A stretch of DNA of 64,000 nucleotides from Amoebidium appalachense (taxonomy: Eukaryota > Protista > Ichthyosporea), in the NCBI GenBank assembly GCA_963693365.1, contig CAVNZM010000004.1, positions 8,159,093 to 8,223,092 on the forward strand. The letters run 5' to 3'. The notes below the pieces were generated by a model. That model was not told the DNA's origin and made no database searches. It worked only from the letters and a program-made list of their open reading frames with translations. Below, piece after piece: positions 1-64,000 of the stretch. The position numbers were made by a program, and so were the translations under genes. How positions within the stretch are numbered: the stretch's first letter is position 1; each line of letters starts with the position of its first letter.

Positions 1-1874
1 TTTTCGGCGTAAATCTTGACAGCCAAATCATCTATAAATAGGTTAAACAAAAAGGGGCTAAGCAATGAGCCCTGCAAGAGACCTCTAGTACGAGCAAAAC
101 CATATGAAAGATGCCCATTAACCACAGCTCTACCATAGGTTTGAGACAAGAGTGCTTCTAACAGAACACCAATGCAGTGTGGTACACCCCGTGCAGCAAG
201 CTTTTCCCATAGGAGACCAGGGGAGACAGAATCGTAAGCAGTTTTCCAATCAATAAAGCCAACATATTGTGCACCAACTTGCATAGAATCGTGCAGTGCC
301 ATTATTTGAACATAACATGAATTGTTTTTACGAAAAGCGGATTGGCATGGGTGTATGTGAAGAATAGATTGAAACCTAGGGTGATGTGCAAATAACCTAA
401 GTAAGCAAGCTTCAAAGAATCTACGAACAACCTGGGTTAGTGTAATGGGGCGAAAGGATGATATGGGGCCCTCAGAGTCCTTCTTAACTATGGGGATCAC
501 TAAGGTATCTAACCAAGATGACGGGACATGTCCACATTTAACACACCAAGAAAAGAGAGAGCTTAACATGATAGTAAGATCAGGTTTAATAGCACGATCA
601 CTTTCCTTTTGTGGGTAGGAGGGAACAAGGATTTTAAGAAACCCAGCAGGGAGTCCATCAGGTCCACAAGACTTACTAGAGCTATAACTAGATATCACAG
701 ACCATATGGCATCGGGACTGAAAAAGGGGAGGATCGATTCTATGGGGATAGATGGGTCTACAGGCCACACAATAGGTTTCTGAGCGGGGGTCCTATCTTT
801 AAACAGTTCCGAGAAATACTTATCAGAGTCTATGAGGGGGTCTCCAGTGGTATCACCAATAATACGAGCAGGGGGGCCAAATCGATTCATACTAGCAAGC
901 CGGCGCAAGCTTTCCTTTTGAGACAGGGGTTCACCTAGTCTAGCGGGAGTGGTGTTTGGTAACAAGAGAGCATCGGGATATTCCTTCCTACCACCGCCAG
1001 CATAATCACCGAGATCTATCAAATCATCAACAATAAAGTTAGTGCATGTATCTAGTACGAGATGTGAATCTGGCCTGGCTTGTGCAGATTCTAATAGGCG
1101 CATATATATAGGGTGTTTCGTAGCATAGCATACACATACATCAACTCTACCCCACTGTGACTTAAGCTGGGATAGACGGAGGCGAAAGGTGGGAGGGGGA
1201 GGGGGGAGCAGATCAAGGGAGATCTTAGGTAGGAAAAGGATAGGAGAGTGGTCAGATGACCTAGAGAGGTTAGGAGGGAGAGAGAGTTTTGACATGGTTG
1301 ATGGCCAAAAGGCCACTCCCCAGTCGGTGTTGTGGGCATGGGATATTTGAGGGAACCGCAAAGTGTGACTTTGGACATACCTTGCTAAAGGGATAGCACG
1401 CTCCGGGGGCTTAGATGGGTACCCGACACTCACTTGCAGTGTGTCTGTGTGGTGGAGTCGCGTGTTAAAATCACCTAAAATAACAGTGGACATTGGTAAC
1501 TGTGACAACTCGTGAGTCAATTCGACAACCGACATAGATGGTGGGTAATATACAAAAGTAAAAACATTAGAAAGAAACTCTATAGAAACCGAGAATTCCG
1601 TTTTTGCTACCGGTTTGCACTTCACTCTCACGTGTGGTGCGGCAAGTACAATAATGCCTCGGTTTTTCGCGTAACCGGGGTGTGTGGATGTGTCGACCAA
1701 TGTAGAGTTGAATTTGTGGTGGTTTTTAAACTGTGTTTCGCAAATCACTGTAAACGTGTGGTTGTTTGTCTGTTGTTGTATGTAGCTGATTTTATCGTCG
1801 AGTGTCCCGGGGGGGAGGCCCTTTTGGGGGCCCAGTGTCCGAGCATTCCAGAAGAAGAAGGATAAATTAGGCAT
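1..1874 (-). CDS. Non-LTR retrotransposon (LINE) ORF2: APE endonuclease + reverse transcriptase, runs off the left edge
   Basis: Manual translation from ATG at 1874 gives APE motifs (FFFWNARTL, VICET, VYYPPS, ILGDFN, SDHSPI) then LINE RT motifs (KSCGPDG, FRPITL, FIDWKTAYDSV, GLLQGSLLSPFLFNLFIDD). The motifs checked share one frame. Absent from the ORF track, consistent with no stop before the edge. Confidence 0.93.
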   Translation of the reverse strand, partial: MPNLSFFFWNARTLGPQKGLPPGTLDDKISYIQQQTNNHTFTVICETQFKNHHKFNSTLVDTSTHPGYAKNRGIIVLAAPHVRVKCKPVAKTEFSVSIEFLSNVFTFVYYPPSMSVVELTHELSQLPMSTVILGDFNTRLHHTDTLQVSVGYPSKPPERAIPLARYVQSHTLRFPQISHAHNTDWGVAFWPSTMSKLSLPPNLSRSSDHSPILFLPKISLDLLPPPPPTFRLRLSQLKSQWGRVDVCVCYATKHPIYMRLLESAQARPDSHLVLDTCTNFIVDDLIDLGDYAGGGRKEYPDALLLPNTTPARLGEPLSQKESLRRLASMNRFGPPARIIGDTTGDPLIDSDKYFSELFKDRTPAQKPIVWPVDPSIPIESILPFFSPDAIWSVISSYSSSKSCGPDGLPAGFLKILVPSYPQKESDRAIKPDLTIMLSSLFSWCVKCGHVPSSWLDTLVIPIVKKDSEGPISSFRPITLTQVVRRFFEACLLRLFAHHPRFQSILHIHPCQSAFRKNNSCYVQIMALHDSMQVGAQYVGFIDWKTAYDSVSPGLLWEKLAARGVPHCIGVLLEALLSQTYGRAVVNGHLSYGFARTRGLLQGSLLSPFLFNLFIDDLAVKIYAE

Positions 1875-2385
1875 CGGTTTGGTCCGACACCTGTGGGGTT
1901 GGTTCCCACTTGTCGCTTACGGGGTCGTATGCACGACCTTCCGCCAGCGCGAACAGTTCGCAGAAGAGCTCGATTTCCATCTCGCATCGGCGTTTGCGCT
2001 CGAGCAGTTTCTCACCAGAAAACATTGGTTCCTTCGTGTCCGTGTCTATCACGCTCGTAGCATCGTTTTCCAACTTTGCGAGGAACTCTTTTGCCTTGCT
2101 GATGCGTACACGACAACGTGTGGCGCACGCATTCTTAGCAGACACTTTACGTTCTTTGTCTGCTTTCTGAATGTTTTCCGGCGCGCATGGGTCGTAGCTT
2201 GGGAGGTGGGTGAAGAAGCTTCCACACCCCTTTGTCGCGTCACGGATGAACGCACGGTTATAGTCGCCCCGTACTGCTACTTCCAGCACATCGTATCCAA
2301 TGAAGGACAGACAAAGGATGCGAGAGCACCGGAAGCCGAGAGCCTTGAAGATGGACCACATGGCCCTGTGTGGGCGTCTGCCGTG
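1867..2385 (-). CDS. C-terminal part of LINE ORF1 (5'-truncated); left junction with gypsy RNase H approximate
   Basis: Second half of ORF 1867..2661 (MWSIFKALGFRCSRILCLSFIGYDVLEVAV...) lies directly upstream of ORF2; its TAA overlaps the ORF2 start region by 8 nt. Confidence 0.7.
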   Translation of the reverse strand, partial: HGRRPHRAMWSIFKALGFRCSRILCLSFIGYDVLEVAVRGDYNRAFIRDATKGCGSFFTHLPSYDPCAPENIQKADKERKVSAKNACATRCRVRISKAKEFLAKLENDATSVIDTDTKEPMFSGEKLLERKRRCEMEIELFCELFALAEGRAYDPVSDKWEPTPQVSDQTDA

Positions 2386-2549
2386 ATATACTCTCCACTC
2401 ATGTGTGAGAGCATATACTAAGGCCAAAGCTTCCCTTTCACTGGTGGAATAACGTTTTTCTGTGGGGGAAAATAATTTGGAAAAATATGCTACCACACGC
2501 AAAGACCCATCGGCTTGGGTTTGGTATAGGCAGCCCCCCATAGAGATAG

Positions 2550-5500
2550 TGTTAAATTGTATAAGTATTTGGGATGAAAGTAGAGACACAGTGGTGCAGT
2601 GTGAAAACACCACAGACACACACAACAACAAAACACGGAACGATCGGAGCAGTGTACACAACAGACATCAATGTTTAGACACGACTGAACTCAATTTATT
2701 TTGATCTTCGAATAAATACCTGAAATTCCTCTAAGTTAAATCCATACATGATTTCCGACCAGTCGGAAATCAGATCTATGTCTAAAATAACCAATCACAA
2801 TTAACTGATTATTTCCCGGATAGATCCGGAGACACAGGAACGCACACCATAGGTCACAGCTATAAGAAAGAAAAGAGGTGAAGAGTAACGAGGAAAGAGG
2901 TGATGTTTCTAACCTATCAACGGCTACAAAGACTCAGACATTTTCTGACTAAGTCCACTGATTGGATATAGTACGGCAACACACAAAACAAAAGTGGTTG
3001 ACTAAGCTATGAATCATACCTGACAAGCTAAAGTGTAACCTAAGTGTTTTTCTACCAATCAAAACATAACGAGTAATATAAATCTACTCAACGTATATTA
3101 GTGAGAGAGAAATATAATTATGTGAAAGGAAACAAGAGAAGAAAGAAAGAGAAAAGAAAGAAGAAGAAAGAGGAAAAAGAAAAGAAAGCAGGACAGAAAA
3201 CACGAACAGCAAAACACAGTTATAACCGAAGATATTCATGTACACATAACATGTACACGTTTCTCCCTCACTGGGTAGACTCGTGTACCTATAATCAGTT
3301 GCTGTAATCGATATCTAAACACACGAATATAGCCGACACAACACGATTACAAGTACTCAAATACACTGGAGATCGATGTCATAATTTACGTACAAGGAGC
3401 ACATCTTTTTCATTAAGTAAATGAATGAAAACATAACACGAACTGAGAAGATCTTACAATATGTAAATACTACGTATTATAACATCCCCACTTAAGACTT
3501 TGAAGTTTGTGTTATCATATCCCCACTGAACTAGTGAAATCTCCCCACTTGAGAACAGAAACGGAAAAAAAAAAATTAAAGTTTGGACTTTTCCCGGGGG
3601 GGGGGGGGGGGGGGGAAGGGGGGGGAAGGGGGGGGGGAGGGGGGGGGGAAGGGGGGGAAGGGGGGGGGGAGGGGGGAGGAACCGGGGCAAAAACAACAAA
3701 TATATATAACGTGTATAGTCGGGGTTTGTTTAACTGGGCTTTAAACCAGTGAAAGATAGAGTAGAGTCATGGTACAGGTCAAACCTTATATATAAACCCT
3801 AAGTGGGCATACCCACAAAGGCAATACATATGAAATAATGATGGTGGTAAAGTAGGTAGTAATCATTCCACTAACTGGTACTAACTGGGTCGGGGGCAGG
3901 GGTTTCGGAAACGCGGGCAGGCAGCACGGTAGGCTGGCTAGAAACGTGGATGGGAACGGCCGGACCTGGCAGCACGTGTCTTGCTGGCCGGGGTCGGGTG
4001 GTAATGGGGGGGAAACAGCGGCAGGGGTAGCTGTTGCCCGTGCAGAGCTGGTGGTAGCTGGGATCTCGACGAGGTTGGCCACGTGATGGGGGGAAACTGC
4101 TGCCGGAATGCAGGGCAGATCAATGGAATGTGAGGGGGCCATTGACAGTGACGGCACGGTAAGGGGAGACATGGCCGAAAACAGGGTTGGAAATCCTGGA
4201 AGGAAGCAGGTTGGACACGGTAAACGGTTCTGGAGGGACTCAGGGTCGGGACTCCTAGGGAGGAGGGAAGCACAAAGGGCTTGGACGGGGTGGAACACGG
4301 TAGACTGGAAAGAAGTACCGAATTTGGATACTTCAGATGGACTTGATGGATGAAGGTCAAGTCGGATCGAGACGGGGTGTCAAATTATCGTCGATTGGAA
4401 CGCAGACGGGGTGTGAAATTATATTCGAATGCGGGTTGACGGGGTTCGAAATCGGATGGAATGGGATTTCGATGCAGGATCCTCAGGCCTGGGTAGACAG
4501 GGCGGCGCGGTTGAGACCACGTCGGTGAAGTGTCAAGGAACTTGGAGCGCGATTGCAGAACCAAGGGTGGAGGACGGTTTGGCGTGACGGAGAGAAACCA
4601 GGACGGAGCTGGAAGGAGTGCAAGCTGGAATTTGAACTTGCGAGGATGTCACGGGTGTCAAGGCGTGGCAAAAGCTCTTGTCAAGATGAGTCAGATCTTG
4701 TCAAGAGGAGTCACGTGGGACCGGTTACGGACGGACGCCGGGGATGGATGTACACAGCCTCAGCACCAAGATGCATGAGGAGCTGACCACAGCTATGATG
4801 TGTACCAGGAATTTAACGATCGCTAGGTCTAGGTGTGTGTAGGGAGCGTGCATCTGGGCCCATAACCTGTTAAATTATATAAGTATTTGGGATGAAAGTA
4901 GAGACACAGTGGTGCAGTGTGAAAACACCACAGACACACACAACAACAAAACACGGAACGATCGGAGCAGTGTACACAACAGACATCAATGTTTAGACAC
5001 GACTGAACTCAATTTATTTTGATCTTCGAATAAATACCTGAAATTCCTCTAAGTTAAATCCATACATGATTTCCGACCAGTCGGAAATCAGATCTATGTC
5101 TAAAATAACCAATCACAATTAACTGATTATTTCCCGGATAGATCCGGAGACACAGGAACGCACACCATAGGTCACAGCTATAAGAAAGAAAAGAGGTGAA
5201 GAGTAACGAGGAAAGAGGTGATGTTTCTAACCTATCAACGGCTACAAAGACTCAGACATTTTCTGACTAAGTCCACTGATTGGATATAGTACGGCAACAC
5301 ACAAAACAAAAGTGGTTGACTAAGCTATGAATCATACCTGACAAGCTAAAGTGTAACCTAAGTGTTTTTCTACCAATCAAAACATAACGAGTAATATAAA
5401 TCTACTCAACGTATATTAGTGAGAGAGAAATATAATTATGTGAAAGGAAACAAGAGAAGAAAGAAAGAGAAAAGAAAGAAGAAGAAAGAGGAAAAAGAAA

Positions 5501-5802
5501 AGAAAGCAGGACAGAAAACACGAACAGCAAAACACAGTTATAACCGAAGATATTCATGTACACATAACATGTACACGTTTCTCCCTCACTGGGTAGACTC
5601 GTGTACCTATAATCAGTTGCTGTAATCGATATCTAAACACACGAATATAGCCGACACAACACGATTACAAGTACTCAAATACACTGGAGATCGATGTCAT
5701 AATTTACGTACAAGGAGCACATCTTTTTCATTAAGTAAATGAATGAAAACATAACACGAACTGAGAAGATCTTACAATATGTAAATACTACGTATTATAA
5801 CA
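2550..5802 (-). mobile_element. Element A: non-autonomous Ty1/copia-type LTR element
   Basis: Near-identical 935-bp LTRs 2550-3484 and 4868-5802 (TG..CA), TSD GATAG, PBS GGTTATGGGCCCAG, PPT AAGTGGGGA. The 1.4-kb interior has no intact gene; its 3' UTR and LTR U5 match copia F. Confidence 0.93.
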
Positions 5803-6227
5803 GATAGCACACGCGTCTGTCTTAACAACAAACTCACCGGCATCCTTACTAAAATTAGGAAGCACAAGCACAGGTGGTTTGGTTAGAGCAGTGCGTAAAT
5901 TATAAAATGATTGCAGCTGTGTGCTATCTTTGTCTATATGGATTTTCTTCACTGCCTGGCCACCCATTAATTTTGTTAAGGGTGCGGCCGTGCGCGCGTA
6001 ATTTTTAATATATCTCCTGAGATAATTTGTAACACCCAAAAATTGTCGCAATTGGGTGACCGTTTTGGGGATAGGCCACTCTGCAACTGCTTTTATGCGC
6101 TTAGGATGGATAGTGATACCATCTGCAGATAAAATGTGCCCTAAGGCATCTATGGTTGGTACCGCTATTTCTGTCTTACTAGCATCGAGTCGAGCTTAAG
6201 GTTATGCTTAGCTAATGTAGTAAGGAC

Positions 6228-9200
6228 TGTAAACAACTGTACACATGAACTGTACATGTTTACTAAAGAATGTGATCTACTAGCACACAATTCGTTCTTT
6301 GTCATGAATATCACATAAATATTATGTCCACACCAATAGGAATCAATCTTACCTAAGAAATGAACCATGTATGATTCTACCGCTGCATACCACATAAACG
6401 AAGTGAACCAATAAGATGTTTGCATAAATAGGACGAAGGTCTGACTGGCTTGGACCGCACCAGAATCACGAATGGCATGTTGCCACCCGCGCTGGCCGCG
6501 GATGAAGCAATCCTGGGCCTTGATCCGAAACCTGGGGGCTATATAACAAAGCCGTCCCAGTACGGGGATCACATCAGTGAAGTCTGAGACAGACTGAGTC
6601 GGCCCATAGTAAAAGCAACTTGGCCGCGTGTGCCTTTCTACCCGTTCTCTGTCTTTATTCTGATTCAGTTGTTCTCTGCCTTATCCCAACTAGTCCAACT
6701 GTTTACATTGGCGACCGCGCAGTTCAAGAATCTCGCATCCTTCGAATCTCACATCTTTCAATCAGTTCAAGAATCTCACATCTTTCAATCAGCTCAAGAA
6801 TCTCCCATGGCCGATCACAATCCTTATTACCCCGATGATAGGCACATCTTTCCTTGTCCGGCTTAGAATATATACACCGACAAGTTTGAAGTGGCCAGCC
6901 CACCTACACGGAAAGAATTGAAAGCATGTAAAACTTCTTTTGCTACGACACATCAAAAATGTGAAGAAAAACGAATACACAACGAAACAACGAATACACG
7001 AACAAACGAATAAAGAATTGCTAACGAAGCAATGAACCAACGAAAAACGAACCATCACGAATACGCAATGAAATAAAGAATTAACGACAAGCGAATGCAT
7101 AGAGGAAATACGAATGAATGCAACACAAAACAAAACAAAGTAACGAAGTTATCAAACGACAAAAAACGAAAAACGAAAGCAAAATGAATTGGAAATACGA
7201 AAATGAAAGAACGAATGCACAACACTGCTTGGGTTGCAATGCACACAGCCCCCTCTATGTTACGAAGAAAAGAAAACCGTTGCCCTTGCGTGCATTGCGC
7301 TATTGCACACTGTCATCGTGTCCATGCCACCGCATGCACCTCCACACTCGCAAGCCAGATGCACGGCCACTTTCAGCACGAATGCATTTAAAGAAGAAGA
7401 TAGTCGCTGTTCCTATAGCATTGAGGACATAAGGTGCTGTGAAAGTAGTTTTGCATGCATGCTTCAAATTTCTTGCTGTTTTCGAATACAGCATGCCCCA
7501 TAGTTTAGCGCACAGGATGCACAACATGCGCATGAATGTATGCTGGCATGCCTAAACACATTACGAACATATGCCTCATGTATGGCGGCCCTTCCTGGTG
7601 CCACGCCCTAACGAATTTGCACTCTTGGTGCACAAAAGGCATGTAATAAAGTCGATGCAGAACTTTTGTTCATGCATGTGAAAAACAAAGAAGGTGTTGG
7701 GTACGAATTTTAAGGTGAATGCCCGTCTGTGGCAATACTGTGTAACATACCAATTACACTGTCAAGCCTTGCACTAGCTGCCGGCACACCCCCACCAGAA
7801 CAAAAGAATGTGGTATGGGCACCGTTCCCTCACAACCCCAGCATACAGTGTCAGTATTTTGGCTGGAAGCCTTTCAGTTTCGAATTACGAATACCCTCCT
7901 TCACTACTGAAGAAAGTGACGTGGAAGACGAATACGAATACGAATGCAAGGTGTTGTTGACTAACACATCGGACCATCATGTGTACCTAGGCCCTGGTAC
8001 GGAGGTGACCATGTTATTCCCTTGCAATATGATGACACTGTAACAATTTAGCACGTGCATACCCCACCAATGGGCACATGCGGGAGACAACCCCACAAGC
8101 TGCCTTATTGGGCACCTCTGCTAAAACGAATATTCTTCTCACGAAGGAACAGAAGAATGCCACGAACACGAACCACACACCCCCCAGGCAGCTACTTACG
8201 TCTGATGTATGAAAGTAGTAGGTGTGTGAATGGGGTAACTACATGAACACCAACACGAAAGCAAGCACAGCACAAAGCAGTTCCACGAATACGAATGGTT
8301 TTGGTATTCCACACAACGAACAGAACCTACAGTAGGGCCACCTACAAATGAAGCAGAGGATGGGGCACCATCCAGACCTGCACTGGAGGATATGAAGATA
8401 CGAAGCGCGCTCACGAAGTTGCTTACAAAAGAAAGGGCGACTCTGACGACTTTTCTTTTTAGGCCAAGCCTCCAGAAGAATGTATTATGCCTGGAATCCC
8501 CCTGCTCAACGAAAAATGGCTGGCAAATGGGATACGAAAACTGCTCACGAATGGAAGCATGTGTTTTCTGAAGAAGGTTTGCTTTGCCTACCCTCTTCTT
8601 ATGAATTATGAACCGGGTTTTTACTGGTTCGAATTCTGACGGGCTGATATATTTCTTTATGTCGCCCAACGAAGAACACTTGGGGCATTTTTATTCATGT
8701 TTTTCCCAGCTCCGATGATGCAGGGTTAAAGCTGAAAGGAAAGAAGTGCTATTTGTTCATGAAAGAAGTGGCTTTTCTGGCCATGGCGACTCGCCTTACA
8801 GTCTTAAGGTAGAACCGGGATAAGGAGCAGCGGCTAAGCCTTGAAGCTATCCACCACTACCTGAGCTACGAAGTGACCTAAGGCTTGAGTTATATTCATT
8901 ATCGAAAGCTTGGTATGATCATTCATCCACACAACCAAATTACTCGCAATTGAAAACGAATCTGCGGGAGTATCCTAAAAAGGAAAAATTCCCAAAAAGG
9001 AAAATATTACTTCTACAGAAAAAGCCAAGCACAGAGACGAAGCGAACAATTCGCACGAACACTCTGCAACAATCTTCGCCACGAAAATGAACGCACAGAA
9101 GAATGCTGCATGAATTTACGTTTTGGCAAACGAAGAAGTGCTCATAGACGTGCACAACTCTATTCAACCATCCTTGCTCTGTTCTGCCCAGCAGCTCGGC

Positions 9201-9772
9201 GCACAAGAATTCTCGCTGAAGGTTGTTTATCGCCTCTCAGCCTGGTGGTTTGCTTGCCTAACGACACCACCAGGCTCCCGACAAGGGGGGAGTGTAAACA
9301 ACTGTACACATGAACTGTACATGTTTACTAAAGAATGTGATCTACTAGCACACAATTCGTTCTTTGTCATGAATATCACATAAATATTATGTCCACACCA
9401 ATAGGAATCAATCTTACCTAAGAAATGAACCATGTATGATTCTACCGCTGCATACCACATAAACGAAGTGAACCAATAAGATGTTTGCATAAATAGGACG
9501 AAGGTCTGACTGGCTTGGACCGCACCAGAATCACGAATGGCATGTTGCCACCCGCGCTGGCCGCGGATGAAGCAATCCTGGGCCTTGATCCGAAACCTGG
9601 GGGCTATATAACAAAGCCGTCCCAGTACGGGGATCACATCAGTGAAGTCTGAGACAGACTGAGTCGGCCCATAGTAAAAGCAACTTGGCCGCGTGTGCCT
9701 TTCTACCCGTTCTCTGTCTTTATTCTGATTCAGTTGTTCTCTGCCTTATCCCAACTAGTCCAACTGTTTACA
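6228..9772 (+). mobile_element. Element D: non-autonomous/decayed Ty3/gypsy LTR element related to element E
   Basis: 480-bp LTRs 6228-6707 and 9293-9772 appear identical, TSD AGGAC, PBS TGGCGACCGCGCAG, PPT AAGGGGGGAG. Interior is a stop-ridden relic of E (e.g. YECKVLLTNTSDHHVYLGPGTEV at ~7940-8010). Confidence 0.93.
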
Positions 9773-10751
9773 AGGACAGCATTCATTTTCGTAAATAATT
9801 CATCTTCCGTCTGCGCATAAAATATAAGATCATCAATATAAATAATGTAATCATCGAGGTGATCTTTTAACACCCAGTGCATTGCACGCATCATAGTAGG
9901 GGGGCTATTACTAGCACCCATAACCATGACTTCATATTGGTACAGCTTATTGCCTAATGCGAACGCCGTTTTCGGGCGCGATTCTTCGTCATAATAAATT
10001 TGCCAAAATGCGCGACTCATATCAAACTTTGCAAAAATGCGTGCACCTTGTGCACGTTCCAATTCTGCAGTAATATTAGGGAGGGGATATAGTATGAGTC
10101 TTTACGAAGAATTTCATTTAATTTCCGCATATCCTGGACCATCCTGAATTGGCCAGGTTGCTTTTTCGGCACTAAGAAAATACATAGGGAACTGCCAAGG
10201 AGAACCATCTGCAGGTTCTGCTTCGTCCCGTTCAATCATTTCATCTACAATTTTCTGTGCCGCTTCTAATTTTACTTGCTCTAGGCGCCATTGCTTCACT
10301 TTGATTGGTGGATGGTCACCTGTGTCTAAACTGGCCTCGAACCCATGCAGCCTGCCATATTCATGCTCATTTTTAATAAACACATCATAATGTTTATCCA
10401 AAAATGAGGAAACACGCTCTTTTAACTCTGGGGTATATGTATACTCAGGAAAACTAAATTTCCATGGTATACGGTGGGTGGCGGTGGGTGCTGTCTGTGG
10501 TTGGGCATCACGGAGCCCATTATGGGTACTCCGAGAGCCAACACCTATCGGTGCAGAGTCAGTGATCACAGTGGCCCCTGACTCTGTTTGAAAGGTGGGG
10601 GTATCTGCTAAAGAGGTTGCGGATAAATGTGGCAGATTTATTAGAGCAGGGTGCTGCCGAGAGGAGGATTTAACCCCCAAACCGTCATCCAACTCCATAT
10701 CACAACAACATTATCATCGATATTAATACCCTCACTATTACAGACACCCGC

Positions 10752-11460
10752 TGTCATCTTCACTTAATTCTCAGCAAGACTTAGAAGTTGAGTTTGGTAT
10801 TTATTTATTAGTTGTTGTAGTTTGTTTCCTTTTTCCTTTCTTCATTTCTTTCTTTCTTTTCCGTTTCCGTGTACACGACATCTTAGATCTGTGTACGTAT
10901 CGACATACTTAGCTCGCGCACACGTATTGTCGTTTGCGTCAAAATCTATATATGTCATCCAATCATATCTCGTTTGTATTTTCCCAAATATAGTAACTTA
11001 CATTCCTTTCTCATTTCTTTCCCACGACGTAGCATTGTGCTATGTTCTTCAACTATTAGGAATAATTATATTTAGACGTGTTATGATAAGAACATGTATA
11101 AATATATGTTATGAATTAATAGTTACATAAGTGGTTTCATTTTATTAAATGTTTCCGTGCTTTTATTAGAAGTTTCTTTCATTGGAGGATTGAGTTTTAT
11201 ATTCTAAATGTCGACAGACATTTTATTCGATATATTTTACACTCATAGTTTTCATTCTTTTGATTGGTTTATCGTTTCACATTCCCAAGTATAAAAGGGA
11301 CCTCATCTTGAAATAAATCATAAGCAGTCGTATTCACTTCCTATGGTTCCAGAAATCGTTCCTCCTCTCCGGTTGTGTTTTTCCCGTGTGTCTTTGTGTT
11401 GTGTTTTACATAACACCCATCTGTGCTCTCTGCTTCTCCGTTTACCCACACAAAATAACA
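10752..11460. mobile_element. Solo LTR (709 bp) inserted in element B
   Basis: TGTCAT...ATAACA termini, 5-bp TSD CCCGC on both sides, AT-rich and non-coding; right end resembles the copia LTR U5. Confidence 0.85.
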
Positions 11461-13374
11461 CCCGCGGCGGTTGTGCATGCACTAGTATACAACGAGTGGA
11501 CAGCTAACCTAGTATGAGCATAATCCACCTCATCTGAATACATAGGATTATCATATGTGCCCCGCCCAGCAGGACTACATCTTTGGGACGGATGTGGGCT
11601 AGGCACCAATCCCAAAGACCGTGACTTCGCCATGCCAGCGTATCCAGCTGCCCGGCCGGTTGCAGCAGACACACGAAAATCAAGAACACCAGAGCTGTTA
11701 ATATCCGCAACCGCGTAGATTTCTGCAAGGGTTTGCTCAGTCAGAGACTGAACGTGGCCAAGATTACTAGGTAATAAAGGCACGTCTTCTTCAGAAAAAT
11801 TATAAGCTAGCAAACCTACATCACCACTAGGGTGAACAGCAACCATATCAGCGGGGAAAATACTGTTGTAATGTCGCATTCGGCATAAACAACGCAGGTC
11901 CCGCAGGCATATGGCTACGTGCTTTCAAAAATATCTTAGTAACAGTATGTGCTTTAAGCACAACAGTGGTTTTTGCAAACGGCAATAAGCTGCAACATCA
12001 GGCAAATGCTCATAAGAGAGGAGGACTGAGTCCCCGTTTCTTAAGGTAAGTGCCTGTGTTTCCAAATCTGCAGTCTTAACCCATGTAACTATCCAGTCAT
12101 TACCTAATAAAACATCAGGTCCATTCATATCCCCAACGACTAGGAAGGGCCAATCCAAAAGGGTATTGCCCACCAGCCAAGAGATAACGGACTCACCTTT
12201 AACTTCAAGCGGACTCCCCGTGGGAGTAATACCACCAGCAGCCAACAAGGAAGGGGACAGCTCTAAAGCTGTGCCTGCTTCTTGAAGGCGTTTAAAAAGG
12301 GAATATTTCATGAGGGTTACCTGAGAACCCGGATCATACACAGCTTTCGTTTTGATATTATGTGAAAAAGATAAAAATATAGTATATCTAGGTCTCGGGA
12401 CTACCGTAGTAGGAGTGGGTATGCTAGTAAGTCTCTGTGGATGTGTGCTATCATGCCCATCGAACTGGTTGGTACTATCCAACTCAGAGGAGGGAGGAAT
12501 AGGTAAAGCTGCACACATCACACCAGAGATGTCCTGCATACCTGGTTGACCTAAAGAGACGTCATAACACGCTTTTTTAGACGGGGGTGTCGTACCTACA
12601 AACAGAGTGTATACAAACTACTCTAACTATCTGCACGCTTAAAGGGGCTCGAAACTGTGTATACGTATAAACTTTTCTTTGAGTTGGGTGGGAAGCGAGA
12701 AAAAACGAGTTCTTAGAAGAACTTCGAAAAGCCCGCGACCCCGCGAGACACTTCACAGACACGCGGCCCACTGGCCAGACAAATACCACAGTGACATTCA
12801 GCCAATCACAACACTCCCTCTTCACAGACTACACGCACTCCACACCATTGGCTACCGCGGCCTCAGACACCCCTACAGCACTACAACACGTACACACGTT
12901 TACTCACAAATTGAATACATATAAGCATACACACACGCGAGCAGGCAACATGGGTCTCGCCACGCACACAGCAAGAAGCAATACAACATTTAACATGGAG
13001 AGTACGCAGAGGCATTGTGCATGCACGCGCGCACCTTTAACAATCAGCCGCCGCCGCATCAGGTTCTCCCCATACCACTGATTAATCTCCTCATACCCCA
13101 CTTAGACCCCGGCATCACTATGCAAGAAAACCCCCGAAATTCACTCACCAAAACACAAAATATAGAAGCAAACTAATACGAATCAGCTCAGCACATGACA
13201 ACTCCCCCCTCGCACAGAAAATAACTGAGTTCCACCTCAGTAAAAACTACCTAAAAACAAAATAAAGTTATGTGCTGAGCGACTACAACTACCGCTACCC
13301 ATGCAGGAAGCAACATTTAACATATAACATAAAACATATACATGCATCCACACACACACCACCCCAGCATGGTT

Positions 13375-16300
13375 TGTTGTAATACGTAGTATTTACATAT
13401 GGTAAGATCTTCTCAGTTTGTGTTATGTTTCAGTTCATATGCTTAGTGTAAATGCCACACTCCTATTATGTAAAGTGTAGCATCGATCTCCGATATGCTT
13501 GTATACTTGTAATCGTGTTGTATCGGCTTTAATCGTGTATTGTAATATCGATTAGAATATTTATATGTGTGTACACGGATCCACCCACTCAGGGAGAGAC
13601 GTGTACATGTTCGTGTGTACATAAATATCTCTGGTTATAGTTATGCTATTACTATCTTGTTTGTTGATCTGTGCTCTCTTTTCCTTCCTCTTTCTCCTTC
13701 CTTATTTTCTTTTCTTTCTCTCCTTGTCTTCATGTGTATAATCGTATTTCTTTTCTACTAATATATGTTAGGTAGATTTGTGTTACTTAATACGTGTTCA
13801 TTGGACGGTAACACACTTAGGCTACACTTAGAATAGCATGTGTGTTTAGACTTCATTAATTCACTTTAGTTTTCATGTGTTGCCGGGCTTTAACCAATCA
13901 TCAAGGTTAAGTGTGATATGTCTGAGTCTTTGCAGTATGTCATAGGTTAGAACTTCCTTGATGATGACACGAGTTGATCCTAACTAGTGTCTGTGTCCTA
14001 TCGTGTACGCCTCCGCGTACCGGATCTCTCTGAAAGCAATTGGTTCTTAGTGATTGGTTTCTATTAGAGATGGATCTGATTTCCGACTGGTCGGAAATCA
14101 TGTATGGATTGGACTTAGAGGAATTTCAGGTATTTATTCGAAGATCAGAATAAATTCAGTTCAGTCGTGTCTAAACATTGATGTCTGTTGTGTACACTGC
14201 TCCGATCGTTCCGTGTTTTGTTGTTGTGTGTGTCTGTGGTGTTTTCACACTGCACCACTGTGTCTCTGCTTACATCCCAAATACTAATAGAAATTAACAG
14301 GTTATGCAGCCCTTTTGTACGCTCCCTACACACATCTAGAACTCGCGCTCGTTTTTCAATCATGGATCCAAACAAAACTGGCGTAAACAAAATCACCATG
14401 TGGAAAGGTGAAGGGAAGACTGGTCCCGATAGCAAAACTACCTATTTTCAATGGGAAATCATTTTTCTCGGCATGATGACCGGCACTAAAGGTGTCCGAC
14501 TCGTGGATGTTGTCCTTGCTGACAACTACGTCCCCCCTACCACCGTCGCGGTTGACGGTGAACCCCCCTTCTATGGCTACGGCACTACCGCGGAACTCAA
14601 AGAGGCCCGCAATTGCCTCCTGCTCCATATGATACAGAACATCGACCCTTCCGTCCTCACCACCGTTGCCCAGTACCGTATTGGCATGGACCCTGAACGG
14701 GCCATGTGGAAATTCCGTCAACACTATCTCCAAGGCAAACCCGATCAGATCCGCATCCTTCACCGTCAGTGGGATGCCTGTGCCCTTCAGCCCGGTGAAT
14801 CATTCACCACCTACCTGAGCCGTCTGCAGACCATCGTGAACCAGCTCCAGTCTCTCCAAGATGAGTCCATTCACTTCACTCGTCTAGCTGAGAAGTTCTT
14901 CAATGAACTCACCACCAGAGACGACCTCACCCCTGAGTTCAATCGTCTTATCGAAGACTATCACTTCGGTGATAAGCTATTCCCCGACTTCGAGTCCCTC
15001 CATAACCACGTCAAGGGCATCGAGTTACGTCAAGACCTCAAGATGCAACTCCGGAACAACCGTGCCCACCGTGCCTCCAAGTCCAGCATGGCATTAAATG
15101 CCAGTGCTCCCCCCCCCGTGATCTTCCTCGCCGTGACTTACGCACCCGACTTGACCGTACCTCTGGCACGGACCTCCGAACTCGTCTCTCCCGTCAGCAC
15201 ACCCGATCCCGTTCCCCCCACCGGCCTGCCTTCCGGTCCACGTCTCGTTCCCCCAGTCGTTCCCGTTTCTCGGGTTCCCGTCGTTCTGATTCCCCGGCTC
15301 GTTCTAACACCCCGTCCGTGAAAGAATGCTCCTACTGCCACGAGCCTGATCACACGATCATCGATTGCCCTGAGCCGAAATGCCGTATGTCCAGACACAA
15401 CCGTTCCCGTCAAGGCAGTGAGAAATCTGTCTCCTTTGCTTTCTCGGCATACAATGCTAGCTCCGTCCCCGTGTCCTCCGACCCTGCCTGGGATTCCGGG
15501 TGCAACATGACTGTTTGCCCCACCCGTGAGTTCTTCCATGACCTCACTCCCCTTCCGACACCGACTCCCGTTGCTGCCTTCAATGGCACCCCCGTCTTGG
15601 CCACTCACACCGGCCATATCGTCATCAACACCACCACCGACCATGGCACTACCACCCTAACCATTGAAGCCTACTACACCCCGTCTGGCCAAGCCTTCCT
15701 CATTTCAACATCCCAAGCTGCTGCCGAATACATCAAGGGTGATTTGAACGATGCCTCCACTCCGTCATTCCTCTTCGACCGACTCACCGGCCGTCATCTC
15801 GTCAACCTCCGTCTACACAACGGTCTGTATTACTTCAAGGACTACACCATTCAACCACCCACTCGTCCTGTGGCTCTGGCTGCCACTACCAGTGTTAACC
15901 CATCCATCTGGCACCATCGTCTGGGGCACCGAGCTATGACCAGCATCAAGGACATGGTGAAACACGACCTTGTTATTGGTCTCCCCTCCTCTGTCCTCGA
16001 CTGTGATGTTCCTGATTGTCATGGCTGCATTATGGGTAAGACCACCAAGGCTCCGTTCAGGGGTGACCGTCCTCACTCCAACATCCCCGGTCATGAATGG
16101 CATTGGGATTTTTTTGAGCCTACCACAACATCGTACGGAGGTTCCAAGGTTGCTCTCGTCACTGTCTGCCGTGCCTCTGGCCTCGTCAAGATCTACCCGA
16201 TGGCCGACCGTACCACCACCCTGGATATTCTCACAGCTCACACCAACCTCGTTGCCACCCATGCCCCCTCCAAAGTTGGTGTTTACCACTTCGACTCCGG

Positions 16301-19300
16301 CTCTGAGTTCACCTCCAAGGATACCCGTGCTTTTTGCCTCTCCCAGGGCATCAAGGCCAGCTATGCTCCGGTGGACTGCCCTCAACTGAACGGCTATGTT
16401 GAACGACGTATGCGGTTCCTCCAAGAGATTGTCCGTTGCCTCCTCCATCAAGTCCAAGATCAGTCTCTGTCTCCCAAACTGTGGGCTGAGGCCCTCCAAC
16501 ATGCCGCCTACATCATCAACGTCACCCCGTCCACGACTGCCAATGGTCGTACACCATTCGAGGTTTTCTACGGTGTCAAGCCCGACATCTCCGAGCTCAA
16601 AGTGTTCGGTTGCCCTGCCTACACTCACGTGCCAGCCTCTAAACGGAACAAGCTGGCCCCCACCGTCAAACTCGGCATGTATATCGGCTATGATCTTCAA
16701 TCACACTGCCACCGGATCTTCAATGCCACCACCCATCGTGTCGGCCTCTTCCGTGATGTGATTTTCGACGAATCAGCTTATCTCCCGTCCGACATTCCAT
16801 CAACCCTTCCGACCCCCGACACCACTGCTACCTCGACCACCCCACCCCCCACAGTTGACACTGAAGATGATGTTTGTCTGGTGTACTCTGGCCCCCCTCC
16901 TGCCATCGTCGTTCCCCCGACACCCCCCCCCCACCGGCCCCCCTGCCCCCGTGCCCGTCCAGCCTGCCGACCCTCATCCTGGCCCTGGCAACGTCACACC
17001 CATCCGACCCGGCTCCCCCGACAACTTCCACTCGGCCCCGTCCAGCCCGGAGGTTGCCCCCCCTGCACTTCCGAACTTCCAAGTTCCCCCCCCACCGTCT
17101 CCACCTACCCCGGTTCCTGCACCCCGTCGTTCTGCCCGTCTCCAGGGCAAGGTTGGACTTCAAGCCACCACCACCCTGCCAGTCCCCCCCGGTCCCCCCA
17201 TCAACATCGACCAACTACCCAAACTTGTCCGTCAACTCTGTTCCGGACCCAATGGTGATCAGGTCAAGTCAGCCCTGACTGCTGAGTATCAAGCCTTCGT
17301 CGACAAAGACATCTTTGAACTTGTTGACCCTCCCCCTGGTGCTAACATCGTCGGCTTCAAGTGGATTGTCTCCGAGAAAACTCTCAACTCGGCTGGTGAC
17401 ACCAAGATCAAGGCACGTGGTGTTGCTCAAGGCTTCAGTCAGCAATACGGTGTTGACTATGAGTTGATTGAGAGCCCTGTCATCCGTCCGGCTGCTCTCC
17501 GTGCCATCCTAGCTCTGGCCGTTGTTGAAGGTCATGACATACATCAACTCGACGTGTCTACGGCCTTTCTCAACAGCCCACTCACCGAGACCATCTACAT
17601 GAAACAACCCCCGGGATTCATCACCATGGCCACACTTGGCAAGGTCTGGAGACTCAAGAAAGCCCTGTACGGCCTCAAGCAAGCCTCCAAGGCTTGGTAC
17701 GACTTCCTCGACGGCATTCTTCTTGCCCATGGCCTGACCCGTACTAAGACCGACCCGTGCATCTACCTCCGGTTCTTCCCCAACAACGATGTGGTACGGG
17801 CTGGTAACTACGTCGATGACTCCACCATCACCAACACCCGGGGTTCTACTGCTGCCAGTGACCTGGCTGCCCACATCAGCAAGATGGCCAGCTGTCGTAT
17901 GAGTCCATTTGACCGTATGCTCGGTGTTGATTTTAATCACTCTGATCCCCATCACCTCCACATGCACCAGAGGTCTTACATCATGGATATCATCCACGAC
18001 TTCAACCTCACCGATGCCAAGTCCAAGTCTACCCCCATCCCTGCAGGCACCACCGTCTCCCTGGCTGATTGCCCCCCCCAACCGTTCACCGTGCCCTACC
18101 GTGAGTTACTCGGCCGTCTCCTCTGGGTGGCACGGTGCACACGTCCCGACATGCCTATGATCGGCTTCCTTGGTCGGTTCAGCACCAACCCCGGCAAGAC
18201 TCACTGGGACCTTCTCCGTCGTGTGGCCCGGTACCTGCTCGGCACCATTGACCTTGGCATTGACTACAAGTCCTCGGCCACCCAGTCCCCCATACTCGAA
18301 TGCTACACGGATGCTGACTTTGCTGGTTGTGCCGACAGCAAGAAGTCTACCACCGGCTACATTATCGTGTTTGCTGGTATGCCCGTCATCTGGTACTCCA
18401 AGCTCCAGCCCATCACGGCCACCAGCACCACTGAAGCTGAGCTGATTGCTCTCAATGCTGGCACCCAAGAAGTTGCTTGGGTCCGTGACCTCTTCAAGGA
18501 ACTCGGCTGTCCCATGCTTGCTCCGACTCCGGTGTACTGTGACAACCAGTCGACCATTGCCATCGTCAACTCCACCGGCATCAAGCACCGTACCAAACAC
18601 ATTGCCGTCCGGTATCACAACACCAAGGACTACATTGCCAGTGGGGACGTGGTTGTCCACTACGTTGAGTCAGCCCACAACTTAGCTGACATACTCACCA
18701 AACCCCTCCCCGGCCCGAGTCATGTCCACCATCGTGCTCGACTTTGTTTACCGGATATTGTGGATTGACCCGACCTACTTCAAGAGTGATTTTCTCATGT
18801 GTACTACTTACTTTATCAACATCATTATATCATATGTATTGCCTTTGTGGGTATGCCCACTTAGGGTTTATATATAAGGTTTGACCTGTACCATCACTCT
18901 ACTCTATCTTTCACTGGTTTAAAACCCAGTTAATCAAACACCGCCTATACACGTTATATATATTCGTTGTTTTTGCCCCGGTTCCTTCCCCCCTCCCCCC
19001 CCCCCCCTTCCCCCCCCTTCCCCCCCCCCTTCCCCCCCCCCCCTCCCCCCCCCCCTTCTCCCCCCCCCCCCCCCCCCGGGAAAAGTACACACTTTAATTT
19101 TTTTTTTTCCGTTTCTGTTCTCAAGTGGGGAGATTTCACTAGTTCAGTGGGGATATGATAACACAAACTTCAAAGTCTTAAGTGGGGATGTTGTAATACG
19201 TAGTATTTACATATGGTAAGATCTTCTCAGTTTGTGTTATGTTTCAGTTCATATGCTTAGTGTAAATGCCACACTCCTATTATGTAAAGTGTAGCATCGA

Positions 19301-20113
19301 TCTCCGATATGCTTGTATACTTGTAATCGTGTTGTATCGGCTTTAATCGTGTATTGTAATATCGATTAGAATATTTATATGTGTGTACACGGATCCACCC
19401 ACTCAGGGAGAGACGTGTACATGTTCGTGTGTACATAAATATCTCTGGTTATAGTTATGCTATTACTATCTTGTTTGTTGATCTGTGCTCTCTTTTCCTT
19501 CCTCTTTCTCCTTCCTTATTTTCTTTTCTTTCTCTCCTTGTCTTCATGTGTATAATCGTATTTCTTTTCTACTAATATATGTTAGGTAGATTTGTGTTAC
19601 TTAATACGTGTTCATTGGACGGTAACACACTTAGGCTACACTTAGAATAGCATGTGTGTTTAGACTTCATTAATTCACTTTAGTTTTCATGTGTTGCCGG
19701 GCTTTAACCAATCATCAAGGTTAAGTGTGATATGTCTGAGTCTTTGCAGTATGTCATAGGTTAGAACTTCCTTGATGATGACACGAGTTGATCCTAACTA
19801 GTGTCTGTGTCCTATCGTGTACGCCTCCGCGTACCGGATCTCTCTGAAAGCAATTGGTTCTTAGTGATTGGTTTCTATTAGAGATGGATCTGATTTCCGA
19901 CTGGTCGGAAATCATGTATGGATTGGACTTAGAGGAATTTCAGGTATTTATTCGAAGATCAGAATAAATTCAGTTCAGTCGTGTCTAAACATTGATGTCT
20001 GTTGTGTACACTGCTCCGATCGTTCCGTGTTTTGTTGTTGTGTGTGTCTGTGGTGTTTTCACACTGCACCACTGTGTCTCTGCTTACATCCCAAATACTA
20101 ATAGAAATTAACA
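13375..20113 (+). mobile_element. Element F: full-length Ty1/copia LTR retrotransposon
   Basis: 925-bp LTRs 13375-14299 and 19189-20113 appear identical, TSD TGGTT, PBS GGTTATGCAGCCC, PPT AAGTGGGGA, complete gag-pol between them. Confidence 0.97.
14362..18768 (+). CDS. Copia gag-pol polyprotein (Gag, CCHC knuckle, protease, GAG-pre-integrase, integrase, RT, RNase H); two frame breaks near poly-C runs (~15110, ~16930)
   Basis: CSYCHEPDHTIIDC, WDSGC, WHHRLGH, FDSGSEF..PQLNGYVER, KARGVAQGF, QLDVSTAFL, LKKALYGLKQA, YVDD, YTDADFAG, RTKHIAVRYH, NLADILTK; IN precedes RT. Confidence 0.95.
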
Positions 20114-21151
20114 TGGTTAGTACCCAACCCAACCCCAAAACAAGGATAATATGAACCGCCACTGACGTTGCCCTGTAGATGCACCTCTGCCCCGTCCACA
20201 ACCTGCACCCAAAACCCCATGCCCCTGGCACAATGTTATATCGAGTGGAACATAGCAACAGACATGATAACAGACACCATCCATACAACCACACTCAGCA
20301 TGCCCCATCCACAAAGAATTCCTAGCAAAACCTAACATGCCACTGACGAACACCTCCAGACTCATGTGGCGTACACCTCCAGACTCTCTTGCTGGCCATT
20401 CCTCTACCCGACAAAGACTCCTACTACGTAGGTCCCGGTGGTTTGGGAATGCCTCCGCCCCAACCGTGCCCTACCCAGTGGTGTGTCTAAGGCCTACTGC
20501 TGCACTGGGCACCACAACACTACTCAACAACACTACGGGCAGCCACTCCAAAGGGCCTCAACACCAGGCCCAGGGCAGCCACTCCAAGGGGCCTCAGCAC
20601 CAGGCCCTTTGACGACGGGGGTTCACAACAGTGGGGGCCTGCCACTGCCATGACTACACTTCGACCCCCCCCAGCCCCCTCGTCAGAGGGCCGAGCTCCC
20701 AGACAGCAGCAGGACTTTCTATTCCACTGACCCTAACCACACACGTCGCCAACACAGGACTCATACACACGTCGAAAACGCCAGGCACCAGTAGAAAACT
20801 CAGCGAAGAAAAAAAAAAAAACACCACACAACTCCCATACAACAACAACAACCCAAGAGACACCCTACCCCCTAATAAAACCTTCATACCAGCAACACGG
20901 CCACCGACGTCCCTGCCCCCCCACGACGGGGCTGTTTACACCACGCGTTGCCCCCGCTCCTTGCAGTTGTCACAGGTGCCTGGGAAAGAGCCTGGCGCCG
21001 GCTCTTGCGGTCCCGCCCAAAGACGCCAGCCTGGCCCATCTGTTATCCCGTTGTGGCCGTGGCTGGTAGGGCTGGTAGCGCCGTGGGGAGGGTGATCGCC
21101 GCCGGTCCCCTCTGAGGCCTCTGCTGGGCAAACAGCCCTGAGCTTGCTAAG

Positions 21152-21631
21152 TGTAAACAGTTGGACTAGTTAGGATAAGGCAGAGTACAACTGAATCAAA
21201 ATAAAGACAGAGAACGGGTAGAAAGGCACACGCGGCCAGGTTGCTTTTACTATGGGCCGACTCAGTCTGTCTCAGACTTCACTGATGTGATCCCCGTACT
21301 GGGACGGCTTTCTTATATAGCCCCCAGGTTTCGGATCAAGGCCCAGGATTGGTTCATCCGCGGCCAGCGCGGGTGGCAACATGCCATTCGTGATTCTGGT
21401 GCGGTCCGAGCCAGTCAGACCTTTGTCCTATTTATGCAAACCTCTTATTGGTTCACTTCGTTTATGTGGTATGCAGCTGAAGAACCATATATGGTTCAAT
21501 TCTTAGGTCAGAGTGAGTCCTATTGGTGCGGACATAATATTTATGTGATATTCATGACAAAGCACGAATCGTGTGCTAGTAGATCACATTCTTTAGTAAA
21601 CATGTACAGTTCATGTGTACAGTTGTTTACA
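21152..21631 (-). mobile_element. Solo LTR of the D family (480 bp) inside element C
   Basis: Reverse complement of the D LTR with scattered substitutions; TSD CTAAG on both sides. Confidence 0.93.
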
Positions 21632-24605
21632 CTAAGTCACCTAGGGAGGTCAAGGTCCTTAGCGAGGACTAAGTCCCCTGTGATACTAGTCCTACTGCTC
21701 ATGTTGCCTATGCCAACTGTTGCTAGCTGTAGGTCTGTGTGTGCGTATGTTTCTTCTACCTCTAACCGTCGAAAAAGGCCTAAGACAAAACCACTCATAA
21801 CCGCTAGGCGTGAAAAAAAAAACTAGGGGTGAAAGCAACAGCCCAGAAGGACTAACAGTGCGTGTGCCCCCTCCCTGCAAAAAACGGCAGAGAAAGGGGG
21901 TGTAGCTTGTCGTACCTACAAACAGAGTGTATACAAACTACTCTAACTATCTGCACGCTTAAAGGGGCTCGAAACTGTGTATACGTATAAACTTTTCTTT
22001 GAGTTGGGTGGGAAGCGAGAAAAAACGAGTTCTTAGAAGAACTTCGAAAAGCCCGCGACCCCGCGAGACACTTCACAGACACGCGGCCCACTGGCCAGAC
22101 AAATACCACAGTGACATTCAGCCAATCACAACACTCCCTCTTCACAGACTACACGCACTCCACACCATTGGCTACCGCGGCCTCAGACACCCCTACAGCA
22201 CTACAACACGTACACACGTTTACTCACAAATTGAATACATATAAGCATACACACACGCGAGCAGGCAACATGGGTCTCGCCACGCACACAGCAAGAAGCA
22301 ATACAACATTTAACATGGAGAGTACGCAGAGGCATTGTGCATGCACGCGCGCACCTTTAACAATCAGCCGCCGCCGCATCAGGTTCTCCCCATACCACTG
22401 ATTAATCTCCTCATACCCCACTTAGACCCCGGCATCACTATGCAAGAAAACCCCCGAAATTCACTCACCAAAACACAAAATATAGAAGCAAACTAATACG
22501 AATCAGCTCAGCACATGACAGGGGGGAGGCAATAGGGGTAGAGGGGGGACTGTCCCCTACCACCTGAGGACGACCCACCTTAGACGAATCAGTAGCACTC
22601 CCACCAAGGCACCCCTAGTTTCGCCCTCCACGCCCACGGTCACCCCGACCACCATTACCACGCTGGCCACCCTTGCCGCCACGGCCCCGAGCTCCTTGCT
22701 GGTTAGGTGGCCCACCGCGCGGAACACGTGGCTGCGGCTTGGGGGGAGGCCCCTGCCCACTGAGGGGCCCCGTTGGAGTGGACTGCCCTTGAGGGGGAGG
22801 CGGGCGAATGGGTGAGGGCACAGGATAATAAGGCTGGTGTGGGGGATCCTGCAGAGGGGCAAACCTATTATGGGTGTGAGGAAAAGTTTTAGGGTTTTCG
22901 TATGGACCCGGGCGCGGGGGCCGAGTGTTCTGCCACGGGCCTGCACCCGGGTGGACTGGTTGGAATGAGTAGGAACCGTCGCTAGCAAAATTCTTGAGAA
23001 GACTAAGAATTTGCGACTCCAACTCAGTTTGAATAGCCCTCGGACGATCGTTTGCGCTTTGAGGCACTGACGTACCCACGCGGTGTATCATCCAACTAAT
23101 GTCCTCTTGTGGAATGAGGCCGTTTAAGACATGGCGCACGAGTGGTGCAAGACGGTCGATGTCGGTCTCGTAACCGGCCTGCAGGCACAAATGCTCCATT
23201 TGTTGCAAAAGCGATTTCACACGACTCCCGTCCAACGCGAGGTCCCAACGCCAACCGTTCTTGGCCTTTTGTATTCGTGTACGTGTTTGGAGCGTTGTAA
23301 TATGCCCGATACTGTGTGTAGTAGTTGGGCGAGAGAACTTCACACACAAACAACCACAGGAGTTCCGGTAGAGTGGGATGTTGGGGGAGTCCGTGAACTG
23401 CATCCAGAACGCGCATCAATTCGTTTGTGTATTCCTTCTCCACCACCCTGAGCAAAAACGCGCGAGTCTGATCATACTTGTAATTGCGTGCATTGCCCGA
23501 TTGATATGAAGACAGAAGGGCGAAGTAGGTAGGCCAAAGAAAAACATTGCTTGCCGTGATTGAATGTAACTTTCCACAAGCCTTGAAATCAAGCGCGCCG
23601 GCAGTCGGACGAGTTCATACGTAAAATCCCAACCGTCCGTCTCCCATTGCGTGTAGTTGAAAAGATGGGCATAATGTGTATCCGAGTCGGTATGCATTCT
23701 CTAAGATCGTACGTGGTGCGCCTCCTCGCGCACTTTCTTCTTAAAAATATCTAGAAACCATATCTGAAGTTCTTTAGTCACACTTCGAAAAGGGGTATAA
23801 GTTATCTAATTCAGAACTGTCTCCGTAATTGAATTAGCGGATCATGCGCCGAACGCACGCTCACGGACCCAGGTCGCATATGCATGAGCGGCGCGCGCAG
23901 CCATCCCTGGCTCCATGGGGTCCGTGTGCCGCTTGCATGCGCATGCATCGGTAAAGCACGCGACTCAGTAGCAAGGTTTTGAAAAGTTATCTAGCTGTAC
24001 TTATTTATTTTTTGTAAGGCGGGCCGTGCACAATCAACACAAGCTCTGAGGGTTTACGTCCGCATTTCTGCAATTTCCAAATTTTGGTCACTAGATTTAC
24101 CGATAAAGTCATATAAAACGGCGCTGCACGGGTCAATGCCGTCAGTTTTCACTAGACAGAAGTTGCACTATTGTGGAGAGCAGTGTGGTAGTACAAAACT
24201 CCTCTTCAAGGTCTGCAGTGGCCAACGCTGCTGTGTTGTGGCTTCTTCTAGCCGCAATCTTGGCCACGGCCATCTAGAGACTCCGTGATCATCATGGCGC
24301 AGACGCCGCCACTCTCCGCGTACCTGGAGTACGACGTGAATAATTACAAGACTGATGTGCCACGCACAGTGTCTACTTTCTTTACAAATTACACGTTTCC
24401 GTCTCTTTTATCACATGTCAACTCCCAACAAACCGTTTCCCTGTTCACAGTTCTAGGTTATGATAACGTTGAGTGCATGCACATGCTGTGGCGTTCCCTT
24501 GACGACCCTGCGCTTGTCGGCCCTCTAATGCACCTTGCGGGAATTGAAATGTATTGACATATACTAATCCGTCTCAGCAGATCAGCCTAAGTCTACGATC
24601 GAGAT

Positions 24606-24643
<38 letters not shown>

Positions 24644-25878
24644 GGCCCGGGTCCACAGATCATCAAGATCAAGTCCGGGGCCTCAAGATAGCTGTACAGC
24701 TGCGTGCATCTTGCCTCTGCCGGCGCAGGGCAGGGCCACGTCAGCTGAAGCAGCCGACCAATAGAATTCTAATTAGTGTGTAGGATAGATCGTAGGAGGA
24801 CTTAGGAATGTGATTGTTCGGGCAAAAGCCCTTTTGTAAGTATTGGCAAGGTTTGATAGTGTATGTTGCCAAACGTATTTATATATTTCGATGTAGAGGA
24901 AAGGGGGGGAGGGAGGGGGGGGGAGGATAGTATGAAATGTAGATTTAGACTCTGCGGTGCCACTAGGGGGAGGGTGAGGGGTGAGACATGGATAAATATA
25001 TTAGTTGAGTAGATCGACTTAGCTCGTGCAGGCGCACGATAAAGTAGATCGGAATGTTTGGAATGTGGCATCGTAGGGGGGCCAGGTGATGATGATCTTT
25101 GAGGGCACGGCCTTGATGGCCTCAGTTGTGACTTAGCCTCATTCCGTACGGATCTAAGTTTTGCCCGTCGGAGCCTGGTCTGAATAAACTTTACCGTTTT
25201 CAGTCACACGTTCGTTCCTTTCAGTGTGTGTACACTTAGAAGAGTGCCGCGTCTCTAGTACATACACAATAGGATACGACATGTATGAAGCCTTTGGAAG
25301 GGGGAAACTTGGACACATTGCAGCATTTGCACAAAATGAGGAACTTGATTTTCACGCACACACACTCCAGAAATGCTCTGCCTGTGCACTTGACACTGCT
25401 TAAGACATACACGAGTCATACACCAACACATATGGCGTCTCTCACCACTATGCACAAAAACCAGACATCACAATGGCTTTGCGTTAGGCCTTTACACTTG
25501 CACACCCACTCGGCACACACCTACAACACCAAATTGCCTTAATTGAATCTGGTCGTGCAAATCTTCTGCAAGCCATTAAAAAGCCAGACCTGCGGCGTGC
25601 CTTTTTGTTTGAGTTTTTAATGACAAGCGAATATGTGCCTAAAGTGTCTGCCTCCTATACGTACAGTTCGGTTGATGGTGAAGTAAAAGACGTTGACCAG
25701 GACTTTTCTGTTGGTTTATTTGATGCACTCTGCTCCATGACACAAACCAACTTAAGGATCTGGTCACCCTTTATGAACCGCCTAAAACCCCGAGTGGCAC
25801 TTAGTACTCCAGCCAAACCACACCAGAACACTGGATATCCTGCATGAAGAGACACACACAGGATACAACTTATACAAG

Positions 25879-26805
25879 TTGCAAGAGCCTGCAGACGTTT
25901 TTGCACACATCAGCGAATGGAAACTGGAAAACGTTACTCTGTCACAACAGAACGTCTGTAGTTTTTGCACCTCACGCCTATTAAAAGAGGAGAAATCCTC
26001 TTTCTGTTGTGGAAACGGAAAATGGGTGATCCCAACACTCCCCCCCCTCCCTTTACAGCTAACACAATTATACAGCACACCTGCTTTCACCAAAAAGGCA
26101 AGAGAATATAACAACATGTTTGCATTCACAGCCATGGGCTGGTCTCAAAGAACCGTTACACAGGCAGCTCCTTCATTTGTCAAGGTATGCGGCAGGTCAT
26201 ACCACAGGGTGCACGATTCAACTACCAGTCTTTCCAATATAAGGTACTATATCTATGAAGGTATACGGGCAGCAGTTGCTGCTGCAAGATCTCTGTCATC
26301 AGCTTTCATTTCACTCCTCGAAAGTGCTCTGTACCATTGCAACCCTATAGCATCTGAGTTCCGCTGACTAAGCCAAGCCTACCCAGACCAAGAAAACTTT
26401 CACGTAGCCTTTCAAAGCAATAACAGAAGAACTGCTACACCCCAGGCTCGCGAGATTGCAGCCTTATATGATATGGACCCAGTGCATGCAGGAAGACACG
26501 TAATATGGTTCCACCGATTCTCAAACCAACGTCCCGACTCGGAGCAAGTTCACTACCTAAATGAGCTATGTGAACCACTGCAATATCCTTTACTGTTTTT
26601 GCAAGGCACACCAGGTTGGAGCCTCAATACCTTTTCTACTTCAGGTAAAAAGGTTTCAGTCACAAAAGCAGCAAGACGACTACTGCACACTACCCACTTC
26701 CACAATGTTGGCAGGTTGATGTCTGAATGGGCCTGTGACCAATTTTCACGAGCAGAAGATGAAAGACTGGACTGGGTGAGAAGTAGACAATATATCCATA
26801 AATGA
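25879..26805 (+). pseudogene. Helitron RepHel N-terminal fragment
   Basis: CSFC..CCGNGK..LPPLP..REYNNMFAFTAMG..FVKVCGRSYHR and EPLQYPLLFLQGTPGW..GRLMSEWACDQFSRAEDERL match the Helitron N-terminal region; in-frame TGA at 26365-26367; no helicase follows. Confidence 0.85.
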
Positions 26806-26821
26806 TATATAGTATATGTAA

Positions 26822-26823
<2 letters not shown>

Positions 26824-26858
<35 letters not shown>
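26824..26858. repeat. (CA)n microsatellite
   Basis: Direct reading. Confidence 0.95.
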
Positions 26859-26866
<8 letters not shown>

Positions 26867-27685
26867 AAGAAGTTCCGGATCCTGTATATTAATTTCTGCG
26901 CCTGTCAGTGAAAGTCTGTCACCTACTGAGGTGACTCGTATTTTTCCTTACACACACAGCGAACACTGGACTCTCGGGACCGTCGAGCCGCCGCGAGAGA
27001 ATGCATGCACGCGGTCGCGAGAGTGTAAACATCTGTACACGCCGTACATGTTTACTATTACGAATATACTGTACATATCATAGTGATCACGTAGATATTG
27101 TGTACATATGATCAGATCAATATCACACGCGACAGCCGCGGGCTGCGGCTCACGACTGAGCCGCGGCGCCGGCAATATGCAGTGGCCGTGCAGTCAGTAT
27201 GAACCAATAGAATTCGAGAACCGCTAGGATAGGAATGCAAGTCTCATCCACTACGGAGGCGACATCTATAGCTAAACGAACGGAACCAATAAGGAAATCA
27301 GACCCAGTTGCATAAACCTAAACGGGCTTAAGTATTGACCAATCATTTGCCACAAAGTTATCCTTTTAGTTAGCTTCATGTTATTGGTGCACTGTGTGCA
27401 CATAAAGACGACCGCACTCTTCTGACTGGTCAGAAGTCACGAAGGCATCAATGCCACCCATCCAGATGATCCGGAACCTGGGGGCTATATAAACAAGCCG
27501 TCCCAGTACGGGGGATCACTCTGAACGAGCACATTAAATAGTAACCTGGCCGCGTGTGCCTTACTACCCGTTCTCTGTCTTTATTCTGATTCAGTTGTTC
27601 TCTGCCTTATCCCAACTAGTTCAACTGTTTACATTGGCGACCGCGCAGTTCCAGAATCTCACATCTTTCAAGAATCTCTTCAACC

Positions 27686-29690
27686 ATGGCGGGCGAATTT
27701 GACGACTACCCTGTACTCTCGGACAATGAAAGCAAACTGACACGTGACACCAAGAAGCCTACCGCAGTCAAACCGCCGCCCCCAACGCAGAAGAAAGCCA
27801 AGACTCCGGGGCAGGGCACGAAAACACTCCCCACCCCCTCCCCCTACACAGCCTCGTGCTCCCCAGAAACCGAACACGATCACAAAACCCAACACACACA
27901 CGAACACAAAGGCAACTACGAAGCCCACTGGCAACGAACAAACGAAGCCCAACGAAAGCACGAAACCCAAAGACAAAACGAAGCGCAACGAACACACGAA
28001 AACCAACGAACATACGAACACCAACGAACACACGAACACCAACAAACACACGAACGAACTTCAAGTAGCAACGAAGGAAAAAACGAAACAAGACCGGGAC
28101 ACTGCCACAGCTCTGGCAGAGGTGCGGGGCCGTGTTCTCTCCAAGTTCTATCGTATTGAAACTCTGAGACGTGCCATTCAAACTGCAATCGATGCTGGGC
28201 GGCCTGTGATGGACCTCGAAGCTGATGTCGCGCAGATTTACAGTGAGATTTCGCAGATGGAAGACACCACACTGTCTAGAATCATGTTGTGCACGTCCGC
28301 GAAATGGTCTGAGTTGGAGCGGGAAGCACAGTTGGTGGCTGAGGCACGTGTGAAAAATACGACGGTGCCCACCACCCCCCGTCCTCCCCCACCCACCACA
28401 GGCAAGAAGCCTTTGTCCCCGGTCCCATCTGGGTGCACTGATCCCAAGGTAATTGCACCTCCCGCACCCCCCACTAAATTTACATATAAGGATGTGCTTG
28501 CGCGCACACTCAGCTACACTGATTCTGATGCTGAAAATGAAGAAAAACACGAACAAAGTTACGAAGACACACCCACAAACGAAAACGAACACATGACTGC
28601 GAAAGTGCATGAAGAAGATCACTTCGACCAGCCTAAAGCACCCGTATTTAACGAAATCCCCCTTGCAGGATCCCCTCTGGCGTCTGCAGGTGGACTGGCA
28701 GGCACGCCAAGTCGCCCGAGAGGCTCTGATGTCAGCACAGGCTCAGGAGGTAAGGCTGGGTCTATATTGAACAAGCACTTTGCAGAGCACGAAAAACTGT
28801 GGTTGCACCCTCTCCGCCAGTTGCATGCATCCGAATACGGCCCCATCTTGGCTGCATTGAAACTACCAGAATACAAGGGTGACTTGCAGGATAAATGCAC
28901 GGTGATTGAATGGCTGCACGAATTTTCCCAGCAGATGTTTTGCATTGCAGGGGTCCCCCCCACACTTGCTGTTCGCTGGGCGGTGCAGTGCTTTCCTCTT
29001 GCTTCCCCCGCCCGTGTGTGGTACACGAATTTTACCAGGACACAGGGAGAACTCACGTTTGATGCATTTGCACATGCACTAGTTACGAAATTTCACGACC
29101 AGCGTGTGCAAGAGGCACTCAGTGCCGAATTAAATGCACTCAAACAAGGCAAGCAAAAGGTGGCCGAATTTGCAAGCAGGCATGCGCGTTTGTGGGCACG
29201 TGTGTACCCCCTTAAGTCTGAGGCACACCAAATTTTGGATTTGTCTCACCGATTGGGTGGGGAAGACGAACAAGAATTTCGCAAATATCAACTCAGACAA
29301 ACACGAAAAGAAGAAGAATTGACCCTGTCTGGAGTTGTTGCCTATCTCGCAGAAAAAGAAAGAGACAGGCACACACGAACCCCATCCACCATTCTAACAC
29401 AGAAACCCCCCACAAAACAGCAACCCGGTGGTGGATCTGGTGCCAGCGAGAAGCCGTCTATTTTTTCGCGCATGGGCACCACCCCCTGCAACCGTGGGTG
29501 CAAGTACGGCAGCCACGCCGAAGGCAAGACGTGCCCGGCCCTCAAATTCGAATGCCACTCCTGCAAGCAGAAGGGGCACTTTGGGGGGTCACCAATTTGC
29601 CCCAAGTACGACCCCAACTTTAAGAAGGGAACCCGCAAGGCAGAGATTGAGGCTAATCGGGCCAAGTTCAAGAGAGCACGTGTAGAATAG
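27686..29690 (+). CDS. Element E Gag (one frame break near C-runs at ~27830-27845)
   Basis: Retrotransposon gag core (LPEYKG..WL..ARVWY..FDAFAHALVTKF..LKQG) and knuckle CHSCKQKGHFGGSPIC; ATG just downstream of the PBS. Confidence 0.88.
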
Positions 29691-32600
29691 GAAGGCGGGC
29701 AAGGGACTGGTCTCTCCCCAGTAGAACATAATGTATTTGATTTAATAGCAGAGCTGGAACTGTGTTCCCCTCTGGCAGATAAATTGCAAAATAAATCTAC
29801 TGGTGCGGAAATTTCTGTTGTCTCGGAGCCCTCCCACGAATCTGCATGTGCCCCACCCCCCCACGAACAGTTACCCCCGTGTACTGACCCCCCCATGCAC
29901 ACGCACACCCCGCCCCCGCGCAAAAAGAAAAATGTGCATTTTGCTGACCGTGTGCACTCCTCCATTGCAGAACCACGGCATGAAAATGCCACTGTGTGCA
30001 CATTAACCCACGAAAATAAATGCACAGCCACACTTGCGCGAATGTATGTGCATGGGAAGCTAGTCACAGTAGTTGTCGACTCTGGTGCTAGCCATAGCTG
30101 TATAAGCACAGCATTTTACGAATCTCTCCCTGTAGTGGCAAGAAAACGAATTCAGCATGTTCCTAATTTTAGTGTACTGGATGCACAAAGTAACGAAATG
30201 ACATGCCAAGGAAGTATATCTCTCACTCTCGCCATTCCCAACGAATCTGCTCTAGTGGTGCACAGATGGCATGTGATTGATAATCTACCATATGATGCCT
30301 TATTAGGTGTTGATTTCATGGGGCCACAACAGGGACGAATTGATTACGGTGCTGCAGAACTTTCGTTCATGTATGCTAAGGGAAATCGCAGGTGCAGTAT
30401 TCCGGTGTGGTGGTTGCGTGGGAGTGCGGAGGAGACAGCTGTTTCTCGCGTATTAATTACCACCACAGGTATTCACCTCCCGGTAGATGCGTCAAATATC
30501 GCAACGTGTAAAATAAAACTCGCTGCCGGCGCACCACCACCACGAACTTTAGACTGTTGTATGGGCACAGTGGTTCCATGTGGTCCACTTAATTCACGGG
30601 CTTACACAACAGCATGCAGTGTCACCAGTTTAGCTCGAATTTCGAATAACGAACCCCCCCCTCTCCACTAGCGAAGAAAGTGTGATCGAGGACGAATACG
30701 AATGCAAGGTGTTGTTGACTAACACATCGGACCATCATGTGTACCTAGGCCCTGGTACGGAGGTGGCCATGTTTATTCCCTTGCAATCAGATGACACTGT
30801 TACTCTTTTAGCACGTCCACACTCCGGTAATGGAACCAGGAGGGCGACAACCCCACACCCTGGCCATCCATTAGGTACCTCTGCTAAAACGAACTTTTCT
30901 TCGCAGGAATCACCCGAAGAACCCACCGAACACGAACCACACACTTTCCAGGCGGCTACTAATATTAACGGTAGTATTAAGGTGTGTGAACGGAGTAAAA
31001 TTATGAATATGAGTACGAAAGAGAACACCACACAGCGCAGTTCCACGAAAATGAATGGTTTTGGTAATCCAGCACGAACAAAACCAGAGGTAGGGCCACC
31101 TACTATCGAAGCAGCAGATGGGGCACCATCTACCACTGCACTGGAGGATACGAATAATTTACGAAAGCGTACGCACGAATGTACCTCCGACGGGGAAGCC
31201 GCCACAGACGACGACTTGCCTTTTGGGGTCAAACCTCCAGAAGAATACGACATGCCTGGAACTCCCCCAGACCAACGGAAACCGTTGGCGAAACGGATAC
31301 GAAAACTGCTTAAGAAATGGAAGCATGTGTTCTCTGCACACGACAACGACTTTGGTTTGAGTACCTTAGACGAACTGTCGATCGAAGTAACTACCACCAT
31401 ACCACAGTACCGCAGGCCCTATAACATCCCACATCACCTTCGCGATAGCCTACACAAACAAATTCAAAATTGGGTAGAGTTTGGAGTGATTGAGCCTGCG
31501 TCCAGCCCTTACTCCGCTCCGATGGTGTTGGTGGCGAAAAAGGACGGGTCTTTAAGAGTCTGCATTGATTTTAGAATGCTGAACTTGATTACGAAGAAAG
31601 ACGGTTACCCTTTACCACGAATTGACATGGCTCTGGGTATGCTCAGAGGTGCCCGCGTGTTTTCCGCACTTGATTTAAACGGTGGTTACCACCAAGTCAA
31701 AGTAGCCGATAACGACAAAGAAAAACTTGCATTTACCACCCCCTGGGGGCAGTATCAATTCGCACGCGCACCTTTTGGAGTAAGTAACATGCCTGCTGTC
31801 TTTTCAAGGATGATGAACCGTGTATTCGCTGGTATGCTGTGGACACATGTACTCATATATCTCGATGATATATTAGTTATGTCACCCACTATCGAAGAAC
31901 ATTTTGGGCATTTAGATTCATGTTTTTCCCGGCTCTGTGATGCAGGATTAAAACTGAAAGGCAGAAAATGCTCTTTGTTCATGGAAGAAGTTGGCTATTT
32001 AGGCCATCGCGTATGCCCGGATGGTATTAAGGTAGACCCAGAAAAAGTGGCAGCAATAAAGAATAAAAGCTACCCACAAAATTTATCTGAGCTACGAAGT
32101 GACCTCGGGTTATTTTCATATTATCGAATATTTGTGGACGATTTCAGCCATACGGCTGAACCACTCACGCGAATGCTGGGCACCTCGAAGGAGGATTCAG
32201 AATTACTAAAACGAATTCACGCAAAAATGCCCCCCTCTACGAAACCCGCCAAACGCAACGGCAGCGCAAAACAACGAAAAGACGAAGCAAAAAATTTGCA
32301 CGCCGATTCTGCAGCTATTTTGGCCACGAAAAAGAAAGCACAGAAAAATGCTGCATGGGTGTGGGGTACGGAACAGGAGAAAGCATACGATACCCTTAAG
32401 AATGCGTTAATTAATGCACCTGTGCTTGCTCACCCCGATTTCACCAAACCTTTTATTGTTGACTCAGATGCTTCACAGTATGCTCTGGGCGCAGTGATTT
32501 CGCAGGTAGGTGATGACGGCAAAGAACGACCCATAGCTTATGCTAGCAGAACACTCTCTAAGAGTGAACGAAATTATGCGGCGAATAAAAGGGAAGCCTT

Positions 32601-34593
32601 AGGTGTGTATTGGGCTGTGTGCAAAGCATTTCGCGCTTACACCTATGGGGCTCCTTTCTTGTTACGAACCGACCACTCCAGCTTGACGCGCATTCTGTCT
32701 ACCGGCGATGCACCGGAACCTGTTGTTGCAGGCTGGCAAATGGCGCTTTCCGCATACACATACGAAATTCAGCACAGGGCGGGCAAACACCACAGCAATG
32801 CTGATGGACTCTCTCGGCCATCTAAAGAAAATGCGCAACCAGGACCCGAAGATACTGAGCTGACATACCCCTCACTGATCGGCACAGTCTCGGGCTCGTC
32901 CACGGTGTTTGCGGTAACACGCTCCGCCGCAGCGACAGCGCAGGCACAAGCTGCCACCCACCCACCCCCAGCTGAACCCACGAAACCTAATACCACGCCG
33001 CCAGAATTTATTCCCCCAAAAGCGGATGGACGAATGCCCACCTATGAACAGTATGTGTCAGCACAGAAGGCTGATAAACACATTGCGAAAGTCAGGGCCT
33101 ACCTGGAAAAAGCACCGGGCTACGAATTATTTGGCAACGAAATCGCGATGGAAGCTAGTCGCTGCACCATAGACAATGACCTTGTGTATGTGTGGGTCCT
33201 AGAACAGCGTGGCCCCCGCAAACCCAGCAAGGAACCACGAATTTGGGTGCCGTCTACGCTTGTGCGCCTCGTTTTGGCCGCATGTCACGACGCCCCAACC
33301 GCAGGTCACCTCGACGCAGCACGCACCTTCCACCGTGTTACCCAGATAGCATGGTGGCCACGTGTATGGCAAGACTCGGTGCAGTGGGTAACCACATGCA
33401 AAGCCTGTCAATACCGGAAGACACCCCGAATGCAAAAGAAACTACGAATTCACGATGGTTTTATCCCCACCTATCCCTTTCAATACGTGTCTATGGACAT
33501 TACTGAGATGCCTACGAAATCTGATCTCAGAGTTTCCCTGTTGGTGTTTCTCGACCTCTTCACTCGCTGGCCGGAAGTGATTTTATTTCACAAAACACCC
33601 ACAGCCGAAGATGTGGCAAAGGCATTCGAAGACTCCATCTACTGCCGTCACGGTCGTCCGGAATTTTTAGTATCAGACAACGGCGCGAATTTGGCAGCTA
33701 TGTTGGTCACAGATGTCTGTCGAGTGTTGGCTACAAAACGAATTTTTGCAAGTCCCTACAGCCCCCAGACCAATGGTGCCGTAGAGCGATTCAATCGCAC
33801 ACTTAAGAATATTCTTGCCACTCTCGTGCAGGATAAACACCACGAATGGATTGACTACTTACCGCAAGTACTGTTTTCCTACCGCACCGCCTACCACTCT
33901 TCCTTGGGGGACACGCCATTCTTCATGCTTTATGGCAGAGATCCGGTCGAGCCCCCCCGCCCCCCAATTGCGGCTTCATGTGGGATGGAGACGGAGGAAT
34001 ACCGTCGAGAACTACTGCAACGAGTGCAGTATGCCCGGCAAACAGTCACACGAATTATGTCTGAAGCTGCCCGTCGTAGTAAAATCACGGCTAACAAAAA
34101 TGCTCGTGAACCCACAGAACTCGAGGGTCTGGTGTTGAAAGCAGTCACAGACTCCACCACCGACCACAGTCTACCCACGGCACTCAGACCTAAATGGGAA
34201 GGTCCGTATCGCGTCCTGCGGCGCGTTACCGACGCCCCCATGTCTTACGAAATTCAGCGGGTTGGGTCAACGGACACCGTTCGAGCACACGCACGTCACT
34301 TGAAGCCGTATTTTCCCCGTGACGACGTTGATATGACGCCAGCCGACTCTGGTCCGCAAGATTCACCCACCCCCACCTTCGAAGTGGCAAAAATTATTGC
34401 CCACAAGTACGACTCGGCAACTGCCCAAGCCCTTTACAAAGTTCGTTGGAAAGGGTACACGGCTAAGAACGACACCTGGGAACCTCACTCCGGCCTGCAA
34501 GACACAGCCGCAGGAGCACTCACAGACTACCTAGGTACTTTGGTGGCCGGCCCTGCCAGCCAGCCCGCACGAAAGAAGCGCCGACGTCGCTAA
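29691..34593 (+). CDS. Element E Pol: protease, RT, RNase H, integrase, chromodomain (frame break at C-run ~30655)
   Basis: VVDSGASHS; LRVCIDFRMLN, LDLNGGYHQ, YLDD; VDSDAS..AYASR..REALGV..TDH; HHCC zinc motif, SMD..SDNG..PQTNGAVERFNRTL, GPY; FEVAKII..YKVRWKGY..DTWEP. Confidence 0.95.
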
Positions 34594-37206
34594 CTTCCCT
34601 CAGCCTGGTGGTTTACCGTCTCCAGACCATACCACCAGGCTCCCGAGAAGGGGGGGAGTGTAAACATCTGTACACGCCGTACATGTTTACTATTACGAAT
34701 ATACTGTACATATCATAGTGATCACGTAGATATTGTGTACATATGATCAGATCAATATCACACGCGACAGCCGCGGGCTGCGGCTCACGACTGAGCCGCG
34801 GCGCCGGCAATATGCAGTGGCCGTGCAGTCAGTATGAACCAATAGAATTCGAGAACCGCTAGGATAGGAATGCAAGTCTCATCCACTACGGAGGCGACAT
34901 CTATAGCTAAACGAACGGAACCAATAAGGAAATCAGACCCAGTTGCATAAACCTAAACGGGCTTAAGTATTGACCAATCATTTGCCACAAAGTTATCCTT
35001 TTAGTTAGCTTCATGTTATTGGTGCACTGTGTGCACATAAAGACGACCGCACTCTTCTGACTGGTCAGAAGTCACGAAGGCATCAATGCCACCCATCCAG
35101 ATGATCCGGAACCTGGGGGCTATATAAACAAGCCGTCCCAGTACGGGGGATCACTCTGAACGAGCACATTAAATAGTAACCTGGCCGCGTGTGCCTTACT
35201 ACCCGTTCTCTGTCTTTATTCTGATTCAGTTGTTCTCTGCCTTATCCCAACTAGTTCAACTGTTTTAGGCGGGAATTTAGACCAATCTTGATTTTTTTAA
35301 GGTAGCAAATGCAATTCTGCTGTGACCCCACCCAGGGAGTCTATCATGGTACCTTCATAACGCCCTGCAGATCATCCAAAGACTTTTGGGAACCCCAAAT
35401 GCCATTGATAATATTTTTCTTTTGACTCGAAAAATACGACCAAAAGAAAAACTTGTACCTTTCTTTTTATCCAAATAATTACGAATATAACCAGATCAAC
35501 GCTTCAAAAGTTTACAAAAATACATTTGAATGCATCTCCTGCATCTAGAAAGCTGCAAGTGGATTTCTATTTACATTGCTTCACAGGATGTAATATCGGA
35601 ACCTAACTAATAGGTTCCCCCCCGACTCCGGATTGTTAGGAATTTGTTAATTATTCCAGCCAATCGCAAGCAGCGAGTCCCATCCACCGGAGAATAACAA
35701 ACTCGTTGGAATTTTATGAGTTCAACTTGGGCCACTGTAGTACTCAATCGCTTAAGAAATGGCATAGAACACAAGTCATAAAATGTCCTCTTTGTTTCTT
35801 TACTAAACTACCTACATACAGGGCTTGATATCGGTTTTCTGTAGAGGTGCACCGGGTCGTACCCGAATTAATCGTGCAGTAGTGCAGATGCCACGTGGAT
35901 GAGCAGCAAAAGACCTTGGAATGGGTTTAGGGCTGTTTCCTACATTTTCTTGGGGATAAATACCTTTTCTAACCAATCACGGTCATCAAAAATGTAGAAA
36001 AAGCTCTTGCGATTGGCTTGGATAGCTGAAGTTAGACAACCCTATAGCCAACCAAAGCATGAAAACCGTTTGGCAAACGAAGGCTTTAGTTTTCATCAGG
36101 CTTTTCAATTTATAGATAAATAATAAGAATATGTACGGTTAGATTCTCTTTTTCTGAAGGGCTGAAATGGAATCTCATGCTCAGTGGAAAAAGGACAACC
36201 ACAGTTTCAGCAGCATTGAGCAGCGTTTTTGAGTGAATCACAAATGTCACTAAGGGGACCAATGGGGTGGTAGGTTATAGAAAGTCATGACCTATAGTCA
36301 ATCAACATTCAACACTTTTGACAACCTATGTAACGACATTGTGTGAGATGCGCTACCATAAGATTTACACATGGAAACACGTTTAACAAGGACGAAAATG
36401 TGCTAAAACAGGTTTAAATTGCATTTGGGAATATAGAACCCGATAATTCACAAGTACTTCACTAATGCCGCCACAACTGCTTCAACCTGCATAGAACACA
36501 AGTTGATGCCTGGTAACCAATCAAAAATGCCGTGAACTACGGTGGTTGGTCACATAGCACACCCTGGTCATTCACAGTCCATCAGTTTCAGTGCCGGCAA
36601 AACATTACATTGGAACGCGGTCAATGATTGCCTAACGGCTTTCGGGATCGATTTGTCGAAATCACGATATGTAAACAATGCGTACGTGCATAGCTGTACA
36701 TCCTCGGCAAGAGTGTTTTGTTTTCGGGGTCTATTTCACAGAAGTAGAAAATGATTTCAAAAATTTATCAGCTAGGGTAAAAGAATAATAGATTGCAGCC
36801 AGGCTTCGAAATTCAGGGATCGATAGCAGGGCCGTCAGCTAGCGTGTGCGTGCATACGGCACAGGGCTGGTTCAACTTGGCTTCCTGATGCTATATAGAA
36901 TTAATTGGCCAAATGTCATGCACTGGCCGGTCACCTCCCTTACTGTACAATTTTTCCGTAGCGTGCCAGTTATCAGCGCTTGCCGCCGGAGGTTCACTTC
37001 ACCTCAGTGTGGCTTTCAGGAGGGGTTCTTCGTTTCCGGGCCCTTTCTTTCGTTCCTTCTTCTCCATAGCGCTCACGTTTTTTCCACACGCTTTTCGTAA
37101 TTTTCATATAGGATAGTTCGCCCACAGCCCAGACAAGCCCCCGTTGTCTGGTTTAGGCTGTGGTGCGGGCAGAACGGGTTCTAATTTGTACGAGCGCACC
37201 GCCAAC

Positions 37207-39416
37207 ATGGTGTGCCTCGTTGGACTCGTCCTGGCCCTGTGGCTGGGCTTGGCCCAGGCCCAGACTTGCGGCCCAAATATAGTTAGAAAGATGATCCAGT
37301 TGGTTCCAAGCACAAATCCTCCCATAGAGCGTTGCTTGACCAGAGGAGAACTCATTAGCGGCGACACATACTCCGTTACACTCGGCTCTTGCAAGTAGGT
37401 GGCCGGTTGCCTGTTGTGTGCTCCACAAAAACACCTTTTTTTCTTGCGGGGCTTAGGGAAAGTCAGAAATGCATAAGTGAAAAGATGCAAGGATAGGATC
37501 AACATCACACGGTTCACATGTGGCACACACATTGTAAGCGGATCGTAAAAAGGTTGAATTAGATGGGAGGGAAAAGGGATCTGGGGAAGTTGTAGTGGGG
37601 TAATATAGCGTTACACGCTCCTTCATGGTGGTGGTGGTGTTGGCGGTGGTGTTAGTGTATATGTGAATGTGACTGAAGGAAAATGGGGCGTTAATGCAGG
37701 TTCTTAGTCTGTCCTCTGTTTTTTTGGATCTCCCCTCCCCCCCAACCCTCCCCCTCCCCCCTCCACTCTTTCCCCCCGTGCCCCTCAATGGCTGGTTTAA
37801 GTTTTTAAAGTTTTGAGCAAAAATCACCCGTTCAAATCACACCTACTACTTCTCTGTGTGGCTGACTAGCTGGTGTGGCTGGCAGAACCCCAAAAAATGC
37901 AGCCCTGATAGCTGGTTTCGATGACTAGGATTATTCTTCCCCGAGTGGGTTCTCCTTTTGCATTTATAGAACCAACTCCTGTGTTGCTTATGTTTACTTT
38001 TACTCACAATCTACCGTTGTTGAAGCCACTAATCTGAGTTCTGAGGGTTTTGTTCAAGCTAACGGGCCCTTCTTACCCAGGCCGAAGCGAAATGGTCTTG
38101 TCATCAAAGTAGCCATTGAGAACGGCTACTGGAAGACGAAAAATGGGCAGTGTCTAGGCCGTGTCCAGGACCAGCTTACACTTGGCCCATGTAATAGCGA
38201 GGCGAAGAAGTTTGTATGGGTGGCAAACACAGCCATCAGGGATCCAGGTTTGTCTCCCTAACCCCTTCTTCCACCCTCCAAAAAAGAAGAGTATTTTTAT
38301 CCCCTCTTCTTCCCCCCCCTCCCCCCTCCTCCCCCCTTCCCCCTTCCGCCCTGGGCTCCCCTTCCCCTCTGGGAGCTCAATAAAAATAACAATGATAAAT
38401 AGTGGAGGGAAAGGACGTAGAATGCCAGAAAGAAACTACCAAGTGACCCGTTCACACGTTTTTGGTCCCTTATTTTTGCGGGCTCTCCTTGACATTTCAG
38501 TTGTAATCATTGTTTAGTAACTTGTTGTTAGTACACGTTTCTTCAAGAGACTCTGTCTCGTACTCGTCTCACTACCTGTTATTTTCGGCTGTTGGTCACT
38601 GTGGGAGCACATAGCTAGGTCTTGAGCTCGGAAGGTTAACGTTGTAGAATTGAACAGTGTCAGTGTTGTTCATGGGTGGATGCGCAAGTTTGTCGTGCGC
38701 TTGGGTACTTGTATGAGTGGGATGGTGATGGTTGTAGGTATGTGTATGTGTGTGGTGCTTGTGGTTTTCTTGTGTGTGCGTGCTCTTGTACTTGCGTGCT
38801 GGACACATATTTGTTTCACCTTTTCATATCCGTCCTCTTGTTGGGGTGTACGTGAATGTGTTTGTGCACTCGGGAACGGGCATTCATGAGTGCATGTTTT
38901 TCGCTGTTACTTGGTGTGAAGCGTTTGACACAAGTGGATAACTGGTGGTTTGTCGTACATGTGATATATGTAAAGATGCAAACCTGCATGGGCCTGTGTT
39001 TTGTATGTGAGACGAGAGTGTTATGTCTCGTGTTTACCTGTATCTGTACATTCGTTTTTGGATGTGTATGTGGAGCTTTTGGTGCCTGCGCACACTGACA
39101 AGTTTTCTTTTGTGCCCATCTAAAAGAATTATAACTGTTATTGCGAAATTATGCCAAGGCTAATCACCCGGAGTGTTTTATTCTCCTCTTCCTTCCATCT
39201 TCTCTTGCCCGTAGTCATCTGTAGATTAAAAGCTTGTCCCATTCTCTACGTGCGCACACTCTGGTATGGAAAAAACATTTGAAAGTCTGAAACTTTGTGG
39301 CATATTGCACATGGTGTTCGTGTGGGTGCCAGTTAGCTATGCAGTTTTGTGGGATTCATCTGCGTTTTATGTGTGTTGTGCGGGCATTCGTGCACGCCTG
39401 CCTACCTCCCTTCGTG

Positions 39417-39479
<63 letters not shown>

Positions 39480-39944
39480 TGCCTGCCTGCACGACCTTTT
39501 TATGTAAATAAGTGCATGTGAATCGATATGCGGATAGTATGTGTGTGTTTATGAGTACTGGTTGTCTGCGTGTTGCTGCGTGTTGTTTACTTTAGTCTAT
39601 TGTATGAGACCTCTTCGTAGGCATTTGCTTGAGGTTAGAATTAATCTAGAACGGCATTTGAGGACGGCATGCTCATCCAGGGCCACATGCCCGGTGTCCT
39701 AGCAACAAATGTATGGAAATCTGGGTGTTGTACGGAAAACAATACCTGTGACGGCAATATGAGTGTGCTTGTTGAATGATTGAGGGTTTAGTGTGCGATT
39801 GCTACGTGCATGGGTGCGTGTGTGCTTTCGTCTGAGCATCAGCTTTTGTCATTGTACGAGTTTTTGTGTCGCTTGCCGTATACTCGCATGTACGTGTTTA
39901 TATACGTAGGTCGTGCGTGCGTGTGGGTCGGATGTCTGTGTGTG

Positions 39945-40003
<59 letters not shown>

Positions 40004-43000
40004 CGTGTGTGTGTGTTTGCTTGTGCGTGCGTGTGTGTGTGTGTAGCAACAGTTGTGTGCCTATGTGTGTTTGCCCTTTTTGCATGGGTGCTTCCTTACA
40101 CGGATAACGTATGTGATTGGAAGTGTCCTCAGTGTGTGTGTGCGCGCGAGTGTGTGCTGCTATGTGAGACACATACTTTTTACGTGCCTTTGTGATCCTT
40201 TCATAGGTTTCATGGTTATTCTTGGTTAAGTCAAGGTCATTCAAGCATGTGAGATGCAAGCTATGGTGTGATTTTTTTGTGAATGGCAGATGTGTGGTGC
40301 TGGAGGGTTTTCCACTTCTCTCTCCCTCTCATGCTTATATGCGCATGTACACGTCTTGCCTTCCATGCTCCCGTGCACACACACGTCTTGTCTCCCATGT
40401 ACTTCAGCCCAGTAAGAGTATCTGTGTTGGGAAACAGAGGTATCGTGTGTACTCGTGTTCGGAATATTTCAGTTCGTGCATGTGTTTGCTCTGTTGTTTT
40501 TCTGGTGGTGATGGTTTCCTTTCTCTTCCCGTTACACGTGCTTACTGTACCCCCCCCCCCCCCCCCCCCCCCTCTCCCCTAGTAGTTCCAGCCCTTTTTC
40601 AGCCCCCCCCCCCCCCCCCCCCCCCTCCCTCCCCCCTCCCCCTTTCCTCAAAACCTCCCCTGTCATGTTGCATTACAAACAGTCCATATGTGTATGTTCA
40701 TTGGTTGTGAGTGTGACGGTAACTTTAGAGCATTTTTAGGTATTTAGAGTTGCTAGGGTTGGCTCGTTTTACATGGGTCCGTGCCTGTGTGTCTTTTGCT
40801 AATCTGCATCACCGTGTTCGTTGGAAATGTGCACGTCGTACTCAGTAGCACACTCCTAACCCCCCGCCCCCCCCCCCCCCCCCCAAATAATAAAAAAGAA
40901 AAAAAAGAAAAGAAAAGAAACAATTCACACCCACACCCATCACCCCCATGACTTTGGTCTAGCATGTTATCCACTAAAAATGCAACCCCTCTTGCTTGCG
41001 CAACCCTGCTCGTCTTTGATCAAGACGGGTTGACCCACCCAAGTTCAGTTGATGCTGCTGTCTGAGTTGGAGGGTCGTATATACGTGGGCTAAGGGGTCG
41101 AAACTTAGACGCAATTGATGACTTGGGCCCTTCCTGAGGATGGGCTCTGCTTATGACGCATACTGTGCGCATGGCTGATGTTGCATACTTGAATGTTTGC
41201 CTTTGCATGTGTCCTGCACCATGCTTCTCATCGTGTATGCGTACTTCGTACTGTGTTCCGCATTGAAACCCCCCTCCTTGCCCTGTTTGCCTTTGCATGT
41301 GTCCTGCACCATGCTTCTCGTCGTGTATGCGTACTTTGTACCGTGTTCCGCATTCAAACCCCCCCCCCCCCCCCATACGCGGGCTAAGGGGTCGAAACTC
41401 AGACGCAATTGATGACTTGGGCCCTCCCTGAGGATGGGCTCTGCTTATGACGCATACTGTGCGCATGGCTGATGCTGCATACTTGAATGTTTGCCTTTGC
41501 ATGTGTCCTGCACCATGGCTTCTCATCGTGTATGCGTACTTCGTACTGTGTTCCGCATTCAAAACCCCCCCTGTCTTCTTTCAGAGGTGTCCTTTCAGGA
41601 CAGACCACTGTGTGGAGACATCTTTACTTCCATGCAACCGGGCATGGTTGCTCTGTGTCGTGCATCTGTAAGCACATACGCGTTTGTCGCTGCACTGCAT
41701 TAGTTTGCACATACATCTTCACCGTTTTGCTCACCTTGCTTGCATAAGCAACCCTGCTCGTCTTTGATCAAGACGGGTTGACCCACCCAAGTTCAGTTGA
41801 TGCTGCTGTCTGAGTTGGAGCGTCGTATATACGCGGGCTAAGGGGTCGAAACTCAGACGCAATTGATGACTTGGGCCCTCCCTGAGGATGGGCTCTGCTT
41901 ATGACGCATACTGTGCGCATGGCTGATGCTGCATACTTGAATGTTTGCCTTTGCATGTGTCCTGCACCATGCTTCTCATCGTGTATGCGTACTTCGTACT
42001 GTGTTCCGCATTCAAAACCCCCCCCCCCCCCCCGCCCCCCCCCCCCCGCCCCACACTCTTTGCATGGTGTTGTGGATGTCACAAATGCGTGTGAACGAGA
42101 ATGTGCAGCATTTCCTTTTCGTTAGAGTTTCCTTGCAGACTGACCAATACCCTTACAGCTGACAACACGTGCTTTGACTGGGACGAGTCGGAGCAGAAGG
42201 TGTTCCTCGACTCCTGCTCTGCTGTTGCGAAGGCGGCCAAGCCCAACACCAAGGCGGCGCTTACGCAAAAGTGGATGTGGTTTGCTGAGTGGATGGATTA
42301 CTTCAACACACACACGAACAACCCCATCATCCCGAACAGCGGGGGTTCCCGTCTGGATGGCTACACGATCCAGCAGTGTATGAAGGACTGCCTGTACAAC
42401 CCCAACTGCAACGCCTTCATGTGGGACGGCACCACGTGCAAGCACACGTCCGTCAACGGCACCTGCGAGCTCGTGTTCCACCAGCAGAATGATCCGTGGA
42501 TGATCTGTATTGCTGGTGACCGCCAGGACGGTGGGTGGTCCCAGTGGTCTGCCTGCTCCCGCACGTGCGGTGGTGGCCAGCGTACCCGCAAGTGCAACAA
42601 CCCGTGCGTTCACAACGGTGGTGAATGCTGCAAGGGGCCAAGCGCCGAGTCCTGTAACGCCCAGTCCTGCAGCCGCAACCCCGGAGAGACCTGCTCTGGT
42701 GGCTGCTGCAGTATGTCCCCCCCCCCCCCCCCCTCCCCCCCTTACGCCCTCCCCCCGGGGAGCTTCCTAGAAGCCCCGTCTCCTGAGTTCCTATCTATAT
42801 TTTTCTTGCTTCTGCTTACTGCTGCAACTTTAACCCCCGGCCTTTCCCACTGCCCTTGCCTGCATAAGCAACCCTGCTCGTCTCTGATCAAGACGGGTGA
42901 CCTACTCATGTTCAAGTGAAACAGTATCTGAGTTGGGTTTCGTTAACGAGGGGAATAGGTCGAAACTCGGGTACTGTGGATGACGTGGGCCCCCCCTGAG

Positions 43001-46000
43001 GATGGGCTCTGCTTATTATGCATACTCTTTATGTATGGCTTGCATTCTGCATCGTGTTATCCGTTTGTTCTTGTGTACTTCGTACTTTTTGACGCATTCA
43101 AAACCCCCCTCCCCCTTACTTCCCCCCCCCCCCCCCCCCCCCCCCCCGCCCCTCCTTCCCCTCCAGCAACCCCCTCAGCACAGAGAGCACTCGCATACGT
43201 TCTCCCCTCCCTCCCTCCCCCCTCCCCCCCTCCCCCCCCCCCGCCCGCCCGCCCGCAAACATACACAATGCTCAAATTCTAACTTTAATACTTCCAGTCC
43301 ATCTTTTCACCCTTTACGATGTGCAGGGTTTTGGATTTCCTTTTAGAAAGTAGTTGTTTATGCACAATTGTACGATTCATCATGCTACCGTCCATTCTCT
43401 TTGTTATTTATCAGTGCCGGTCTGGGTGCAATTTTGTTTCATGCTGCTCTTTGACAGTCTTGTCCTGAAGAATGATGGGGTACTGAACCTGTGTGAACAT
43501 TTTCTGATCGCATTCAATGCACATTTCAGAGTACAAGCTGGTGCCCAAGGCCGATGTCAAGTCTTCCCTTGGCGGTGGCGAGGTGCTGCCGCTGGAGACC
43601 TGCAAGGCCCGCTGCACCAAGATGAAGGGGTGCAACGGTTTTTCGTGGGATGGTCGTCGGTGCTGGTACAAGAGCGTCACCACTAAGGGCGCCATCGTTC
43701 CTTCATCCACCACGAGCCTGTACCTGCAGGACTGCCCGGCCGGCACCTGGTCTGCATGGGGTGCATGCTCCGTCACATGCGGCAACGGCGGTATCCGCAA
43801 GCGCACCTGCCCAACCAACAACTGCATTGGCGCCGCGCAGGAGGCATGTGGTGCGGGTCCATGCTGCACGTTCCGCCTCAATGCCAAAAAGGACGTTCCC
43901 CTCAAGACCATCCCCGGTGGTGGCAAGATGGCCCTGAACGAGTGTATGCGCAGATGCGCGGCCAATGCCAAGTGCAACTCGTTCGTGTGGGACGGGTCCA
44001 CCTGTATCATGAAGGCCATGTCCAGCTTGGCCGACATGGTGCCCAGCACCGTGTGGTCGACCTACACTGCCTCCTGCCGTGTCATCCCCACCACCTCCGT
44101 CCCGGTCAACGGCAAGTGGGCGGAGTGGGGTGTTTGCAGCACCTCTTGCGGCGGCGGTACCCGCTCTCGCACGTGCACCAACCCCCCACCTTCGAACGGC
44201 GGCTCGCAGTGCGCTGGGGCTGCCACTGAGACGTGCAACACCCTCCAGTGCTGTACCTACCGTCTTTTCCCGGCCAAGGATGCCACCCAGGATATGGCCG
44301 GTGGCGGAGCAATGACTCTGAACGAGTGCAAGGCCAACTGCCGTGCCACCACAGGTTGCACAGCTTTTGCCTTCAGCGGCTCTGCGTGCCTGTTTAAGGC
44401 CCTGCCCGTACCCGTCAAGGACCCCAACACCGATCTTGTTCCCTCTGCCACCTACGACATGTATGTTCAGGACTGCTTCAGCGGCCGCACCAACGGGAAC
44501 TGGGGTTCATGGAGCATGTGCAGTGTCAGCTGCAACGGCGGCATCAAGACACGCGAGTGCAACAACCCTGCCCCGGCCGGTGGTGGAGCCACATGCAGTG
44601 GTTCAGCCTCTGCCAGCTGCAACACTGGGGTATGTGTGCACTGGGAGGTCTACCCCAAGAAGGAGACCCACGTCATCACGATTCCCGGGGGTGGCTACAT
44701 GACTATTGACGAGTGCAAGGCGGCGTGCGTTGCCACCCCCACCTGCACGGCATTCACCCACAACGGACAGTACTGCAACCTCAAGGCTGTCACCAACGCC
44801 ACCACGGAGGTGGTTGACGACAGTGAAGAGTGGGACACGTACGTCATCAACGGCGAGGATTCTCTTCTGCCAGCGGGCACCCCCATGTGGACTGCCTGGA
44901 GTGCGTGCAGTGTCACGTGCAGCATTGGCGTCAAATCGCGCCTGTGCGTGGAGGCTGTTACTGGCAAGCCATCGAGTGCCTGTGTCGGTGACAACGCTGC
45001 TCCTTGTGATGCTGGTCCATGCTGCAGTACGTACCCCCCCCCCCCCCCCCCCTTCCCCCCTCCCTTCTATCTCCCCCCCCCTTATCTGCCCCTGTTTCCT
45101 TCGAAGGGCTCCACCTCTTTAACTTACATACTTGACCCTTTTTGCTTCTACCTATATATGCCTTGCACCCCAGCAAGCTCTACTCTGGCTCAGTTTGAGT
45201 CCATTCATTGGCTCACTTATTATTCTAAAAATTCAGGGCTCGTTTTGCAGTCGACATTGTGTTTCCTGTCTTGAATGTGTACTTTGTAGTCTACTGTATC
45301 CCCCTTCCGTCCCTCCCTCCCCCCTCCCCCTTCCCCCCCCCTCGCCCCTCTCCGCCTCCCCCCCCTGTTTTCTTTCCCAGTTCCCCCCTCCATCTTCTCT
45401 GTTGCTCGTGTACCGGCCTCGTGGTGAAAGAGAACTTGTTTGGTTGCATATGTTGCACCTCTAATTCAAACAAATGATAACACAACCATTCCCTTTAGCA
45501 TTCGACAAGGTGTCGGGTGAGGTTGCCGGCATGGACACCGGTGGTGGTGGGTGGTATGATGCCGGCTGGACCATTGCCAAGTGCAAGCAGGTGTGCGCAG
45601 GGACTCCCAACTGCTATGCCTTCACCGACACTGGCAAGGGCTGCTGGTTCAAGAACATTCCGTCCGACAGCGCAGTGACGCCCCACAGCACATTCTTCAC
45701 TTACATTGAGCGATGCCCTAAGTCTGGATGGTCTGCTTGGGGCGAATGCTCGAAGAACTGCGGTGGTGGTACCCAAAACCGAACGTGCCCCCAGGGCTCC
45801 ACATGCTCAGGGAGCAACACACAGGCTTGCAACACTCAGCCCTGTTGCCGTAAGCATCCCCCCCCCCCCCCCCCCCTCCCCCCCTTCCCTGCCCATCTGC
45901 CTTATCCAAACACTCTTCGCCCCCCAACCCTACTTCCCTCGCTTTTTGAACAATCTAGATGCAACCGTCAGCCCTGTTGTAGTAGCCCCCTATATACGCG

Positions 46001-46181
46001 GGCTAAGGGGTCGAAACTCAGACGCAATTGATGACTTGGGCCCTCCCTGAGGATGGGCTCTGCTTATGACGCATACTGTGCGCATGGCTGATGTTGCACA
46101 CTTGAATGTTTGCCTTTGCATGTGTCCTGCACCATGCTTCTCATCGTGTATGCGTACTTCGTACTGTGTTCCGCATTCAAG

Positions 46182-46214
<33 letters not shown>

Positions 46215-46747
46215 TCCCCCTTCCCCCCCGGTCTTTGTCCCTGCCCATCTGTGCCTCATCTCCCCTCGCATCTACATCCCTCTTCATCTGTATCCCCCCC
46301 CCCCCCCCCCCCCCCCCCCCCTTGCTTTTCAAACAATCTTCTCCCTCGGCTCTAGTTCTGATGGTTGAAAACGTTGTCTGTAAATCAACAGATGCCCCCC
46401 CCCCCCCCCCCCCCCTCCCCTTGCTTTTCAAACAATCTCCTCCCTCGGCTCTAGTTCTGATGTTTGAAAAAGTTGTCTGTAAAATCAACAGATCCCCCCC
46501 CCCCCCCCCCCCCCCCCTCTCCCTTTTCGACTCTCCAGCCTCCTCCGCCCCAGCCTTTCAAGTTTTCTATTTTCCCACGTATGTGAGTTTCATTGAGTTT
46601 GCTCTGCTTTTGCCTTATATGAAGACCGTATTCTTATTTTCTACGGTACCCCCCTCCCCCCTACCCCCACACCCAACCCCCCCCTTTTTTTTCCTCCAAA
46701 GGGGCAAAATCTGCTTGGCCAACACCCCACACATGATGCTTCTCATT

Positions 46748-46782
<35 letters not shown>

Positions 46783-47338
46783 TTCCCTTCATCTTTGTCC
46801 CCAAGGTTGCAAAACCTGCTAGACCAATTCACCCCACATGGTCTTCCTTGCCCCCCCCCCCCCCCCCCCCCCCTTTTTTTTTGGGCTCACCTCTTGGCTT
46901 CTGTGCTAACGTAACCAATGCCCTCTCTGCAGCATACAAGGAGTTTACCATTAGCGACACTCTCTGGGATGTTGTTGGCCAGGCCAACAGCATTGTCGAG
47001 TGCGAGAGCCTTTGCGATGCCACCACTGGTTGCAATGCATTCATCTTCAATGTGGCATATTCTGTGTGCCAGCTGAAGCGTGTGCGTGATTCTGGCCAGA
47101 TTGTTTCTTCTGCGGAAGGGTGGAGCGTGTTTGTCCGGCAGTGCCCTGGCACTGTGATCGACGGCGCCTGGGGCAACTGGGGTCAATGCACTGCCACATG
47201 CAAGGGAGGTGTGCGCACACGTGCATGCAACAACCCAGCTCCCGACAATGCCGGTGCACCTTGCGATGGTGAATTCATTCAGACATGCAACGATGGTGTT
47301 GACTGTGCTCCCGGCACCGTTGTGGATAATGGTAGCCT

Positions 47339-47372
<34 letters not shown>

Positions 47373-50300
47373 TCCCACATTCCCCCCTCCCCCCCCCAAA
47401 ATAAAAAAAATAAGGGAGCTGTCTTCTTCCTGATGTCTTGCGCTACAGGATTGCAACTAGGTTATTCCCTGGGCTATTTTGTGCAGCCCTTTGTGATCCT
47501 GCATGTTCAGCTTCTTGCTCTTTCCCGCTTCTCTCCTCCATGCTTCTGTTTATGCTGAATGTGTGGCATGCAGTTTCTTCTCTCCAGTGACTCTGACCAT
47601 TCTGCACCTTCTTTTTACTGATCTACCGTCGATGGCACGCTCGAACACCTCAGAGTTACGTTTCTTTTGGTTCATGCTCATCTCCTCCCTCGCACCCCAC
47701 TAACTTTACTCTCTTGTTGCAGCCGAGATTGGCGAGCTCGTGTATTTCGATGTCAACGGCAACGGTGTCAAGGATGTCGGCGAGGTTGGCATTGGTGGCG
47801 CTAAGGTGGTGCTCAAGGATGTCAATGGCCAGGTAGTTGTTTCCACCACCACCAACTCCAACGGTGTCTACCGGTTCTATGCCCTACCTGCCGGCACCTA
47901 CACGGTCGAGGTTGAGACTGCCGCTGGCATCCTCCAGGGGCTCAGCAACACCAAGGATATTGATGGCAACCTTGACTCTAAGGCCACTGTCACCGTCACG
48001 GCCGGCCAGCAGAAGCTGGATGTGGACTTCGGGTACACTGACATCAAGGACTGCACCACGGGCTCGGTCACGTGCCCGGCCCAGGCCATGTGCGTCAACT
48101 CTGCTGGTGGGTACGTCTGTGCCTGCAACACTGGCTACACGATGGTCAGTGGCAGCTGCACGGCCAAGACTGGCAGCATCGGTGACAGCATCTGGCTTGA
48201 TGCCAACCGCAACGGCATCCAGGACGCTAAGGAGGTGGGCATGGTTGCCATTTTGGAGCTCTATGCCGTCGACATTGCTGCCGTCAACTCCCGCTTGCTC
48301 GCGCCACTCACTGCATCGGGTACTGGTAGGCGGCGCCGCGCTGCATCCAATGTCACGGCGGTAGCAGCCACCACACTGCTCAAGTCCATCACCACTGATG
48401 GATCGGGTTTCTACCTGTTCCATAACATTACCCCTGGTGCCTACCGTGTCAAGATTGTTTCATCCAGCATTCCCAGCGGCCTTGTGCAGACCTACGACCC
48501 CGATGGCCAGAAAGATGGCCAGACTGTGGTTATCATCGGGCCCGGTGACCACCTGCGCGGTATTGACTTCGGTTATGCCATCTCAGTGCCCGGCACGGTG
48601 GAGGGCACAGTATATGACGACGTGAACAAGGATGGCATGAAGGACAATGGTGATGTTCCCGTGGGGGATGTTATTCTTGACCTCGTGGACATTGCCACGG
48701 GCAAGGTTTTGGCCACAACCCGGACTAATGGCACCGGTGTTTACCGCTTCAGCCGTGTACCGGCTGGCACGTACCAGATCCGTCTGCAGAAGGGCACCCT
48801 GCCGGCACCCTACCAAGGTGTCATCTACGAGAAGGACGGCACCCTTGACGGGGCTATTGCTTTTGTGATGCCTGATGGTGGCCAGCTGACCGGCTACTAC
48901 TTCGGACTCACCACCATCTCGATCGGTTCTGTCACGGGCACCATCTTTGTTGACAACAACCAGAACACTGCCCAAGATTCGGGTGAGGAGGGCCTTGCTA
49001 GCATCAAGATCAACATTCTGGATTCGGTTACTGGAAACGTTGTGGCCACCACAACCACCGATTCCAATGGCAATTTCCAACTGGACGGCATCCCAGTTGG
49101 CAACTACACTTTTGCCATTGACCTTACTAGTCTCCCGCCAGGCGTAGAGGTTTCCACTCCGCCCAACGGCCAGATGTCGTTGGAGGTGACCCCGAGTGGC
49201 AACTCCCCGATATTTGTCGGCCTGCTGGCTCCTCCTCCTGGTTCTGTGGAAGGCAAGGTCTACCGCGACATCAACCGTAACAAGGCAGAGGAGAATGGCG
49301 AGGAGGGCATTGCTGGTGTCATCGTTCAGATTGTCAACCCTGCCACCAGCACCGTTCTTAAGCAGGTGATGACCGACGTTGACGGGGTGTACATCTTCAC
49401 TAACGTGCTTCCTGGTGGCTGGATCATTGTCATCCAGCGGGGGGAGAATTTGCCCAACGATTGGCGCCAGTATGCTGATCCCGACGGCACAGCAGACGGC
49501 CGCACCACCGTAACGGTTGTTTCCAACGAGGTTAGCGACGGTAACATCTTTGGCTACAACATGCAACCCCTGCCAGGCAAGATCATGGGCTCAGTCCTCA
49601 ACGATACCACTGTTGTCAGCCGCAAGATCCCGGGCCAGCCGCCAATTCCTGATGTCACCCTGAATTTGATCAACACGGCAACCCTTGCCGTTGTGGACAC
49701 CACCACCACGGGTGCAGATGGTTCATACCAGTTCGTCAATGTACCTGCGGGCTCATATCGGGTCAAGATTGACAAGGCAACCCTGCCAGTGAACCACTTC
49801 CCGACTTCCGATCCCGATAGTGTCCTGGATCACCAGACCAGGGTGACAATTCTGGACGCAGACACTCGCGCCAATGTTGATTTCCTCTACTTCCACTCAG
49901 CGGATGGAAGCGGCAGAATGCTGCCAGGCCATGTGACCCGGCCACCAGGTCGCGCCAACGGCACGCTGGCCAACATTACTGTGCTCATCACCAATGCCGA
50001 TACTGGTGTGGTCTTCCCAGTCAATACTGATGAGGACGGCCAGTACATTTTCCCGCCCATGCCCCCATGCCGCAATTGCAGCATCCAGGTTGTGCCGGAA
50101 ACTCTGCCGGAGGACACCAGTTTGGTCCAGACTGCATCCAACGGTACCGACACCTCAGTTGTTGGCATTCTTCCGGGTGACCACACAATTTACTTCTCGG
50201 TTCCGGAGAATGTAACCAAATTTGTGCCACAGACCATTGTCATTGATACATTCCACGGCAGTGTGTCAGGTGTTGTCGTTGAGGATACCGATGTTGATGG

Positions 50301-53300
50301 GACTCGCGGTGCGTCCGACATTTTGCTTCCCAATGTCAACGTCACCTTGTACAACCAGTTCATGGTGAGAATCTCCACTGTTCAGACCAATGCAAACGGC
50401 GAGTATCGCTTCACTGGTCTCTCCATAGGCAACTACACTGTTTCTGTGGACATGCCCAGCTTGCCAGTTGGCTGGACACCGTCCTTTGACCAAGACGGCG
50501 GCACTGATGGGGCCGCCAAGGTGGTGGTTTCTCTGCAGGCAAATGCAACGGAGGTTGTTTTAGGGTTCCTGCGACCGAAGCCTGGCACTATCGTCGTGAC
50601 TGTTTTCAACGACACCAATGCCAATGCCGTACAGGATGGAGAGGCTGGGCTGGCCTATATTCGTGTTACTCTGACCAACAGCAGTGGTGGGGTGGTGGCA
50701 GCCAATCGCACCAACGCCACTGGTCAGGTGACCTTTTCGAACCTCCAGCCTGGTGTCTACTCTGTGACAGTCTCCCACCGTCTCAATGGCTACGTGCAGA
50801 CAGTTGACCCTGACGCTACCAAGGACAGCCGCACCGTGTCTACCGTAAAGGCAGGCGAGACAACTACGTCGGTGTTTGCCTATGCCCCACCCCCAGGTGG
50901 TGTTTCTGGTGCTGTTCTTCACGATCAGAACGCGGATAGCCTGAAGGCCGGCGATCCTGGCCTGGCCAATGCCAAGGTCATCCTGCTGGATTCTGCTGGT
51001 GCGGTGGTTGGGCAGTCCTATGTGGATGCCACCACTGGGGCCTTCCTGTTCGGTGCATTAGCAGACGGCACCTACAAGGTGGCTATTAGCTTGCCTTCCA
51101 TCCCTACCGGTTACAAGCAGGTGTACGGCCCTGCTGATGTGATCTCGGAGTCCTACACCGTTACTGTGCAGGGGTCCGTCATCAAGGATGTCATCTTTGG
51201 CTTCCGTGCCCCCAAGAACGCCACTGTTAGCGGCTCCATCTTCACGGACACCAACAACAACGGCCAGCTGGATTCTGGCGAGGCAGCTGTGCAAGGTGTG
51301 GTCGTGCAGCTGGTAACCAAAAATGGCACAGTCATAGCCACGGCTACCACTGGCCCGGATGGCAAATATACTTTCCCCAACGTCGCAAAAGGAAATTATT
51401 CGGTTGTGATTGACAAGACCAGCTTGCCCCTCGACCTTGTCAATGCCATCATCACCGATCCCTCGGGTGTCAAGGGCGGCACGAGCACGGCCACCATTGT
51501 AGATGGCGAGTCTGCCCCAACCAACTTCTCTCTGTTTAAGCTGGTGCCTGGAACCATCACTGGTAGCGTTTACAACGATGCCAACGGTAACAGCATTCTC
51601 AACACGGGTGAGGTTGGCCTGACTGATGCTGTTGTGCGCCTGTCTCGCGCCACAGGCACAGTGTCTGAGGTCACAATCGATGCCTCTGGCCGCTACACCT
51701 TCAATGGTGTCCAAGATGGTACCTACTCTGTGTCTGTGGTGTCTCTTCCCGCTGGCTTTGTGCAAACCGGGGGCCCTACAAATGCAACCGCGACTGTCGT
51801 CGTTTCTGGTGGTGGCCAGGTAGTTCCGGACATGGGCTTCCGCCCACCTTATGGTAGCATTTCAGGTAATGTGATGGCAGACATCAATGGCGACATGAGC
51901 AACATTACTGCCATGGCCAACATTCGCGTCCGCCTGATCAACGCCGACACTGGTGTGACGGTGGGAACTACAACCACAGCAGCCAATGGTTCGTACCAGT
52001 TTGCAAACTTGTTTGCGGCCAACTACACCGTTGTTGTTGATGTGGCTACGCTCCCAACCAACCGCCGTCTGGTTACTCAGGATCCGGACTCCGTTAAGGA
52101 TGGCAAGACCAGAGTAACGCTTGCTTCAGGTCAGACTGTCGCATCACAGGACTTCTACTATGCTCCTCCAGTTGGCAGCCTGAGCGGTCGGGTGGTTCGC
52201 GACGTCAACGTGGATGGCAAGCTTGATGCTGCTGATACCGGCCTGTCGGGGGTGGAGGTACGCTTGATGCTGGGAAGCACCATCATCAAGAATACAACCA
52301 CAGACGCTGGCGGCAACTACGTGTTCCCATCAGTGGACCCCAACAAGTACCGGGTTGTTGTTGTCCCCACCAACTTGCCAGCTGATACCCGCATCCCCAG
52401 CTTTGATGTGGACACTCTGGCGGATGGCCAGACAGATGTCGTTGTGAACATTGGTGCCAAGGTTACCAACATCAACCTTGGTTTCCGGTCACCAAAAGCA
52501 GGTACTGTCAGTGGTTCCGTCTTCAGTGACATCAAGGCCAACGGCATCAAGGACACCACCGACACAGCCCTGCCCCAGGTCACTGTTGAGCTACTGCGCA
52601 ATGGCTCGGTGGTGGCCACTACCGCAAGCGTTTCTGATGGCTCTTTCAGCTTCAGCAATGTTGCTGCAGGGACCTACACAGTGCGAGTGCAGTCGACCAC
52701 CTTGCCTGCAGCAATCCGTATGCGGAAGCCCACCACCGACCCAGATGGTGTCTTCGACGGTTCGTCCACGGTGACGGTAGTCGATGGCGACCAGGTTACC
52801 AGCCAAGATTTCGGCTACCCACCTGCTACCAGCAGTATATCGGGATCAATCATCAACGATGTTGATCTCAATGGCCAATCTACGTCAACGGACACCCCCC
52901 TAGCCAACATCAAGGTCAGCCTGTCCCTCAATGGACAGGAAGTTGCGACCACGACAACGGATGCCACCGGCAAGTACATCTTTACCGGCCTGGCTGCTGG
53001 CGACTACACCGTCTCCCTTGATAAGACACAGATCCCGCCGGCACTTCAGTACGTTTCGTTTGGTTCATCGATGGACGGCAAGACTGCCACAATCAAGCTG
53101 GCGGACAACCAGAACCTTGCAACGATCGACTTTGCCTTCCGCTCCATTGTAAATTTGGTCCGTGGTCTGCTGTTTAGTGACACCAATCTGGATAAGCTGT
53201 ACCAGGCTGGCGAGCCAGGCGTGGCCAATGTCACCGTCACTGCAACAGACTCTAGTGGCCGCTCCGTGTCTGTTACCACTGATACCAATGGTTACTTCAC

Positions 53301-56300
53301 CTTCATCAATCTTGCTACTGGTTCTGTAACCATCAGAGTCGACAACGGCACCCTCCCGGTGGACTCCGTCCTTACACACGACTATGATGGGGTTGCCGAT
53401 GGGCAGACATCATTTGCCCTCATGGATGGGTCCGAGAAGTTGGACATCAAGTTCGGCTATGCCTCCAAGGATGCACTGGCAAAGGGTACGGTCGAGGTGG
53501 TGGTCGTCAGAGACGTCAATCGTGATGCTGCCTATGACAACACCACGGACATACTCATTTCGTCGGCAGTCGTCTCCCTGCAAGTGGCCGGAGCAAATGG
53601 CGTTTGGACCACCGTGCGCAATGGCACCACTGATGCGTTGGGCCGTGTTCAGTTTACTGAGCTCGAGCCAGGCACTTATCGGGTTGTGCTCGATAATACC
53701 ACAACTGGCGACGCTAAGATCAACGTGTTTGATGGAGACAAGGTGGTTGACGGCGCATCATACTTCAACATCACCAAGGCTGAGAGGTACTCAGTCGTCA
53801 TGGGGGTGCGTGTGCCCTATCCAGGTACCGTTGCTGGTCTTCTCTTCAACGACACTGACAAGAACCTGGTGAAGGACCCAAGTGACCAGCCCTTGGCCAA
53901 CGTCACTGTGCAGCTGGTTGACCCTGCCGGCAATGTCATTGCAACAACCACCACTGATGCCAACGGCAATTATGTGTTCACCGACATCCCAGAAGGCGAA
54001 TACTCTGTGCGGGTAGTGCCCGCTACCTTGCCACCAACCAGCGTCCCGGCTATCATCACCAATGGGGCTAAGCCTGCTAAGGTCGATCCTCTGGGCTTTA
54101 ACGAGGTGCATCTCACGGTGGGTGCTGATGCTACGGCCAACCACATTGTCAACATAACGGGCTTTGTTTTTGAGGATGTTGACAAAGACGGCACGTTAGA
54201 CGTCACTGACAAACCGATCACCAACACTAAGGTGGTGCTGTTGAGCACAGGTGGTGTCCAAATTGCCACCACCAACACTGACCCGTTTGGTCGGTTTTTC
54301 TTTGATGTTGCAACTCCTGGCACCTACACAGTGCAGGTTGTTAGCAACACCCTGCCATCGGCTCTGAATGTGGTGAGCTATGACCCAGACACCAAGCTGG
54401 ATGGTTCAAGCCAGGTAGTTGTTTCGGGCACGACACCATCGTCGTGGTTGTATTTCGGCTACCATCAGACCACAAACACCTTTGTCATCACATTGGTGAA
54501 TGACACAAACACAAATGGTGTCAAAGACCAGACAGACCCTCCCTTGGCCAACGTAACCATTCAAATTGTTGATCAGAACGGGAATGTCGTAGCCAATGCA
54601 ACAACGGACTCAACGGGCAAGGTTGTTATCCCTAATCTCCCATCTAGCAACTACACGGCTATCATTCCTGCATTGCCCACCAACAGTAAGCCCATTGCCA
54701 CCGCACCAACCACAGCAGGAAACACGACCGAATACCCTATTGGTCCTGATGGCACCATTGGAACGGTCGTGTGCAACACCACTACATGTGCCCTGCCTCC
54801 CCCCACCATTGCAGCTTCCGGAAACAGTGGCACTGGAGAGCCCCTGATAGGCCGCATCGGCAACGACATCAATGGTGACGGTTCCATAGGCCCGAACGAG
54901 GGTCTAGGTGGTGTAGTCGTCCAGTTAGTTGACCCGACCGGCAAGGTGATTGCTGAAACAACCACACTGCCAAACGGCACATTCGTGTTCCCGGATGTCC
55001 CCTCAGGTAACTACACCTTTGCGGTTAAACCCGATGGTATACCTAGCAACACAACCCGGCCAGTGGTGGAGCTTCCTGCTGCGGGGAACACAACTGCTAC
55101 GACAGGAATTCCAGCCAATGGAAATGTCCCAGGAACCATCGGATGTCCCGCAAACCAGACCTGCTTGTACACACCAGTGGCGCCACTACCCAAGCTCAAT
55201 GTTACTGGCGAGATCTTCAGTGATTCCGACAAGGATGGCGTGCGTGATCTGACGGAGCCCGGCCTTGGCAACGTGACGGTGCAGCTGTTGGATTCCACCG
55301 GCAAGGTTGTCGGCCAAACACAGACATTGTCCAACGGGTCGTTTGCCTTCCCCGATGTGCCTGTAGGTAACTACAGCATTCGTGTTGTCCCCGAGACACT
55401 GCCCAGCGGTGCGCAGACCCCGTCTGCTTACCTGCCCGGCGAGGGTGGGAACAAGACGGTTGTTCCGGTTGAGCCCAATGGCGCCATTTTGGGCAGCGAG
55501 GTGTGCACGGAGGCATCTGGCTGCCTGTACGTCCCGCCACCAGTGCCACCGACCCCTGTTGTTGGGTCCATCATTGGCGGTCTGCTGAACGATACCAACG
55601 GCGACGGTCTGAAGGACGCCAACGACACCGGCCTGGGCAATGTCACTGTTCAGCTTGTGGCCCCCAACGGCACGGTAGTTGCCGAGGTGCAGACGCTGCC
55701 CAACGGCGCATTCATCATCCCGCCGATCAACTGCGTGGACTGCACCATCCGGGTGGTTCCCGAGACGCTGCCCAACAACACCAACCCCATTGCCGAGGTG
55801 CCTCTTGGTAATGGCACTGGCATTGTGGGTGTGCCTCCCAATGGCACGCTGCCTGTTGATGTTGACTGCAACGGCACTGCCTGCACGTTCACTTCAGCGA
55901 CTCCGCCGTCGCTGCCAGATATCTCCGGCGCGATCTTCAATGACGCCAACAAGGATGGAGTGCGCGACCCCACGGACCCTGTCCTGGGCAACGTGACTGT
56001 GCAGCTTGTGGACGCCAATGGCACGGTTGTTGGCGAGACACAGACACTGCCCAACGGCACGTTTGTGTTCCCCGACGTGCCTCCTGGCAACTACAGCATC
56101 CGTGTGGTGCCGGAGACGCTGCCCAGCAATGCGCAGGCCCCGTCAGCCAACCTGCCCAGTGATGGTGGCAACAGCACGGTGGTTCCCATTCAGCCGAGCG
56201 GCGCCATCTCGGGAACTGAGGTTTGCACTGAGGCGTCTGGCTGCCTGTACGTCCCGGCGCCAGTGCCATCAACCCCTGTTGTTGGGCCCATCATTGGCGG

Positions 56301-59300
56301 TCTGCTGAACGATACCAACGGCGACGGTCTGAAGGACGCCAACGACACCGGCCTGGGCAACGTCACTGTTCAGCTGGTGGCTCCCAACGGCACGGTGGTT
56401 GCCGAGGTGCAGACGCAGCCCAACGGCGCGTTCATCATCCCGCCGATCAACTGCGCGGACTGCACCATCCGGGTTGTTCCCGAGACGCTGCCCAACAACA
56501 CCAACCCCATTGCCGAGGTGCCTTTTGGCAATGGCACTGGCATTGTGGATGTGCCTTCCAATGGCACGCTGCCTGTTGATGTTGACTGCAACGGCACTGC
56601 CTGCACGTCCACCCCAGTGACTCCGCCGTCGCTGCCAGATATCACCGGCGCGATCTTCAATGACGCCAACAAGGATGGAGTGCGCGACCCCACGGACCCT
56701 GTCCTGGGCAACGTGACTGTGCAGCTGGTGGACGCCAATGGCACGGTTGTTGGCGAGACACAGACACTGCCCAACGGCACGTTTGTGTTCCCCGACGTGC
56801 CTCCTGGCAACTACAGCATCCGTGTGGTGCCGGAGACGCTGCCCAGCAATGCGCAGGCCCCGTCAGCCAACCTGCCCAGTGATGGTGGCAACAGCACGGT
56901 GGTTCCCATTCAGCCGAGCGGCGCCATCTCGGGAACTGAGGTTTGCACTGAGGCGTCTGGCTGCCTGTACGTCCCGGCGCCAGTGCCATCAACCCCTGTT
57001 GTTGGGCCCATCATTGGCGGTCTGCTGAACGATACCAACGGCGACGGTCTGAAGGACGCCAACGACACCGGCCTGGGCAACGTCACTGTTCAGCTGGTGG
57101 CTCCCAACGGCACGGTGGTTGCCGAGGTGCAGACGCAGCCCAACGGCGCGTTCATCATCCCGCCGATCAACTGCGCGGACTGCACCATCCGGGTTGTTCC
57201 CGAGACGCTGCCCAACAACACCAACCCCATTGCCGAGGTGCCTTTTGGCAATGGCACTGGCATTGTGGATGTGCCTTCCAATGGCACGCTGCCTGTTGAT
57301 GTTGACTGCAACGGCACTGCCTGCACGTCCACCCCAGTGACTCCGCCGTCGCTGCCAGATATCACCGGCGCGATCTTCAATGACGCCAACAAGGATGGAG
57401 TGCGCGACCCCACGGACCCTGTCCTGGGCAACGTGACTGTGCAGCTGGTGGACGCCAATGGCACGGTTGTTGGCGAGACACAGACACTGCCCAACGGCAC
57501 GTTTGTGTTCCCCGACATGCCCCCTGGCAACTACAGCGTCCGTGTGGTGCCGGAGACGCTGCCCAGCAATGCGCAGGCCCCGTCAGCCAACCTGCCCAGT
57601 GATGGTGGCAACAGCACGGTGGTTCCCATTCAGCCCAGCGGCGCCATCTCGGGAACTGAGGTTTGCACTGAGGCGTCTGGCTGCCTGTACGTCCCGGCGC
57701 CAGTGCCATCAACCCCTGTTGTTGGGCCCATCATTGGCGGTCTGCTGAACGATACCAACGGCGACGGTCTGAAGGACGCCAACGACACCGGCCTGGGCAA
57801 CGTCACTGTTCAGCTGGTGGCCCCCAACGGCACGGTGGTTGCCGAAGTGCAGACGCAGCCCAACGGCGCGTTCATCATCCCGCCGATCAACTGCGCGGAC
57901 TGCACCATCCGGGTTGTTCCCGAGACGCTGCCCAACAACACCAACCCCATTGCCGAGGTGCCTTTTGGCAATGGCACTGGCATTGTGGATGTGCCTCCCA
58001 ATGGCACGCTGCCTGTTGATGTGGACTGCAACGGCACTGCCTGCACGTCCACTCCAGCGACTCCGCCCTCGCTGCCAGATATCACCGGCGCGATCTTCAA
58101 TGACGCCAACAAGGATGGAGTGCGCGACCCCACGGACCCTGTCCTGGGCAACGTGACTGTGCAGCTGGTGGACGCCAATGGCACGGTTGTTGGCGAGACA
58201 CAGACACTGCCCAACGGCACGTTTGTGTTCCCCGACATGCCCCCTGGCAACTACAGCGTCCGTGTGGTGCCGGAGACGCTGCCCAGCAATGCGCAGGCCC
58301 CGTCAGCCAACCTGCCCAGTGATGGTGGCAACAGCACGGTGGTTCCCATTCAGCCCAGCGGCGCCATCTCGGGAACTGAGGTTTGCACTGAGGCGTCTGG
58401 CTGCCTGTACGTCCCGGCGCCAGTGCCATCAACCCCTGTTGTTGGGCCCATCATTGGCGGTCTGCTGAACGATACCAACGGCGACGGTCTGAAGGACGCC
58501 AACGACACCGGCCTGGGCAACGTCACTGTTCAGCTGGTGGCTCCCAACGGCACGGTGGTTGCCGAGGTGCAGACGCAGCCCAACGGCGCGTTCATCATCC
58601 CGCCGATCAACTGCGCGGACTGCACCATCCGGGTTGTTCCCGAGACGCTGCCCAACAACACCAACCCCATTGCCGAGGTGCCTTTTGGCAATGGCACTGG
58701 CATTGTGGATGTGCCTTCCAATGGCACGCTGCCTGTTGATGTTGACTGCAACGGCACTGCCTGCACGTCCACCCCAGTGACTCCGCCGTCGCTGCCAGAT
58801 ATCACCGGCGCGATCTTCAATGACGCCAACAAGGATGGAGTGCGCGACCCCACGGACCCTGTCCTGGGCAACGTGACTGTGCAGCTGGTGGACGCCAATG
58901 GCACGGTTGTTGGCGAGACACAGACACTGCCCAACGGCACGTTTGTGTTCCCCGACATGCCCCCTGGCAACTACAGCGTCCGTGTGGTGCCGGAGACGCT
59001 GCCCAGCAATGCGCAGGCCCCGTCAGCCAACCTGCCCAGTGATGGTGGCAACAGCACGGTGGTTCCCATTCAGCCCAGCGGCGCCATCTCGGGAACTGAG
59101 GTTTGCACTGAGGCGTCTGGCTGCCTGTACGTCCCGGCGCCAGTGCCATCAACCCCTGTTGTTGGGCCCATCATTGGCGGTCTGCTGAACGATACCAACG
59201 GCGACGGTCTGAAGGACGCCAACGACACCGGCCTGGGCAACGTCACTGTTCAGCTGGTGGCCCCCAACGGCACGGTGGTTGCCGAGGTGCAGACGCAGCC

Positions 59301-62300
59301 CAACGGCGCGTTCATCATCCCGCCGATCAACTGCACGGACTGCACCATCCGGGTTGTTCCCGAGACGCTGCCCAACAACACCAACCCCATTGCCGAGGTG
59401 CCTTTTGGCAATGGCACTGGCATTGTGGATGTGCCTCCCAATGGCACGCTGCCTGTTGATGTGGACTGCAACGGCACTGCCTGCACGTCCACTCCAGCGA
59501 CTCCGCCCTCGCTGCCAGATATCACCGGCGCGATCTTCAATGACGCCAACAAGGATGGAGTGCGCGACCCCACGGACCCTGTCCTGGGCAACGTGACTGT
59601 GCAGCTGGTGGACGCCAATGGCACGGTTGTTGGCGAGACACAGACACTGCCCAACGGCACGTTTGTGTTCCCCGACATGCCCCCTGGCAACTACAGCGTC
59701 CGTGTGGTGCCGGAGACGCTGCCCAGCAATGCGCAGGCCCCGTCAGCCAACCTGCCCAGTGATGGTGGCAACAGCACGGTGGTTCCCATTCAGCCCAGCG
59801 GCGCCATCTCGGGAACTGAGGTTTGCACTGAGGCGTCTGGCTGCCTGTACGTCCCGGCGCCAGTGCCATCAACCCCTGTTGTTGGGCCCATCATTGGCGG
59901 TCTGCTGAACGATACCAACGGCGACGGTCTGAAGGACGCCAACGACACCGGCCTGGGCAACGTCACTGTTCAGCTGGTGGCTCCCAACGGCACGGTGGTT
60001 GCCGAGGTGCAGACGCAGCCCAACGGCGCGTTCATCATCCCGCCGATCAACTGCGCGGACTGCACCATCCGGGTTGTTCCCGAGACGCTGCCCAACAACA
60101 CCAACCCCATTGCCGAGGTGCCTTTTGGCAATGGCACTGGCATTGTGGATGTGCCTCCCAATGGCACGCTGCCTGTTGATGTTGACTGCAACGGCACTGC
60201 CTGCACGTCCACTCCAGTGACTCCGCCGTCGCTGCCAGATATCACCGGCGCGATCTTCAATGACGCCAACAAGGATGGAGTGCGCGACCCCACGGACCCT
60301 GTCCTGGGCAACGTGACTGTGCAGCTGGTGGACGCCAATGGCACGGTTGTTGGCGAGACACAGACACTGCCCAACGGCACGTTTGTGTTCCCCGATGTGC
60401 CCCCTGGCAACTACAGCGTCCGTGTGGTGCCGGAGACGCTGCCCAGCAATGCGCAGGCCCCGTCAGCCAACCTGCCCAGTGATGGTGGCAACAGCACGGT
60501 GGTTCCCATTCAGCCCAGCGGCGCCATCTCGGGAACAGAGGTTTGCACTGAGGCGTCTGGCTGCCTGTACGTCCCGGCGCCAGTGCCATCAACCCCTGTT
60601 GTTGGGCCCATCATTGGCGGTCTGCTGAACGATACCAACGGTGACGGGCTGAAGGACGCCAACGACACCGGCCTGGGCAACGTCACTGTTCAGCTGGTGG
60701 CCCCCAACGGCACGGTGGTTGCCGAGGTGCAGACACAGCCCAATGGCGCGTTCATCATCCCGCCGATCAACTGCACGGACTGCACCATCCGGGTTGTTCC
60801 CGAGACGCTGCCCAACAACACCAACCCCATTGCCGAGATGCCTCTTGGCAATGTCACTGGCATTGTGGATGTGCCTCCCAATGGCACGCTGCCTGTTGAT
60901 GTTGACTGCAACGGCACTGCCTGCACGTTCACTCCAGCGACTCCGCCGTCGCTGCCAGATATCTCCGGCGCGATCTTCAATGACGCCAACAAGGATGGAG
61001 TGCGCGACCCCACGGACCCTGTCCTGGGCAACGTGACTGTGCAGCTTGTGGACGCCAATGGCACGGTTGTTGGCGAGACACAGACACTGCCCAACGGCAC
61101 GTTTGTGTTCCCCGACGTGCCCCCTGGCAACTACAGCGTCCGTGTGGTGCCGGAGACGCTGCCCAGCAATGCGCAGGCCCCGTCAGCCAACCTGCCCAGT
61201 GATGGTGGCAACAGCACGGTGGTTCCCATTCAGCCGAGCGGCGCCATCTCGGGAACTGAGGTTTGCACTGAGGCGTCTGGCTGCCTGTACGTCCCGGCGC
61301 CAGTGCCATCAACCCCTGTTGTTGGGCCCATCATTGGCGGTCTGCTGAACGATACCAACGGCGACGGTCTGAAGGACGCCAACGACACCGGCCTGGGCAA
61401 CGTCACTGTTCAGCTGGTGGCTCCCAACGGCACGGTGGTTGCCGAGGTGCAGACGCAGCCCAACGGCGCGTTCATCATCCCGCCGATCAACTGCGCGGAC
61501 TGCACCATCCGGGTTGTTCCCGAGACGCTGCCCAACAACACCAACCCCATTGCCGAGGTGCCTTTTGGCAATGGCACTGGCATTGTGGATGTGCCTTCCA
61601 ATGGCACGCTGCCTGTTGATGTTGACTGCAACGGCACTGCCTGCACGTCCACCCCAGTGACTCCGCCGTCGCTGCCAGATATCACCGGCGCGATCTTCAA
61701 TGACGCCAACAAGGATGGAGTGCGCGACCCCACGGACCCTGTCCTGGGCAACGTGACTGTGCAGCTGGTGGACGCCAATGGCACGGTTGTTGGCGAGACA
61801 CAGACACTGCCCAACGGCACGTTTGTGTTCCCCGACCTGCCCCCTGGCAACTACAGCATCCGTGTGGTGCCGGAGACGCTGCCCAGCAATGCGCAGGCCC
61901 CGTCAGCCAACCTGCCCAGTGATGGTGGCAACAGCACGGTGGTTCCCATTCAGCCGAGCGGCGCCATCTCGGGAACTGAGGTTTGCACTGAGGCGTCTGG
62001 CTGCCTGTACGTCCCGGCGCCAGTGCCATCAACCCCTGTTGTTGGGCCCATCATTGGCGGTCTGCTGAACGATACCAACGGCGACGGTCTGAAGGACGCC
62101 AACGACACCGGCCTGGGCAACGTCACTGTTCAGCTGGTGGCTCCCAACGGCACGGTGGTTGCCGAGGTGCAGACGCAGCCCAACGGCGCGTTCATCATCC
62201 CGCCGATCAACTGCACGGACTGCACCATCCGGGTTGTTCCCGAGACGCTGCCCAACAACACCAACCCCATTGCCGAGGTGCCTTTTGGCAATGGCACTGG

Positions 62301-64000
62301 CATTGTGGATGTGCCTTCCAATGGCACGCTGCCTGTTGATGTTGACTGCAACGGCACTGCCTGCACGTCCACCCCAGTGACTCCGCCGTCGCTGCCAGAT
62401 ATCTCCGGCGCGATCTTCAATGACGCCAACAAGGATGGAGTGCGCGACCCCACGGACCCTGTCCTGGGCAACGTGACTGTGCAGCTTGTGGACGCCAATG
62501 GCACGGTTGTTGGCGAGACACAGACACTGCCCAACGGCACGTTTGTGTTCCCCGACGTGCCTCCTGGCAACTACAGCGTCCGTGTGGTGCCGGAGACGCT
62601 GCCCAGCAATGCGCAGGCCCCGTCAGCCAACCTGCCCAGTGATGGTGGCAACAGCACGGTGGTTCCCATTCAGCCGAGCGGCGCCATCTCGGGAACTGAG
62701 GTTTGCACTGAGGCGTCTGGCTGCCTGTACGTCCCGGCGCCAGTGCCATCAACCCCTGTTGTTGGGCCCATCATTGGCGGTCTGCTGAACGATACCAACG
62801 GCGACGGTCTGAAGGACGCCAACGACACCGGCCTGGGCAACGTCACTGTTCAGCTGGTGGCTCCCAACGGCACGGTGGTTGCCGAGGTGCAGACGCAGCC
62901 CAACGGCGCGTTCATCATCCCGCCGATCAACTGCGCGGACTGCACCATCCGGGTTGTTCCCGAGACGCTGCCCAACAACACCAACCCCATTGCCGAGGTG
63001 CCTTTTGGCAATGGCACTGGCATTGTGGATGTGCCTTCCAATGGCACGCTGCCTGTTGATGTTGACTGCAACGGCACTGCCTGCACGTCCACCCCAGTGA
63101 CTCCGCCGTCGCTGCCAGATATCACCGGCGCGATCTTCAATGACGCCAACAAGGATGGAGTGCGCGACCCCACGGACCCTGTCCTGGGCAACGTGACTGT
63201 GCAGCTGGTGGACGCCAATGGCACGGTTGTTGGCGAGACACAGACACTGCCCAACGGCACGTTTGTGTTCCCCGACCTGCCTCCTGGCAACTACAGCATC
63301 CGTGTGGTGCCGGAGACGCTGCCCAGCAATGCGCAGGCCCCGTCAGCCAACCTGCCCAGTGATGGTGGCAACAGCACGGTGGTTCCCATTCAGCCGAGCG
63401 GCGCCATCTCGGGAACTGAGGTTTGCACTGAGGCGTCTGGCTGCCTGTACGTCCCGGCGCCAGTGCCATCAACCCCTGTTGTTGGGCCCATCATTGGCGG
63501 TCTGCTGAACGATACCAACGGCGACGGTCTGAAGGACGCCAACGACACCGGCCTGGGCAACGTCACTGTTCAGCTGGTGGCTCCCAACGGCACGGTGGTT
63601 GCCGAGGTGCAGACGCAGCCCAACGGCGCGTTCATCATCCCGCCGATCAACTGCGCGGACTGCACCATCCGGGTTGTTCCCGAGACGCTGCCCAACAACA
63701 CCAACCCCATTGCCGAGGTGCCTTTTGGCAATGGCACTGGCATTGTGGATGTGCCTTCCAATGGCACGCTGCCTGTTGATGTTGACTGCAACGGCACTGC
63801 CTGCACGTCCACCCCAGTGACTCCGCCGTCGCTGCCAGATATCTCCGGCGCGATCTTCAATGACGCCAACAAGGATGGAGTGCGCGACCCCACGGACCCT
63901 GTCCTGGGCAACGTGACTGTGCAGCTTGTGGACGCCAATGGCACGGTTGTTGGCGAGACACAGACACTGCCCAACGGCACGTTTGTGTTCCCCGACGTGC
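37207..64000 (+). CDS. Giant secreted modular adhesin-like protein (>=6,490 aa, 3'-incomplete). Predicted exons: 37207-37394, 37870-37914 (least certain), 38081-38247, 42159-42710, 43530-45026, 45499-45849, 46933-47331, 47723->64000
   Basis: Signal peptide MVCLVGLVLALWLGLAQA; all junctions GT..AG with matching phases; ricin-B-like CL..LTLGPC repeats, PAN/Apple (C-x3-C-x5-C-x2-F) and TSP1 (WSxWSxCSxTCGGG.R.RxC) modules, then SdrD-B-like repeats; GC3-rich codons. Confidence 0.85.
39414..39490. repeat. (CCTG)n tetranucleotide microsatellite, intronic
   Basis: Direct reading. Confidence 0.95.
39938..40044. repeat. (GT)n microsatellite, intronic
   Basis: Direct reading. Confidence 0.95.
40991..42017 (+). 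repeat. Cluster of four copies of a ~280-nt structured intronic element (40991-41268 full, 41284-41358 and 41375-41564 5'-truncated, 41735-42017 full)
   Basis: Near-identical sequence; common 3' end CGCATTC(A)n (CGCATTG in the first copy) followed by a C-run. Confidence 0.9.
42159..47331 (+). CDS. Exons 4-7: end of ricin-like region plus seven alternating PAN/Apple-TSP1 module pairs
   Basis: Visible in ORFs 42101..42919, 43517..45274, 45474..46031 and 46848..47558, e.g. QQCMKDCLYNPNCNAFMW followed by DGGWSQWSACSRTCGGGQRTRKC. Confidence 0.9.
42855..43103 (+). repeat. Diverged full copy of the structured intronic element
   Basis: Shares GCATAAGCAACCCTGCTCGTCT, GGTCGAAACTC, CCCTGAGGATGGGCTCTGCTTAT, GTACTTCGTAC and the 3' end CGCATTCAAAA+C-run. 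Confidence 0.88.
45991..46180 (+). repeat. 5'-truncated copy of the structured intronic element
   Basis: Matches 41827-42015; C-runs on both sides. Confidence 0.9.
46321..46494 (+). repeat. Two copies of a ~73-bp intronic module separated and flanked by poly-C
   Basis: CTTGCTTTTCAAACAATCT...TCAACAGAT at ~46321-46393 and ~46420-46494. Confidence 0.85.
47723..64000 (+). CDS. Exon 8 (>=16,278 bp, open): about 46 SdrD-B-like/Cna-B-type domains with one Ca-binding EGF (~48040-48160)
   Basis: Translation starts AEIGELVYFDVNGNGVKDVGEVGIGGAKVVLKDVNGQVVVSTTTNSNGVYRFYALPAGTYTV...VDFGY, and the motif recurs every ~105-120 aa; EGF DIKDCTTGSVTCPAQAMCVNSAGGYVCACNTGY. Absent from the ORF track, consistent with no stop in the window. 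Confidence 0.92.
55561..64000 (+). repeat. Coding tandem array, 720-bp unit (240 aa, two SdrD-B-like domains), >=11.7 copies; more diverged precursors from ~54480
   Basis: Units start at 55561, 56281, 57001 ... 63481 and differ only by scattered substitutions. Confidence 0.98.

Follow-up and report, generated by a model that had tools for sequence, protein, structure and literature searches.

The B (SdrD-B) domains of the staphylococcal Sdr adhesins are 4.5-5 nm long, and an Sdr protein carries few of them and has an LPXTG wall anchor at its C-terminus. In the apicomplexan micronemal adhesins apple/PAN modules are found in MIC4 and TSP1 modules in TRAP and MIC2, the TRAP/MIC2 type being characterized by a vWA domain, a transmembrane helix and a cytoplasmic tail. 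The work on the Sdr proteins describes the B domains as Ca-stabilised connectors between a tip adhesin and the cell, i.e. a tip-on-stalk layout (PMC6232131). The Ca3 ligand pair is critical for B-domain strength. Among the eukaryotes, colossin A of the dictyostelids is a published giant of bacterial repeats acquired by horizontal transfer, which was described as having a structural role in the slug and not as an adhesin. The diatom Trailins are described as adhesive proteins with a CAA domain acquired from bacteria.

The gene studied here lies in a window of 64,000 nucleotides of Amoebidium appalachense DNA, in which all its features are on the + strand. It starts with the ATG at 37207, and the joined frame contains 6,477 codons without a stop up to the window end, while moving one acceptor by 2 nt as a control introduced 203 stops. 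Comparison of contigs from read runs with the window DNA gave 7 exons and 6 GT-AG introns. Exon 1 (37038..37394, placed by contig starts and hydropathy) carries the 5' leader, a hydrophobic signal-like segment (aa 1-20) and the first ricin-B-like subrepeat, exon 2 (38081..38247) the second subrepeat, and exon 3 (42159..42710) the third one together with PAN+TSP1 unit 1. Units 2-5 are in exon 4 (43530..45026; Pfam PAN_1 E 4.9e-20, TSP_1 E 3.7e-15), unit 6 is in exon 5 (45499..45849) and unit 7 in exon 6 (46933..47331), from which a phase-1 intron leads to the stalk. Exon 7 (47723..64000) is the intronless stalk exon of at least 16.3 kb, with 5,432 stop-free codons within the window, and it continues past the window. 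The spliced head and the intronless stalk exon had been recognized in the sequence-only reading, which counted 8 exons instead of 7. Introns 3-6 are all in phase 1 and are located at module boundaries, a pattern that exon shuffling would leave. The flanks of the gene are occupied by copia and chromodomain-gypsy LTR retrotransposons, which are eukaryotic.

The splicing was established from two contigs, no. 9 of run X10 with 10,753 nt and no. 19 of run X9 with 10,966 nt, each of which matched the window in six listed pieces covering exons 1-4, 6 and 7. Their 5' ends are at 37078 and 37038, respectively, the first GT..AG joint is 37394-38081, the joint 45026-45499 is present in both runs, and the gap among the listed pieces of the X10 contig is exactly as long as exon 5 (351 nt). 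The types of the runs had been guessed, with no RNA label on record (X10 and X14 as RNA, X9 as DNA); X9 and X10 are taken here to come from RNA, since GT-AG introns retained in DNA run X1 are missing from their contigs, and a retrocopy may be an alternative source of such intron-less contigs. Single contigs from the runs of two studies connect all 7 exons, including the exon 6-7 junction between head and stalk. The gene is real and spliced, and the head and the stalk are in one message.

The head consists of the hydrophobic leader, a ricin-B-type lectin-like region and seven PAN+TSP1 units, in this order. Motif counts gave seven TSP1 repeats with WxxWxxC and seven PAN-type CxxxC..C modules, and Pfam located TSP_1 and PAN matches in exons 3-6, in full agreement with the seven units seen in the sequence alone. 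The signal peptide of that reading corresponds to the leader, recognized by hydropathy alone, and the product is likely secreted. The ricin-like call fared less well. Our ricin-B HMM, made from 22 sequences, gave 12.7 bits on the region, a score reached by none of 980 scored shuffles (best shuffle 9.1, reversed sequence 0.8), but the hhalign probability against ricin-B was only 10% and the lone Pfam hint was CysR_MRC2_N (E 0.051, exon 2). Pfam Ricin_B had no match when the exons were scanned singly, the region being split over three exons; its internal repeats were not significant, and exon 2 as a query against PDB sequences brought no useful match. The ricin-B-type lectin identity is thus weakly supported. 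SCO-spondin-like proteins dominated the BLAST matches listed for the head (23-38% identity), most of which carried TSP1 families without PAN, and SdrD-B was absent from all of the 120 head matches listed.

In the stalk 47 SdrD-B-like domains were found, 46 complete and one truncated by the window end, in accordance with the approximately 46 domains counted before. The Pfam SdrD_B profile matched the first 2,087 aa of the stalk with E 7.9e-203, and the scores of this profile (PF17210) were 661 and 261 bits, its curated cut-off being 29.7. Domain 1 (47728..48039) matches a B repeat of S. aureus SdrD (E 4.9e-10 for the domain), and it is followed by the EGF domain already noticed between domains 1 and 2, a calcium-binding EGF_CA (48040..48168; Pfam E 6.4e-9, above the cut-off). 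In domain 2 (48169..48591) some 30 residues are inserted into a loop, as seen in an alignment that is partly out of register, half of its rows being aligned by the second domain. Domains 3-23 (48592..55563) are divergent in the domain alignment, and the remaining 24 form a young tandem array (55564..64000). In the PDB the stalk matched the sequence of 10ps, a member of the Sdr family, with E 5.9e-16. The repeat unit as modelled by AF2 (pLDDT 79, below 50 in the last 16 residues) had its best structural matches among SdrD B domains (Z 10.4 for 10ps; for 4jdz Z 10.1 with an rmsd of 2.9 over 97 residues), and 10ps was also the top Foldseek match (E 6.7e-9); prediction of domains 1-4 without an alignment reached pLDDT 37.7. 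Both its sequence and its predicted fold identify the stalk domain as SdrD-B, with an Ig-like/transthyretin-type all-beta fold. Matches in the ESM Atlas were all below 0.9 and serve as leads only: the stalk matched SdrD_B clusters of bacteria, and the head matched TSP1 and PAN clusters of nematodes.

The calcium-binding and core motifs on which the sequence-only reading relied are unequally conserved. The T-x-x-x-G-x-Y/F-x-F core is present in 45 of the 47 domains, but the Ca1 loop has the strict form D-x-N/D-x-N/D-G in only 32 and is degenerate in 15. The Ca3 pair was defined as the Asp after the first-strand Gly plus the Asp of the last strand, with positions taken from the published Ca3KO construct. 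It is retained in 2 of 46 window domains, in one of them (domain 1, which also keeps the Ca1 loop) as Glu/Asp, and is gone from the other 44, whereas the closest bacterial proteins keep it in 90 of 93 domains, a count that truncated domains may have made too low. In most window domains the extreme strength that staphylococcal B domains owe to Ca3 has probably been lost. Because of the missing Ca3 pairs the "Ca-stiffened stalk" of the earlier reading applies only partly.

The young array has a 720-bp unit, 11.7 times within the window, which encodes two SdrD-B domains of 117 and 123 aa. Between units 0-22 of the 720 bases differ, two units being exact copies of another two. Cysteine and sequons are abundant in the array, which has gained cysteine pairs and N-glycosylation sites: 13 of the 22 Asn residues of the repeat unit are in sequons, as compared with a shuffle mean of 2.5, while in the 120 listed stalk matches the proportion is 22% on average and 28% at most. 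Judging from contig depth, the number of copies may be much higher, and the array appears under-counted rather than inflated. Loose contig ends yielded further SdrD-B-like units only and no terminus.

Two unnamed proteins of Ichthyophonus hoferi, Ihof_evm1s1092 (P0299) and Ihof_evm4s89 (P0265), have SdrD_B and EGF_CA interleaved, with 25+19 and 22+2 Pfam stretches, respectively. The junction of domain 1, EGF_CA and domain 2 aligned in register with P0299 (39% identity over 176 aa, 3 gap positions). Since I. hoferi has the SdrD-B/EGF_CA fusion as well, it was probably inherited within a lineage and is not unique to the gene in the window. In the two I. hoferi models no PAN/TSP1 or lectin head was found, and the young Cys-rich tandem unit was not found among the closest matches. 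When the 261 fetched proteins are ordered by mean domain similarity, those of I. hoferi come only 162nd and 201st. A search for shorter proteins with the SdrD-B/EGF region of I. hoferi as query, read by eye for the best 120 of 201 matches, revealed none with both PF17210 and PF07645.

We propose that this spliced eukaryotic gene encodes a likely secreted, long surface tether, the stalk domain of which is likely of ancient bacterial origin; a probability of about 0.52 is assigned to this reading as a whole. The leader would route the protein through the ER, the beta-sandwich rod would keep the head clear of the cell wall, and the lectin together with the seven PAN+TSP1 units could attach with high avidity to glycans or proteins on a substrate, a host or a neighbour cell. 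Calcium in the Ca1-type loops may help the rod to fold and stiffen, and in the young array disulfide-stapled, N-glycosylated ends have probably replaced the strength given by Ca3. At 4.5-5 nm per domain the rod would be at least about 200 nm long and possibly 350-1,200 nm. For the use of a bacterial domain in an extracellular eukaryotic protein there are precedents in colossin A and in the diatom Trailins.

A structural role as a fibre in the cell wall or extracellular matrix, as thought for colossin A, with a head that would cross-link it to wall glycans or other copies without any outside attachment, is possible although doubtful. It would suit the very long, glycosylated and disulfide-bearing repeats, the dictyostelid and I. 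hoferi relatives that have no such head, and the absence of a transmembrane or GPI segment within the window, but a candidate anchor may sit beyond the window, and the tip of seven PAN+TSP1 units and a lectin-like region mirrors the layout of the bacterial B-repeat adhesins. Several of these observations also speak against the tether: no transmembrane or GPI segment was found within the window, colossin A, the nearest named precedent, is structural rather than adhesive, and the two I. hoferi relatives have neither TSP1 nor PAN head. The near-complete loss of the Ca3 pair, the 15 domains without a strict Ca1 loop and the weak lectin call likewise count against it, and so do the low similarity rank of the I. 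hoferi domains, the single eukaryotic origin left unrejected by the AU test and the one-base deletions of run X1.

A more far-reaching form of the tether can be imagined, which we consider rather unlikely in all its parts. The ichthyosporeans would have taken up the bacterial stalk domain, exon-shuffled EGF_CA, TSP1, PAN and lectin modules, and remodelled the product, with loss of the Ca3 clamp and gain of disulfides and N-glycans, so that related attachment fibres arose. The member in the window would be a single chain of 10,000-30,000 residues, about 1 micrometre long at most, with a still-growing array and a protease-releasable head.

As to the origin of the stalk domain, every named protein among the 120 listed stalk matches is bacterial (25-33% identity), and the domain was likely taken from bacteria long ago. 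It could also be an old eukaryotic possession, or the result of a single entry before the split of Amoebozoa and opisthokonts, followed by loss in most lineages; a lineage-specific transfer would then be unnecessary. The occurrence of SdrD-B giants in dictyostelids, in the fungus Hyaloraphidium and in I. hoferi fits this history, and a constraint uniting all eukaryotes was not rejected (p-AU 0.225). The constraint, however, cost 17.4 log units as compared with 1.7 (p 0.47) for the window plus I. hoferi, which the free tree does not unite. In the 101-row mixture tree a branch with SH-aLRT 92 divided the window and I. hoferi rows from 13 of the 15 dictyostelid rows, and Hyaloraphidium was nested among bacterial rows. 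A joint clade of the window and the colossins, which stand apart in the free tree, was not rejected either (AU p 0.18). The AU tests were run under LG+G4 on 49 rows, the 52 rows left out comprising six on long branches as well as near-copies and surplus rows of the individual proteins. Since the intronless 16-kb exon within an intron-bearing gene and the listing of colossin as a bacterial transfer also speak against it, the old-possession history is quite unlikely. The horizontal acquisition suggested earlier agrees with the bacterial best matches but is inferred from distribution, the tree rejecting neither one nor several eukaryotic origins.

The loop insertion of domain 2 contains a tetra-arginine (RRRR, 48328-48339), the only R-x-K/R-R or RRRR site in the 6,477 residues and a candidate convertase site by its sequence, at which, on weak inference, a furin/kexin-type protease may free the head. 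The head might then be a shed lectin or decoy and the stalk mainly a glycosylated spacer or protective coat. The uniqueness of the polybasic site, its position in a loop just behind the head and the sequon-rich array would accord with such a role. A cut within a loop of a beta-sandwich need not part the chains, however, and no R-x-K/R-R site was found in the two I. hoferi proteins or the three colossins checked; the shed head is improbable.

The bacterial look of the stalk, the frequent mis-assembly of near-identical arrays such as this one, with its identical units, and three one-base deletions of run X1 in coding exons could suggest contamination, mis-assembly or a dead gene, but this explanation is already largely refuted and hardly credible, because one DNA contig of run X1 (47417-55365) extends without a break from intron 6 to exon 7, the junction is spanned by spliced contigs from two studies, the frame is intact with pN/pS ~0.3, and the depth does not indicate an inflated array. 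The three deletions are all within G or C runs, at sites covered gap-free by X9 and X10, and X9 contigs cover 47722-55365 without a gap. Between runs, exon 7 differs by 11 synonymous and 10 non-synonymous changes, none of which creates a stop. Run X16, which has a different organism label, contributed three short contigs matching the repeat only, which do not attest a wider range.

The gene unites, in a verified manner, a bacterial-type stalk domain with an animal-style extracellular toolkit in one eukaryotic gene. It points to a family of giants, so far undescribed, to which proteins of I. hoferi, a close relative of animals, also belong, and its product is a concrete candidate when a fibre for attachment or for the wall is sought. 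Domains 1-2, which kept Ca3, and the repeat unit, which lost it and gained cysteines, are in one chain and would allow a direct test of the remodelling of a fold that is among the strongest measured. The general idea has its precedents in colossin and the Trailins.

With the staphylococcal Sdr MSCRAMMs (SdrD, SdrG; PF17210) the gene has in common the domain sequence, the predicted fold, the Ca1-type loop and the tip-on-stalk layout, but it has an intron-bearing eukaryotic head instead of the A region and SD repeats, its Ca3 pair is largely lost, cysteine pairs and sequons are added, and its domains number at least 46. An Sdr MSCRAMM identity was rejected, as the window contains neither an N2N3 A region, the head being PAN/TSP1, nor an SD tract. 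Two Thermoanaerobaculia (Acidobacteriota) giants, P0124 and P0505 (in the cluster of P0252), are among the proteins of highest mean domain similarity in the set of 261; they keep both Ca3 ligands in 90 of 93 domains, and their domains end in D-x-D-G..D-F-G-Y as in the window, although the group was chosen as best matches and its similarity does not make it the donor. PAN and TSP1 modules are common to the head, the apicomplexan micronemal proteins and the SCO-spondin-like TSP1-repeat proteins of animals. The TRAP/MIC2 type was rejected, no vWA domain (Pfam, exons) and no transmembrane segment being found within the window. The Trailins, with another domain in another lineage, are an analogy only. 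The colossins (colossin A; P0241 of Cavenderia fasciculata, 7,796 aa; P0271 of Heterostelium album) are likewise giant eukaryotic proteins with dozens of SdrD-B/Cna-B-type repeats, and the window gene shares their giant tandem arrangement with at least 46 domains in 6,477 aa. When 1.84 billion representatives were searched with the repeat unit, P0241 came first, but the identity is only about 32%, and the fetched colossins showed neither TSP1 nor PAN nor EGF. Neither sequence searches nor a scan of 514 fetched proteins revealed another lectin/PAN/TSP1 head on an SdrD-B stalk; in the scan the TSP1 and SdrD-B profiles count, our PAN HMM being too narrow (0 of 514, including proteins with Pfam PAN). 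The earlier statement that the architecture was unfamiliar thus holds for the head on its stalk but overlooked colossin A as a precedent for the domestication of the stalk. A giant eukaryotic stalk made of bacterial repeats is already known from colossin A; what appears to be new here is the lectin/PAN/TSP1 head on an SdrD-B stalk, together with the remodelled repeat.

For exon mapping, contigs from four public sequencing runs were placed on 36900-56000. Contig 9 of run X10 (study P4) and, from study P3, contig 19 of run X9 each aligned piece by piece along the exons, in order. GT..AG joints were listed at 37394-38081, 38244-42156 (cut +3) and 45026-45499, and in both contigs the exon 6 piece was directly followed by the exon 7 piece, with hundreds of bases on each side. 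With six GT-AG introns, a gene model starting from the ATG at 37207 reproduced the X10 coordinates to the base and was open over 6,477 codons; moving one acceptor by 2 nt gave 203 stops in the joined frame. Since the six-intron model fits the contigs and stays open, the exon count is seven, and the head is spliced to the stalk as the sequence-only reading had claimed; the unspliced state named beforehand as the outcome against it was not found. This splice evidence consists of assembled contigs rather than single molecules, from runs (X9, X10) without an RNA label on record. The contigs of X1, a DNA-type run, retain introns. Introns 3-6 are in phase 1 and located at the ends of PAN+TSP1 units. 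The exon 7 frame, from 47704 to the window end in frame 0, is stop-free over 5,432 codons.

Within the unique stretch of exon 7, the window and the other runs differed at 21 sites (19 from the contigs placed on 36900-56000, two from further run contigs): 11 changes were synonymous, 10 were non-synonymous and none created a stop, giving a pN/pS of about 0.3 (0.285 when one exon-4 site is counted in). Three one-base deletions were present inside coding exons in X1, each within a G or C run, and X9 and X10 were gap-free at all three places. The feature is well supported as a real gene.

The window is eukaryotic DNA, and its first 35 kb carry frames of copia-type and chromodomain-gypsy LTR retrotransposons. 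In a Pfam scan of 20 frames, 10 were matched, every match being of retroelement type; at E 0.001 no match was obtained for the frames of 120-270 codons at 11445-12617 (-), 22560-23614 (-) and 25488-26802 (+). The Copia-type element at 14182-18765 (+; frames and Pfam) encodes gag, integrase and RT, spread over three overlapping frames. It seems to interrupt a minus-strand gypsy-type element: an identical peptide begins at 14182 (+) and 2667 (-), and further repeats lie at 12683/22003 and 6680/9745/21179. The chromodomain gypsy element at 27741-34590 (+) showed gag, protease, RT, RNase H, integrase and chromodomain in long frames by Pfam. Introns 2, 3 and 5 together hold six copies of an 80-280 bp element that are 81-99% identical (40990-41570, 41741-42020, 42861-43026, 45991-46180); the element's summed contig depth of 10^4-10^5 in X1 makes it likely a high-copy non-autonomous repeat of the genome. 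Long poly-C tracts occur in each of the introns (37395-47722), often just past the donor site.

In the head, residues 1-20 are the sole hydrophobic stretch above 1.6 in the hydropathy of the 6,477-codon model. Residues 21-160 contain three Cys/Trp subrepeats, about one per exon. With an HMM built from 22 natural ricin-B domains this region scored 12.7 bits, a value equalled by none of 980 scored shuffles; hhalign gave a ricin-B probability of 10%, and Pfam returned CysR_MRC2_N at E 0.051. The assignment to the ricin-B type is weak, though it exceeds chance. Seven PAN+TSP1 units follow (Pfam and motif count); both modules have roles in apicomplexans.

The stalk contains 47 SdrD-B domains, 46 of them complete and the last truncated by the end of the window, observed as directly as the splicing and the frame. 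An EGF_CA is placed behind domain 1, and domain 2 has a loop insertion holding the protein's only RRRR or R-x-K/R-R site. Domains 24-47 correspond to 11.7 copies of a 720-bp unit (55564..64000), the 11 full copies differing by 0-22 bases. The fold is predicted: an AF2 model of one repeat unit (24-row alignment) reached pLDDT 79, and its best structural matches among 48,161 chains were SdrD B domains (10ps, Z 10.4; 4jdz, Z 10.1, rmsd 2.9 over 97 residues). An SdrD-B domain is 4.5-5 nm long.

Contig depths of repeat unit versus unique stalk were 2,818 vs 35.9 in X2 and 898-991 vs 8.87 in X3 (both DNA-type), about 280 vs 10.2 in X11, 581 vs 16.2 in X9 and 164 vs about 4 in X14. These ratios, taken from near-identical unit contigs, would correspond to 27-112 units and a protein of 10,000-30,500 residues; this is a hint only, as contig depth is not copy number and paralogues may hold copies. 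More divergent unit contigs, at 2-4 times the unique stalk depth, suggest further downstream units or paralogues. Contigs with loose ends, part matching the stalk and the rest unlike it, were also seen at 49709 and 54606 (X10/X14) and at 55207-55530, 55932 and 57008 (X2/X3/X11); these are paralogous SdrD-B genes or units past the window end.

According to PMC6232131, the strength of the SdrG B1 domain depends most on the Ca3 calcium site, whose ligands are two Asp, one in the first strand and one in the last; loss of this site lowers the unfolding force by an order of magnitude. This ligand pair was intact in 2 of the 46 complete stalk domains and in 90 of 93 domains of five Thermoanaerobaculia-like proteins; the Ca1-type loop was kept in 32 of 47 stalk domains. 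The array domains carry cysteine pairs in the last-strand region, and in the repeat-unit model the first domain has its two cysteines on a hairpin formed by strands 101-105 and 109-113, so that a disulfide may join them. In one repeat unit 13 of 22 Asn fall in sequons (shuffle mean 2.5). Among the 120 listed stalk matches the share is 22% on average and 28% at maximum, a range which includes the divergent stalk part (28%).

A word-based search with domains 1-19 gave 25-33% identity for the best 120 of 1,027 matches, in which all named proteins were bacterial; for the repeat unit, a full HMMER search gave at most 43% among 150 listed of 12,342. Of 30 hand-picked proteins that were looked up, eight came from eukaryotes: four named proteins of dictyostelids, two of them called colossin A (a name reportedly from the 2005 Dictyostelium genome paper), an unnamed EukProt protein grouping with these, one protein of the fungus Hyaloraphidium curvatum and two of Ichthyophonus hoferi. 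The fungal protein (P0332), with 16 near-identical SdrD-B repeats, nests among bacterial rows and possibly represents a separate transfer. Colossin A is listed in PMC3188802 as a horizontal transfer from a bacterial source and is described there as a structural slug protein built from Cna_B repeats, and an expansion of the family in group 2 dictyostelids is mentioned in PMC4334915. For isopeptide domains, a passage of PMC12617251 regards eukaryotic matches as likely false positives or contamination.

Both I. hoferi proteins, giant gene models without a name (P0299, Ihof_evm1s1092; P0265, Ihof_evm4s89), have SdrD_B interleaved with EGF_CA, like domain 1-EGF-domain 2 of the gene, to which P0299 is 39% identical over 176 residues; they were the only two of 261 stalk matches with an EGF. 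The alternation occurs about 19 times in P0299, and P0265 ends C-terminally in a non-repeat region. None of the 261 stalk matches matched the head, none of 120 listed head matches had SdrD-B, and none of 514 fetched proteins combined SdrD-B with TSP1; absence of the combination elsewhere would be a weak conclusion, the lists being the top of crowded searches. The literature covered, mostly without subscription papers, yielded nothing on SdrD-B in ichthyosporeans or on a lectin/PAN/TSP1-SdrD-B architecture, and the main text of PMC5560861, whose supplements might list these domains, names no SdrD, Cna or thrombospondin.

A tree of 101 domains (106 columns) was poorly resolved, with 9 of 98 branches starred. 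The window and I. hoferi rows lay among many bacterial rows and were parted from 13 of 15 dictyostelid rows by a branch with SH-aLRT 92. Four groupings were put to AU tests on 49 rows, and all survived (window alone, p 0.44; window with I. hoferi, 0.47; window with dictyostelids, 0.18; all eukaryotes, 0.225). A ranking of 261 proteins by mean domain score put those of I. hoferi 162nd and 201st. A bacterial origin of the stalk domain is the simplest reading of the distribution, and the in-register EGF junction is the strongest indication of common ancestry with I. hoferi. From this junction the source organism is likely an ichthyosporean.

We infer the secretion, anchoring, ligand, cleavage and role of the gene product. 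A secreted tip-on-stalk tether is favoured at roughly even odds: the head would bind glycans or proteins multivalently at the end of a beta-sandwich rod, which calcium would stiffen in part and which would likely carry disulfide staples and glycans towards its base. The main rival, a wall or matrix fibre, appears rather unlikely. In its way of working the feature would resemble a colossin or an Sdr-type stalk; this likeness does not establish membership in either family.

Follow-up and report, generated by a model that had tools for sequence, protein, structure and literature searches.

Repeats and a host exon at the locus

The window, a 64,000-nt stretch of contig CAVNZM010000004.1 of Amoebidium appalachense, holds a host exon lying between introns that bear units A and B of a short non-coding repeat, together with further copies of that repeat:

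40991..41268, + strand: copy C (subfamily A), core complete, 5' strand of helix P1 damaged, predicted cut after 41068
41284..41358, + strand: fragment F, a 3' piece of subfamily A
41375..41564, + strand: copy D, truncated at its 5' end and forming a head-to-tail partial tandem with unit A, its start being nucleotide 13 past the predicted cut
41572..42017, + strand: unit A, a full-length copy of the non-coding repeat with 446 nt, to which a C7 junction is added; the period is 454
42159..42710, + strand: host exon with PAN and TSP1 domains
42757..43103, + strand: unit B, diverged subfamily, 81% identity to A over 179 nt, 5' part different
41989..42017 (A) and 43075-43103 (B), + strand: 3' end common to A and B, a GTAC-TTC-GTAC inverted repeat, then GCATTCAAAA and poly-C
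45991..46181, + strand: copy E, 5'-truncated, its start being nucleotide 10 past the predicted cut

The earlier note had placed a structured RNA inside the introns, and this location is borne out by GT/AG borders at 42158/42159, 42710/42711 and 43529/43530 and by a contig of 10,753 nt from run X10, guessed to be RNA, that aligns to 42156-42708 alone. Protein searches for the host lineage turned up no relatives but distant or unnamed ones. The repeat that carries the module is interspersed and has landed in introns; the fold is a property of the repeat and not of the introns. Its units are non-coding, 350-450 nt long, arranged head-to-tail, 5'-truncated, flanked by poly-C and present at very high copy. 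Four window copies are truncated at the 5' end, D and A make up a partial tandem (pLTR) with the 454-nt period, and poly-C lies 3' of 6/6 window copies; loose ends in poly-C are also seen in the public contigs. These contigs cover the tandem junction (41547-41572) deeply and have heterogeneous copy 5' ends, those of runs X15 and X16 beginning at 42757, the start of unit B. In run X1, 15,656 contigs match the window, with depths that sum to 2.9e5-8.7e5 over the repeats but to about 9 over the exon, depth not being equivalent to copy number. Five X1 contigs, with 18-25 differences, align to 42861-43039 alone, and the module is therefore common to families with other flanks.

A hammerhead core in split order

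The modules of units A and B comprise the following elements:

41744..41902, + strand: putative ribozyme module of A, with P1 as its closing helix (41744-50/41896-902; pair probabilities 0.89-1.0)
41757..41777, + strand: P2 hairpin, immediately ahead of the 5' strand of stem II
41780..41784, + strand: stem II 5' strand of A, G10.1 at 41780, partner 41843-41847
41786-92/41869-75, + strand: bridging helix of A, counterpart of the 'I' helix in type-SGC hammerheads
41807..41820, + strand: block S of A, with stem III 5' strand, GUU 41814-16 and stem I strand 41817-20
41821..41842, + strand: stem I-II linker of A, a hairpin with a perfect 10-nt palindrome (41824-33)
41843..41859, + strand: block G of A, with stem II 3' strand, C11.1, GAAA 41848-51 and stem III 3' strand
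41878..41889, + strand: first half of block C of A, with stem I strand, CUGAGGA 41882-88 and an extra U into P1
42864..43016, + strand: putative ribozyme module of B, CUGAGGA 42996-43002, palindrome 42940-49
42899-904/42956-61, + strand: stem II of B
42905-11/42983-89, + strand: bridging helix of B
42921-33/42965-77, + strand: stem III of B
42935-37/42993-95, + strand: stem I of B

All helices named in the earlier note lie where it put them. The closing stem (41744-50/41896-902), the hairpin (41757-77), CCCAAGT/ACTTGGG (41786-92/41869-75) and a long stem at 41807-15/41851-59 in A, extended to 13 bp in B, are seen, and the crossing pair (GACCC 41780/GGGTC 41843 in A, GACCTA 42899/TAGGTC 42956 in B) is present and corresponds to hammerhead stem II. 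The statement that the fold does not fit a hammerhead was mistaken: the whole core is there, in a non-standard order. As read from their sequence, the A and B modules are a full hammerhead core in scrambled order and not a new ribozyme class, so that what had been offered as possibly a new ribozyme would be a known ribozyme with new wiring. CUGAnGA, GAAA, NUH, G10.1-C11.1 and A15.1-U16.1 are present, with invariant core bases, in 3/3 intact copies (A, B and C), and by analogy with known hammerheads the cut is predicted after 41816 in A and after 42934 in B. HDV, twister, pistol, SRP, RNase P, SECIS, C/D and U3 were dropped after comparison by eye with their consensus features.

From stem IIa the strands proceed to the bridging helix, S (GUU), G (GAAAC), the bridging helix again and finally stem Ia-CUGAGGA-U. 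CUGAGGA comes some 100 nt after the 5' strand of stem II, and two added helices, P1 and P2, therefore fall within the core, between A9 and G10.1. Stem I measures 3-8 bp, stem II 5-6 bp (with the upstream strand) and stem III 9-13 bp; the linker from stem I to stem II is 22 nt in A and 18 nt in B, and the bridging helix, 7-8 bp in both, joins the far sides of stems I and II. Module B has its weak points, namely a stem I of 3 bp, a nested pair probability of at most 0.1 for the bridging helix and a scaffold 2.6 kcal/mol above the minimum.

Two strands could serve as the 5' side of stem II. The one just after CUGAGGA gives 2 bp and then a G.G mismatch, whereas the one about 100 nt upstream is perfect, carries a both-sides change and pairs with the better energy (upstream strand versus strand after CUGAGGA-U, -8.5 vs -5.4 kcal/mol in A and -6.7 vs -2.2 kcal/mol in B). 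We consider it quite unlikely that the module is an ordinary type-SGC monomer, in which a weak stem II would form from the strand directly after CUGAGGA-U and the upstream strand would act as a competing switch. In A the former does provide a G-C, a G.U, the G.G mismatch and four further pairs, and in the available part of PMC10085705 SGC-1/2 likewise have a U following CUGAUGA; this stem II is, however, weaker, with 5/7 pairs in B, it leaves no 'I' helix, and in those records of Naiad elements that were read by eye the strand that follows CUGAnGA forms P1 with sequence upstream and mismatches the strand before GAAA.

The split-order hammerhead can be set beside several known systems, here as far as the available portions of the cited sources describe them. 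S-G-C is a non-circular hammerhead order of Eckert et al. 2023 (PMC10085705), whose type-SGC and CSG ribozymes cleave in vitro and whose block model takes helices inside the core as not occurring, known alignments having at most 1-2 nt there. With the type-SGC hammerhead (HRIMA-1 and variants, PMC10085705) the module shares the S-G-C order, the full core, the U after CUGAnGA and a helix linking the 3' side of stem IIa to the 5' side of stem Ia, the bridging helix having been likened by eye to the SGC-1/2 oligos. The block order and far-side helix of type SGC are thus found in the module, whereas its uninterrupted block C and its linker of about 3 nt are not: block C is interrupted by P1 and P2, with the ends open in P1, and the I-II linker, at 18-22 nt, contains a hairpin. 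In the module, unlike type SGC, both strands connect stem III with the bridging helix, and the module is chromosomal and eukaryotic while the SGC RNAs of PMC10085705 come from environmental sequence. Hammerheads tolerate an added nucleotide between A9 and G10.1, and a U there speeds cleavage (PMC3705267). The pseudoknot-containing hammerhead of PMC11300833 also has a pseudoknot helix in place of helix II; its A9 runs directly to G10.1-C11.1, with pistol-like connectivity, whereas the module is split. The minimal dimeric type-I hammerheads of canonical Penelope-like elements (PLEs; PMC4209133) and the non-LTR retrozymes (bioRxiv 10.64898/2026.07.22.740005) are likewise short, tandem, non-coding, PLE-linked repeats with a nucleotide between 9 and 10.1 and a proposed activity as dimers, but their order is circular and their stem III short or absent, against a non-circular order and a stem III of 9-13 bp here; the type-I hammerhead per tandem unit that marks a non-LTR retrozyme is replaced by the SGC order. 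In the openly accessible literature we came across neither a precedent for helices placed between A9 and G10.1 nor a paper that ties Naiads or PLEs to permuted hammerheads or reports a split core; PMC13725137, in its available part, cites references for hammerheads with 'additional helices'.

The earlier note had proposed an Rfam check, and no known family matches the module: the window has no match at gathering score, and at E<=10 three matches fall in 40800-46400, all off the module. To our knowledge, Rfam hammerhead models assume circular orders, and the lack of a hammerhead match is hence as expected.

Chance, strand and alternative signals

We searched for the core blocks in any order (span <=120, stem I >=3, stem III >=6, with thresholds set after viewing the sequences). 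On both strands of the window the matches were copies A, B and C alone, and dinucleotide shuffles passed the search in 0/20,000 cases for A and 0-4/20,000 for B. As to the compensatory changes reported earlier, 3/40 pairs over the three intact window copies change on both sides, while one of these gives a U.G wobble and 20/500 shuffles equal that number, and covariation from the window copies alone is weak. Folding z-scores are similar on the two strands (A+ -3.11, B+ -1.52, A- -3.28, B- -1.10), so that energy cannot choose between them; the strand is indicated by the core motifs and the wobbles, which, as had been pointed out, work only on the + strand.

Among 14 variable positions of the module in public contigs, the pair is kept or improved at 6/14, 3/14 fall in linkers and 5/14 are disruptive. 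The pair-preserving changes include the possibly linked 42903 T>C and 42957 A>G, which have similar depth; the disruptive ones include U4>C, at 3.4% of X1 depth, and four adjacent changes plus an insertion in one X10 group. Chance complementarity within a duplicated intron could be argued from the few both-sides changes and from a unit B that folds only modestly beyond shuffles, but the shuffle null, the interspersed high-copy repeat and the recurrence of the same architecture among unrelated sequences leave this reading largely refuted and, in our judgement, hardly credible. The pattern scan gave 0 matches in viral contigs and 46 loci in metagenomes, which we take as chance since none is similar by blastn and none combines a stem III >=9 with a stem I >=3; one of the 46 (L021) fits a loose split descriptor, with a bridging helix of 4 bp.

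The conserved motifs might instead be internal promoter boxes of a Pol III-transcribed, tRNA-like SINE. Measured against consensus boxes, there are look-alikes of the A box at 41807 and 42925, each with 1 mismatch, and of the B box at 41844 and 42958, each with 1 deletion; their spacing is correct, and such box pairs occur only twice in 82 kb of control sequence. They are positioned mid-unit, the head of a tRNA-derived SINE having its boxes at the 5' end. ARAGORN, however, finds no tRNA, and CUGAGGA, stems I and II, P1 and P2 are left unexplained. The look-alikes share positions with hammerhead blocks S and G, and the likeness may be secondary or reflect dual use; we regard a SINE as very improbable.

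Naiad-type elements and a possible dimer

The Naiad group of PLEs has been reported to be without canonical hammerheads. In the available part of their paper, Craig et al. 2021 (PMC8557442) annotated Naiad 3' UTR motifs as 'HHR_core / HHR_half_core', the fold going unrecognised. Naiad/Chlamys elements are characterised by partial tandems, truncation at the 5' end and targets of the (C)n kind. We read by eye 17/54 records of file S5 of PMC8557442, 1 of them ambiguous. The split order, with unrelated stem sequences, appears in nine Naiad consensus 3' UTRs, with clear equivalents of P1 and P2 in Bfor, Amil, Anas, Movir-2, Plae and EuTe; five further records end in an unsplit CSG form, and the core bases are kept in 14 Naiad records. 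No motif was seen in Naiad_Ppla or in the incomplete Naiad_Dcar, and none of the displayed Chlamys matches fitted the split fold. With Naiads, as described in that part of PMC8557442, the window repeat shares partial tandems, 5' truncation and microsatellite targets, and the pLTR, truncation and simple-repeat insertion of Naiad/Chlamys elements are all found in it; unlike Naiads it has no ORF and has an extra palindromic linker hairpin, and its poly-C targets recall the (C)n of Chlamys, while Naiad targets are mostly (TA)n. As no PLE ORF (N-terminal GIY-YIG plus RT) was seen within the window, the Naiad/Chlamys link is based on architecture.

We think it likely that the module, with its complete split-order hammerhead core, is a self-cleaving RNA of a short repeat that is probably a non-autonomous Naiad/Chlamys-type PLE; the selected fold, the ribozyme and the retroelement signal that had been suggested are in this sense all supported at the level of sequence. 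Stem III and the bridging helix would together make a single long rod that carries the cleavage strand at its tip and the CUGAGGA and IIa strands at its base. A single molecule could hardly fold back over this length, and hence two modules would probably dock, antiparallel, each lending its CUGAGGA and IIa strands to the partner's site. We lean somewhat towards such docking; otherwise the module would act as a monomer whose stem III is frayed. The geometry behind the dimer argument is crude, the distance needed against that available being 59 A vs 50 A in B but 45 vs 74 in A, and a two-module cofold gains about 11 kcal/mol, which equals the palindrome duplex alone and is uninformative on the catalytic dimer. 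Metazoan PLE hammerheads have been proposed to work as dimers (PMC4209133, available part). A partial-tandem transcript cut at both sites would yield RNAs of unit length or 3' RNAs, for insertion at poly-C tracts by a Penelope-like RT-endonuclease acting in trans, while lone intronic copies would cut poorly and do less harm to host pre-mRNA.

It is also conceivable, if unlikely, that the module is a hammerhead relic serving as a binding or packaging signal for a retroelement protein, with little or no cutting and with mobility independent of cleavage. The hammerhead of the PLE PAc requires protein and is dispensable for in vitro insertion, its mutants inserting in vitro, and no RNA ends at the PAc cut site, according to the available part of PMC11167929; the short stem I of B, the large core insertions and the varying 5' ends of the copies would also suit a relic. 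The invariance of the core bases in the intact copies and their retention in the Naiad records argue against it, as would the starts of D and E (2/4 truncated copies) 13 and 10 nt past the predicted site, although a reverse transcriptase stalling at a hairpin explains these equally well.

To return to the self-cleaving repeat, we put forward more tentatively that a five-way-junction hammerhead, active only as an antiparallel dimer, may be standard in Naiad-type retroelements from ctenophores to cephalopods, and that it occurs here in a poly-C-targeting, non-autonomous family, as a tandem sensor, maybe in a non-animal eukaryote. The pairing requirement would free unit-length RNA from partial tandems and leave single intronic copies uncut. 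Should the split-order hammerhead itself be borne out, non-circular hammerhead permutations would move from environmental RNAs to high-copy eukaryotic chromosomal repeats, the assumption that CUGAnGA leads straight to stem II would be broken, and the published puzzle of Naiads seemingly without the hammerheads of other Penelope-like elements would have an answer.

Intronic repeats with Penelope-like features

The window holds six related pieces of a short non-coding repeat, all on the + strand. Copies A, B and C are intact and each contains a candidate hammerhead fold (the module), A and B standing for two subfamilies; D, E and F are partial.

Pieces of the repeat in the window
40991, +, intact copy C
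41284, +, partial copy F
41375, +, partial copy D
41744-41902, +, module of intact copy A
42864-43016, +, module of intact copy B
45991, +, partial copy E

All six are intronic, lying within a very large PAN/TSP1/SdrD-B gene; the earlier note had placed its structured RNA inside introns. This secreted-type gene (37200-64000, +) fuses animal-like TSP1/PAN repeats with a long SdrD-B/Cna-B array, whose named relatives are bacterial (~23-34% identity), and finishes in a 720-bp tandem array; an old gene transfer followed by fusion is possible. In several of its introns a long poly-C tract lies a few bases past the 5' splice site (42711, 45027, 45850). These tracts are likely targets of repeat insertion, which would explain why all copies share the orientation of the gene.

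Poly-C follows each copy, and precedes many truncated ends in public contigs. Copy D runs head-to-tail into copy A, giving a partial tandem with a period of 454, and contig coverage across the junction is deep. According to Craig et al. (PMC8557442), the Naiad and Chlamys groups of Penelope-like elements (PLEs) display partial tandems and 5' truncation, insert at (C)n or (TA)n, and include non-autonomous head-to-tail families. No PLE ORF was seen within the window, and the repeats presumably have an autonomous PLE partner. The unit starts at 41572-41600 and 42757-42775 are pyrimidine-rich and end in CAG or TAG, resembling 3' splice sites; in Chlamys-3_cRei an intron spans the boundary of the pLTR, the partial tandem (PMC8557442).

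In one public run (X1) 15,656 contigs match the repeats, and summed depth on the repeats exceeds that on the exon by four to five orders of magnitude; depth is not equal to copy number, and we infer thousands of copies. In five long X1 contigs the similarity is limited to the module region.

Other mobile elements lie nearby. A chromodomain Gypsy element (27021-35265) inserted recently, since its 610-bp LTRs are identical, and a Copia element with a frameshifted pol (13375-20119; 931-bp LTRs 99.9% identical) has a related LTR pair on the opposite strand (2550-5802). Broken reading frames at 25786-26805 (+) show a tentative likeness to the N terminus of a Helitron Rep/helicase.

A candidate hammerhead with a split core

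In every intact copy GUU (block S) lies between stem III (9-13 bp) and stem I (3-8 bp), C-GAAA-C (block G) is present, and CUGAGGA (block C) has the complement of the post-GUU bases immediately 5'. When both window strands were searched for the blocks irrespective of their order, C, A and B were the only matches, each arranged S-G-C, a non-circular hammerhead permutation whose cleavage has been demonstrated (Eckert et al., PMC10085705). Shuffled units passed in 0/20,000 cases for A and 0 to 4/20,000 for B, with thresholds chosen post hoc on sequences already known. Rfam and ARAGORN gave no relevant match, and folding energy did not discriminate between strands. Every helix named in the earlier note was located. 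Among the three intact copies 3/40 pairs are altered on both sides, a number reached by 20/500 shuffles; covariation is weak alone.

The strand 3' of CUGAGGA-U offers only two stem II pairs before a G.G mismatch. The strand at 41780 (A) and 42899 (B) forms a perfectly paired stem II that is more stable and has a both-sides change. Since this is the stem II strand, CUGAGGA-U enters an extra helix, P1, and stem II is reached via P1 and a hairpin, P2; judged from sequence, the module core is five-way. In modules A and B the segment 3' of this strand pairs with one 5' of stem I; the resulting bridging helix makes the same connection as Eckert's 'I' helix in type-SGC. In that type block C is contiguous and assumed uninterruptible (PMC10085705), whereas in the window modules it is split; a hammerhead tolerates one extra base between CUGAnGA and stem II (PMC3705267). 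The predicted module would work like a type-SGC hammerhead yet lacks the contiguous block of that type.

Perfect 10-nt palindromes lie in the stem I to stem II linkers of A and B, with different sequences; 391/40,974 control windows contain one. In both subfamilies the S and G blocks coincide with Pol III A-/B-box look-alikes.

Public contigs vary at 14 positions within the two modules, counting those where the variant reaches 3% of depth in one run or more. Pairing is kept or improved at six (41785, 42869, 42903 with 42957, 42906, 42969), and three fall in linkers (41821, 41876, 42952). The other five are disruptive: 42997 (3.4%, X1), plus 42987-89 and 42993, which accompany an insertion in one group of contigs from another run (X10).

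Cleavage geometry and copy ends

In the window modules, stem III is joined to the bridging helix through linkers of 5-14 nt on each strand, so the fold would be a rod that carries the cleavage strand at its one tip and, at the opposite end, the CUGAGGA and IIa (stem II 5') strands. By a crude length estimate, a monomer of A is feasible only with melting of pairs between the two helices, and one of B is not. An antiparallel dimer would be compatible with helices of any length; dimers have also been proposed for other PLE hammerheads (PMC4209133).

Cutting of a partial-tandem transcript would yield RNAs beginning at the predicted site. D starts 13 nt and E 10 nt past it, C and F do not, and other repeat ends in contigs are scattered; stalling at the linker hairpin explains the D and E starts equally well. 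By analogy, another PLE's hammerhead, which requires protein and is dispensable in vitro (PMC11167929), keeps alive a non-cutting role for the fold.

Relatives and novelty

Canonical hammerheads are reported absent from Naiads in PMC8557442, which describes eight 'half cores' whose other half lies 35-50 nt off on either side. We looked up short core motifs in its consensus file (supplement file S5), covering 17/54 records and reading matches by eye. The split order, built on stems of unrelated sequence, appeared in Naiad_Plae and Naiad_EuTe (own headers) and, named from file order, in Amil, Aacu (several mismatches), Anas, Obim, Ovul, Movir-2 and Bfor. Six split-order Naiads have clear P1 and P2 equivalents, and in several the linker between stem III and bridging helix falls to 0 nt on one strand. 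Naiad-2_Nbra, Naiad-3_Nbra, two part-13 records (Pristionchus by order) and one part-16 record show an unsplit CSG form. Read by eye, these five records, four of them nematode by header or file order, end in an intact CSG-type hammerhead; Eckert's support for this type is only two sequences (PMC10085705). No motif was seen in Naiad_Ppla or the incomplete Naiad_Dcar, one further record gave an ambiguous reading, and none of the Chlamys matches listed fitted.

Metagenome and viral scans returned no relatives of the module. The sole pass of a loose split-hammerhead descriptor among 46 metagenome pattern matches (locus L021, 1436-1573, +; stems I, II and III of 5, 6 and 7, bridging helix 4) is probably chance. 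In literature outside subscription journals, Eckert 2023 was the sole paper found to use type-SGC, and none found described a split core or permuted PLE hammerheads. The window contributes a poly-C-targeting non-autonomous family, a linker hairpin that holds a palindrome, and two subfamilies in which population variants occur.
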